Shown here: in pieces, positions 1-64,000 of the stretch
How positions within the stretch are numbered: position 1 is the first letter of the stretch
How the letters are laid out: the number at the start of each line of letters is the position of its first letter
Source: Scyliorhinus canicula
Lineage: Eukaryota
Length of the DNA stretch: 64,000 bases
NCBI RefSeq assembly: GCF_902713615.1
Contig: NC_052146.1
Span: 183,571,469-183,635,468, forward strand
Reading direction: 5' to 3'
Notes under the pieces: generated by a model
What the model saw: only the letters and a program-made list of their open reading frames with translations
The model's database searches: none
What the model was told of the DNA's origin: nothing
Position numbers and translations under genes: made by a program

Positions 1-69
1 TTTCTGTTCTGAACTCAGCAGCCATCGATTGCCCAACTCCGCCCATCCAGTCTGCTGTGTCAGTCAGAG

Positions 70-219
70 TCTCAGGGCCGCCTCCCAGCGCTGCGGGTTG
101 GCTGACTGTCGCTGATGGCCTCGGTGACGGACGGAGCCCGGCACTGCGGCCGCTCTCCATAAAAGCGGAGGGAAGCGTCTTGCGGACTGTTGTGTTTTGT
201 TTTGAAGAGACGGAATAAG
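70..219 (+). promoter_or_regulatory. CpG-rich promoter/5'UTR of cystatin gene 1 with TATA-like CATAAAA (158-164)
   Basis: CpG-dense stretch directly upstream of ATG 220; CATAAAA about 60 nt before the start codon. Confidence 0.55.
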
Positions 220-429
220 ATGGCAATGATGGGGGCGCGAGGAGCGGTGGCTGTTGTGTTGCTGGCGTCTTTGGCCATTTGTTCGAACCTACTGGGGGCG
301 CCCGAGCCCGTGTCCCTCGATAGCCCCGAGGTGCAGAGTGCCGCGCAATTCGCCATCGCCGAGTACAACAAGGCTTCCAACGACATGTTCGCCAGCAAGA
401 TCGTGAGGATCATATCTGCCCGGCATCAG
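220..429 (+). CDS. Type-2 cystatin (cystatin C-like) gene 1, exon 1
   Basis: MAMMGARGAVAVVLLASLAICSN signal peptide; conserved Gly (LLGAP); AAQFAIAEYNKASNDMF helix including the SND motif; phase-0 donor CAG|GTAAAG. Confidence 0.93.
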
Positions 430-884
430 GTAAAGGGCTGCGCTGCACTCAGCCCCTGGCACAGGGCGAGTGTTCAACTCCTTTCTCGAGGGATAAAAAG
501 AGCCCGAGTTTGGGAAGAGAATCTGCCTTCAAACTCTGGGCAGGTTTGACAACCCTACAAGCAACTGGGGAAGGGGAAAGGTGCTGTGTGTTTAGGTTAA
601 TGCCTATTAGAGCTGAAAAACAGATGGTAAAACCCTACAATGTCCCAAGCTGGGTATCAAGAGGCTATTCTTTAAAACATCCTTGTTAGGGAGACACAGG
701 AGAAGCTTTGAGGGCAGATGGTGATTAAAAACTTGGTCAAAGACCCCCAAGGAGGCAAAGGGGGTGCAAAGGGTTAAGGGAGGGAATTCATGGGTTTAGA
801 AGCCAAATGGCTAAAGGCCCGGTTGTCTATTGTGAAATTGGGAATGCTTAAAAGTCTGGAACTGAAGTGTGCAGATGTCTAGGA

Positions 885-1170
885 TAGGCTAGAGCATTGC
901 TGCCTCAGAGCGCCAGGTACCCAGGTTCAATTCTGGCCTTGGGTGACTTGTGTTGTTTGTTTTTCACCGTATCTGCATGGGTTTTCTCTGGGTGGTCGGT
1001 CCAAAAATGTGCAGGTTACGTGGACTGGCAATGTTAAATTGCCCCTTAGTGTCCAAATGGTTAGGTGGGGTTACAGGGATAGGGTGGAGGTGTGGGGTGC
1101 TCTTCCCAAGGGCGAGTGCAGACTGGGTGGGACGAATGGCCAACTTCTGCACTGTAAATTCTATGATTAT
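885..1170 (+). mobile_element. tRNA-derived V-SINE (HE1-like) in intron 1
   Basis: tRNA-like head with B-box GGTTCAATTC, V-domain core, CR1-like tail CTGCACTGTAAATTCTATGATT. Confidence 0.8.
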
Positions 1171-1708
1171 GGAGAAAGGGAGGAGGAGGCGATGAAGGAA
1201 CTTGAAAAGAAAGGTGTAAGAAATTGAGGTATTGTTGGATCAGGAGGGGTGGATCCACTAAGAAACTGGAAACGCAGCGTATGTTTTAACTCAATAGCTT
1301 TGATAGACTTTTCTCAATGGTCACAAATGAAACGACTTGCCACTGAAAAGTGCCACAAACTGTTAAATCACTGACAGCAAATTGTACTGGACAGCTTTCA
1401 ATTTCACTTTCTATGTCCATCTCTGTGATTGCCTGGAAATAGAGGTACATAGTGAAGGAACGCCAACAGAAAACAATTGAAGGATTAACGGTTTAATTGA
1501 ATTGTGAAAATTAAAATTTCTGGTATAAAATTCTTGTCTGTCTGCCCTTGCTTCATTTGGATTACATTTTGTGCAGAAATAATTATTTTGGGAGTATACC
1601 GTATTTAACACTTGCAGAAAATCATTCTTACATTTTGGTTCAAGCCTTCAGATTTTCACTAATCTGGAGTTGTCTTTTTTTTGAAACATTATTTTCTTTC
1701 TTTTTTAG

Positions 1709-1816
1709 CTTGTTTCTGGGACAAAGTACATTCTGCAGGTTGAAGTGGCGAGAACGCAATGCCGTCTGGAACATGTTGTTGTTCTGCAAATCTGTGAACT
1801 CCATGAATCTCCACAG
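1709..1816 (+). CDS. Cystatin gene 1, exon 2
   Basis: Polypyrimidine tract then TAG acceptor; LVSGTKYILQVEVARTQC...C..SPQ completes QxVxG (Q|LVSG); donor CAG|GTAA; 108 nt. Confidence 0.93.
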
Positions 1817-2053
1817 GTAATTCTACATTTTGTCTTTACAATCATTTGTAGATTTTGGGATCTACTTGGTGGTCTCTGGCCCACAGAGCTAGGGTATAAA
1901 TTCACAATCTGGTTAAGTATCCAATTCAACCCGACTTTTCTACAAAACATTCTTTGTGCCAATTCCAGTGCTTCATAGGACGAATTTTGTTATACGATTT
2001 GGGTTCTTTAAATTAGAATGAACATGTCTTGGAGTAGGATCCTGCACACTTAA

Positions 2054-2363
2054 TCATAAAATCTTAGAATTTACAGTGCAGAAGGAGGCCATTCAGCCCA
2101 TCGGTTCTGCACCAGCCCTTGGAAAGGGCACTCCACTTAAGCCCACACCTCCATCCTATCCCAGTAACCCCACCTATCCTTTTTGGACACGGAAGGGCAA
2201 TTTAGAATGACCAATCCACCTAATTTGCAGATCTTTGGGCTGTGGGAGGAAACCAGAGCACCTGGAGGAAACCCATGCAGACACTGGGGGACCGTGTAGA
2301 CTCCACACCAACAGTGACCCAGGTCCCTGGTGCTGTGAAGCAACAATGCTAACCACTGTGCCA
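2054..2363 (-). mobile_element. V-SINE (HE1-like) in intron 2
   Basis: Reverse complement reads GGCACAGTGGTTAGCATTGTTGCTTCACAGC...GGGTTTCCTCCAGGTGCTCTGGTTTCCTCCCACAG...CTGCACTGTAAATTCT. Confidence 0.85.
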
Positions 2364-3404
2364 CTTATTTTTGAGCACACAGATCTTGAAGTAATGTGCA
2401 GAGGCTTTTCTCAATCCTGGACTGGTTTTGTAACACCTGTTCTCAGCAGCTTTTCCCTGAAGGGAAGCAAGTAGCTTCATAACTTGCAACAGAATATTTT
2501 GTGCTCCTCCAATTCATTAGTTAGGGGCAGCCTAGCCACTTGATGTACAAGATATGTGCCTGGGAATGGTGTGGAATGAAAGAGGACATTTGTGCTGTTG
2601 CCAGCATGGGAATAAAGTTTTCCAAACATTACTTGAGGCCAAAATATAATCTTTTAAGTTATGACGGTAGTTTTTATTTTTTTTTCTAGAAGCTAGCTCT
2701 AGCTAGAACATATCTAGCTCCTTCATGACTTGTGTGCTAATAGGATTATTAGAAAGGGTAGGAGAGGATTGAATATAGATTATTCCCTTGTCTAAAATGT
2801 TGAACTAAATATAATGAAAGGTAAAGTGATGATACTTGCAACGCTTTCCTGCGAGATCCTTCGCCCCACTACAGCGCGCCCACGCCTGCGCGTTTCCTGA
2901 TGGCGTGGAGTGGCCCCCAATTGGAAACCCTGTTGACCAGCTGCAGGAATGGAAAATCTAGCTGCTGGCGAGGGCATGCTGCACCGGAACCATCTTTAAT
3001 TAAATAGATAAATTTATATAATCTGTCATTACCATTGTTTCTGGCGAGATGACCATTTGTATCATACAATTGTATGAGTTTTGTCCAACATTACGTACCA
3101 ATATTATAATGCTGGCATGTTTGTTGGGGGGGGGGGGGGGGGGGGGGGAAGCATTTATTCACAACAGAATGGCTCATACTGATGTGAAGCTCATACTGAT
3201 GTGAAGCTAGGTTTCAATTTAAGCATTGCATCAATTTTCTCCAATGGATTAAAATTTTATTTCTATTCTCAGACATCATTGGAAATAGTTACTTCCAGGC
3301 TTAAGCTACTCCCTGTTGGAGGAGACATGACTATGATATAGTTTAAGTAACAAATAAATCCTGGAAAGGCTATCAAATTTCCAACAATTAATTTTATTTT
3401 TCAG

Positions 3405-3494
3405 ACTAAAATTTGCAACTTTGATGTTCTTTCAATCCCTTGGGACGAAGAAATTACTCTGCTAAAGTCGGAATGCGCACAATCAAAAAAATAA
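3405..3494 (+). CDS. Cystatin gene 1, exon 3 (terminal)
   Basis: TTTTCAG acceptor; TKICNFDVLSIPWDEEITLLKSECAQSKK* with the PW motif and second disulfide pair. Confidence 0.93.
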   Translation, partial: TKICNFDVLSIPWDEEITLLKSECAQSKK

Positions 3495-3659
3495 ATTTCT
3501 ACATTGCTGCAGATTAATTTTCATTTGGTTAATTCTTTAATAATGCTTTCAGCATACTGTACCAATGGAAACTATTGCCTTTACTGTATGGAAATCATGA
3601 TGTATAAAATTACATGCATCACCTACAAAGCAGAATTCCTGTAGCTTCCATTAAAGCTA

Positions 3660-3665
3660 AATAAA
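3660..3665 (+). terminator. Polyadenylation signal of cystatin gene 1
   Basis: AATAAA 165 nt after the stop, followed by T/GT-rich sequence. Confidence 0.6.
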
Positions 3666-3969
3666 AGTTTCTTAACACATCTTGGGGAGTGTCAGCAACA
3701 TGATTTCTTTCTGGGTCCTCGTGCATCTTTGATTCTAATAATTCCTGCTTTGACCTTGGCTAAGATCAAACTGAAGATCGGGTGCAACACATCTTGTCAG
3801 CTTGGATCTTTGAATTGTTTTTTCGAGCAAGCAAGGAGATGGATTAAGAGTTTACCCTGTCCACCCTACGCATCGGCTTTGTAACTTTTAAGAAAATAAT
3901 TTAATAAAAATTAAATGTTATGGTTAAATATGTCATATATTCAAGATAAACCACTTTAAGGCCCATTTC

Positions 3970-6070
3970 CATACAATTAACGAGAGCCACCCGTCATTCA
4001 ATGGTCTCCTGTCATTCACCAGCCTCCTCAGCAAATGCTCACACTGATGCCAATTAGTACTCCTTTTCAAAAATGTGAACCTGACAGAAGGGTTTCTGTG
4101 GGGAGCCAAGGAGATGAACAGCCATCTCTGCTAACACAGGCAAAGAGCCCGGGTGTGCTGGGCTTGCTGCCACTGTGGGGGAGGGGGACCCTCAGCTGGG
4201 GAGACCCGATGCAGGGGTGGGCTGCTATGGGAAGGGGGGTACTGGTGGAAATTGCTCGCAGCACCACCATGGCAACCCTTGGGTCCAATCTCCATTCCAG
4301 AGGCAACCCTATCTCTGCCCCACTGATCACCCATAACCCCCAGTGACTGCTGGAGCCGCTGGTTGCGTGGCTGAAGGCAATCGTGGTTAAGTGAGCTCTT
4401 GACACTTGCCAAGTAGCATGTGGGAGTCATTGCCTAGCATTTCGATTGCACCTTGATGCCTGGGCCCTGTGTGGAAGTTTTAACACCACACACAGCGGCC
4501 AAGATCCGAACACCGAGGGGATGGGACACAGCTCCAGGGACATGACCACGGCTGGAGGGTGCCATGGGGAGTGGGTTGCCTGGAGAGACTGACAACGGGT
4601 CCGTGGGTCAGCCCGCATTGCGGAAGAAAGTGACAGACATCATGATGTTTGTACAAAGTTGTTTAATGTACTGTACAATACACCATTTCTGATAGTCGCC
4701 TCCCCCACCCCGGCTCCCAACCCCTACCTACCTAACCCCTTTCATCTATCCCAGTGCCCTCAGTAATGCTCAACGTGCCTGGCCCTCCTAGCTGTACCGC
4801 CATGTCTTGGTGTTTCCCCAGGATGCACATCTGAGGTGGAGGCAGCCAGCTGCTTACCTCGTCCCGTGGCCTTCAATGACCCTGGCGAAAGCATCTTCTG
4901 GGGCCGGAGGGCCCAGGCTCACTTGTCGACGACACATGCACAGCTGTGATGCCTTGTCCCGTGTGCTGATCCTGAGATAAGGCCTCATCAGAGGGGTGGA
5001 ATTCAGAGTGCTGGTGGCACCGTCGCTGCCCTATGGGCCTAGGTTGGCACTCCGCGTCCTTTCCTCCCAGTCGGAGCCCATAAGCCCTGGGGTTCACCTT
5101 GGGATGGAGGGGCAACTGGTTCAGGGCCCGGCTGCCTCTGCATCATCTGGTTCTGTCAGCCCTGGTGGTTCCCCGTAGTCCGCACCATCGTGTTGACGCC
5201 CTCGGCAATGTTCCTCAGTGACTGGGACACATCCCACACTGACCGCGCCATTTCCATCTGAGAGCGGGACATGTCCCACAGAACCCCACCAAGGTCGACC
5301 TGGTACTGGGTGACATCCGCTGGTGAGGCAGACATACTACTGAGACTCGACTGCACAATGCCTTGGACACATTCACTCATGGTGCCGACATCGTGCACCA
5401 GGCTCTCCACTGTGGAAGCCACCCTAGCAGTGTTGGCTTCAGTGCCACTCCTATGCCTGTAGCCTCTGGGACTCCTCCAATCGGCTATGGAACTGCTGGA
5501 GTAACGCTGACATCTCCCCCTGAACATTCAGATTGGTTCCCTGGGTAACTCTGTTCAGAGGTCCAGGGATCCAGCTGACTTCCAACTGCTGTCTCGCGGG
5601 GGGGGGGGGTTCCTGCCTCCACCAGATGTACATCAGCAGCAGTGTGATGCTCACCAGATTGTGCCCCAGAAGCCTGACGACTAACATTTTGCACTGAGGT
5701 GTGTGTATCTGCTGGTGGAGGCTGGGGATGACAGCTGTGCCGCGAGTATAACAGTTGCGTCCTTGAAGCTCTCCTCTGAGGTGTTCTCCCCAGAGTCAGT
5801 AGAGGGAGCTGCCCAGGATGGGCTGCGCCATCGGCTGCTGGAACTGGGGGAGAATGGACATGTGGTCAGTGCGAGGAATGCGTCAGTCAGGCAATCACTA
5901 CACATCTTTGACAGGTCCTCCGGGTGGAACCTGGTGGTGCCTCACCTCTGCGGCGTCCGCCAGCCTCCACGTTGGTGACCACCCTGTCCTGGGCGACACC
6001 AGTCCCTCCAGGGCCCGCTCCTCGAAGGAAGTGAGGATTCTCAAGTCCGGCCCCCCACCAGGTCCTCTCC
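3970..6070. mobile_element. Degenerate PIF/Harbinger-type DNA transposon (Myb/SANT-like ORF remnant on -)
   Basis: GGPDLRILTSFEERAL-like and coiled-coil remnants on -; resembles other Harbinger remnants in the window. Confidence 0.55.
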
Positions 6071-6642
6071 CGCCGATTATGAGAGAGCTTCTACTGAGAG
6101 GACACATAGAGGGCATCGTTAGCCACACAGGTGGTTGACAGTTGTGGGGGCGGGTGTGAAGGCAGGGTTATAATGGAGTTTACAAAGAAATCCCCGACAT
6201 AGACACACACCAACTGATGATGGGAGGAGACTTTAACTGTGCAGGACCCATGAACAGACAGGCCGAAAACTGAAAAGACCTTCAACGTGGTGAAAGAACT
6301 CAGCTTGTTCATGGAGCAAATGGGGACAACAGACCCATGACGGTTCACCCACCCAGGGGAGAAGGAGTGAACCCAAGAGCATAATATTTATTTATGGATC
6401 GACTTCTTTTTAGTGGGAAAAGAGGTGCTTCCAGGGGTAGTAAGAGTGGAATACTCCGCAATTCTAATCTTCAACCACGCTCCACAATATATGGATGTGA
6501 AGTTGGAGACGGGCCATGCTAAACACCCCCCTGTAAGTTGGACACGGCCCTCCTGGCTGGCAAGGCCTTCTGTGAGAAAACATCATAGGCCATAGGCGAG
6601 CGTGTTACTAACATCCAGAATGGGGAGGACTCACCCTCCAAG

Positions 6643-8519
6643 GATCTAAAGAGAGAGCTGAGACGAGCAAGGAGGGGACATGAGAAGTCTTTGGCAGGTA
6701 GGATCAAGGAAAACCCAAAAGCTTTCTATAGGTATGTCAGGAATAAAAGAATGACTAGGGTAAGAGTAGGGCCAGTCAAGGACAGTGGTGGGAAGTTGTG
6801 TGTGGAGGCTGAGGAGATAAGCGAGATACTAAATGAATACTTTTCGTCAGTATTCACTCAAGAAAAAGATAATATTGTGGAGGAGAATGCTGAGACCCAG
6901 GCTATTAGAATAGATGGCATTGAGGTGCGTAGGGAAGAAGTGTTGGCAATTCTGGACAAGGTGAAAATAGATAAGTCCCCGGGGCCGGATGGGATTTATC
7001 CTAGGATTCTCTGGGAAGCCAGGGAAGAGATTGCTGAGCCTTTGGCTTTGATTTTTAGGTCATCATTGGCTACAGGAATAGTGCCAGAGGACTGGAGGAT
7101 AGCAAATGTGGTCCCTTTGTTCAAGAAGGGGAGTAGAGATAACCCCGGTAACTATAGGCCGGTGAGCCTAACGTCTGTGGTGGGTAAGGTCTTGGAGAGG
7201 ATTATAAAAGATACGATTTATAATCATCTAGATAGGAATAATATGATTAGGGATAGTCAGCATGGTTTTGTGAAGGGTAGGTCATGCCTCACAAACCTTA
7301 TCGAGTTCTTTGAGAAGGTGACTGAACAGGTAGACGAGGGTAGAGCAGTTGATGTGGTGTATATGGATTTCAGTAAAGCGTTTGATAAGGTGCCCCACGG
7401 TCGGCTATTGCAGAAAATACGGAGGCTGGGGATTGAGGGTGATTTAGAGATGTGGATCAGAAATTGGCTAGTTGAAAGAAGACAGAGAGTGGTAGTTGAT
7501 GGGAAATGTTCAGAATGGAGTTCAGTTACGAGTGGCGTACCACAAGGATCTGTTCTGGGGCCGTTGCTGTTTGTCATTTTTATAAATGACCTAGAGGAGG
7601 GCGCAGAAGGATGGGTGAGTAAATTTGCAGACGACACTAAAGTCGGTGGAGTTGTAGACAGTGTGGAAGGATGTTGCAGGTTACAGAGTGACATAGATAA
7701 GCTGCAGAGCTGGGCTGAGAGGTGGCAAATGGAGTTTAATGTGAAGAAGTGTGAGGTGATTCACTTTGGAAAGAATAACAGGAATGCGGAATATTTGGCT
7801 AATGGTAAAATTCTTGGTAGTGTGGATGAGCAGAGGGATCTCGGTGTCCATGTACATAGATCCCTGAAAGTTGCCACCCAGGTTGATAGGGTTGTGAAGA
7901 AGGCCTATGGTGTGTTGGCCTTTATTGGTAGAGGGATTGAGTTCCGGAGCCATGAGGTCATGTTGCAGTTGTACAAAACTCTAGTACGGCCGCATTTGGA
8001 GTATTGCGTACAGTTCTGGTCGCCTCATTATAGGAAGGACGTGGAAGCCTTGGAACGGGTGCAGAGGAGATTTACCAGGATGTTGCCTGGTATGGAGGGA
8101 AAATCTTATGAGGAAAGGCTGATGGACTTGAGGTTGTTTTCGTTAGAGAGAAGAAGGTTAAGAGGTGACTTAATAGAGGCATACAAAATGATCAGAGGGT
8201 TAGATAGGGTGGACAGCGAGAGCCTTCTCCCGCGGATGGAGGTGGCTAGCACGAGGGGACATAGCCTTAAATTGAGGGGTAATAGATATAGGACAGAGGT
8301 CAGAGGTGGGTTTTTTACGCAAAGAGTGGTGAGGCCGTGGAATGCCCTACCTGCAACAGTAGTGAACTCGCCAACATTGAGGGCATTTAAAAGTTTATTG
8401 GATAAGCATATGGATGATAAGGGCATAGTGTAGGTTAGATGGCCTTTAGTTTTTTTTTCCATGTCGGTGCAACATCGAGGGCCGAAGGGCCTGTACTGCG
8501 CTGTATCGTTCTATGTTCT
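6643..8519 (+). mobile_element. 5'-truncated young CR1 LINE
   Basis: Uninterrupted RT ORF, CR1 3'UTR ending in TTCTATG-type repeat, short AAG duplication in the host L1. Confidence 0.92.
6691..8433 (+). CDS. CR1 ORF2 reverse transcriptase (C-terminal 580 aa, open)
   Basis: KSPGPDG, NYRPVSLTS, YMDFSKAFD, GVPQGSVLGP, FADD motifs. Confidence 0.9.
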   Translation: MAGRIKENPKAFYRYVRNKRMTRVRVGPVKDSGGKLCVEAEEISEILNEYFSSVFTQEKDNIVEENAETQAIRIDGIEVRREEVLAILDKVKIDKSPGPDGIYPRILWEAREEIAEPLALIFRSSLATGIVPEDWRIANVVPLFKKGSRDNPGNYRPVSLTSVVGKVLERIIKDTIYNHLDRNNMIRDSQHGFVKGRSCLTNLIEFFEKVTEQVDEGRAVDVVYMDFSKAFDKVPHGRLLQKIRRLGIEGDLEMWIRNWLVERRQRVVVDGKCSEWSSVTSGVPQGSVLGPLLFVIFINDLEEGAEGWVSKFADDTKVGGVVDSVEGCCRLQSDIDKLQSWAERWQMEFNVKKCEVIHFGKNNRNAEYLANGKILGSVDEQRDLGVHVHRSLKVATQVDRVVKKAYGVLAFIGRGIEFRSHEVMLQLYKTLVRPHLEYCVQFWSPHYRKDVEALERVQRRFTRMLPGMEGKSYEERLMDLRLFSLERRRLRGDLIEAYKMIRGLDRVDSESLLPRMEVASTRGHSLKLRGNRYRTEVRGGFFTQRVVRPWNALPATVVNSPTLRAFKSLLDKHMDDKGIV

Positions 8520-8651
8520 AAGTTCTGGGAGGCGCTGAAGGCTGCGATCAGGGGTGAAATTATAGTTTACAAAGCAAGAAGAGATAGAGAAGAGAGGGTG
8601 GCTAGGCAACACCTAGTCAACACCATACTGGAGGTAGACCGGTGATACTCC

Positions 8652-8758
8652 CGTACCAGCCTCCCCGGACAGGCGCCGGAATGTGGCGACTAGGGGCTTT
8701 TCGCAGTAACTTCATTGAAGCCTACTCGTGACAATAAGCGATTTTCATTTCATTTTTC
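8652..8758 (+). mobile_element. 5'-truncated SINE/LINE 3' tail
   Basis: Tail shared with the SINE at 54131-54440; (TTTCA)n end; TSD ATACTCC at 8645-8651 and 8759-8765. Confidence 0.7.
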
Positions 8759-8785
8759 ATACTCCGAGGCCCCGACCATAGAAAT

Positions 8786-10130
8786 CTTTTTTTTTAGAAA
8801 ATATTTTATTGAGGAATTTATAATTTTAACAATTTTACCCGTCAAATTTTCAACAAAAAGAAACAAGAAAAATGCAACAATATAACAAACAACCCCCCGC
8901 GCACAAAACCCCAGCCAACATGGCTTACACAAACAGTGCCACCTTCCCCAACTCCTGTCCTTTCTCATCTCTCTCATGCTTCCCCTTCCCCCGACCCCGC
9001 CGCTGACAGCTTAATTCTTCTCGATGAATGGCTGCCACCTCCGAGCAAACCCCTGCAGTAATGATCCTCTCAAAGCGAATTTAATTTTCTCGAGTCTGAG
9101 AAACCCCGCCATGTTACTAACCTGCAACCCCGACTTCGGGGGCTCCGCGTCCCTCCACCCTAAAAGGATCCATCTCCGGGCCACCAGGGAAGCAAAGGCC
9201 AGGACGTCGGCCTCTTTCACCCCCTGGGCTCCCAGGTCTTCCGACACACCGAAGATCGCCACTGTTGGACTCAACAACACCCTCATTTGTAAGACCTCTG
9301 ACATGACGTCAGAAAATCCCTGAAAGAAACCCCTCGGCCTCGCCCAAAACATATGGATATGATTAGCCAGACACCCGCACAGCGCCCACACTTATCCTCC
9401 ACTTCCTCAAAGTACCTGCTCATCCGGGCTACAGTCATGTGCGCCCTGTGGACCACCTTAAACTGTATCAGGCTGAGCCTGGGGCACGACGACGACGCAT
9501 TAACTCTCCTCAGGAACTCCTCCCATAATCAGGCCTCCAACTCCACCACCCAGTTCCTCTTCTCACTTTCTCTTCACCTCCCCTTATGGGCCCCCTCCCA
9601 TTCCATCAGTTAATTATAGATTTCTCAGGCCTTCCCCTCTCCTACTCCTGTTCTCGGCACCACCTTATCCAGTAGCCGCTGGGGCAGCAGGTGCGGGAAG
9701 GTCAAAACCTGCCTCCGCACGAAATCCCTCACCTGCAGATACCGGACCGCATTCCCCCCATGGCAACTCAAACTCCTCCTCCAGGCTAGGGAAACCCTCA
9801 TCAATAAACAGATCTCTAAATGTCTCAAACCCCGCATGCTGCCACCTCCGGAAACCCCCATCTAGCCCCCCCCCCCCCCCCCCCCCCCCTCCGGAGCGAA
9901 CCGGTGGTTGTCACATATCGGTGCCCACGCTGACCCACCCTCTAACCCCCTGTGCTGTCTCCACTGTCCCCAAGCCCTCAGGGCTGTCACCACTACTGGG
10001 CTTGTGGAGTACTGAGCCGGCGAGAACGGCAGACGTGCCATTAAAAGTGCATCCAAACTCATGTCCTTACATGAGGCTGCCTCCTCCCATTCCCATACCG
10101 ACCCCTCCCCCACTACCCACTTCCTGATCA
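8786..10130 (-). mobile_element. 5'-truncated L1/Tx1 (ORF2 C-terminus, 3'UTR, polyA)
   Basis: PolyT at ~8786-8794; ANHIHMFW...KIKFALRGS...WQPFI on -; degenerate TSD GACC(A/G)TAGA. Confidence 0.8.
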
Positions 10131-13100
10131 TGACCGTAGAGCTCTTGGCGGAGCGGAAAAAGGTACAGATAAGCTTTGACCTGCTCTCCACGAGGAAAGC
10201 AATGCACCAACTCCGCTAGATACGGGGAACCCTGTACGAACACGGAGACAAAGCCAGTCGCCTGATGCCTCAGTAGCTGAGAAAGCAGGCAGCAATGAGA
10301 GAAATAGCCCAGATTAGGGCCAATAAAGGCAACTGATTAGCGGATCCGGATAAGGTCAACGAGGCATTCAAGACTGTCTACCGGGGGGCTGTACACCTCC
10401 CAACCCACAGTAGGGGACTTGAGAATGAAGCAGCTCCTTGATGGACTAGACATGCCAGTTGTGGGGGAGGATAGGAGATGGGGCATGGAAGTACCATGAG
10501 AACTGGGAGTGGTCGTGGAGAGTATTAGCTCCATGCTGGCGGGTTAGGCACCTGGACCGGACGGTTTCCCGGTGGACATCGACAAAACTTTGCGACAGCA
10601 CTGGCCACGCACCTGCGGGAGATGTTCACAGGCTCACTGGTGAGGGATGGCACAAGCAGCAATATTTCTGATACCTGAGAAAGACAAAGACCCAGATGAA
10701 AGTGGTTTCTACAGACCCATCTCATTGCTAAACGCATACGCGAAGATACTGGCCAAGATCCTAGCCAAAAGGCCAGAGGACTGCATACCAGAGGTGGTAG
10801 CAGAAGACCTTTGTTAAGAATCGACAGCTATAACATCAGGCACTTGCTGAACATGATCATGACCCCATCCGGGGAGAGAACACCCTAGGTGATCATCTCC
10901 CTGGATACAGAAAAGGCCTTCGACAGAGTCAAATGGAAGTACCTCATACAGCGAGCGTACGGACAAATCCCAACAGCTAAGTACTCCCAGTTGCACAAGG
11001 CAGGGATGCCTGTTATACCCGCTGCTGTTCGCCTAGGTGATCAAACCACTGGCGATCGGCTTAGGGCGGCAAAGAACTGGAAAGGGATCCGGAGAGGAGG
11101 CTGAGAGCACAGAGGCTCTAGCGGATGACCTTCTCTTCTACATCTCAGACCCATGGAACAGCATGGAAGGAATCATGGCACTCTTGAAAGAGTTTGGAGC
11201 CTTCTATGGCTACAAACTGACCTGAGCAAAAGCGAGATCTTCCTGGTGAACTCGCAAGGGGGAGGGACAGATCTGGAGGGGTTGTCTTGCAAACAGGCCC
11301 AACACAAATTCCATTACCTTGGGGATCCAAATCACTCATGACTGGACAGGGATCCACAAGTGGAACCTGAACAGCCTGACGGATGAAGTAAAAAAAGGAC
11401 CGACAGAGATGGAGCACACTCCCACTCTCCCTGGCAGGATAGTGCAGATGAAGATAAACGTACTGCCCAAGTTCCTCTTCCTATTTAGATCCTTCCCGAT
11501 CTAGTAGGGCAGGGGGGTGGGTACCAGAGCAATAGGTCAGAAGGTGAAAGCATTGAGGGAGAAGTAGGGAATAGGGCCAGTATGGCTCTGAGGAAGAGCA
11601 GACAGGGAGATGTTGCTGAAAACAGCGGATCTGGTGGCCTGAAGTGCATATGTTTTAATGCAAGTATTACAGGTAAGGCAGATGAACTTAGAGCTTGGAT
11701 TAGTACTTGGAACTATGATGTTGTTGCCATTACAGAGACCTGGTTGACGGAAGGAGAGGATTGGCAGCTAAACGTTCCAGGATTTAGATGTTTCAGGCGG
11801 GATAGAGGGGGATGTAAAAGGGGTGGCGGAGTTGCGCTACTGGTTAGGGAGAATATCACAGCTGTACTACTGGAGGACACCTCAGAGGGCCGCAAGGCTA
11901 TATGGGTAGAGATCAGGAATAAGAAGGGTGCAGTCACAATGTTGGGGGTTTACTACAGGCCTCCCAACAGCCAGCAGGAGATAGAGGAGCAGATAGGTAG
12001 ACAGATTTTGGAAACGAGTAAAGACAACAGGGTTGTTGTGATGGGAGACTTCAACTTCCCCAATATTGACTGGGACTCACTTAGTGCTAGGGGCTTAGAC
12101 GGGGCAGAGTTTGTAAGGAGCATCCAGGAGGGCTTCTTAAAACAATATGTAGACAGTCCAACTAGGGAAGGGGCTGTACTGGACCTGGTATTGGGGAATG
12201 AGCCTGACCAGTTGGTAGAAGTTTCAGTAGGGGAGCATTTCGGGAACAGTGACCACAATTCAGTAAGTTTTAAAGTGCTGGTGGACAAGGTAAGAGTGGT
12301 CCTAGGGTGAATGTGCTAAATTGGGGGAAGGCTAATTATAACAATATTAGGCGGGAACTGAAGAACCTAGATTGGGGGCGGATATTTGAGGGTAAATCAA
12401 CATCTGACATGTGGGAGGCTTTGAAATGTCAGTTGAAAGGAATTCAGGACCGGCATGTTCCTGTGCGGAAGAAGAATAAATACAGCAAATTTCGGGAACC
12501 TTGGAGAACGAGAGATATTGTAGGCCTCATCAAAAAGAAAAAGGAGGCTTTTGTCAGGGCTAGAAGGCTGGAACAAACGAAGCTTGTGTGGAATATAAGG
12601 AAAGTAGGAAGGAACTTAAGCAAGTAGTCAGGAGGGCTAGAAGGGGTCATGAAAAGTCATTGGCAAATAAGGTTAAGGAAAATCCCATGGCTTTTTACAC
12701 GTACATAAAAAGCAAGAGGGTAGACAGGGAAAGGGTTGGCCCACTGAAGGATAGGCAAGGGAATCTATATATAGAGCCAGAGGAAATGGGCGAGGTACTA
12801 AATGAATACTTTGCATCAGTATTCACCAAAGGAATCGGTGGATGTTGAGTCTGGAGAAGGGTGTGTAGATAGCCTGGGTCACATTTAGATCCAAAAAGAC
12901 GACGTGTTGGGTGTCTTGAAAAATATTAAGATAGATAAGTCCCCAGGGCCTGATGGGATCTACCCCAGAATACTGAAGGAGACTAGAGAGGAAATTGCTG
13001 AGGCCTTGACAAAAATCTTTGGATCCTCACTGTCTTCAGGTGATGTCCCGGAGGACTGGAGAATAGCCAATGTTGTTCCTTTGTTTAAGAAGGGTAGCAA

Positions 13101-22439: not shown

Positions 22440-25400
22440 ACCCCACTCTTGATGATTCTCTCCATTTCTCTCTACATGCACTTTTGCAGCAGAAAAATGA
22501 TGGATTATATATTTCATTAAGAGTGGAAGGTATTGATATCGATTTTCTATTTGATACTGGAGCTGAACTTACCTGTGTTACTGAACAGAATGCTGCTTTC
22601 TTTCCCCTGACTTCAGAGAAAATTGAAGCTTTGGCTGCAGGAGGAGACTCTGTCCCTCTTCGGAAGACTATACCACTGCTCTTAGAATTTGGACCACATC
22701 AACTGATAGCGTCAATATGGGTAGGTCCGGTAACACAAGCACTTCTAGGTATGGACATCTTATCACAACTAAATTCTTCACTCAATTTCAATAATGGGAA
22801 AATTACCTGGCCCATTAGACACATAAAAAAAGATGAAATACAACATCATCCAATTTGGGCGATTGACAAAAATGATTGTGGTCTTTTGAAAATGGAACCA
22901 GTTACTTTCATGGGATCAGCTCCACCTTGTACCAAACAATACCCCATTAGCAAAACGTCAATTCAAGGTATTCTACCTATAATAAAACAACTTGAAGAAA
23001 GGGATATTTTAGTGCGTATTCACAGTTCATCAAACAGCCCTGTATGGCCTGTGAAAAAGGCTAATGGTACATGGCGCCTTACTATTGACTACAGAAAGGC
23101 AAATCAATTCATTGTCAGAAAAGCTCCTTTGGTGGCAGATCCGTCTACAATTTTTAACTCTTTAACTCCTGACCTTCAGTGGTTTTCAGTCATTGATATG
23201 GCAAATGGCTTCTGGTCAGTACCATTAGCTAAACAAGTACAACCATGGTTTGCTTTTACAGTTAATCAGCAACAGTACACATGGACTAGACTACCGCAAG
23301 GTTTTCACAATAGCCCAACTGTTTACCACATGGCTCTGCAGAATCACATCAGGGAACTGCCTGATCTGCCTTCAACCATTATTCAGTATGTAGATGATGT
23401 TCTGTTAGCCCCCATCAATAAAGATGACCATGAAAAGGACTTACGGGTGGTCTTGAACCACCTCAGTGCAAATGGTCACAAAGCTAGCTTTGCAAAAGCA
23501 CAAATTACCCAGGAAGAAGTTGTTTACTTGGGACAGAAAATTTCCAAAGGCAAAAGGGAACTTACTCAGAACAGAACAGCTGCCATCAAAGCAGCTAAAG
23601 AACCCTCAACTGTACAGGAAGTCAGATCTTTCTTGGGACTCTGTAATTTTAACAGAAATTGGATTGATTCTTATACTCAGTTATGCCATCCATTGAATGA
23701 TCTTCTAAAAGGAAACAGAAAATCAAAAGATCGAGTTAAACTCAATTCTGAACAAAAACAATCATTTCTGAATTTGAAAAGGTCCTGTGTTCAGCGCCAG
23801 CCTTAGGTATTCCAAACAACGGAAAACCTTTTACCATGTTTGTTCATGAAAGAGATGGTTACATGACTGCAGTACTAGCTCAAGAACATGGTGATCAGTT
23901 AAGACCAGTTGGGTACTATTCCCTTAAACTTGACAATGTGGCACTAGCATTTGGCAGTTGCTTACGAGCCATGGAAGCTACATGTCGAGCTATAATGATT
24001 ACATCTGGACTTGTTCTAGACCAAAAGTTAATCATTAAATGTCCACATTCAGTCCATTCTCTACTATCCATGAACAGAGTGTCACAAGTTACATCAGCTA
24101 GATGGACTAGATGGACAGCAGTTTTGGAAGCTCCCAACCTATATTTTCACAAAGCCAATCCTGTAAACCCATCGTCCTTGCTCCCGCTTCCCGAGGAACA
24201 AGGGAAGGGAGAGAGAGAAGTGCATGACTGTGTGAAAATAATAGAGGAAATGGAAGAAGTACGCTTAGTAGAAGAAGAGCCACTACAGAACCCAGATTTA
24301 ATCCTATTCACAGATGGTTCCTCTTTTATTGACAAGGGTATCAGGAAAGCTGGGTGGGCAGTCACAAGCCCATACGAAGTATTAGCTGAAGGAAGTTTGC
24401 CCCCAGCTACATCAGCTCAGCAGGCCGAATTAAAGGCACTTACAGAAGCATGTCATGTGGCAAGAGATAAAACTGCTAACATCTATACTGACTCCAGATA
24501 TGATCTTGGAGTAGCACATGATTTTGGCCAACTGTGGAGAAAAAGAGGATTTCTCACAACAGCAGGTACACCTATCCGAAATGGAAAGGAAGTATGAGAT
24601 CTTCTAGAAGCTATGACCTTGCCCAAAGAAGTATCAGTTCTAAAATGTAAAGCCCATACTCATGAGGACACTATGGAAGCAAGAGGAAATGCTCTTGCGG
24701 ACCAAGCAGCAAGGGAAGCTGCCTCCCTTTGTGCCTCTCATTGGCATCAGGAATCCAGTCACATTTACAAATTGGGAGTAACCACCTTATTACATGATTT
24801 ACGTGAAATGCAGAATGATTGTACAAAGGAAGAAAAATGGAAATGGTTAGAATCAGGTATTCAACCGTATGATGATGAAATTTGGAGAGAAGTTCAAACT
24901 TGTAAACCAGTCGCACCACAATCACTAATGCCCTTCTTAGCTCAACAAATTCATTCATGGGGACACATATCACCTCAACAAATGATGGATCGATTCCATA
25001 GAAGTTGGTGTGGTAAAGGATTCAAAAAACATGCACAATTGGTAACAAACAGATGTGTAACCTGTCAAAAGAATAACTTGGGTCCTATAACATCAATGCC
25101 TCAATTAAGAGCTCCTGCTCCTGCAGGTCCATTCCAGGACTTACAAGTAGATTACATCACTCTTCCTAAATGTCAACAGTACAATGACATCCTTGTAATA
25201 GTGGATAAATTCTCCAGATGGGTGGAAGCTGCTCCAGCTAGAAGAGGGACAGCTGCCCATACAGCCAAAGTGCTATGCAAAGACTTTATTCCCAGATGGG
25301 GAGTACCAGCTAGCATTGACTCAGACAATGGAACCCACTTTACAGGAGCTGTTTGTAGGGAAGTCTGTAAACTACTAAACATTAACTGGAATTTACACTG

Positions 25401-25907
25401 TCCTTATCATCCACAATCATCAGGACAAGTGGAACGTATGAATCGAACTTTGAAAGAAAGACTGTCTAAATACAGCCAGGAAGGCATGAATTGGGTCCAA
25501 GCTTTGCCAATAGTATTATGCAGCATTAGAGCAACACCAAATAGAACAACAGGCCTGAGCCCTTTTGAAATCATCACAGGCAGACCAATGTCTCTGCCAG
25601 GAACTATTGACTTGAGGAAAGCAGACTGTCATTTAATGAGTGATGCTTTGCTGTCTTACTGAAAAATCTAACAAATGCTGTTAGCTCTGCTTCTCAACAG
25701 GTGTTAGCTGCGTGGGGTGATCCTCCGGATGGTGGACACGACCTGGTGCCCGGTGAAGAAGTGTACGTCAAAAAGCTGCAAAAGGAACCTTTGGGATCAA
25801 AGTGGGAAGGTCCTTTCGTAATCCTTCTCACCACCCAATCCGCTGTTAAGTTAAAAGGAAAGAAAAGTTGGATTCACGCATCGCACGTGAAGCGCGCGTA
25901 CAAGTAA
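22427..25907 (+). pseudogene. pol: ERV pro-pol, copy 1 (PR, RT, RNase H, IN; disrupted)
   Basis: LFDTGA, LPQGF, YVDD, FTDGSS, SAQQAEL, HHCC and D,D(35)E integrase, GPF; frameshift near 23790, stops at 24595 and 25660. Confidence 0.92.
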
Positions 25908-25908
25908 A

Positions 25909-27268
25909 ATGTTTGCCGCAATTTTAATTTTCAGTTATTTGATTGACTTTGTGAATGTTGTATCAGAAATGAATAAGAACACATTCCTTTACACAGCTAA
26001 GATATATGCTGAAAACTTTAACATTTCTAATTGTTGGGTATGCATTGCAACCCCTACTAACTCAGGGGAGGGTATTCCCTTTCTAACTATTCCCTTTAAT
26101 GCTTCAGAAACAGCAGAATGGTACATCTATCAAAGTGTCCCTCGCTCTGTGGTGACCCGTTCTGGAGCATATACATGTGAAAATGGGAGGTACCAGGTTG
26201 ACATCCAAAAATCTATTAACTTATGGAAATCTGCAGGCTATCCACTAAACACCTTTTCAGGATGGCACCAACTTCAATTTAACCCTGACAAAAAACCTCA
26301 ACATCTTAACCTCCCAACTAATATTAAACAAAAAGGATCAATTTGCCTCATCAGTAAGGACCCTAAAGGGATACCAATGGGTAATAGTAATTGTACTAAC
26401 TATGTAGATGTTAACACAGCTTTTAAATGTACTAACGACCGCTTAGAAAGTTATGCGGTCCTCAAGGATAACAGGCATACCTAACCTCAGAAATAATAAA
26501 ACATTCGAAGACCAATGGCTCTTAGAATATATTTACTCATATTCTGCTTATAATGGAACTTATTTTATTTGTGATGATAAAGCATATCCCTGGCTCCCAA
26601 GATCCTGGTCAGGATCTTGCTATTTAGGATACATGGTACCTGCCATTCGTCATGTGACTAATCTCCTGCATATTTCAGAAATGACTGTTCAAAGAAAAAA
26701 ACGTTCTATCACCTTTAGAGATGCAATTTTTGCTAGAATCATTCCTTTCTATTGGGAAGTAAGGATGGAGAATGAGTTAAATAAAATAACAAACATCATA
26801 CAAGATGTGGCAGAATACACTGCCACGGCCCTAGACAAAATCTCTGACGAAATGCGAACAATTCGAACCGTGGTATTGCAAAATCGAATGGCACTTGACT
26901 ATGTGCTAGCCGAAAACGGTGGCACGTGCGCCCTGATTGGTGCAGAATGTTGCACTTACATTCCTGATAACTCTGAAGAAGTTAAAGATTTGGTATTACA
27001 TATCCAAAAAGAAATCAAAAAACTTGATCCATCCCAAGTTCTCTCTCTCTGGGATAGAATTTGCGGGTGGTTTGGACACACAGGAATGTCCATAATGAGA
27101 ATAATCCTATTCTCCTGTGCAGCTGGATTCATCATTTATATGACATACCAATGTGCTACGTGCATCAAAGAACTATTCGCTAAGCGCAGGGGACCAACTG
27201 TCAGAATGATTCACACTAACCCCACTGCACCCCCAATTGATGAATTTGAGGTGAAATACTTTTGTTGA
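25909..27268 (+). pseudogene. env: ERV env, copy 1 (gamma-type, one frameshift near 26470)
   Basis: Signal peptide, CWVC, furin site RKKR, ISD LQNRMALDYVL, CX6CC, TM helix. Confidence 0.92.
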
Positions 27269-27554
27269 AATGTTAACCGTAATATTATCAATCAATTATT
27301 TGTATAATCTATTAATACTGAATCTGTAGCATCAAATTTGACTAATTCATTCATTGTTATTTTGTAATAATGATTCTTTAAGAATTTTAATGATTATTGT
27401 TGAAATACTTGTTGCAATGCTAAGTTTCCATTCTATTGTTTAAATCTGCAATGACAATATGAATGAATTATTCTTTGCGCTTTTACCTATCCTATCGCTT
27501 TAATGATATCTTTTATCTTATTCTGATATATCTCACTTGATCTTTCGATTTATC

Positions 27555-27565
27555 AAAGGGGCGAC
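27555..27565 (+). other. Polypurine tract (copy 2 at 37129-37139)
   Basis: AAAGGGGCGAC directly before the TGTAG LTR start. Confidence 0.7.
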
Positions 27566-27920
27566 TGTAGAAGTCAGGTATTTTAAATACACTCTTTTTG
27601 ATGCGGCGATAAATCCGTTCCGCTGCTTTGTGCGCTGATTGGCTCGCCTGAGCTGGCTTGCCCCTTGTCCCGTCTGCTTCTGGTTCCCCCTCTCCCTCTC
27701 CCTTGGCTCCCTTCTGGTGTTTTTTTCTCCCCCTTTTCCGCACCCTATTTTTATTTTTATTGTCTCTTCCCTTTTTTCCCCCTCTCTTCCCTTCTTTCCT
27801 TCACCACAGAATTTTATTTATTTATTTATTTATTTCCCCCCCCCTTTTATGCAACCCCTCTCAAGTGGGCTTACTTTGGATGGGAGAGAGTGTAAAAAGA
27901 GAGAAAATAATATATATACC

Positions 27921-28812
27921 TGTAGAAGTCAGGTATTTTAAATACACTTAATATAGGTAAGTTAAATCCCAGTTTTAAAATGAAAGAAACATACAACTTC
28001 CAAACTCAGACATGTGTTTGGGAAAAACAGAACCACTGATAAAAACATCACATTCTTTCAAGGACAGGGGCTAAATCCCATGGGCTGTAAGGTGGAATAA
28101 TTAAAGGCTCCATTGTTCTGATTTCAGGCCACTTGTGATAACAGCCTGAACCACATTCCATAACGTATGCAAGCCGAAACATTTTAGACTGTGTCAAAAA
28201 ACAGTTTAAATTATAGTATGATGAGATGACATAACGTCTTAATTGTTGCAGATAAGCAACAATTGGAAGTGGCGTTGCATCGTGAGGATGGACGGCTTGT
28301 TATCAAATCAAATGTGTTTTGAATATAGCTTAAACCAATTAGGATTATATTGGGGTGTAATCGGATCGCTTAAGACAGATATGAAAGAGTATATCCATGG
28401 ATGATTTGGCCACCATTTTAGAAAGACAGAAAGACAGAGAGAAAGAGACAGAAAAGAGACAAAGAGAACAAGACAGAAAGCGAGAGAGAGAGAGAAAGTA
28501 AAGGAAGAGAATTAGAAAAGAGTTCTGTATTCCTATTTCATTTTCATACTTTGATTTCAGCCTTTGACTTTTAAAGTTGTGTTCAGGCTATTATCTCAGA
28601 AGATAATTCCTGTGATTCTTTGAAGAAAATCAAATTGTCTACAAACTACCTTTTAAATCATTTTCAAGTTGTAACCAATGAACTTCAAATAAAACAATTC
28701 TTATTTGCACCTGACAAGTTTTTAACTTGAATTTCTACTGAGTTTCAACAATGTCTCAACAACAACCGGCAACCGTAATGAGAATAAAACTTCAAAATCC
28801 TAAGATACAACA
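27921..28812 (+). repeat. LTR 2 (shared middle LTR)
   Basis: Matches LTR 1 at offset 9580; followed by PBS. Confidence 0.93.
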
Positions 28813-28814
28813 CT

Positions 28815-28830
28815 TGGCGTAGTCAGGCAG
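28815..28830 (+). promoter_or_regulatory. Primer-binding site, tRNA-Ser (copy 2)
   Basis: Identical to 19235-19250. Confidence 0.75.
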
Positions 28831-29130
28831 CGGGGGAGGAGTTCTGATTCGACCTTCGGAGAGGTTCGGAAAGCTTTGTGAGAAATCGGAGGAGGACCAG
28901 GCGACGACGGAAGCTTCGGGAATAATCGGAAGAGATCGGAAGACAGTCGGAATCCACGGCTAGTCTGGGGTAAGAAATATCTTTTTCACCCATTAAAAGT
29001 CTTAAAGCCGCATCAATCAGTGCTTCGACCCCTGAAAAGGACATTTTTATAGACTGTATTAAATCAATCAGCTGCTGGTTGTTGAGACTAACGTACCTAC
29101 ACACAAAAAGTTAAGTGAAAGGTTGAATTT

Positions 29131-32012
29131 ATGGCTGATCCAGATGAAAGTATAGATTCAGACCCTTTAGAAGGCAGAAATTTACTCCCTACGACGGTAA
29201 AAGGAGGAACTGGGATACCAGATGTTTCCATTGAAGATATGTTGGGGGATTTTGGGTCTTTCTTTCGTAAACAATTTGACCTATGTGAAACCTCAAGAAA
29301 AATTGAATCAAAGTATAATATCCGCAGAGGACAGTGGTCCTTTGATAATATCAAGAGAGCATGGGGAAAAAGCACACGATTGCACAGTGCAGAACGTGTT
29401 AAATGGTCCCTGGCAATTATGGGACAATTACGCAGACAGCAAGAGATAATTACTAAAAATAAAACTGATCATGAATATAGGACAACTAAAGACCAACTAA
29501 TTGCAGTTGTTGAAGAATTGCAAGATGCAAAAGCAAAACTTGAATCTGACGATGAAATTAGAACTGATTTGGAAAACAAAATCCAGCAGTTGCCTGTTCA
29601 AATAGCAGAAGTACAAAATCAAATTTTTGAAGTGGAATCACAAAACCAACAGCTGCAATCAAAAACTGAGCAAATTGAACTTGAAAAGTACAAGTTAATT
29701 GAAGAAAAATGTGTTTTAGAAAAAGAATTGCGAGATGCAGAATTCAGTTTTGAACAGGATGATGCCAAATTCCAACAGTTATCTGTTCTATTAGCAGAAT
29801 TCCAAAATCAAATTTTTGAAGTGGAATCAAAAAACCAAAAGCTGCAAGCAAAAACTGAGCAAATTGAACTTGAAAAGTACAAGTTAATTGAAGAAAACTG
29901 TTTTAGAAAGAGAATTGCGAGATGTAAAATCCAAATTTGAACAGGACGATGAACTTAGAACAGAATTGCAAAACAAAACTTCTAAACTCCAGCAGTTATC
30001 TGTTCAAATAGAGTTCCAAGATCAAATTTTTGAAGTAGAGTCAAAATACAAACAGTTGCAATCAAAAATTGATCAAACTGAACTTGAAAATTCCAAGTTA
30101 ATTGAAGAAAAATGTGTTTTAGAAAAAGAATTGCAAGATACAAAAGCAAAACTTGAACATTATGATGAAATTGGAACAGAATTGCAAAACAAAACTTCTA
30201 AACTCCAGCAGTTATCTTCTCAAATAGCAGAATTACAAAATCAAATTTTTGAAGTGGAGTCAAAATACCAAAAGTTGCAATCAAAAACTGAGAGAATTGA
30301 ACTTGAAAAGTACAAGGTAATGGAACAAAAATGTGTTTTAGAAAGAGAATTGCAAGATGCAGAATCTAAACTTGAACATTATGATGAAATTGGAACAGAA
30401 TTGCAAAACAAAACTTCTAAACTCCAGCAGTTATCTATTCAAACAGCAGAATTACAAGATCAAATTTTTGAAGTAGAGTCAAGATACCAAAGGTTGCAAT
30501 CAAAAACTGAGCGAATTGAATATGATAATTGCAAGTTAATCGAAGAAAGATATGTTTTTAAAAAAAGATTTAAACACTGCGACTGAAAGGGGCAAGGTCC
30601 TAAAAGACTGGATTCAAACAGCAGCTGAAGTAACACAAACTCAACAAGCAGCCCACCTAGTGGCACAATTGGCAAATGCACAGCCGAGATCAATTGTCAA
30701 GAATAAATTAATTCCTCTGCCAAATGAATCAGACGAAGATAGTGTTCCTACAAAGCGTAATACTAAATTAATTCAACTAGCCCCTTTAAAACGCAAACGG
30801 GTTAGAGTTGGAAGCAAAAAAATAGAGGAAGAAGGTGAAACTATCTCTAGAAACATATTTGATCATCAATGGACTCAGGAACCAGCAGAGCCTGCACAAA
30901 TTGACGAATGGTCCAAAAATCTCCCACATCCTAAAAAGGGTGGTATGTCCACATGGAATGGAATTAACAGATTAAAATCCATTTACAGTCTCCACCCATT
31001 TGATGGAGTACAAGTTCTGACTATCATGCTCGGTACTCGCGTAATTTCAACCCTTAGAACTGAGGTGGAATTTGCCCTTGGAGACGATTTGCAAAATTTA
31101 GACGCTGGTTGGCTAGCAATCAGGGATTGGCTATTAACATATCGCCCCCCGAGGACCGATTGGTCTAAGATCACATCTTGCATTCAAAAAAGTAATGAAG
31201 ATATTCAGGATTTTGAGGACAGATTTTTACAGACTTGGATGGAATATTCGGGAATGACACTTACAGACGAAACTGACGCATGGGATGCAAGCAATTTAAA
31301 TCCATTAAAAACGGCTTTTGTAGCCGGTGTTAAACCTGAGGTTTCTGATGCCTTGAATTTGGTTTTACCATCTTGGGCCAAAACTGGCACATACCGAGAC
31401 ATAGTTGACCGGTGCATTCAGATAGATCGCGGTTTACGCAATCGGACAAGCTCATCAGCAGTGACTAAAGCACCACCACAAAATTCAGGGCAAACATGTA
31501 CCCTGGCTCCATTAAAATCACGTAAGGAAAATATACCACAATGTCTTTACTGCGGTAAAGTAGGACACTGGATGGCAAAATGCTATCTTAAACCACGGAT
31601 GGATTCGAGAGATGATAATGAGGTAGACAATTTTCACTACAATACATTTCCACCTCGTGGTCAACCACGTAATGCGCACAAACAAGATGCACCTAGGGTA
31701 ACGTTCCAACAAGACAGACCCAGACTTACGTACAGGGATTCTAAAACCTCCCAACCTTATCCATGTGGGGAGGAACCTTATCCACGTAGGGAGGAACCTT
31801 ACCCACGTAGGGAGGAACCTTACCCACGTAGGGAGGAACCTTACCCACGTAGGGAGGAACCTTACCCATGTAGGGAGAAATCTTACCCACATGGGGACGA
31901 ACCGTACCCACGTAGGATTCTACACGATGATAACAATGCTATGAATGAAATGTTAAACAGCTGTCCTCCAGCTCAAAGACGTTCTCTGTGTGATAATTCA
32001 AAAAACTACTAG
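29131..32012 (+). pseudogene. gag: ERV gag, copy 2
   Basis: Near-identical to copy 1 but lacks its 7-bp insertion. Confidence 0.88.
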
Positions 32013-35000
32013 ACCCCACTCTTGATGATTCTCTCCATTTCTCTCTACATGCACTTTTGCAGCAGAAAAATGATGGATTATATATTTCATTAAGAGTGGA
32101 AGGTATTGATATCGATTTTCTATTTGATACTGGAGCTGAACTTACCTGTGTTACTGAACAGAATGCTGCTTTCTTTCCCCTGACTTCAGAGAAAATTGAA
32201 GCTTTGGCTGCAGGAGGAGACTCTGTCCCTCTTCGGAAGACTATACCACTGCTCTTAGAATTTGGACCACATCAACTGATAGCGTCAATATGGGTAGGTC
32301 CGGTAACACAAGCACTTCTAGGTATGGACATCTTATCACAACTAAATTCTTCACTCAATTTCAATAATGGGAAAATTACCTGGCCCATTAGACACATAAA
32401 AAAAGATGAAATACAACATCATCCAATTTGGGCGATTGACAAAAATGATTGTGGTCTTTTGAAAATGGAACCAGTTACTTTCATGGGATCAGCTCCACCT
32501 TGTACCAAACAATACCCCATTAGCAAAACGTCAATTCAAGGTATTCTACCTATAATAAAACAACTTGAAGAAAGGGATATTTTAGTGCGTATTCACAGTT
32601 CATCAAACAGCCCTGTATGGCCTGTGAAAAAGGCTAATGGTACATGGCGCCTTACTATTGACTACAGAAAGGCAAATCAATTCATTGTCAGAAAAGCTCC
32701 TTTGGTGGCAGATCCGTCTACAATTTTTAACTCTTTAACTCCTGACCTTCAGTGGTTTTCAGTCATTGATATGGCAAATGGCTTCTGGTCAGTACCATTA
32801 GCTAAACAAGTACAACCATGGTTTGCTTTTACAGTTAATCAGCAACAGTACACATGGACTAGACTACCGCAAGGTTTTCACAATAGCCCAACTGTTTACC
32901 ACATGGCTCTGCAGAATCACATCAGGGAACTGCCTGATCTGCCTTCAACCATTATTCAGTATGTAGATGATGTTCTGTTAGCCCCCATCAATAAAGATGA
33001 CCATGAAAAGGACTTACGGGTGGTCTTGAACCACCTCAGTGCAAATGGTCACAAAGCTAGCTTTGCAAAAGCACAAATTACCCAGGAAGAAGTTGTTTAC
33101 TTGGGACAGAAAATTTCCAAAGGCAAAAGGGAACTTACTCAGAACAGAACAGCTGCCATCAAAGCAGCTAAAGAACCCTCAACTGTACAGGAAGTCAGAT
33201 CTTTCTTGGGACTCTGTAATTTTAACAGAAATTGGATTGATTCTTATACTCAGTTATGCCATCCATTGAATGATCTTCTAAAAGGAAACAGAAAATCAAA
33301 AGATCGAGTTAAACTCAATTCTGAACAAAAACAATCATTTCTGAATTTGAAAAGGTCCTGTGTTCAGCGCCAGCCTTAGGTATTCCAAACAACGGAAAAC
33401 CTTTTACCATGTTTGTTCATGAAAGAGATGGTTACATGACTGCAGTACTAGCTCAAGAACATGGTGATCAGTTAAGACCAGTTGGGTACTATTCCCTTAA
33501 ACTTGACAATGTGGCACTAGCATTTGGCAGTTGCTTACGAGCCATGGAAGCTACATGTCGAGCTATAATGATTACATCTGGACTTGTTCTAGACCAAAAG
33601 TTAATCATTAAATGTCCACATTCAGTCCATTCTCTACTATCCATGAACAGAGTGTCACAAGTTACATCAGCTAGATGGACTAGATGGACAGCAGTTTTGG
33701 AAGCTCCCAACCTATATTTTCACAAAGCCAATCCTGTAAACCCATCGTCCTTGCTCCCGCTTCCCGAGGAACAAGGGAAGGGAGAGAGAGAAGTGCATGA
33801 CTGTGTGAAAATAATAGAGGAAATGGAAGAAGTACGCTTAGTAGAAGAAGAGCCACTACAGAACCCAGATTTAATCCTATTCACAGATGGTTCCTCTTTT
33901 ATTGACAAGGGTATCAGGAAAGCTGGGTGGGCAGTCACAAGCCCATACGAAGTATTAGCTGAAGGAAGTTTGCCCCCAGCTACATCAGCTCAGCAGGCCG
34001 AATTAAAGGCACTTACAGAAGCATGTCATGTGGCAAGAGATAAAACTGCTAACATCTATACTGACTCCAGATATGATCTTGGAGTAGCACATGATTTTGG
34101 CCAACTGTGGAGAAAAAGAGGATTTCTCACAACAGCAGGTACACCTATCCGAAATGGAAAGGAAGTATGAGATCTTCTAGAAGCTATGACCTTGCCCAAA
34201 GAAGTATCAGTTCTAAAATGTAAAGCCCATACTCATGAGGACACTATGGAAGCAAGAGGAAATGCTCTTGCGGACCAAGCAGCAAGGGAAGCTGCCTCCC
34301 TTTGTGCCTCTCATTGGCATCAGGAATCCAGTCACATTTACAAATTGGGAGTAACCACCTTATTACATGATTTACGTGAAATGCAGAATGATTGTACAAA
34401 GGAAGAAAAATGGAAATGGTTAGAATCAGGTATTCAACCGTATGATGATGAAATTTGGAGAGAAGTTCAAACTTGTAAACCAGTCGCACCACAATCACTA
34501 ATGCCCTTCTTAGCTCAACAAATTCATTCATGGGGACACATATCACCTCAACAAATGATGGATCGATTCCATAGAAGTTGGTGTGGTAAAGGATTCAAAA
34601 AACATGCACAATTGGTAACAAACAGATGTGTAACCTGTCAAAAGAATAACTTGGGTCCTATAACATCAATGCCTCAATTAAGAGCTCCTGCTCCTGCAGG
34701 TCCATTCCAGGACTTACAAGTAGATTACATCACTCTTCCTAAATGTCAACAGTACAATGACATCCTTGTAATAGTGGATAAATTCTCCAGATGGGTGGAA
34801 GCTGCTCCAGCTAGAAGAGGGACAGCTGCCCATACAGCCAAAGTGCTATGCAAAGACTTTATTCCCAGATGGGGAGTACCAGCTAGCATTGACTCAGACA
34901 ATGGAACCCACTTTACAGGAGCTGTTTGTAGGGAAGTCTGTAAACTACTAAACATTAACTGGAATTTACACTGTCCTTATCATCCACAATCATCAGGACA

Positions 35001-35480
35001 AGTGGAACGTATGAATCGAACTTTGAAAGAAAGACTGTCTAAATACAGCCAGGAAGGCATGAATTGGGTCCAAGCTTTGCCAATAGTATTATGCAGCATT
35101 AGAGCAACACCAAATAGAACAACAGGCCTGAGCCCTTTTGAAATCATCACAGGCAGACCAATGTCTCTGCCAGGAACTATTGACTTGAGGAAAGCAGACT
35201 GTCATTTAATGAGTGATGCTTTGCTGTCTTACTGAAAAATCTAACAAATGCTGTTAGCTCTGCTTCTCAACAGGTGTTAGCTGCGTGGGGTGATCCTCCG
35301 GATGGTGGACACGACCTGGTGCCCGGTGAAGAAGTGTACGTCAAAAAGCTGCAAAAGGAACCTTTGGGATCAAAGTGGGAAGGTCCTTTCGTAATCCTTC
35401 TCACCACCCAATCCGCTGTTAAGTTAAAAGGAAAGAAAAGTTGGATTCACGCATCGCACGTGAAGCGCGCGTACAAGTAA
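32000..35480 (+). pseudogene. pol: ERV pro-pol, copy 2
   Basis: Same translated ORFs and lesions as copy 1 at offset 9573. Confidence 0.92.
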
Positions 35481-35481
35481 A

Positions 35482-36841
35482 ATGTTTGCCGCAATTTTAA
35501 TTTTCAGTTATTTGATTGACTTTGTGAATGTTGTATCAGAAATGAATAAGAACACATTCCTTTACACAGCTAAGATATATGCTGAAAACTTTAACATTTC
35601 TAATTGTTGGGTATGCATTGCAACCCCTACTAACTCAGGGGAGGGTATTCCCTTTCTAACTATTCCCTTTAATGCTTCAGAAACAGCAGAATGGTACATC
35701 TATCAAAGTGTCCCTCGCTCTGTGGTGACCCGTTCTGGAGCATATACATGTGAAAATGGGAGGTACCAGGTTGACATCCAAAAATCTATTAACTTATGGA
35801 AATCTGCAGGCTATCCACTAAACACCTTTTCAGGATGGCACCAACTTCAATTTAACCCTGACAAAAAACCTCAACATCTTAACCTCCCAACTAATATTAA
35901 ACAAAAAGGATCAATTTGCCTCATCAGTAAGGACCCTAAAGGGATACCAATGGGTAATAGTAATTGTACTAACTATGTAGATGTTAACACAGCTTTTAAA
36001 TGTACTAACGACCGCTTAGAAAGTTATGCGGTCCTCAAGGATAACAGGCATACCTAACCTCAGAAATAATAAAACATTCGAAGACCAATGGCTCTTAGAA
36101 TATATTTACTCATATTCTGCTTATAATGGAACTTATTTTATTTGTGATGATAAAGCATATCCCTGGCTCCCAAGATCCTGGTCAGGATCTTGCTATTTAG
36201 GATACATGGTACCTGCCATTCGTCATGTGACTAATCTCCTGCATATTTCAGAAATGACTGTTCAAAGAAAAAAACGTTCTATCACCTTTAGAGATGCAAT
36301 TTTTGCTAGAATCATTCCTTTCTATTGGGAAGTAAGGATGGAGAATGAGTTAAATAAAATAACAAACATCATACAAGATGTGGCAGAATACACTGCCACG
36401 GCCCTAGACAAAATCTCTGACGAAATGCGAACAATTCGAACCGTGGTATTGCAAAATCGAATGGCACTTGACTATGTGCTAGCCGAAAACGGTGGCACGT
36501 GCGCCCTGATTGGTGCAGAATGTTGCACTTACATTCCTGATAACTCTGAAGAAGTTAAAGATTTGGTATTACATATCCAAAAAGAAATCAAAAAACTTGA
36601 TCCATCCCAAGTTCTCTCTCTCTGGGATAGAATTTGCGGGTGGTTTGGACACACAGGAATGTCCATAATGAGAATAATCCTATTCTCCTGTGCAGCTGGA
36701 TTCATCATTTATATGACATACCAATGTGCTACGTGCATCAAAGAACTATTCGCTAAGCGCAGGGGACCAACTGTCAGAATGATTCACACTAACCCCACTG
36801 CACCCCCAATTGATGAATTTGAGGTGAAATACTTTTGTTGA
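35482..36841 (+). pseudogene. env: ERV env, copy 2
   Basis: Same translation and frameshift as copy 1. Confidence 0.92.
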
Positions 36842-37530
36842 AATGTTAACCGTAATATTATCAATCAATTATTTGTATAATCTATTAATACTGAATCTGT
36901 AGCATCAAATTTGACTAATTCATTCATTGTTATTTTGTAATAATGATTCTTTAAGAATTTTAATGATTATTGTTGAAATACTTGTTGCAATGGTAAGTTT
37001 CCATTCTATTGTTTAAATCTGCAATGACAATATGAATGAATTATTCTTTGCGCTTTTTACCTATCCTATCGCTTTAATGATATCTTTTATCTTATTCTGA
37101 TATATCTCACTTGATCTTTCGATTTATCAAAGGGGCGACTGTAGAAGTCAGATATTTTAAATACACTCTTTTTGATGCGGCGATAAATCCGTTCCGCTGC
37201 TTTGTGCGCTGATTGGCTCGCCTGAGCTGGCTTGCCCCTTGTCCCGTCTGCTTCTGGTTCCCCCTCTCCCTCTCCCTTGGCTCCCTTCTGGTGTTTTTTT
37301 CTCCCCCTTCCCTTTCATCTTTTCTTCTCCCCTTGTTTTTCTTTTCCCCCCTTTTCCGCACCCTATTTTTATTTTTATTGTCTCTTCCCTTTTTTCCCCC
37401 TCTCTTCCCTTCTTTCCTTCACCACAGAATTTTATTTATTTATTTCCCCCCCCCTTTTATGCAACCCCTCTCAGGTGGGATTACTTTGGATGGGAGAGAG
37501 TGTAAAAAGAGAGAAAATAATATATATACC

Positions 37531-38438
37531 TGTAGAAGTCAGGTATTTTAAATACACTTAATATAGGTAAGTTAAATCCCAGTTTTAAAATGAAAGAAAC
37601 ATACAACTTCCAAACTCAGACATGTGTTTGGGAAAAACAGAACCACTGATAAAAACATCACATTCTTTCAAGGACAGGGGCTAAATCCCATGGGCTGTAA
37701 GGTGGAATAATTAAAGGCTCCATTGTTCTGATTTCAGGCCACTTGTGATAACAGCCTGAACCACATTCCATAACGTATGCAAGCCGAAACATTTTAGACT
37801 GTGTCAAAAAACAGTTTAAATTATAGTATGATGAGATGACATAACGTCTTAATTGTTGCAGATAAGCAACAATTGGAAGTGGCGTTGCATCGTGAGGATG
37901 GACGGCTTGTTATCAAATCAAATGTGTTTTGAATATAGTTTAAACCAATTAGGATTATATTGGGGTGTGATCGGATCGCTTAAGACAGATATGAAAGAGT
38001 ATATCCATGGATGATTTGGCCACCATTTTAGAAAGAAAGAAAGACAGACAGAAAGACAGAGAGAAAGAGACAGGAAAGAGACAAAGAGAACAAGACAGAA
38101 AGAGAGAGAGAGAGAGAGAGAAAGTAAAGGAAGAGAATTAGAAAAGAGTTCTGTATTCCTATTTCATTTTCATACTTTGATTTCAGCCTTTGACTTTTAA
38201 AGTTGTGTTCAGGCTATTATCTCAGAAGATAATTCCTGTGATTCTTTGAAGAAAATCAAATTGTCTACAAACTACATTTTAAATCATTTTCAAGTTGTAA
38301 CCAATGAACTTCAAATAAAACAATTCTTATTTGCACCTGACAAGTTTTTAACTTGAATTTCTACTGAGTTTCAACAATGTCTCAACAACAACCGGCAACC
38401 GTAATGAGAATAAAACTTCAAAATCCTAAGATACAACA
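37531..38438 (+). repeat. LTR 3 (908 bp)
   Basis: About 4 substitutions and longer GA repeats relative to LTR 1; followed by TSD ATACC. Confidence 0.93.
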
Positions 38439-41400
38439 ATACCCCTCCCCCCTCTCTCTTTAACAGTTTTCTTTTGGGTTTTGTTTTTATAAAAGTCCTT
38501 TTTTTCTCCTTCCTTTCCCCTCACTCACCCAGGATAGAGAGAGAGAGAGGCTTTTGTCCAGCCTCTTTGTCCTTGCCTCGTGGTTGTTGCTGCAGGTTTT
38601 GGGGGGGGGTTTGGGTCGGTCCCCACTGCTCGGTCCGTTCGGGCTGCCGCACTTCGCACCCCGTGCCCTCCCGGTGGGGGTGGTTAGGTCGCTGGTCGCT
38701 GCCGCCGGCTGTGCTCCGCTTCAGTCCTGGCCGCTGCCGCACCGCTCCTGGCCTGCGTTTGGGGGGGGGTGGACCTGCCGCCGCCGCTGCTGCCGAACCG
38801 CTCATGCTGCCGCCGCCGAGGATCCTCCGCCGACAGGCTTGTTGGGGGGGGGGGGGGGGGTCCCTTCCCTGCTCTTTGCCGCTGCAGAGAGAAAGGCCCC
38901 GACTTCGTTACCCTGCGGGAGCCCCTCTCCGTGCGACCGCTGCGCTCGCCGACCGGAAGTCGTATCCAAGTGTGCTTTTAAATTGGAGGGCTGTGACTAG
39001 TGGTGTTCCGCAGGGATCAGTGCTGGGACCTTTGCTGTTCGTAGTATATATAAATGATTTGGAGGGAAATGTAACTGGTCTGATGAGTAAGTTGCAGACG
39101 GCACAAAGGTTGGTGGAACTGCGGATAGCGATGAGGACTGTCAGAGGATACAGCAGGATTTGGAGACTTGGGCGGAGAGATGGCAGATGGAGTTTAATCC
39201 GGACAAACATGAGGTAATGCATTTTGGAAGGTATAATGCAGGTAGGCAATATACAGTGAATGTTAGAACCCTCACGAGTGTTGAAAGTCAGAGAGATCTA
39301 GGTGTACAGGTCCACAGGTCACTGAAAGGGGCAACACAGGTGGAGAAGGTAGTCAAGAATGCATACGGCATGCTTGCCTTCATTGGCCGAGGCATTGAGT
39401 ATAAAAATTGGCAAGTCATGTTGCAGCTGTATAGAACCTTAGTTAGGCCACACTTGGAGTATCGTGTTCAATTCTGGTTGCACACTACCAGAAGGATGTG
39501 GAGGCTTTAGAGAGGGTGCAGAAGAGATTCACCAGGATGTTGCCTGGTATGGAGGGCATTAGCTATGAGGAGCGGTTGAATGAACTCGGTTTGTTCTCAC
39601 TAGAACAACGGAGGTTGAGGGGCGACCTGATAGAGGTCTACAAAATTTTGAGGGGCATAGACAAGAGTGGATAGTCAGAGGCTTTTCCCCAGGGTAGAGG
39701 GGTCAATTACTAGGGGGCATACGTTTAAGGTGCGAGTGGCAAGGTTTAGAGATGTACGAGGCAAGTTTTTTTACACGGAGAGTAGTGGATGCCTAGGACT
39801 CGCTGCCGGAGGTGGTGGAAGCAGGGACGATAATGACATTTAAGGGGCATCTTGACAAATACATGAATAGGATGGGAAGAGGGATACGCACCCAGGAAGT
39901 GTAGAAAATTTTAGTTTAGACAGGCAGCATGGTTGGCACGGGCTTGGAGGGCCGAAGGACCTGTTCCTGTGTTGTACTTTTCTTTGTTCTTAGTTCTTTT
40001 CTTATCTACACCCCCAAGGCCTTTTTCAACTCACTGGACAAACTGATTATGGCATTTGTGTGGGGAGGGAAGAATGTAAGTATCCCAAAGACAGTACTGC
40101 ACAGAACGAGATCCATGGGGAGCCTAGCCATCCCAAACCTGTAATATTACCACTGGGCAGCAACCGCGGAGAGGGTAAAAGGATGGATAAAGAGCCAGAA
40201 GCTGAGTGGGTGTTTATGGAGAAGGGCTCCTGCAGAGGAACCTCCCTCCGGGCCCTAGCCATGACGGCACTCACATCCCCACCTAATGAATATTCAACAA
40301 GCCCAGTGGTGGTTGCAACACTCTGGTCGCCGAACCAACTGCGACAGCTTTTTGGGCTAACCAAAATGTCCGACACGGCCCCCATCGGCAACAACCACAG
40401 GTTCACGCCTGCGACTATGGACACATCCTTCAAAAGTGGAGACAGGACGGGGGGGGGGGGGGGGGGGACACTGACAGTTACAAACCTTTATAATGCTCGA
40501 GGGACTGACAGAAAGATTCCAGCTGACGGGTGGGAAGAAACTAAGGTACCTACAGATCAAAAACTTCCCACAAAGGGAATCGAGGACGTATCCACGACTC
40601 CCACGACAATCACTGCTGCAGGATCTGCTGGACGTGGACATCCTTGGCAAAGGGAACTGTGGTGACATGTATGGGCGACTGCTAAGGGGGGCCAATACCC
40701 AACTGAATGAGACGAGGGGGAAGTAGGAGGAGAACTTGGGGTTTGAAATAGGGTGGGGACTCTGGAGCGAAGCATTGCATGTGGTCAACCCCACCTCCAC
40801 ATGCAGAAGGCTAAGCCTAATGCAGCTAAAAGTGGTACACAGAGTCCACTTAACCAGAACTCGAATGAGCAGGTCCTTCCCGAAGGTGGAGGAAAGATGT
40901 GAACGGTGCCCGAACCACGGCCACCTGTTCTGGTCTTGACCCAGACTTATTGGGCTTGGGACAGCCTTCTTTGAAGCGATGTTCAAGGTTTTGGGATGAG
41001 GGTGGAGCCGTGCTCGAGAGTGACGGTCTTTGGGGTATCAAAACAGCCTCTTCATGGGGAGGAGGGCCGACACCCTTGCCTTTGCATCCCTAATCGTCTG
41101 CCGAAGAATCCGGCCGGTCATCAGCAGTGCCACCCAGAGCTGCAGACTGGCTGGCAAACCTATCAGAATTTCTCCAAATGGACAAAATTAAATTTGCCAT
41201 TCGAGGGTCAGAGGAGGGCTTCCACAAAACATGGGAGCCATTCACTTGGTTGTTCCAAGACCTGTTTGTAGCCATTGACTAATCAGTCAAAAAAACAGGA
41301 GAGGGTATCCACGACACAGCGAGGGGGGGGGGGGCGCGGGGGAGTGAGAGAGGGGAACAAAAGCAGCATGAGAAGCAGCATGACACCAACACAATAGGAG

Positions 41401-42059
41401 CAGAGTACAAGTACAGATAGGGAAGAAGACGAGTTAAATGACCAAGGGGAAGGAGGCATCGGAAAAGGATAAGAGGGAGGGGAGCAGGGGAAATAGCCAG
41501 AACCAAAAAAAAGCTAATGGGGATCGAAAAACAGGAAATTGTATCCATCACTGTAAATGATGCAAGAAGAAGAACGGCGATGTATGTATGTAACTAGTTG
41601 AAACCGACCGACATGTAAATATTTTAAGTTATCCTCTGTCTCCTCCTGGTTTGTCCACGCTTAACCTTGTTTTATATACCACAAAAAGCTCAATGAAAAC
41701 ATTTTCTTTTTTAAAGTATAACTCGAACCTTGGACTGGATATCCCATAGAGAATCACAAAAAGAGCAAGGAGTGAGAAACAATAACCCAAATTACCAGAC
41801 TCCACCACTGGGTAAAACAGCCAAAGAAGGAGGCCCATATCAGGAGAAAATTCTACCTTCTCAGTTTTCTACTTTCTTAAAATCCATTGTCAGAACCTAT
41901 TCTTCAAATACTTTCTCTTAAATGTAGGCCTCTGATTGCACTAACCCCAATTGACTGGTACCATTCCTGAAATTTCCTTGTGCTTGTTTGAGCAAAGGGA
42001 TTTCTTTAACACACCAAATCACTGCCTGCATACAGCTCTGTACATACAGCATCTTCTGA

Positions 42060-42660
42060 ATCACTGTCTTGGACACGATTCACCCAAACATGACGAAGTG
42101 TCATTTTCGGCGAGATTCGCTGGGTGTAAGGAGCCAGCTACAATGGTGAGATCGAGACCGCTTATTCACCCACACTTAGTGCACAAAGCGAGCCCTCACG
42201 TGAAACCCACTATGCATATCCCACCTCTTGAAGTCCCCCTTCATCTGCTCCACCAGCCGAGTTAAATTCAACTTGTGTAGCTGTGCCCAACCCTGCATTA
42301 CCTGAATGCCCCAGCTCTCTGATTCGCCCGACTTGTGCCTCAGCTGTTCACAGCTAACAAGGGGGCATCATTGAAACAGTCCGTCAGCACTCCATTCCAG
42401 TCAAACTAGGAGAATGACATTACGGAGATCTGCTCCTCGCGTTGGGAATGCCAACCTGGCCAGGCATTTGGACACTGTGGATGAGAAGCAGGGCATCCTG
42501 TATCTCGAGGGGGTAGGAGAACCAGCAGCACGGTGACCGCTGCCGCCTTGCAGCTGTGGTAAGTGCAGGAAGCACAATCAGGAGGACCACCGTCCAATGT
42601 AGGAAGAAGATTAATGACCATGCAACCTGTACAGGTAAGTTGCCATCTCTCACCTCCTGG
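42060..42660 (+). mobile_element. Harbinger remnant with a Myb/SANT-like exon
   Basis: Degenerate APR..NANLA..LD.V...RRTTVQCRKKIND followed by a GTAAG donor. Confidence 0.55.
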
Positions 42661-42789
42661 CACCAATGTGTGGTAAAATGGCCAAAGGCATGAATTTTAG
42701 GCCCAACACAAAATCGGACTCTTCATATTAAGAACTGGACATTTTAGATTAAAACCACAGTCAGGACCACAGACTGGTCCGATGGGAAG

Positions 42790-45700
42790 ACAAACAGCCA
42801 AACTCAAATACCCCGTTTTAACCCCCTTACCCTTCCCCCTTCTGCTGACTTCTCAATCCTCCTTAAATGAACGGCTTCCATCTCTGAATGAACTCATCAA
42901 CTGACCCCCTAAGGATGAACTTGACCTTCTCCAGCCTCAGAAATTCTGCCAGGTCGCTCACCAACACCCCCGCAAACCCCTGCCAGAACCCCTTTAGCTT
43001 CGGACATGCCCAGAACATGTGGATGTGATTCACGGGCCTCCCCGCGCACCACCCACACTTTTCCTCTACTCGCTAAAAAAACCTACTCACGCACGCTACC
43101 GTCATACGTGCCCTGTGAATTGCTTTAAACTGAATGAGGCTTAGCCTCAAACACGACGAGGATGCGTTTACCCTCCGCAGGGCCTCAGCCCACATCCCAG
43201 CCTCCATCTCCCCTTCCAGCCCCTCTTCCTACTTACGCTTTACATCCCCCACTGTGGCTCCCTCCCACTCCATCAGCTCCTTGTAGACGTCAGACACCTT
43301 CCCCTCCCCTATCCCCCCCTTCGACAGCACCTTGTCTTGCAACCCCAAGGGTGGCAACCTGGAAAAGGACGTCACCTCTCTCTTCACAAAATCCCGAACC
43401 TGCAGGTACCTGAAACTGTTCCTCCTGGGCAACTCATACTCTTCCTTCAGATCCTCCAATTTCACAAAACTGCCCCCGACAAACAGATCGCTGAATCGCT
43501 CAATCCCTGCCTGCAGCCACACCCAAAATCTCGAATTCAGGCCCACGGTGCAAATCTATGATTGTCACAGATCGGTGCCCACCCCGAGGCACCCCCCAGT
43601 CCCAAATGCTGTCTCCAATTCCCCCACACCCACAAGGTCAACACTACCACTGGGTTCACGGAGTGCCTAGCCAGCGGGAATGGCAGTAGTGCTGTTAACA
43701 ATGCCCTTAAGCTCTTTCCCCTACAAGAAACCACCTTCATCTGCCCCATGCCGACCCCTCCCCCACTACCCACTTCCTAACCATAGCAATGTTGCCCCCC
43801 CCAGCCAGTCCCACTTCCTTGCCCCGCTCCAAAAATGCCTTCTTGACCCACGGGGCATTCCCTGCATACACAAACCCAGAGATCAGCACATTAACCTTTT
43901 TAAAGAACAATTTCCAGACAAAGATCGGAAGGTTCTGAAATAAGAACAGGAACCTCTACAGCACCGTCATTTTTACTGTCTGCACCCGTCCCACCGACAA
44001 TGGCAGCATATCCCACCTCTTGAAGTCCCCCTTCATCTGCTCCACCAGCCGAGTTAAATTCAACTTGTGTAGCTGTGCCCAACCCTGCATTACCTGAATG
44101 CCCAGGTACTAAAACATGGCCCCACTACCTTAAACGGCAGCTCTCCCAACCTCCTCGCCTGCCCTGTGGTCTCAATCGTGAACACCTCGCTCTTTCCCAT
44201 GTTCAACTTGTACCCAGAGAACAGGCCAAAGTCCTCAAAAATCCCCATAATGCCAGCAATGCCAGCCATAGGTCCGAAATATATAACAGGTCGTCCGCAT
44301 ACAGTGAAACCCTGTGCTCGATGTCACCCTGTACAATCCCTCCCCAATCCCTCGACGCGCCATTGCCAATGGCTCTATTTCCAAGGCAAGGAGGAGACCC
44401 GCGATAAAGCCCAAAATATCCCAAACTAACCTGGTTTATCTGGTGCCTTGTACAGCAACCGGATCCTGTGCACAAACCCCTGCCCGGACCACCCCAGCAC
44501 CTCCCACAGATATTCCAACTCCACCCGGTCGAACGCCTTCTCCGTATCCATCGCCACTACCACCTCCACCTCCTGCCCCTCTGGAGGCATCATAATTACA
44601 TTGAGCAGCCTCCTCACATTCGCCGACAGCTGTCTCACTTTCACAAACCCCGTTTGGTCCTTGCCGATCACCCCCAGGACGCGAAGCCAACACCTTCACC
44701 AGCAACTTGGCATCTACATTCAAAAGCGATATCGGGCGGTATGACCCACAATGCTCCGGACCCTAGACCTTTTCCAATATCAAAAAGATGGATGCCTGCG
44801 ATAGCGTAGGAGGGAGTTCCCCCCTCTCCCTAGCCTCATTGTATGCCCTCACCAACAGTGGTCCCAGGTTGCCCCCATATTCTTCATCACCTCCCTCAAA
44901 CCAGTAGGGGCCCCATTTCCTGCACCAACTCCTGGGAAACTCCAGCCCATCCAGGAATCACCGCATTCCCCCCCCCCCCCCCCCCCGGTCCGGGGGCTAC
45001 AACTCATAATCTCCTGATAGAAATCTTCAAACACTCCATTCATCCCCTCCAGATCCAACACCACCCTTCCCATTTTGTCCTTTACTCTGCCAGTCTCCCT
45101 CACCACCTCTTGCTTCCTCAGCTGGTGGGCCCGCTTCCTGCTCGTCTTCTCACCATATTCATATACTGTACCTCTGGAGCTGCCTCACCGGCTTCCTTAT
45201 GGACACTAATCCGAACTCCAACTGGAATCTCTGCCTCTCTTTCAACAACCCTGCCTCCAGGCCTCTGAATACCTCCTGTCCATTCTCAAGATCTCCTCTA
45301 CCAGCCTTGCCATCTCTGCCCACTCCGCCTTCTCCTCAAGCGCCTGAATTAAAATAAACTCCCCCGAACCACCAGTTTGAGTGCCTCCCACAATTTGGTA
45401 GCCATGGCCTTCCTGTGCCACGAGCTTCACATACCCCCGAATGGCAGCCCTCACCCGCTCACACACCCCATCTGCCAATAGCCCCACATCCAGCCTCCAC
45501 TGCAGCTGCTGTCTTCCCCCCCATCCTGTCCACTCGCAAACCCACCCAGTGCAGCATGAGGTCGGAGATCACGATCACCGGAGTCAACTGCCCCCGCCAA
45601 CAAAGCCCTGTCCACCACAAGGAAGTCAATCCAGGTAGATACCAGGTGCACATGGGAGAAATATGAAAAATTCTTTTGCTCTAGGTCTCCCAAGCCTCCA

Positions 45701-45870
45701 TGGGTCCATCACCCCCATACACTCCCTAAAGCTCCTTCGCCAGTGCCGACACCTTCCCCGACCTTGAGCTCGGCCGGTGCAAGCTTGACTCTATAACCGG
45801 ATTAAATTCCTCCCCATGATCAACCGGTGCGAGTCCAAGTCAGGAATCTTTCTCAGCACCCGCCTCATGA
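42790..45870 (-). mobile_element. Old L1/Tx1 ORF2 remnant
   Basis: DQTGFVK, MDTEKAFDRVE, VSLYADDL, IDF motifs on -. Confidence 0.8.
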
Positions 45871-45927
45871 AGTCTCATGAAGGTCCACAGAGATTTGAAG
45901 ATTTTTCAGACAGCAAAAATTAACAAC

Positions 45928-46440
45928 ATGGAGTCGTTGAAGCCATAAATGAGTCTCCGATTTCTTGGTAATGTGGACAGCATTTGCCGTGTGTTTAAAC
46001 AACAATTTAATTTGTTTCTTACTGCAGTAAATTTAGGAGATCAATCAGATTTGTGTAAGGTAGCGATGCATCCAACAGCCGCAGGGTCCAAGGCAACTGC
46101 TGTGTTTAATACGTTTAAATTTCAAACGATAACGATAGTGAAAATTTTAACAAAGTAATTAGAAGATTTGATGAACATTGTACCCCTAAAAAGAATGAAA
46201 TTTATGAATTCTATGTATTTAGATCACAGAAGACAGAAGAGTCCAGAGAACATTTCATCACTGATTTAAAGTTAAAAGATTCGGAAGCAAATTGTGTTTG
46301 GTTTGAATGAAAATAAGCTGAGGGAACAGTTGCTGAGGGAATCGGAACTGTCCTTGGAACAAAGGGTTAAAATTTGTCAGGCTCACAAGCTAGCAGTACA
46401 GCATTCTAAAATGTTCTCAGTAATGGCGGTGTCTTCTTGA
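45928..46440 (+). mobile_element. Gypsy LTR-retrotransposon gag remnant
   Basis: FLGNVDS..VFKQQFNL..KVAM..AG; FDEHCTPKKNE; QIVFG..LREQLLRE..L..ICQA. Confidence 0.65.
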
Positions 46441-47455
46441 AGGAAAGCACTCCGGTTTCCGCCCTTTTTCCAAAAAGGCAGGACACTTCTGAAAAAAGGC
46501 GGGAAACTTCCTGCAAGTGGGGGGGGGGGGGGGGGGGGGGACTCTGATTGAGCCCACTTCGCCAGCAACTTAGTTTTTTAAGATCAAAGTGTAATATTCA
46601 AAGGCCATTCGAGGATACAAAGGTTAGAATGGACCCCCCACCCCTCACCCCGGCAGTGCCCAGGAGACATGAGAGTGGGCAGTGCGCAGTCATAACCCCC
46701 TCCCTGAAGCAATACACCCACCTGAGTACCTCTGGGAGATCTGCCCGACAGGCGCGTCCCATGGAATGCCAGTTATAATTCATTCCGGGGTACCCTCACA
46801 CTGACAAGAATGAATTATCCTATCCATCAGGATGGGAGGAATGATCAGGCATAGATTCCCATGAATTACATTCAAATTTATTATCATGGGAGTCCCTGAC
46901 ATTGAATGGTGGGATTCTCATGACGTCACTTGCAGGGTTCGCAACAAGGTAAAACGCAATTTGGGCCTCTCATGAGATTCTGCTCCTGTCACCAAATCCA
47001 CCCGAACCGAACAGGAGTGGGAACCTCGGCCCGAGACTCTAACAGTGTTAAGGGATTATGGGGAGACCGTGGGAGTATGGCAATGAGATGGAAGATCAAC
47101 CATGACTGCATTGAAACTTCTGCTCCACTTTTCTACGTTTCTAGTCAAGAATTAGAACACAATAAAAATTCATACAATCCCCTTAGCCACCATGAGAAAA
47201 GTAGATAGGAAAATCTACTGGAGGTCACTGTTTCTGGAATTGTGAGTAGTTTGATGCTGCATTTCATCTATCCCCAAAGGACCTAAACACAAGATCAGTA
47301 TATTTAGGGGGAACAATGTTTCTGCATCATACTTTAAAGGTTGATTTTCTCCATCCAATGGAATCCATAGAAACTTTGGGAGACTCCACTAAAATTTAAA
47401 TAAAAGCAAGCTGGCAAGGTATAAAACAGAAACTGAAGTTGAAAATTCCTTCGGA

Positions 47456-47931
47456 AAGAGGCCGGTGTGCTGGCCTTTGCGTCCCTAGTAGCCCGGCGAA
47501 GGATTTTGCTACAGTGGAAGGACGCGAGGCCCCCAAGCATGGAGACCTGGATCAATGACATGGCGGGCTTCATTAAGCTTGAGAAGGTTAAATTCGCCCT
47601 GAGAGGATCGGTGCAAGGGTTCTTTAAACGGTGGCAACCTTTCCTCGACTTTCTGGCTCAACGATAGGGTACTGGGACAGTAGCAGCAGCAACCCGGGGG
47701 GGTGGGACGTTGATTATGTTAGCTTATTTTATTTAAATTTGATTTATCTAATTTTAATTTTTGGTTAAGTTCTCTTGTTTGGGGGGGGGGGGTATGTGAT
47801 ACATGTGATGTTACGGTATGGGGGGAATTGTGGGTATTATGGGGCTGTTAGTTGCATATTACTGCTTTTTGCTATACTTTTTGTTATATTTTCTGTAAAA
47901 AATTCCAATAAAAATTATTTAAAAAAAAAAA
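47456..47931 (+). mobile_element. Young 5'-truncated L1/Tx1 3' end with polyA
   Basis: Perfect 15-bp TSD GAAAATTCCTTCGGA at 47441-47455 and 47932-47946; ORF2 C-terminus, AATAAA, A-tail. Confidence 0.9.
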
Positions 47932-48266
47932 GAAAATTCCTTCGGAGAAAATACAGGCAATAGCTGGCTTTCTATAGGTCAGGGTTTATTACACTGAAAA
48001 TACATGCAGGTACATAAAGACATACAGCAATATCGCTTTCATATTCTTCAAGTTCAGTGTTTGACATTTCTATTTAGCTTTAGAGGCAGCAACAATAATT
48101 TTTCTGAGTAGGTCATGCATTTAACATTTGTACAACATGATTTCGATAAGAAAATAAAGGCAAGAGTTGCTATTAGTATACAACTTAAAAGCACAGTGGG
48201 AGCTTTCAGTTAACATATTAAACAGACGTGATCCAAATGTAAATTAATCTGCTGCAATGCAGAAAT

Positions 48267-48356
48267 TCAGTTGTTTGATGGTCTGCACATCATCTTTATC
48301 AGAGACGTTTCTCCTTTCCAAGGGACTGAATAAACATCAAAGTTGCAAAATGTTCT
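48267..48356 (-). CDS. Cystatin gene 2, exon 3 (terminal)
   Basis: TTTCAG acceptor; RTFCNFDVYSVPWKGETSLIKMMCRPSNN*; flanks align to 3228-3680. Confidence 0.9.
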   Translation of the reverse strand, partial: RTFCNFDVYSVPWKGETSLIKMMCRPSNN

Positions 48357-50589
48357 CTGAAAGATTAAATGAATAGTTGGAAATTAGATTGCCGTTCCAG
48401 GATTTATTCCCTCGTTACTTAAACTTATCATGTCACGTCTTCTCCAACAAGAGTGGTTTAAACCTGGAAGAAACACTCTCCAATGACGACTGAGAATAGA
48501 AGTACAATTTTAATCCATTGGAGAAAATTGATGCATATGTTTGAAATATTCAGTGAATCAAGAAAACAGAATCCAGGGATTCTGGTGGGTGAATTGAGAA
48601 CTGAGGGCAGAAGACGCACATTCCCAAGACGGAACAGGACAGGGGTGGAGGTAATCATTTCCAGATGATAGGTGAGTATCGTCAGGGGGTGCAGTTTTGT
48701 GGCAGGAGGGGCTGAACATTGTCAGGGAGGCATCCAGCTGAATTGTTTTGACATTCCAGCTGATTAACTTAGAGCTGTGATGCTGAACAGGTTTTACACC
48801 TGCCAGGAAAAGTTCTAAATAAACCCATGTAAAGACCGGGTTAAGGATAGGACAAACAGTATAGGACAAACAGCCCAAGTCTGTCTGGTTATTACTATTT
48901 TATCACAGTCATCGGGAATTGTGCAGCAATCGAACAAGGTAAAAACAGCAATTGGGAGTTTAAAATTCCCATGCGAGTACGGGCGAATCGTGGGTGGTTC
49001 TACATCCCCGACAGCGGCGCCGGTCCCAGAGCATTTCAGGACATGCTAATGGGCCTGCACCAGTGCCATATGGAACAATGCGATTCTAATTGATGCTGGC
49101 GTTGCAATCGGCCCTGGGGGCCTGACAAGCTGGAGCTGCATATAAGCACTGCACTCCCCACACACTCTCATTACAGCTAAGAAGATGCCAACCGGTGGCA
49201 GCTATGGAGTGGTTGCGTACAGGGCAGCTCCTGCTTAAAGGTGTTGGTTTTGGCCCCTTTTACCCAAACTTTGGAAAAGTTGTGCAGAGTGGAGGAGGAT
49301 AGGTTCTCTCCCGGATGGTCATGTCTGTGGGTTCCCAAACTCGACAGAAGACAGTGAGAACCCTGGCCAAAGAGTTGGAGGAAACTTGGGGCGCAGCATT
49401 ATTTAGAAAAGAAGCGGATGGGAAAGGGTCGTCGTCAACTGGAAAGCTGCAAATGGAGCAGTTGATGAGCTTCATTCAGAACGAATTTTGGCAGCAGCAT
49501 AAGGAAATGCAGAACAACTGGTCTAAGACGATTGAGGGGGCAGTGGCACCTCTTCATGGGACCTTGGATTGGATTAAGGAGAAGAGCCTCATGGTGCAGG
49601 GGGCGACAATCCAGAAAGTAAGGAAGGTGGTGGCAGACCAGAGTGATTGGATTGTGTAGTTGGAGGTGGAGATGGTGATCCTGGGGGACCTGTGTAAGAC
49701 ACTGCAAGCAAAGGTGGCGGACCAAGAAAATTGGTCCAGGCCGCAAAATCTGTGTATTGTGGGCATTCCGGAGGGAATTGCAGGGATGCTCGCCATGTTG
49801 GTGGAAGAGAAGGTGCTGGACAAGGCTCCAGAGGTGAATCGGGCCTATGGGTCCCTGTGGCAGAGGCCAAGAACGGGGGAGCCGCCACAGGCAGTGAATG
49901 TGCTATACACAAGTTCCAGGACAAAGTAAAGATTCTGAGGTGGGCCAGGGTCTGGTGAACTGTGAGTGGAAAGGAAATTGAATCTGGATCTATCAGGACA
50001 TTGGAGTGGAGCTTGCCCAGGCGGGCAAGGCTACAGCAGTGCTGTATTGGTGCCAGATTCCGTTTGTGATGTTGTACCCGGTTAGACTTTGGCTACCCAG
50101 TTTTGCTGACTGGGAAATGTTGGAAGGGGGTGATTGGTTGTCAATCTGTTGCATCTTTTGCATTTTTTGTGTTGTTGGCCCATTTGTTATCTCTTGTGTT
50201 TTGGTATTTTGCACTGATTGCTGCTTGTTTTGGAGGGGGTCCTTCAGTGTTGGGGTTATAGTGTTTAGTTTTAATGCACTCTGTTGATTGTGCTCAGTGC
50301 AGGGTATGAGGGGCTGAGCTGGATTGGGGTGGGGTGGTTAGAGAATACTCTGTCGGGGGCCATGTTGGGATGAGGTTTGGAGAGGAGTAGGGGGGATGCA
50401 GGTGGGATGGGTAGAGGAGGGGGGCCTTCGGGTGATAGTCAATGGAAATTAAGTGGGGGGGCCACGGTGTTTAGCTAGGGAGGGTTCGGAGAGGAGTGGC
50501 TGGTGGGGAGGTGATGTGGCGGTAAAGGAGGATGAATTTGGTCATGGAAGGGGCGGTGGGTCATCTTGGGTGGGCCCGATTTTTTTTTC

Positions 50590-50931
50590 ATGGAATTTAC
50601 AGTGCAGAAGGCCATTCGGCCCATCGAGTCTGCACCGGCTCTTGGAAAGAGTACCCTGCCCAAGGTCAACACCTCCACCCTACCCCCATAACCCAGTAAC
50701 CCCACCCAACACTAAGGGCAATTTTGGACACTAAGGGCAATTTATCATGGCCAATCAACCTAACCTGCTCATCTTTGGACTGTGGGAGGAAACCGGAGCA
50801 CCCGGAGGAAACCCACAAAGACACGGGGAGAACGTGCAGACTCCACACAGACAGTGACCCAAGCCGGAATCGAACCTGGGACCCTGGAACTGTGAAGCAA
50901 TTGTGCTATCCACAATGCTACCGTGCTGCCC
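50590..50931 (-). mobile_element. V-SINE (HE1-like)
   Basis: Head with GGTTCGATTCC, V-domain, tail CTGCACTGTAAATTC. Confidence 0.85.
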
Positions 50932-51395
50932 TTGGCCCTAGATTGGGGGTGGGGAAGCGGAGCCTAAGGGTGAAGATAGAGGACTCTAAGGGGAGGGGAG
51001 ACAGAAGCATCCGGTGAGAATCGTGACATGGAATGTCTGTGGGCTAAATGGAACGGTTAAGTGGTCCCGGGTGTTCGCGCATTTGAAGAGTTTGAGAGCA
51101 GAGGTGATTTTCTTGGAGGAGACACAACTCCGGGTGAAAGATCAGATGAGGTTGAGGAAGGGGTGGGTGGAGAAAGTGTTCCATTCGCGGTTTGACTCGA
51201 AGTCATGGGGGGTTGCCATATTGTTGAGCAAGGGGGTGCTAGGGAAGTGAGGGACTGGAGGCGAGAGGTTTGTGATAGTGAGTGGGGACACCAGTGGTGT
51301 TGCTGAATGTGTACGCGCCTAATTGGGTCGATACCAGATTCATGAACAGGCTATTTGGGGCGATCCCGCACTTGGACTCTCACCAGCTGATTATG

Positions 51396-51428
<33 letters not shown>

Positions 51429-51826
51429 GTTTCCAATTGTGTATTGGATACGAGTAGGATAGGTCGAGCCCCAAGTCGATGGGGTGGTCGATAATGGTGA
51501 GAGAGCTGGGTGGATTTATGAAGAGGATGGGGATCGTGGATCCGTGAAAGTCGGACACCTGGGGGTGAGGGAGTATTCCTTCTTCTCGCATGTGTGTAGG
51601 GTTTATTCCAGTATTGACTTTTTTGTGGTGCCCCGGGCGGTGTTGATGGAGGTCAAGGGTGCAGAGTAAGCGGGGAAGAATGATTTTGCACCATGCTCCC
51701 GCACTTTCTAGATGTGAGACTTGGTTCGGGTCAGGCGCAAAGGCCAGGGTAGAGGTTAGATTTGGGCTCTTGGCCAAGAGGGTGTTCTGTGGGCAGGTGA
51801 TGGTGGCGATTAAGAATTATGTTGAG

Positions 51827-52294
51827 TCCAAACATAGCAATATCTGGAGTGTCGGAAGATCCAGGAGCCTGGGGGGGGGGGGGGGAGAGTAGCCGACATT
51901 TTGGCCTTTGCCTCCCTTGTGGCCCGGAGATGGATTTTGTTGGGATGGCGGGACTCGAGTCTCCAAAGTCGGGGGTTTGGGTCAGTGACATGGCAGGGTT
52001 TCTTAAGCTACAGAAAATTAAGTTCACTTTAAGGGGTTCAGTACAGGGGTTCGCTCGGAGGTGGCAGCCGTTCATTGACTTCTTCAAGGGAAATTGACCG
52101 TCAGTTGGGGGGGTGGGGGGCAGGAAGCATGGAAGGGACGGATAAGGGCAGGGAATCTAATGTATGGGTAGTTAAGGTTTAGGGATGGAGGGAGTTGGTT
52201 GTGTTATTGCGGCGTTCTTGAGTGTGTTGGATATCGCTCTTTAAAACGTTAAAAATGTTATTATAAATGCGTCAGTAAAATATTTTCCAAAAAA
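51827..52294 (+). mobile_element. 5'-truncated L1 3' fragment nested in L1
   Basis: 15-bp TSD AAGAATTATGTTGAG at 51812-51826 and 52295-52309. Confidence 0.8.
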
Positions 52295-54130
52295 AAGAAT
52301 TATGTTGAGCTCAGACTGGAGAGGTATCGGTAGCCACGTTTTGGGAGGCCCTGAAGGCAATAATTCGGGGGTGGAAATTATTTGGTTCAAGGCCCATAAG
52401 AGTAGGATGAGGATGGAGGAGCATCGCCGACTGTTGGATGAGGTAGTAGAGGTGGATAGGAGATATTCTGTGGCCCCCACGAAGGAGTTGTTGGCTGAAA
52501 GGAAGAAGCTGAAGGGGCAGTTTGACGACAGGTAGAGCGATGAGTCAGCTAGGTGGGTGAGGGGTGCAGTATGAGTATGGGCAGAAGGTGAGTCGCGTGC
52601 TGGCCCACCAGCTGCAGTGGCAGGCAGCGTCGAGGGAAATTCTTCACGTGAGGGCACAAAGGTGGGATGGAGTGCATTGACATGATGCAGTCGGGTAAAG
52701 AGCTGGGGCCAGGTGGCTTCCCGGCGGAATTTTATAAGTAATTCGCGACGGAGCTGGCCCCCCATCTTTTGGGCCTGTAAAGTGAAGTGGTGGAAAAGGG
52801 GGAGTTTCTGGATACGTTTGCGTAGGCATCGATTTCACCGATTCCAAAAAAGGGTCAGGATCCATTGGAGTGCGGGTCCCATAGACCTATCTCGCTGCTG
52901 AAAGTCCTGGCAAAGATATTAGAGAGAAGGTTAGAGGGGTGTATGCTGGAGGTGGTTTCAGAGGACTAAATGGGCTTTGCGAAGGGGAAGTTATATTAAG
53001 AGGTTGCTGATTGTAATTATGACCCCGTCAGGAGGGCAAGTGCCAAAGGTGATCGTGCCGATGGACGTGGAGATTGGGTACAGTGCAGGTACCTGTTTGA
53101 GATTTTGGGGAGGTTTGGGTTTGGGCCGAGGTTTCTGGCGTGGGTCTGGTTGTTATATGTGCCCCCATGCAAGTGTGTGAACAAATGAGACGAACTTCAG
53201 GTATTCTGGGTTGCATAAGGGCATGGGTTAGGGGTGCCTGCCGTTGTTTGTGTTAGCGATTGAGCCCTTGGCAAGGACACTTCAGGCCTCAATTGAGTGG
53301 CAGGGGATTGAGAGGATGGACAGGGAACACCGGGGAATCTTGTACGCTGATGACCTGTTATTGTTCATATCAGACCCGTTGGAAAGTATGGGCAGACTCA
53401 TGAGCTTACTGGAGAGGTTTGGGGGTTTTTTTCGGGTTATAAATTGAATGTAGAGATAAGTGAGGTGTTTCCGGTGAATACGGTGCCCCCCGGCTAGAGG
53501 GGGGGGGACACACGACGACTCCTGATGGCTCTGCCATTTAAGGTGGCGAGGTAGCAGTTTTGCTACCTGGTGCTCCAGGTAATGCATGAGTGGGCTACAA
53601 TGCATAGGTGGAACCTGATGGGGTAGGTGAAGGAGATCAAAGGGGATCTTAAAAGGTGGCAGGGAGGGTGCAGGTGGTGAAGATGAACATGCTGCCAAGA
53701 TTGCTGTTTCTGTTTTAGTCCCTCCCGATACCCCTCCCCCCCAGGCCTTTTTCTGGAGGGTGGATGCACTGGTATCAGAATTTGTGTGAGCTGGGAAGAT
53801 GCCGAGAGTGAAGAGGGCTTTGTTGCAACGGCAGAGTCGGGAAGTGGGGTTGGCTCTTCCGAACCTGTTACATTACTTTTGGGCAGTGATGCGGAATAAG
53901 ACGATGATGGGAGGGGGTGGACAGGGTCAGGTTGGAGGAGGGGTCTTTTAAGATGCCTCTCGCTCCGAGGAAGCATACGGTGAGTCCAGTGGTGGAGTCG
54001 ACTATAAAAATCTGGAAGCAGCTGAGGAGGTACTTTAAACTGGGTCACATGTTGGTGTTGACGCCAATGTGAGGGAATCACACTGGCTCAAGCTGGAGGG
54101 GATGGATGGGATGTATAGGCGTGGACTTAG

Positions 54131-54440
54131 GGGTGGCACGGTAGCACAGTGGCTAGCACTGTTGCTTCACAGCACCAGGAATCCGGGTTTGATTCCCGGA
54201 TTGGGTCACTGTCTGTGCAGAATCTGCACTTTCTCCCTGTGTCTGTGTGGGTTTCCTCCGGGTGCTCCAGTTTCCTCCCCCAAGCCCCGAAAGATGTGCT
54301 GTGAGGTGAATTGGACATTCTGAATTCTTTCCCCGTGTACCCGAACAGGCGCCGGAATGTGGCGAATACGGGTTTTCACAGTAACTTCATTGCAGTGTTC
54401 ATGTGAGCTTACTTGTGACAATAAAGATTATTATTATTAT
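54131..54440 (+). mobile_element. V-SINE with an alternative 3' tail ending (TTA)n
   Basis: GGTGGCACGGTAGCACAGTGG head, V-domain, tail shared with 8652-8758. Confidence 0.8.
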
Positions 54441-55329
54441 GATGGCGGGAGATGGGGTTGGGGCAGCTCGGAGGAGAACTTTGCTGGGCTAGAGGAGCGG
54501 GAGAGGTTTGAGTTTAGGTATTGGCAGGTGCGGGACTTTGCGCATAAGAAGCTGTCTTCGTTCCCTCAGGTACCGGAGTATACACTTCTCAAGAAACTGC
54601 TGCTCCCGGATTAGGTGGGAGATAGCAAGATTAGGGATATATATGGATGGCTGGGAGAGCAGGGCAGGACAGTACCGAAAAGGATCAAGCGGAAGTGGGA
54701 GGAGTTGGGAGGGAGATATAATGGAAACTTTGGTGTGAGGTAATGCGGCGAGTGAACTCAACCTACTCCTGCACAAGAATGAGTTTGATATAATTTATGG
54801 TGGTGCACGGGGTCCACATGACTCGGGCTCGGATGAGTGGTTTTTTTTCCTGGGGACAGCAGACGGGAGCAAGAAGTGTGGGAGGGAGGCTGGCAAATCA
54901 TGCTCATATGTTCTGGGGTGTGAGGAGTTGGAGTCCTTTTGGGAGACGAAGTTCGGAACACAATCAAGGATTGTACGGGTTGAGGTGAAGTAGGACCATA
55001 TGTGCCAGAGCTGCTGGAGGGGAAGGGGGCGATGTCGTGGCCTTTGCCTTTCTGATTACTCAGCTTTTGTATTGGAGGTCGGCTACGCCATCAGGGGTTG
55101 CGGCATGTCTGGGGGATCTGTACAAATTTCTCAGGTTGGAGAAGATCAAATTAGCTTTATGGGGGCTTTGAGGTATGGTGGAGGCCTTTCATGGCTATAT
55201 TTGAGGACCTGTTTGTCGTTGGTGGAGGGGGAATTAAAAGGGGAAAAATGTACAAACTACATTTTGATTGGATGTTAAGCTAGTGTTAATTTGTTGAATG
55301 TGTTTGAAATTAAATATCCTGTGCATAAT

Positions 55330-57200
55330 ATGTCCGCCCTAGAAAAGGCAGCCCTCAACCGCAGGGGCAGAGAGAAAACCGGAGAGGGCCCACCGCACCT
55401 GTGGTCCCTCACCCTAGCAGAGTCCTGGGCGTTGGACCTAGTCGGTGGGGTTGTCATCAGAGACGCAAGTGAGCCCCCGACGATCCGGTCTTGCAGGATC
55501 ACCTGGCGGCGAGGCGAATCCCCCCCGCCACCGCAACCCGGAGACATAATGAGTTGATGAGGCAGGACCTGTTGGTGACCCTCGCTCGCCACTGCAACCT
55601 CGCTCCCCACTCCTTCAGCATATCGCCCCTCTGCTTCACAATGTTGTGGAGGACGCAGCAGGCCATCACAATGACCACGCCGATGCACTGTTCGATCACG
55701 CTGCTGGTCGCAGCATGAGCATCGTTGTAGCGGTTCTCCACGTTGGTGTGGCCTCCTGATAGGCGAGATCAGCCACGACCGCAGCAGACAGCAGATAACC
55801 CCTGTCGTCCGGAAGCCAACCACTCACCCGGGGGAGCATTTTGAACGTGTTGGGCACCATCGAGTGCACCTGTGCACGGAGGTCTGGGAGATCTTGGAAG
55901 GACCCTGTTGCAACGAGGTTTAGGGTTCGTCATTCTCAGTCATTCCCCCTGACACTTTTCCCTCCACACCGCACCCCTGGCGCCGGTGCCTGGTACGGAA
56001 GGAGGGGGGGGGGGGCGCGGTTCTGGTGGCTGACACCACCCGTGCCAGAGGTACGCTCTGTGGACCTTGTCCTCCACCGTCCTGTGGGGTCCACTGTGGG
56101 TGTCCTTCTTGGCCGAGCCATGTGATACCCCGCCAGCAAGCACTAGGTTGTTGGGGGAGCGGTAGGGTGGGTGCAGTGCACCAAACGGCCTCATGCTTGG
56201 TGGCATGTGTGCGGGCAGGGCTCGGCCAAGGAGATGGGCACCTGTTGGGACCACAGCTGAGGTGTCTGTGGGTCCTTTATGCAGCTCACCGGTTGTGTCT
56301 ACTCCCTGAGGGCAGGGACGCAGTGGGCAGGCAGGGCTTGGTGACAGCTGGCAGTCCTGTAGGGTAGGCTAACTGAGGGTGTCACTGGCAGGACATCTGC
56401 TCTGCGAGAGGCAGCTGTGTCAAGGAGGGTGCTGATGCCCACGGTACATATGTCTGCCGATCCAGGCCTGTTCCATGGCTTCCCGCTGCCCCTGCAGTGG
56501 GGCAACGCCTCGGATGGGCGCACTGGGGAGTGCCAACACCTGATGGACCACTGGCTGCACTGGGCCACGCCAATCCCATTGATGGTCAGCTGGAGTCTGT
56601 GGGAAGGGGGGGGGGGGGGGGGGGGGGGGGGGGAGGGAGCCCCTATATGGCCGATGGCGCTCTGAACATCTATGGGTCACAGTGGGCATTCGGTGGGGTG
56701 CGCAGCCACAATGGGTGCCTTGCAAGTCGCGGCAATGCCGGTCAGTGCCTGGATACCCTGGTCGTCTACAGCCCATCTCATGGTCATCCCCCGCCAACAC
56801 TGGCAAGAGGCCCCCGGCCTTTGCATCTTTGGCAACATGGCAACTCTTCTCTCGCCTCCATTAGCCATGGCTCCTGTTTTCCGATTTTAAATACCATAAG
56901 TGAAGCACGCCATTGTCACTTCTGTCTGGTGGAGGCAGAGCATCACGGGAAACCAGAGGCTACCAGGTCGGGCCTGTTAATGATATGTGTTACTGTACAA
57001 TTTGCATGCCCATGCTGGCACATGGCACAAAATGCATTCACATCACTATCGAGGCACCAGTGCATGGCATTCTGTTGGGCAGCCGACGCCAAGCTCGATT
57101 TTTGACCGACGTGCAATTCTACACCCATTCACGATTCGCAATATGAGCATCGCTGGACGGAGAGTCCCACCCATAATGTTTCACAAAAAGTGAGTGAGAA
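55330..57200 (-). mobile_element. Rearranged Harbinger remnant (HARBI1-like transposase C-terminus on -)
   Basis: ENRYNDAHAAT..VIEQC, CCVLHNI. Confidence 0.6.
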
Positions 57201-57279
57201 TTACACACAGTAGTTCAAAATAATATGAGATTAACGGAAAAATTGCGATTTTCCATCAGCCACGCCAAAAATCAGGAAA

Positions 57280-59169
57280 GCGATTGGATGGAGAATCGGT
57301 CATACGGACAGAATTATGACTGGTGTCGGGCACCCAGGATGCCAAGCTCCGGTGCCTCAACAGTAGTGTCTATGCTTTCTACTCCGCCTGTACAGTAAAC
57401 GGCATCGCATATCATAAGCAGGCCTGACCTGGCGTTCTTTGTGACCTCTGCGATGCTCTGCCTGGAGGAATTACCAACGGCGAGTTTCACTTGTAGTTTC
57501 AGAAATCAGGAAACAGGCCGATGAAAGTGAGAGAGAGGAAGTAGGACATGCAGAGGCATGACCGTGGGCTGCTGGTCCTGCCACTGGCAGGGCTGTCTGG
57601 GAGAGGGCGGAGATGTCTGCCAGGCCCAGAGGGGGCAGTGGGGGGACCAGGGAATGGGCTGTGGGGTTCGAGTGACACCCCATAGGACCGGGGCGCCCAG
57701 GCACAGACTGCCATTGCCGTGGCCTGCAAGGCAGCCATCTTGCTGTGCACCCTACTGACCACCGTCTGTGGCCCATCGTTGTGCAGAGTGACACCAACCA
57801 TATGGGTGCCCCCAACCCACCACTCCAGCATTCCACTCCCCCTTCCCCCCAAACAGGCCACCATCCGCCGGTGGGGCAGCATGCGGCCCACCCAAGGAGT
57901 GTGGAGGGCAGAGTGCCAGGGGGAGCGATTGAGGGTGGTTTTGGGAGGAGAGGCTGCAGACCGGGGCCTGTTGAACCTGTTTAGGGATGCGGATGCGTAC
58001 CATACTTCGGAATCCAGCCAGGAATAGTGGTCTTCATCCTATGTGTCACAGCCCTGGCGGATGCACTGAGACTTTATGAGCTGGAACAGCGGAGCCTGTC
58101 CCAGAGGAACAGGAGCCAGCCGGTGAGGATGGAGAGCCGGCCGCCCAACAGGCCGAGGAGGAGGTGGGAAGGAGGCACCGCATGAGGCCTCGTGTGTCCC
58201 GGCAGCGCTTGTCATTCGAGGACTTCAGGACCGGGCTTGACATCACAGACACAGGCTGAGATGGGGGACAGTGCAACATATCTGCCAGATCATGGTGCAC
58301 CTGCACTGCGGGGGTATGGGGGAAGGACCCTGGTAGTGATGACTGTCAAGGCGACGGTTGCCCTGAACTATTACGACACAGGGTCCCTCCAGGTGCAGAG
58401 TGGGGACCTGTCTGGGATCTCACAGACCTCGATGCACAGGTGCATCCCGTCATCACGGAGACCCTATATGCCCGGTTGGCACAATATATCAAATTCAGTG
58501 CGGACCAAACCAACCAGGATACCTGGGCAGTGGGGTTCGCCACCATCGCAGAGATGCCCCGGTTCCAGGGAGTGATCAGTGGGATGTATATCGCCCTACA
58601 AGCACCAGCCCATGATCGGCCGATCTTCATAAACCTTAAGGGGTTCCACTCGATGAACGTGCAGCTGGTGTGTGACCATGAGATGCACATCATGCACATC
58701 TGCGCCCGATGCCAGGGCAGTGTAGCGCTAGGCGAGTCTCCCGCATCTTCGTGACCTGCTGCGTCCTCCACAACATCGCGCAGCAGAAGGGTGACAAGCT
58801 GGAGGAGGAGGATGAACATCAGATCTCATCCGATGAGGAGGATGCGGAGATGGGCAAGGATGGACAGGGCATGGGGCCCCCGTCCCCACACCTCCCACTC
58901 CCTGAAGTGCCCCTGCAGCCAGCCCAGCCCAACCCATCTGTCACACCCTTCTGACAGAGCTGCAAGGCAGGTTGAAAAGTTGTGAACAGGTGTTTATTGG
59001 GAAATGTTGATCATATGCATGCAGGTTTGTGCCCTAGCCTGTGATGCTATATTGTGTGCTGCACCCATGCCAGCCTAACTAGTGTCAACCTTGCTGGCCT
59101 TACGGACTGCTGTACGGGTTAGGTGGATTGGCCATGCTAAATTGCCCGTAGTGTCCTAAAAAGTAAGGT

Positions 59170-59201
<32 letters not shown>

Positions 59202-59800
59202 GTTGGGTTACGGGTATAGGGTGGATACGTGGGTTTGAGTAGGGTGATCATTGCTCGGCACAACATCGAGGGCCGAAGGGCCTGTTCTGTGCTGTACTGT
59301 TCTATGTCTAACGCTATGCTGAGGTGGCTCCCTAGGCATAGCGTTCAGGAATGGAAGAGGAGGCCTGCTACGATACGTGCCCTGTGACCTGGGTCCCCTT
59401 TGTGGGCCATCTTCTGGATCGATCGGGCCTGGATGGTCCACACTGCTATACAGTGTCCCATGCGGCGTGGTGCCGCCCTGGGTCTGCCTGTTGCCCATCA
59501 CATGCACCAGGGGAAGGAGGGGAGGGGGGGGATTTCCAGGCGCTGTGGTGTTCCGCCACCTCCCCTGCAGAAATCAATAGCACGGCCCCATCGCCTCCTC
59601 CTCCCTCAGTGTGCTGATGGCTCTCGGGCTCCTCCATGGGATGGGGGTACGAGTGGAGAGAACTCCAGAGGTTCCGCTGCCACCTGGCACTGCCAATCCT
59701 GGAGGCCCGCACCCATCTCAACCAGGGACTCAATGCTCACGGCCATGGAGCACAGGGAGTGGACCACCTCCCTCTGGAACCGTGCCACATCACCCTATGA
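57280..59800 (+). mobile_element. Harbinger element (HARBI1-like DDE remnant +, Myb-like remnant -), with a SINE 3' fragment at ~59114-59310
   Basis: VALNYYDTGS.Q..SGDLSGISQ, PRFQGVI, FINLKGFHSMNVQLVCDH, CCVLHNI. Confidence 0.7.
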
Positions 59801-59859
59801 CTGTGCCACCACCTTATGGATCTGTGCACATGTGCACATCAGCCAATTTTGCACACCAA

Positions 59860-60660
59860 CATCTTATGTTGGCTTTGTCAAAAGCTTTCTGAAAATCCAA
59901 ATACATCACAACCACTGGCTCACCCTGATCTATTCCACTAGTTACATCCTTGAAAAAACTCCCAAGAGATATGTCAAACATGATTTCCCTTCCATAAATC
60001 CATGTTGACTTGGTCCAATCGATTGATAGTTTCTAAGTGCCCCGTGTTCACATCCTTTTATCATATTTCCCAACTACAGATATTAGGCTAACCGATCTAT
60101 AATTCAGTTGTCTCCTTTCCTTTTTTTAAAAAATATATAGCAGGGTTACATATGCTTCATTTGCCACCCTTCAATTTGCTGTACTGTTCCAGAAGAAAGG
60201 TGACAAACAATGCATCCATTATTTCCATGGCCAACTCCTTGTACCCTTGAATGTAGATTATCAGGCTCTGAGGATTTATCGGCTTTCAGTGCCATTGATT
60301 TGTCCAACAGTATTCTTTTAATAATTAAAATCTCCTTCAAATCCTTGGCTCAGTATCATTTCTGGGAAATAAAGTAGTTGTTTAATTGTTCTGCCATTTC
60401 CTTATTCTCCATTATAAATTCTCCCATTTCAGACTGTAAGGGAACAACATTTTTCTTTTTACATAATTATAGAAGCTTTTACAGTCCGCTTTTATGTTAC
60501 TTACAAGATTACTCATGCTCTATTTTTCCCTTCTTAAGATATCTCTTGGTCTTTGCTGAATTCTGAACTGCTCCTAATCCTCAGGCTTAATACTCCTCCT
60601 AGCAACTTTACAGGATTCCTCTTCATTATAATACTTTCCACAATTTATTTAGTTAGCCAT
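59860..60660 (-). mobile_element. Ancient CR1 RT remnant
   Basis: DKSSEPDNLHSR and degenerate QHGF.EGKSCL, DFQKAFDK on -. Confidence 0.65.
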
Positions 60661-60789
60661 GCGTGGTGGGGCCACATTGCTTGTTGTGGTTTTGTATCAG
60701 AAAGAATGTATAACTTTTGCAATGCAACACTTAATAAAACAGCTAAGGAATCTGCTCCCCTCCTGAACCAATATGTGGGCCAGAAATAA

Positions 60790-61082
60790 TTGATTCACAG
60801 AATCGCTAAGTGCAGAAAGAGGCCGTTCAGCCCATTAGGTCTGCATTGACCCTTCGAAAGACCACCCTACCTGGACCCAATCCCCCTCCCTGTTACTCCA
60901 GCCTAAGGGGAAATTTAGCATGGCCAATCCATTTAACCTGCACATCTTTGGTTGTGAGAGGAAACCTTCGCAGACTTGGGAAGAATGTGCAAATTCCACA
61001 CAGTCACCCAAGATCGAAATCGAACCTGGATCGCTGGCGCTGTGGGGCAGCAGTGATAACCACTGTGACACCGTATCGCCCA
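60790..61082 (-). mobile_element. V-SINE (older copy)
   Basis: tRNA head GGTTCGATTTCG, core and tail on -. Confidence 0.75.
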
Positions 61083-61146
61083 TTAGATCCTAAAGTCCAG
61101 AAATTCTGTGCTCCATTAATTGTAAAAACAAAATGTAAAGTTTTAC

Positions 61147-61254
61147 CTGCGGAGTTGCTGCAAAATCACAGGTTTCCAGATCTTGAACCTCGCTCTTCTT
61201 ACATTGTGTTCTCCCCAGTTCAACCTCAAGATAGTACTTCATCCCAGCAACAAC
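61147..61254 (-). CDS. Cystatin gene 2, exon 2 (exon 1 outside the window)
   Basis: TTTCAG|VVAGMKYYLEVELGRTQCKKSEVQDLETCDFAATPQ|GTAAAA; 108 nt, same phase as gene 1. Confidence 0.92.
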
Positions 61255-61431
61255 CTGAAAGGAAGAAAACATGTTACAAAAAATCAAGCCCAAACAGGTG
61301 AAAACCATGAGGCATCAGCCCTAATGTCAGAATAATTTTCTGCAAAGGTTAATTCCACTCCTTACAATTCATTTCTGCATAAAATGTAATCCCTCGTAAT
61401 CTGAATTAAGCACGGGCACATGGCCAAGAAC

Positions 61432-61651
61432 TTTTTTTTAAAATTTAGAGCATCCATAATTTTTTCCAATTAAGGGGCAATTTATCATGGCCAATCCACC
61501 TACCCTCACATCTTTGGGTTGGGGGGGCGAAACCCACGCAGACATGGGGAGAATGTGCAAACTCCACATGGACAGTGACCCAGAGCCTGGATCAAACCTG
61601 GGACCTCTGTGCCATGAGGCAGCAATGCTAACCACTGCGCTACGTGCTGCC
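61432..61651 (-). mobile_element. Short V-SINE variant with A-tail
   Basis: Head and V-domain, then AATTATGGATGCTCTAAATTTTAAAAAAAA; TSD CCAAGAA. Confidence 0.75.
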
Positions 61652-61925
61652 CAAGAATTTCTGTCAGAAATGTTAATTTTCACAATTTCAATTAAATAAC
61701 TTAATCCTTCAACTGTTTTTACCATTCACAAATTATATTTTGGCTTGCCATTCACAATGTAACTCAATTTCCAGGCAATCCCACTGACTGACTTTGAAAG
61801 TGAAATTTAAACGCTGTCAGTACAATTTAGTCAGTGATTTAACAAAAGTTTGTGGTACAGTTTTCACTGGCAAATCAAAGTGTTATTTGTGACCATTGGG
61901 AAATGTCCATCAGTTCAAAGTTATT

Positions 61926-63758
61926 AGGCGGGATTCACTGTTGGCCATTGCCAGAATCAGGAAACACGACTGGGCGGAGAATTGGTTCTGATGCCAAAAT
62001 TGTGGCGGGCTCTGGGTTCACGCCAAATCGCAATTCTCTGGTACCTTGACAGTGGCGTCAATGCGTTCCACTTCGCACAGTGAAAGCCATTGGCATACCA
62101 TTAGCGGGCCTGACCCGGTATTCTCCGGGGGCCTCTGCGATTCGCTGCCTCCATTGGGGGGAATTCCCAATGGTGAGGTTCACTTGTGCTTTGTTCACTA
62201 TTACCACCATGCTAACATGTCAGCCTTTCACCCCCTGCAAACAATGGATATTGGAATACAACATGCAACGGTGACTTTCGTCCTATTCGCCGCAGCCGTG
62301 GGGGATGAAGAGCCGACCGGCAACAGGCCAAAGAGGGGTAGGAGGATGTGCAGAGGAGGCACCCCATGAGGCTTTGTGTGTTTCGTCAGCACCCGTCATT
62401 CAAGGACCTACCAGACCAGGCATGCCGAAGACTCCAGCCAAGCAGGAGGACAGTGCGGCACATCTGCCAGATCATGACGGTCTGACAACGCGGGGGTAAT
62501 GGGGAAGGACACCCGTTCTCAGTGGCCGTCAACTAACCCCGGTCGCCCTGAACATTTACGCCGTGAGCTCCTTCCAGGCGCCGAATGGGGACCTGTCCAG
62601 GATCTCACAGAGCTCGGTGCACAGTTGCACGTGCGACATCACAGAGGCCCCAAATGCCCAGTCAGCACAATTTCCACATTTCACCGTGGACCGAGCCCAC
62701 AAGGATATACGGGCAGCAGGGTTCGCCGCCATCGTCCAGATGCCCTGGGTGCAGGGGGTGATTGACGAGAGGCATGTTGCCCTATGAGTGCCTGCAGATG
62801 ACAGGCTGCTCTACACATCCAAAAGGGGTTCAACTCCATGGACGTGCAGCTGGTGCGTGACCATCAGATGTGCATCTTGCACACCCACGCCCGATACTTC
62901 ATCCTGGCACACTCGACAATTCTCGGTTTCTTCAAGGCCGCTGAGGGGTTGGCTCCTGGACAACACGAGTTATCCACTGAGGTCTTGGCTGAAGACACCT
63001 AACTGGAGGCCACAGACCGACAAAGAGACCTGCTACAACAAGGCCAGGCAGCAACCAGGGGTATGATCAAGGGGTGCTTCGAAATCCTGAAGGTGCGGCG
63101 CAGGTGCCTGGAATGCTCTGGGGGGGGGGGGGGGGGGGGGGCTCCAGTATGGTGCTGGGAGGGTCACCTGCATTGTGGCGCCATTCTGCTGCATCCGCCA
63201 CAATATCGCACAGCAGAGCAGCGACGTGTTGGAGAAGAAGGTTGAATGCCAGGCCTCCTCCAACGAAAAGCATGCGGGGGAGGGTGAGGATGGACAAGAC
63301 ACGTGGCCCAGGCAGGCACAGGAGGCTGCACAACGTATGCGCCAGGGCCAACGGGCATGGGATGCGCGGATTGCCTCCAGGTTCACCAACTGACCAATTG
63401 GCTGGTGGTGGTGGTTTGGGACGGGGGGGGGGGGGAAGAGAGAGAGAGCACACTGGCCAGGGACATGGGCACCACATCCCACCTGCAAACACCACCTCCT
63501 ACCGCCACATCCCTCCGGCCTGCAAATCCCTCAGAGATATCTGCCACACTACAGGGTGCAGGCCCTGTGTTGGCAGAACAGTGGGTCTGGTCCATGGGAT
63601 AGAGGTTGATGACAAACCGTGTGCTACAAACTCTGGTGCTCTGCATCATTTAGCAACGTCTGACTGCTGCTCACAGTAGCACTTTCCACCATCCAGCAGG
63701 GTGATCCCTGCACGCGAGCTGGCCATTCCATCACACAGTCCCATCAAATCCCCTGGGC

Positions 63759-63789
<31 letters not shown>

Positions 63790-64000
63790 CGGACGCTGGC
63801 TGAACTCTGAACTGCGGTCCCCGAGTCAAGCTCCCCCAATGTCCGCTCATTCCCACTCCTGCCCCGCACGCTCTCTTCGGCTAGTCCAGTCTCCTCACAC
63901 CCCTTTGACTAGAGCATCGAGGCTTGTTTTATCATTGTGCACAGATGTTCACACCCCTTTGACTAGAGCATCGAGGCTTGTTTTATCATTGTGCACAGAT
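61926..64000 (+). mobile_element. Harbinger element (HARBI1-like transposase pseudogene) in intron 1 of cystatin gene 2
   Basis: GGCGGGATTC terminus interrupting intron sequence homologous to ~1290-1320; GDLSRISQSS, PWVQGVID, CFEILKVR, CCIRHNI. Confidence 0.72.
63896..64000. repeat. 54-bp tandem duplication running off the window
   Basis: CACACCCCTTTGACTAGAGC...GCACAGAT repeated at period 54. Confidence 0.85.

Follow-up and report, generated by a model that had tools for sequence, protein, structure and literature searches.

This 64-kb window of the Scyliorhinus canicula genome holds a tail-to-tail pair of type-2 cystatin genes (cystatin C-like), gene 1 on the + strand and gene 2 on the - strand, whose divergence probably reflects adaptive amino-acid replacement on the gene 1 lineage after an old inverted duplication, gene 2 being near-ancestral. 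Such a pattern is a well-known hallmark of duplicates that diverged adaptively, and not a new kind of element. The coding exons differ more than the introns because one copy accumulated amino-acid changes at roughly double the neutral rate of DNA change, and the introns look 'better conserved' than the exons because the genome evolves slowly and the introns, UTRs and silent sites of both copies register neutral divergence only. The lineage to gene 1 would have undergone sustained adaptive amino-acid replacement following duplication, limited to what exons 2 and 3 encode (strand beta3, the first disulfide loop and appending region, beta4, L2 and beta5), with the scaffold and canonical inhibitory motifs retained throughout. 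Gene 2 would have stayed near the ancestral shark sequence, drifting under weak constraint, and the selective agent may have been a changed protease target or changed binding conditions.

The 3' ends of the two genes face each other across a gap of ~44 kb, and the orientation is therefore convergent; these gene models on opposite strands bear out the convergent cystatin paralogues proposed in a preliminary description of this DNA, which are of type 2. Coding exon 1 of gene 1 (220..429, +; ATG at 220; donor CAG/GTAAAG) matches Pfam Cystatin (35.7 bits). From it come the N-terminus, which is signal-like, and the helix, along with the trunk Gly, the SND legumain site and the first residue, Q, of QLVSG. 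Intron 1 (430..1708, +) contains a SINE-like copy (~893-1168) and is paralogous to gene 2 intron 1 over 1301-1708. Exon 2 (1709..1816, +; 36 codons; Pfam Cystatin, 22.6 bits) supplies LVSG to loop L1 and also encodes strand beta3 and the Cys88-Cys99 loop, and the densest replacement cluster spans the Cys88 to Cys99 codons (1760..1795, +). The 1.6-kb intron 2 (1817..3404, +), with a SINE-like insertion at ~2060-2364, is 87% identical to gene 2 over its final ~185 nt, and is followed by coding exon 3 (3405..3494, +; 29 codons and TAA), which provides strands beta4 and beta5 and the PW of loop L2, and by a 3'UTR (3495..3680, +) with AATAAA at 3660-3665.

Gene 2 enters the window within intron 1 (61255..64000, -, partial), which is paralogous to gene 1 intron 1 over 61255-61912, is interrupted by a SINE (~61421-61665), and past 61912 is repeat-like and unrelated to gene 1. 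A tblastn search of the window found no second exon 1; that of gene 2 lies past the window end. Exon 2 (61147..61254, -; 36 codons; Pfam Cystatin, 32.3 bits) starts with VVAG, intron 2 (48357..61146, -) is enlarged to 12.8 kb by SINE-like and other repeats (the S. torazame orthologue has a span of 28.9 kb), and coding exon 3 (48267..48356, -) has 29 codons and TGA. Within the 3'UTR (47985..48266, -) the site homologous to the gene 1 AATAAA reads AATAGA (48074), with the next AATAAA at 47990, and homology of the 3' region to Heptranchias reaches as far as 47944. Splice sites are canonical throughout both genes, and the window contains zero ambiguous bases (N).

The spliced gene 1 product is 100% identical to P0100, the NCBI 'cystatin-like' protein of Scyliorhinus canicula; no gene 2 product of this species was found in the protein collection searched. 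Both genes match Pfam Cystatin (PF00031). The reading frame of gene 1 is open, its splice sites are canonical, and its AlphaFold model is a confident cystatin (pLDDT 89.8), with cystatin C, chicken cystatin and cystatin E/M matched by Foldseek at TM-scores of 0.86-0.91; the product retains QLVSG, PW, the trunk Gly, the SND legumain site and all four Cys. Both copies are probably expressed. Like vertebrate type-2 cystatins (cystatin C / chicken egg-white cystatin; MEROPS I25B), the pair combines a secreted-type N-terminus, trunk Gly, SND, QxVxG, PW and two disulfides with a three-exon structure whose first intron directly follows the Q of QxVxG, and among solved structures chicken cystatin ranks as the closest relative (E = 2e-30), ahead of cystatin C. 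A 2009 superfamily survey entered cystatin C as absent from Chondrichthyes (PMC2784779); contrary to that survey, cystatin C-like genes are clearly present in shark genomes. The catshark-lineage pair is unlike other type-2 cystatins in that one copy has had half of its exons 2-3 residues replaced.

Divergence between the copies was compared over the 65 codons of exons 2 and 3. Identical residues number 16/36 in exon 2 (37/108 nt differences, 4 silent changes in conserved codons) and 13/29 in exon 3 (24/87 nt differences, 0 silent changes in the 13 conserved codons), figures that reproduce every hand count of the preliminary description exactly. Its claim that exons are more diverged than introns also holds, with nonsynonymous differences at 52/152 sites (34%), synonymous differences at 9/43 (21%, not distinguishable from noncoding) and 17-22% difference in alignable introns and UTR. 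Pooled noncoding differences (134-153 of ~788) are separated from nonsynonymous ones by Fisher tests (p = 4e-6 to 1e-4), as are those of a stricter ungapped five-species alignment (160/715; p = 0.003). When exons are aligned with gaps, as the introns were, the raw exon-versus-noncoding contrast drops to p = 0.10, a treatment that is not meaningful for coding exons of equal length. Pairwise rates are dN = 0.458 and dS = 0.241 (omega = 1.9); alone, the pairwise dN-versus-dS test is non-significant (Fisher p = 0.135) and the bootstrap interval of omega reaches 1.0. Noncoding K2P distances are 0.13-0.29, and exon 3 has a dS of only 0.10 and is flanked by the most similar intron block.

The 3' end of intron 2 (~3222-3404 vs 48541-48357) is 87% identical between copies, close to the ~85% first noted, and intron 1 (1301-1708 vs 61912-61255, with the SINE at ~61421-61665 removed; blastn and pairwise alignment) and the 3'UTRs can indeed still be aligned, at 76-87% and 78-80% identity, respectively. 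Shark introns evolve slowly; gene 1 intron 2 is still ~70% identical (68-71%) to that of Heptranchias, from a different superorder, ~60% of its non-SINE sequence is alignable, and the intron 1 region also aligns.

Coding sequences from Stegostoma, Rhincodon and Heptranchias (zebra shark, whale shark and sevengill) served as outgroups. dN to Stegostoma is 0.41 for gene 1 and 0.20 (omega 0.31) for gene 2, which looks like the ancestral copy, and a relative-rate test counts 19 unique replacements in gene 1 versus 3 in gene 2 (p = 0.0009). Branch codon models give gene 1 an omega of ~7 (6.3-7.2) against a background of ~0.4 (0.43), with p ~2e-4 relative to a one-ratio model. For this branch omega = 1 is rejected under all three topologies at p = 0.005-0.009, or p ~0.04-0.06 after Bonferroni correction over 7 branches for a foreground picked post hoc, and the observed statistic was reached in 3/400 null simulations (parametric bootstrap). 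The gene 2 branch, with omega ~0.75, is not different from 1. Positive selection after duplication, as first suggested, is thus supported as far as omega > 1 goes, and a dN/dS <= 1, named at the outset as evidence against it, is rejected for gene 1 in these 65 codons with outgroups; the excess of replacements falls almost entirely on gene 1 rather than on both copies. An arms race, to which the preliminary description likened the selection, is a candidate cause. Ancestral reconstruction over the same codons assigns 32 replacements and 1 silent-only codon to gene 1, and 13 and 6 to gene 2 (Fisher p = 0.007). Many changed codons carry 2-3 differences, and multinucleotide mutations may inflate branch tests, a concern partly answered by counting each changed codon once, which still gives p = 0.003. 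The gene 1 branch has ~54 nonsynonymous and ~2 synonymous changes, with ~24 nonsynonymous changes expected from its noncoding branch length of 0.156. When gene 1 is compared with S. torazame, 16 replacements are common to both species, 10 sites have different derived residues and 6 replacements are S. canicula-specific.

On the gene 1 branch, 17/36 codons of exon 2 and 15/29 of exon 3 were replaced; exon 1, with omega 0.42-0.52, evolves at the background rate, and the acceleration is confined to exons 2-3. The paralogous proteins differ at 14/48 exon 1 positions and at 37/65 positions of exons 2-3 (p = 0.004). Between Cys88 and Cys99, 8/10 residues were replaced on the gene 1 branch and 3/10 on that of gene 2, a loop enrichment that is marginal (Fisher p = 0.044). 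In human cystatin C the Cys73-Cys83 loop is the legumain exosite loop, whose chemistry determines legumain affinity and pH dependence (PMC4506564). The Cys88-Cys99 loop of gene 1 is, by homology, its equivalent, and change in gene 1 would most likely target this legumain-facing loop, shifting it from charged to hydrophobic. The preliminary description had the changes touching the inhibitory loops with Cys kept; the Cys are retained, but loops L1 and L2 are a minor target, with just 3/32 gene 1 replacements in or beside them and both motifs within consensus, the hot spot instead being the Cys88-Cys99 loop.

Functional introns, in which an enhancer, splicing element or embedded RNA gene keeps the introns alike and the exons merely look fast, are very improbable. 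Because their divergence equals synonymous divergence, the introns are not unusually conserved, and dN > dS stands without any intron comparison. A block ~150-180 nt upstream of exon 3 does hold a 29-nt run identical in both copies and is recognisable in Heptranchias, but Heptranchias similarity covers most of intron 2 rather than one element, and conservation of the block's distal part does not extend to Stegostoma or Rhincodon. An Rfam search of the conserved intron 2 block matched no family and its RNA fold is not unusual (folding z-scores of -0.66 and -0.23), so that a conserved intronic element, raised earlier as a possible cause of the similarity, is largely refuted. We also doubt strongly that there was no positive selection, with one copy decaying or barely constrained and omega > 1 arising as noise in 65 codons plus multinucleotide mutations. 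Neutral decay cannot raise dN over dS and intron divergence, and the fast copy is the intact, annotated gene 1, whose exon 1 is constrained. In favour of this reading, the gene 2 branch omega of 0.75 is not different from 1, and gene 2 is absent from the protein collection and has a mutated homologous poly(A) signal. The non-significant pairwise Fisher test and the pairwise bootstrap interval touching 1.0 would suit such noise, but the gene 1 branch carries ~54 nonsynonymous versus ~2 synonymous changes, and omega = 1 is rejected by chi-square, parametric bootstrap and codon-event count.

The inverted duplication of the preliminary description is seen in the inverted pair, with the correction that it is old, both copies being carried by S. 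torazame and the shared stem being short. In a noncoding tree gene 1 and gene 2 pair together at 93% bootstrap (shared stem 0.049, gene 1 0.156 and gene 2 0.119 substitutions per site), and noncoding site patterns number 27 for this pairing and 8 and 15 for the others; most of the support lies in distal intron 1 and at the 3' end of intron 2, and relationships around exon 2 and in the 3'UTR are star-like. In protein trees the gene 2 type clusters with orectolobiform cystatins at 82-94% support and the branch leading to gene 1 is long; these trees are 16-23 log-likelihood units worse when the Scyliorhinus paralogues are forced together (AU p = 0.07). Because protein and noncoding trees conflict, the main rival is a duplication older than the split of orectolobiform from lamniform and carcharhiniform sharks, after which lineages kept different copies and, in catsharks, conversion between the inverted copies, named in the preliminary description as a refuting explanation of the intron similarity, repeatedly homogenised introns, UTRs and silent sites; we regard it as rather unlikely. 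Selection would then preserve existing amino-acid differences rather than drive rapid directional change, and conversion would make the pair look younger by dS and intron distance than it is, and push dN/dS up. The patchy noncoding support and the protein-tree conflict are what would be expected of partial gene conversion, for which inverted neighbours such as these are good partners, and the low exon 3 dS (0.10) beside the most similar intron block fits as well. The gene 2 type groups with Stegostoma, Rhincodon and Hemiscyllium in the protein trees (82-94%), where an 'ancient duplication' constraint tree is at most 2-3 log-likelihood units off the best, compared with 16-23 for paralogue monophyly. 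Such monophyly is, however, not formally rejected (AU p = 0.07), and the joining of the fast gene 1 to the outgroup points to long-branch attraction. A few gene 1 residues also occur in Mustelus and lamniform proteins, but homoplasy is rife in the family and 'derived' gene 1 residues occur even in chicken cystatin. No noncoding block favours gene 2 with Stegostoma (site patterns 8 vs 27 and 15), and their synonymous distance of 0.64 is the largest among all pairs. Replacement sites lie scattered by the dozen inside exons of 90-108 nt, and conversion tracts would need to have bypassed them; 10 gene 1 sites changed differently in the two Scyliorhinus species, and gene 1 omega is near 7 under alternative topologies too.

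In MHC class I genes, introns are homogenised by recombination or conversion while selection keeps coding differences. The introns of the catshark copies are likewise more alike than their exons but, unlike those of MHC class I, their noncoding distances fit simple neutral divergence, and conversion tract structure is not proven here. Serpin reactive centres are reportedly hypervariable (Hill and Hastie 1987), and venom PLA2 genes are reported to show accelerated evolution (Nakashima et al. 1993). In Protobothrops small serum protein genes, the coding regions of paralogues outpace the introns and UTRs, and nonsynonymous change is greater than synonymous (PMC6609765). On both counts the catshark pair resembles the snake venom and serum proteins known for 'accelerated evolution'. 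Those venom, serum and inhibitor systems form large tandem arrays with most members accelerated, whereas the catshark pair consists of two inverted copies with one-sided acceleration in 2/3 exons. Positive selection is documented in the duplicated cystatins of Cotesia bracoviruses (Serbielle et al. 2008; PMC2553070), which share omega > 1 and post-duplication divergence with the catshark pair. Selected sites in the bracoviruses lie around the papain-binding sites, in a parasite-host conflict (PMC2553070), whereas the catshark genes are shark host genes with 3/32 replacements at L1/L2 and a hot spot in the first disulfide loop, on the legumain side.

The two cystatin genes of the window have diverged at an accelerated rate since duplication, with nonsynonymous change (dN) significantly exceeding synonymous change (dS) on the lineage of the plus-strand copy, gene 1. 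Gene 1 has three exons (exon 1 at 220-429, with the ATG at 220; exon 2 at 1709-1816, 108 nt; exon 3 at 3405-3494), and exons 2 and 3 of gene 2 lie on the minus strand (61254-61147 and 48356-48267) with a 12.8-kb intron between them, with canonical splice sites throughout. The 3' ends of the two genes face each other about 44 kb apart, and the pair is thus convergent. At the site homologous to the AATAAA poly(A) signal of gene 1, gene 2 reads AATAGA (48074, minus strand), and the next AATAAA lies 84 nt downstream (47990). No second exon 1 was found in the window, which has 0 N bases, by blastn or by tblastn with shark cystatins, so exon 1 of gene 2 lies beyond position 64000; homology of gene 2 to intron 1 of gene 1 stops at 61912, with unrelated repeat-like sequence beyond. 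Once spliced, gene 1 encodes a 135-aa protein that matches the NCBI cystatin-like protein of S. canicula (P0100) at every residue, and among the profile-search matches in the protein collection none was a gene 2 product of S. canicula. Weak expression, a missing annotation or a defect in the off-window exon 1 are possibilities for gene 2. Both types occur in S. torazame (gene 1-like protein P0098 and gene 2-like protein P0097), which makes the duplication older than the split of these two species.

Searching the protein representatives with exon 1 returned shark cystatins. The Mustelus protein, used as a single query, matched itself only, and a four-sequence profile recovered family members throughout the cartilaginous fishes. 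Gene 1 and the Stegostoma, Rhincodon and Heptranchias genes have in common three coding exons, phase-0 introns, a 108-nt exon 2 and a first intron directly after the Q of QxVxG, an exon structure that human CST3 matches. By every sequence and fold criterion applied, both genes are predicted to be ordinary type-2 cystatins (I25B, PF00031). Gene 1 exon 1 (35.7 bits), gene 1 exon 2 (22.6 bits) and gene 2 exon 2 (32.3 bits) all score above the Pfam Cystatin (PF00031) cut-off of 22.2 bits, and PF00031 is precomputed for P0100. The papain-binding wedge of gene 1 is complete (N-terminal G26, QLVSG and PW), and gene 1 keeps the trunk Gly, SND and all four Cys; G26, Q70, V72, G74 and W119 are invariant columns of a 36-sequence alignment. 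The gene 2 wedge shows xVVAG and PW, its Gly and Q positions falling in exon 1, off the window. C88, C99, C110 and C130 are also invariant, are present in both genes and would form two predicted disulfides in the C-terminal half. The gene 1 N-terminus includes a hydrophobic stretch, a possible signal peptide, with a model-predicted helix at residues 6-24. The AlphaFold model for gene 1 is confident (pLDDT 89.8) and has the cystatin fold of a five-stranded sheet round a helix, with TM-scores of 0.86-0.91 to 8v57, 1yvb_I, 4n6m and 3gax (cystatin C, chicken cystatin and cystatin E/M), and the nearest solved sequence is chicken cystatin (E = 2e-30). The L2 motif is AW, not the canonical PW, in Stegostoma, Rhincodon, Hemiscyllium, Heptranchias and one Pristiophorus copy (genomic loci L001, L002 and L003; P0011, P0095, P0101, P0099 and P0104), and PW is kept in both catshark genes, Mustelus and lamniforms.

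The preliminary description held that the exons of the paralogues diverge faster than their introns, and its hand counts were reproduced on recounting: exon 2 has 16/36 identical residues and 37/108 nt differences with 4 silent changes among conserved codons, and exon 3 has 13/29 identical residues and 24/87 nt differences with 0 silent changes in 13 conserved codons. The noncoding similarity was recovered as well, the last ~185 nt of intron 2 being 87% identical between copies, intron 1 76-87% (gene 2 SINE removed) and the 3'UTR 78-80%. The observation is real and is better worded as replacement sites outpacing silent and noncoding sites, since 34% of nonsynonymous sites differ between the copies, compared with 17-22% of noncoding and 21% of synonymous sites. 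Nonsynonymous differences (52/152) exceed noncoding differences in pairwise alignments (p = 4e-6 to 1e-4) and in a stricter five-species ungapped alignment (160/715 noncoding sites; p = 0.003), and synonymous differences (9/43) are at the noncoding level in both comparisons. Over the 65 shared codons, the Nei-Gojobori method yields dN = 0.458, dS = 0.241 and omega = 1.9 between gene 1 and gene 2, a pairwise ratio that is non-significant alone (Fisher p = 0.135; bootstrap 95% interval 1.0-4.2).

The exact coding sequences of Stegostoma, Rhincodon and Heptranchias were extracted for comparison over exons 2-3. Relative to Stegostoma, gene 2 has dN 0.20 and omega 0.31 and gene 1 has dN 0.41 and omega 0.97, with dN 0.15 and omega 0.23 for the background comparison of Stegostoma with Heptranchias; synonymous distance is lowest for the catshark pair, at 0.24, and reaches 0.37-0.64 in comparisons with the outgroups. 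In relative-rate tests, gene 1 has 19 unique replacements to 3 in gene 2 with Stegostoma as outgroup (p = 0.0009), and 16 to 8 with Heptranchias. A purpose-written Goldman-Yang codon model, applied to 65 codons with the foreground branch picked after data inspection, gives omega 6.3-7.2 on the gene 1 branch and 0.43 elsewhere. The one-ratio model is rejected (p about 2e-4), as is omega = 1 on the gene 1 branch by likelihood-ratio test under all three five-taxon topologies (p = 0.005-0.009), and a parametric bootstrap under omega = 1 reached the observed statistic in 3/400 simulated data sets. On the same branch dN is 0.355, compared with a noncoding branch length of 0.156. Ancestral reconstruction places 32 replacements and 1 silent-only codon on the gene 1 branch, compared with 13 and 6 on that of gene 2 (Fisher p = 0.007); with changed codons counted once each, as a guard against multinucleotide events, 1 silent change in 33 on gene 1 is still too few (p = 0.003). 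The gene 2 branch (omega 0.75) is distinct neither from 1 nor from background. The earlier interpretation, positive selection after an inverted duplication, is partly upheld, for the replacement excess and the rejection of omega = 1 on gene 1, but the introns are unspecial and the excess is one-sided.

That the introns are unspecial follows from a distant comparison. Intron 2 of gene 1 is 68-71% identical to that of Heptranchias perlo over most of its non-SINE length, and parts of intron 1 and the 3'UTR also align to Heptranchias, which belongs to the other shark superorder; the split of the two superorders is deep in age, and shark introns thus retain alignable sequence across great spans of time. 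A conserved element within the intron, whether enhancer or RNA, was rejected given this alignment along most of intron 2, the lack of Rfam families in the window and a conserved intron block that folds no better than shuffled sequence. Two other candidates, a frameshift-compensated stretch in exon 2 and exons imported from a third divergent paralogue, are ruled out by stepwise intermediates in S. torazame and by exon silent sites as similar as the introns, respectively.

The age of the pair bears on the main rival explanation, in which the duplication is possibly older and gene conversion has homogenised the silent sites. In the noncoding tree (715 ungapped columns), gene 1 and gene 2 group together (93% bootstrap) on a shared stem of 0.049, short beside their separate branches (0.156 and 0.119), which marks the duplication as old, and noncoding site patterns uniting the two number 27 against 8 and 15 for the alternatives. 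Most of this support lies in two blocks, the distal part of intron 1 and the 3' end of intron 2, with no resolution in the other blocks, and such patchiness would suit conversion, as would protein trees that place the gene 2 type with orectolobiform cystatins and gene 1 on a long branch beside the outgroup; however, no noncoding block favours gene 2 with Stegostoma, and even chicken cystatin shares 'derived' residues of gene 1. Forcing the catshark paralogues together in the protein trees costs 16-23 log-likelihood units (AU p = 0.07), an exon 1-only protein tree gives no resolution, and codon likelihoods of the three five-taxon topologies lie ~1 log-likelihood unit apart, without discrimination. 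As the outgroup is joined to the fast gene 1 branch, the protein trees give no reliable date for the duplication, and we attribute their conflict with the noncoding tree mainly to the acceleration of gene 1, through long-branch effects and homoplasy. Under conversion, selection would still be needed, preserving the differences instead of driving them.

The acceleration of gene 1 is confined to part of the protein. Its exon 1 evolves at the background rate (omega 0.42-0.52), and the paralogue types differ at fewer protein positions in exon 1 (14/48) than in exons 2-3 (37/65; p = 0.004). The inhibitory loops, earlier described as touched by the changes, are not the main site of change, as only 3/32 gene 1 replacements fall in or beside L1 or L2 and both QLVSG and PW are kept. 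In the first disulfide loop (Cys88-Cys99, gene 1 numbering), 8/10 residues are replaced in gene 1 (enrichment p = 0.044) and 3/10 in gene 2, the gene 1 loop having gone from charged to hydrophobic. The equivalent Cys73-Cys83 loop of human cystatins is the legumain exosite loop, whose chemistry accounts for differences in affinity and pH behaviour between cystatins C and E/M (PMC4506564), a contrast that the gene 1 change resembles. Loop change and human exosite role together provide a concrete hypothesis for the target of selection: the first disulfide loop beside the legumain-reactive Asn, not the classical papain-binding loops, would be the specific, testable structural target. In a bolder reading, which we offer tentatively and consider rather improbable, gene 1 would be a catshark-lineage cystatin re-tuned on its legumain-facing side with the papain-type wedge kept, and gene 2 would preserve the ancestral inhibitor. 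If true, this would represent a natural switch of specificity on one face of a double-headed inhibitor. Re-tuning might also combine with conversion homogenising introns over the 45-kb inverted pair while selection protects the exons.

Sixteen gene 1 replacements are common to S. canicula and S. torazame, 6 occur in S. canicula alone, and 10/65 sites carry differing derived residues in the two species (protein level), so change in gene 1 continued past their split. At the protein level, the same sites thus appear to have changed repeatedly in independent lineages. Between S. canicula and S. torazame, orthologues (P0100 with P0098; gene 2 with P0097) share only 72-78% of their residues over exons 2-3 and, for gene 1, 77% over the mature portion encoded by exon 1. 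Stegostoma and Rhincodon, of different families, differ by just ~6 replacements in the same 64 codons. By this comparison both catshark genes seem to be fast-evolving even recently. At 1778-1786, gene 1 encodes three Val in a row (GTT GTT GTT), a stretch that is Val-Asp-Asp in S. torazame and Val-His-Asp in the inferred ancestor; the two identical A-to-T changes in adjacent codons could reflect a small templated event, not independent hits.

Positive selection after cystatin duplication has been described in bracoviruses (PMC2553070), and exons evolving faster than introns, as in the catshark pair, are the classical accelerated-evolution signature of snake venom and serum protein genes (PMC6609765). 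The pair does not reveal a new kind of system; it is of value because the acceleration is one-sided, is limited to two exons and points to the loop on the legumain side. It is a clean, small vertebrate case of asymmetric adaptive divergence after duplication, in which the slow shark genome leaves introns alignable and so supplies an internal neutral yardstick. A literature search on selection in shark or catshark cystatins found no relevant paper. A 2009 survey reported cystatin C to be absent from Chondrichthyes (PMC2784779); this is superseded by current shark genomes, which carry cystatin C-like genes (profile search), and in cartilaginous fishes such genes are changing quickly even between congeneric species.

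No other host genes were recognised between the two cystatins. A tandem endogenous retrovirus (18012-38438, plus-strand ORFs; LTR - internal - LTR - internal - LTR) occupies 20 kb of the spacer and encodes protease and RT, RNase H, integrase and a TLV_coat-type env, with pol in at least 3 ORFs. Its units (18012-27735 and 27592-37309) show 8 mismatches over 9.7 kb (99.8% identity), and the third LTR is 96.7% identical. So close a match between the units points either to a very recent event or to duplication in the assembly. LINE fragments (reverse transcriptase; Exo_endo_phos-type endonuclease) lie in the spacer at 6691-8433, 11582-12310, 16165-17109 (minus strand) and 38474-39217. Inverted repeats at 13980-14927 and 39990-41274 (0.5-1 kb, 72-79% identical, no family assigned) were rejected as part of the duplication, as they lie in a repeat-rich stretch, adjoin LINE-like ORFs and show no collinearity with the two cystatins. 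Copies of a SINE-like family (~893-1168, 2060-2364, 50588-50926, 54136-54326, 60809-61071 and 61421-61665; 66-81% alike) sit at differing intron positions in gene 1 and gene 2; they inserted independently after the duplication and make up some of the intron sequence that does not align. Across the window, eleven runs of G or of C, each 19-31 nt long (3126-3148, 9866-9889, 15240-15263, 46519-46540, 51398-51427, 56606-56633, 59170-59200, 63120-63141, 63760-63781 and others), may be repeat tails or may stem from sequencing or assembly. A tandem duplication of a ~54-nt unit (~63893-64000) lies at the window end, within intron 1 of gene 2.

Follow-up and report, generated by a model that had tools for sequence, protein, structure and literature searches.

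A tandem endogenous retrovirus carries captured copies of its own integration-site flank at its internal junctions

The window analyzed here, a 64-kb stretch of DNA with no N bases, holds a retroviral array set within a LINE-1, in the order flank, LTR, internal region, stub, flank, LTR, internal region, stub, flank, LTR and TSD (Table 1). Two internal regions and three LTRs are enclosed by a single TSD pair, as in a tandem provirus. Ordinary tandems have a plain LTR directly after the PPT; here a stub and a piece of host flank intervene. A preliminary description of this DNA had reported that the LTR following the first PPT starts normally and then switches into host flank before a full LTR follows, and our analysis confirmed this. 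The stub is LTR bases 1–28, and the 329 bp joined to it through a 2-nt CT overlap (27592-27593) correspond to 18012-18340, including ATACC. Identity between 18012-19300 and 27592-28880 was 100% across 1,289 bp. The extended 3′ end (stub, flank and LTR) measures 1,247 bp and keeps the normal LTR start directly after the PPT. The same structure had been said to recur at 37140-37530; the junction does recur there but the sequence is not the same, as the flank copy is 365 bp long with an extra 44 bp and the stub has a private substitution.

Table 1. Features of the array and its host element, in window positions.
Feature	Position	Strand	Remarks
Host LINE-1, left part	15141-18340	-	ORF2 endonuclease pieces, ORF1, 5′UTR as far as the provirus
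F1, native upstream flank, source of the captured DNA	18012-18340	+	With derived 44-bp deletion
Left TSD ATACC	18336-18340		Right end of F1
LTR1, 892 bp, TG...CA	18341-19232	+	
Internal region 1	19233-27565	+	PBS, gag-like, pol (RT, RNase H, integrase), env, PPT; frames split
Stub 1, first 28 bp of 3′ LTR	27566-27593	+	Adjoins PPT
F2, captured flank copy	27592-27920	+	Identical to F1; 2-nt overlap with stub 1
LTR2	27921-28812	+	Identical to LTR1
Internal region 2	28813-37139	+	Differs from region 1 in two ~160-bp clusters only
Stub 2	37140-37167	+	One private substitution at 37152
F3, older captured flank copy, 365 bp	37166-37530	+	Retains 44-bp segment and ORF1 start codon
LTR3, 908 bp	37531-38438	+	3 substitutions vs LTR1 outside the microsatellite
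Right TSD ATACC	38439-38443	+	
Remaining host L1 5′UTR	38444-38961	-	Directly continues the F sequence in paralogous L1 copies

The host element matched LINE-1 ORF1p (E=2e-5) and LINE-1 ORF2p (E=3e-20) and carries the Pfam domain Exo_endo_phos, and a Pfam search of its ORF1 assigned no family. This L1 has many copies in the genome. In paralogous copies the two sides of the insertion adjoin without a break, showing that a single integration, with a 5-bp TSD, gave rise to the array. The 44-bp deletion in F1 and F2 (window position 18156, vs 37310-37353) lies between short direct repeats. The missing segment contains the L1 ORF1 start codon (minus strand, 37318 in F3), where four of the six paralogs checked open ORF1. 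The captured DNA had originally been labeled L1 5′UTR, which was about half right: 153 of the 365 bp of F3 are coding sequence from the start of ORF1, on the minus strand. The antisense 5′UTR predicted for U3 would accordingly include ORF1 sequence. Elsewhere in the window, outside the provirus, a perfect 98-bp direct repeat (42214-42311 and 44006-44103, 1.8 kb apart) was observed, which could be another short local duplication.

The inserted element has TG...CA LTRs, a PBS, a PPT, a pol with RT, RNase H and integrase, an env and a TSD. Pfam searches found RT, RNase H, integrase and a TLV_coat env, with pol in RT-RNase H-integrase order, and a gammaretroviral RT was the closest to its RT among solved structures. 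On these sequence features it was shown to be a class I-like endogenous retrovirus. The likeness to class I (gamma/epsilon-like) ERVs lies in the RT, the pol order, the TLV_coat env and the 5-bp TSD, whereas the tRNA-Ser(AGA) primer differs, and the class placement applies above genus level only. The primer was assigned from the PBS, which resembles the 3′ end of tRNA-Ser(AGA). Reading frames are broken in both units, each with 8 stop-free stretches of at least 150 aa. The gag-like region (19933-20998, 29513-30571) consists of degenerate ~200-bp tandem repeats encoding coiled-coil-like sequence, to which a Pfam search of the gag-like ORF assigned no family.

The LTR family is numerous, with at least 42 LTR matches (the best 40 of 1,024 candidates were scored), and LTRs at 29 loci diverge by 1.5–3.6% from LTR1. 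Several relatives were unusual in themselves. The provirus at L012:2342-2380 (G000:C1 near 60.60 Mb, minus strand) is missing nearly all internal sequence: after the 5′ LTR its primer site extends ~34 nt into tRNA-Ser, beyond which a short overlap leads into the end of env, and the provirus is evidently the product of a reverse transcriptase that ran on and jumped. Its run-on copy of the primer matches 23 genomic places, and five of the six scanned were tRNA-Ser genes, the sixth being the L012 locus itself. Fifteen matches to the tRNA-Ser 3′ half were clustered within ~110 kb (G000:C6:207.68-207.79 Mb); both of the two scanned there were tRNA-Ser genes. The provirus formed by L018 and L024 (G000:C13:2.366-2.376 Mb) has LTRs differing at 36 sites and mismatched flanking 5-mers, and is possibly a recombinant of two insertions. 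At L034:2019-2913 (G000:C13 near 2.13 Mb) an LTR-only insert runs through LTR 1-774 forward and then from LTR 82 to 1 inverted, with the U3 start at both ends and the same 5-bp TSD on each side. Its form suggests a fold-back DNA whose two U3-type ends were both joined by integrase.

We then asked where the captured flank came from and how old it is. F1 and F3 have nine states in common that few of the 24 closest L1 paralogs show (the copies fetched, of 40 scored), indicating that the donor was this very L1 copy, so the proposal that the array had captured its own flank stands. These shared states ruled out an L1 copy elsewhere as the donor, and a second independent virus at the same base was ruled out because LTR1 and LTR3 also have rare states in common. 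The 44-bp segment of F3 is present in 23 of the 24 paralogs and absent from F1 and F2. Two substitutions separate the flanks, one private to F1/F2 and one private to F3; outside the microsatellite three separate the LTRs, one private to LTR1/2 and two to LTR3. As F3 keeps the 44 bp lost from F1 and F2 and both branches carry private changes, it is an old, independently evolving copy that was not made from the present F1, and the capture cannot be put down to simple copying in the assembly. Flank and LTR divergence were alike (2/321 vs 3/801, p=0.63), as were those of flank and distal LTR (2/321 vs 1/307, p=1.0). This similarity, a dating based on five substitutions, suggests that capture took place at or soon after integration and has roughly the age of the LTR pair. 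The order proposed earlier, an old capture and a recent re-expansion, fits these divergences.

A genome-wide search for the junction had been proposed as a check, and it placed the chimeric U3 at no other locus. The 22-mer junction had two exact matches in the 4.22-Gb genome, both in the window (reversed control, 0), and a 24-mer allowing up to two mismatches still gave two. Exact PPT-LTR junctions numbered 69 (the pattern was exact, and proviruses with a changed PPT fall outside this number); a stub followed by an LTR restart within 1.5–2.5 kb was seen at two of the 69, both in the window, and family-wide recurrence was rejected on this count. None of 29 other LTR loci had an upstream stub. 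Had the virus transduced the host sequence, both LTRs should carry it and so should new integration sites, and this was found nowhere in the genome. The captured flank is thus, as far as this assembly reads, a one-off event in this genome, without progeny. Family LTRs interrupted by other repeats were also seen (L033, L088, L089, L090, L095, L117), several of them in the first 160 bp of U3; by appearance the interrupters were SINE-like, an inverted-repeat element and an L1-like piece. Six interrupted LTRs were inspected, of which four resume at the break, as ordinary insertions do, and two have no further LTR within ~10 kb.

The reading we favor, which we hold to be about evenly balanced between right and wrong, is a one-step, homology-anchored capture followed by a later tandem doubling. 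The class I-like ERV integrated into the 5′UTR of the LINE-1. At or soon after integration, a single template switch in DNA repair or replication would have used the homology between the LTRs: the 3′ LTR strand would have paired with the 5′ LTR, overrun its outer edge by 329 bp into the host flank and rejoined the 3′ LTR at base 28. It would have left flank-LTR-internal-stub-flank-LTR, a product that the sequence shows. The switch would probably have been of the one-sided invasion/SDSA or FoSTeS kind; in one-sided invasion one end is homologous and the other is joined with little or no homology. The native flank later lost 44 bp and both copies gained a few mutations. The unit would have doubled only long afterwards, when the 1.2-kb flank-plus-LTR repeats exchanged unequally.

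The geometry of the unit is what makes us prefer a single step. The unit is 9,580 bp long and the LTR-LTR spacing 9,225, so that both breakpoints lie within 357 bp of the LTR register, a closeness expected at ~1% under a log-uniform size prior (a rough and post hoc figure). A single homology-anchored repair would explain breakpoints so close to this register. Plain LTR-LTR recombination had been judged unable to make the stub-flank junction, and we agree. On the role given to microhomology the sequence says little: an overlap of at least 2 nt is expected at ~13% of random joins, so the CT overlap is weak evidence, and no wider imperfect homology was found around it.

Comparison of the two units bears on the later doubling. 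Between units 1 and 2 we counted 9 substitutions and 2 indels over 9,580 bp. All of these fall in two ~160-bp windows, and none of 200,000 random placements was as clustered (taking 9 or 10 events); identical runs of 1,883 and 7,365 bp remain. The two units are far closer to each other than copies 1 and 3 are (p=2e-4 without the first cluster, p=0.015 with all events). Because the differences cluster, their use as a clock was rejected. Two different private indels, one per unit and each unique in the genome, sit at one spot, which together with the clustering suggests consensus error. No source for the differences was found in the neighboring gag-region repeats or in other assembled proviruses. 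F2 and LTR2 are without any copy-3 marker, so a crossover must lie in the first 144 of the 1,221 homologous bp (12%). The middle unit would be either very recent, through unequal crossover, or a false duplication. Re-expansion by unequal crossover, as the preliminary description proposed, remains plausible in that it fits the flank-plus-LTR repeat, but it is held to that small part of the homology and has false duplication as its competitor.

That the middle unit (~9.6 kb) is a false assembly duplication is unlikely, though likely enough to be taken seriously. The capture would be real, the animal would have one internal region, and only copy number would change; the flank-plus-LTR repeat would have served to join two haplotypes or reads left under-collapsed. 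The long identical runs, the restriction of differences to two read-sized clusters and the different private indels at the same place all speak for it. However, there is no gap between the units, and in the available text of PMC9516828 such duplications are mostly gap-separated. The junction was also seen with two different flank alleles, and a genuine-looking tandem of the family exists in the same assembly. This control, an ordinary three-LTR provirus of a sister subfamily (L130/L131/L136, G000:C1:101.909-101.927 Mb), has an internally deleted unit of 7,957 bp that is 99.6% identical, with 32 differences spread evenly over 7.5 kb and matching target sequence at both ends.

The route of the preliminary description was that a microhomology switch duplicated flank and whole provirus, the last copy was then reduced to a solo LTR, and the array grew again by unequal crossover. 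It yields exactly the observed sequence, letter for letter the same as a one-step capture. Its parts are familiar, as solo-LTR collapse and tandem formation are described as common at ERV loci in the available portions of PMC3228705 (on HERV-K108) and PMC11899658, and many LTRs of this family stand without adjoining internal sequence. Nevertheless, duplication and collapse are not needed when one repair event gives the same product: the route requires one extra event, leaves the closeness of the breakpoints to the LTR register unexplained and starts from an overlap that chance supplies often enough. We regard it as decidedly unlikely.

It appears quite improbable that capture occurred while the integration intermediate itself was being repaired. 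Here a plus strand left incomplete 28 nt beyond the PPT would have provided a free 3′ end, and this end would have primed on the adjacent host flank while the viral ends and target were still held together. Copying would have run through the TSD into the 5′ LTR, with return by LTR homology. Such a course would explain why the stub lies beside the PPT, why the element's own flank was chosen and why the capture is as old as the LTR pair. If it were true, there could be a recurrent, overlooked class of proviruses with their own left flank in the 3′ LTR and stubs ending near LTR base 1, each of which could in principle pass host DNA into U3.

A reverse-transcription route is very unlikely. In this case minus-strand synthesis on a flank-started RNA would have gone through the 5′ LTR into the flank and jumped to U3 base 28, and the cDNA would have recombined into the parent locus. 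It would likewise place the junction beside the PPT, and the family's RT made a jump product at L012, where the tRNA-Ser run-on preceded a short-homology jump into env. It predicts new insertions with stub and flank in both LTRs, however, and none was found in the genome; it would also need a start site at 18012, packaging, and germ-line recombination instead of integration.

Public sequencing runs were searched for the locus. Fourteen of the 15 listed runs contain part of the stretch, and none holds half of its words. When 37000-37640 was compared with X1, X4, X7 and X11 (three samples), no contig crossed the stub-flank junction; contigs were short, locus-specific bins were nearly uncovered, and depth was 0 at 37396-37439 in X1 and X4. 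These contigs were among the pieces listed, 32 of 551, and their depth does not represent copy number. One X11 contig (depth 3) carries the 44-bp-deleted allele and 71 matching bases, which none of the 24 paralogs matches within 6 edits. This lends weak support to the F1-type flank being real in a second sample, and concerns the flank and not the junction. It is hardly credible that the junction is an artefact, from a chimeric read or a mis-join of full-provirus and solo-LTR alleles: although no independent read spans it in the short contigs of these four runs, its two instances break at an identical base yet differ in stub and flank alleles, F3 carries older sequence absent from F1, and a 2-nt overlap would not drive an assembly join.

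If one-step capture is right, the array would be a clean fossil of host DNA entering an LTR by a path other than reverse transcription. In principle a longer U3 could be copied from the extended 3′ end, and no such progeny is present in this genome; no AATAAA or ATTAAA was gained in the captured insert. A repeat unit that includes host DNA and an internal TSD can mislead both the dating of LTRs and annotation that relies on TSDs. The event was single and inert, in a broken provirus, and leaves the general view unchanged unless a wider survey shows recurrence. The array would seem to be an uncommon arrangement built from known processes, without known function.

Our literature search, with thin coverage of older virology, returned no description of the exact stub-flank-LTR arrangement, and three known systems resemble parts of it. 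HERV-K108 at 7p22.1 and plant tandem LTR-retrotransposons, as far as the available text of PMC3228705 and PMC11899658 describes them, likewise have two internal regions, three LTRs and one TSD pair from a single insertion, and copy number is expected to be polymorphic in such tandem proviruses. In contrast to these, an LTR stub and host flank here precede the shared LTR, so that each repeat takes in host DNA together with a TSD copy inside the array. Repair anchored by homology on one side, like template switching, is an established process in the accessible parts of PMC9299229 and PMC4888836. One-sided invasion and FoSTeS-MMBIR have one homologous end, the other joined at little or no homology, and copying past the homology boundary, as proposed for the array. 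Here, however, the process is read from one genomic fossil with an overlap at chance level.

Repair-mediated duplications within TEs, a well-recognized class, offer the third likeness, a short (<620 bp) nearby copy inside a TE. The portion of PMC2671141 available lists 824 human cases within 5 kb, of up to 619 bp, and 80 in zebrafish, thus in fish as well as mammals, with 2–9 nt of junction microhomology and an SDSA-like course. As expected of SDSA capture, the array has a 329-bp insert in a TE, a donor linked to it by rare states, and neither a polyA tail nor a new TSD. It differs in that one end is long LTR homology and not a short junction, and in that the copied DNA is the flank at which the element itself had integrated, TSD included. 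The donor also lies 9,580 bp away, beyond the usual <5 kb given in that text, which counts against the one-step reading, although a minority of distant donors is recorded there as well. By analogy, the array would work like a repair-mediated duplication inside the 3′ LTR, with later tandem growth of the sort usual for proviruses.
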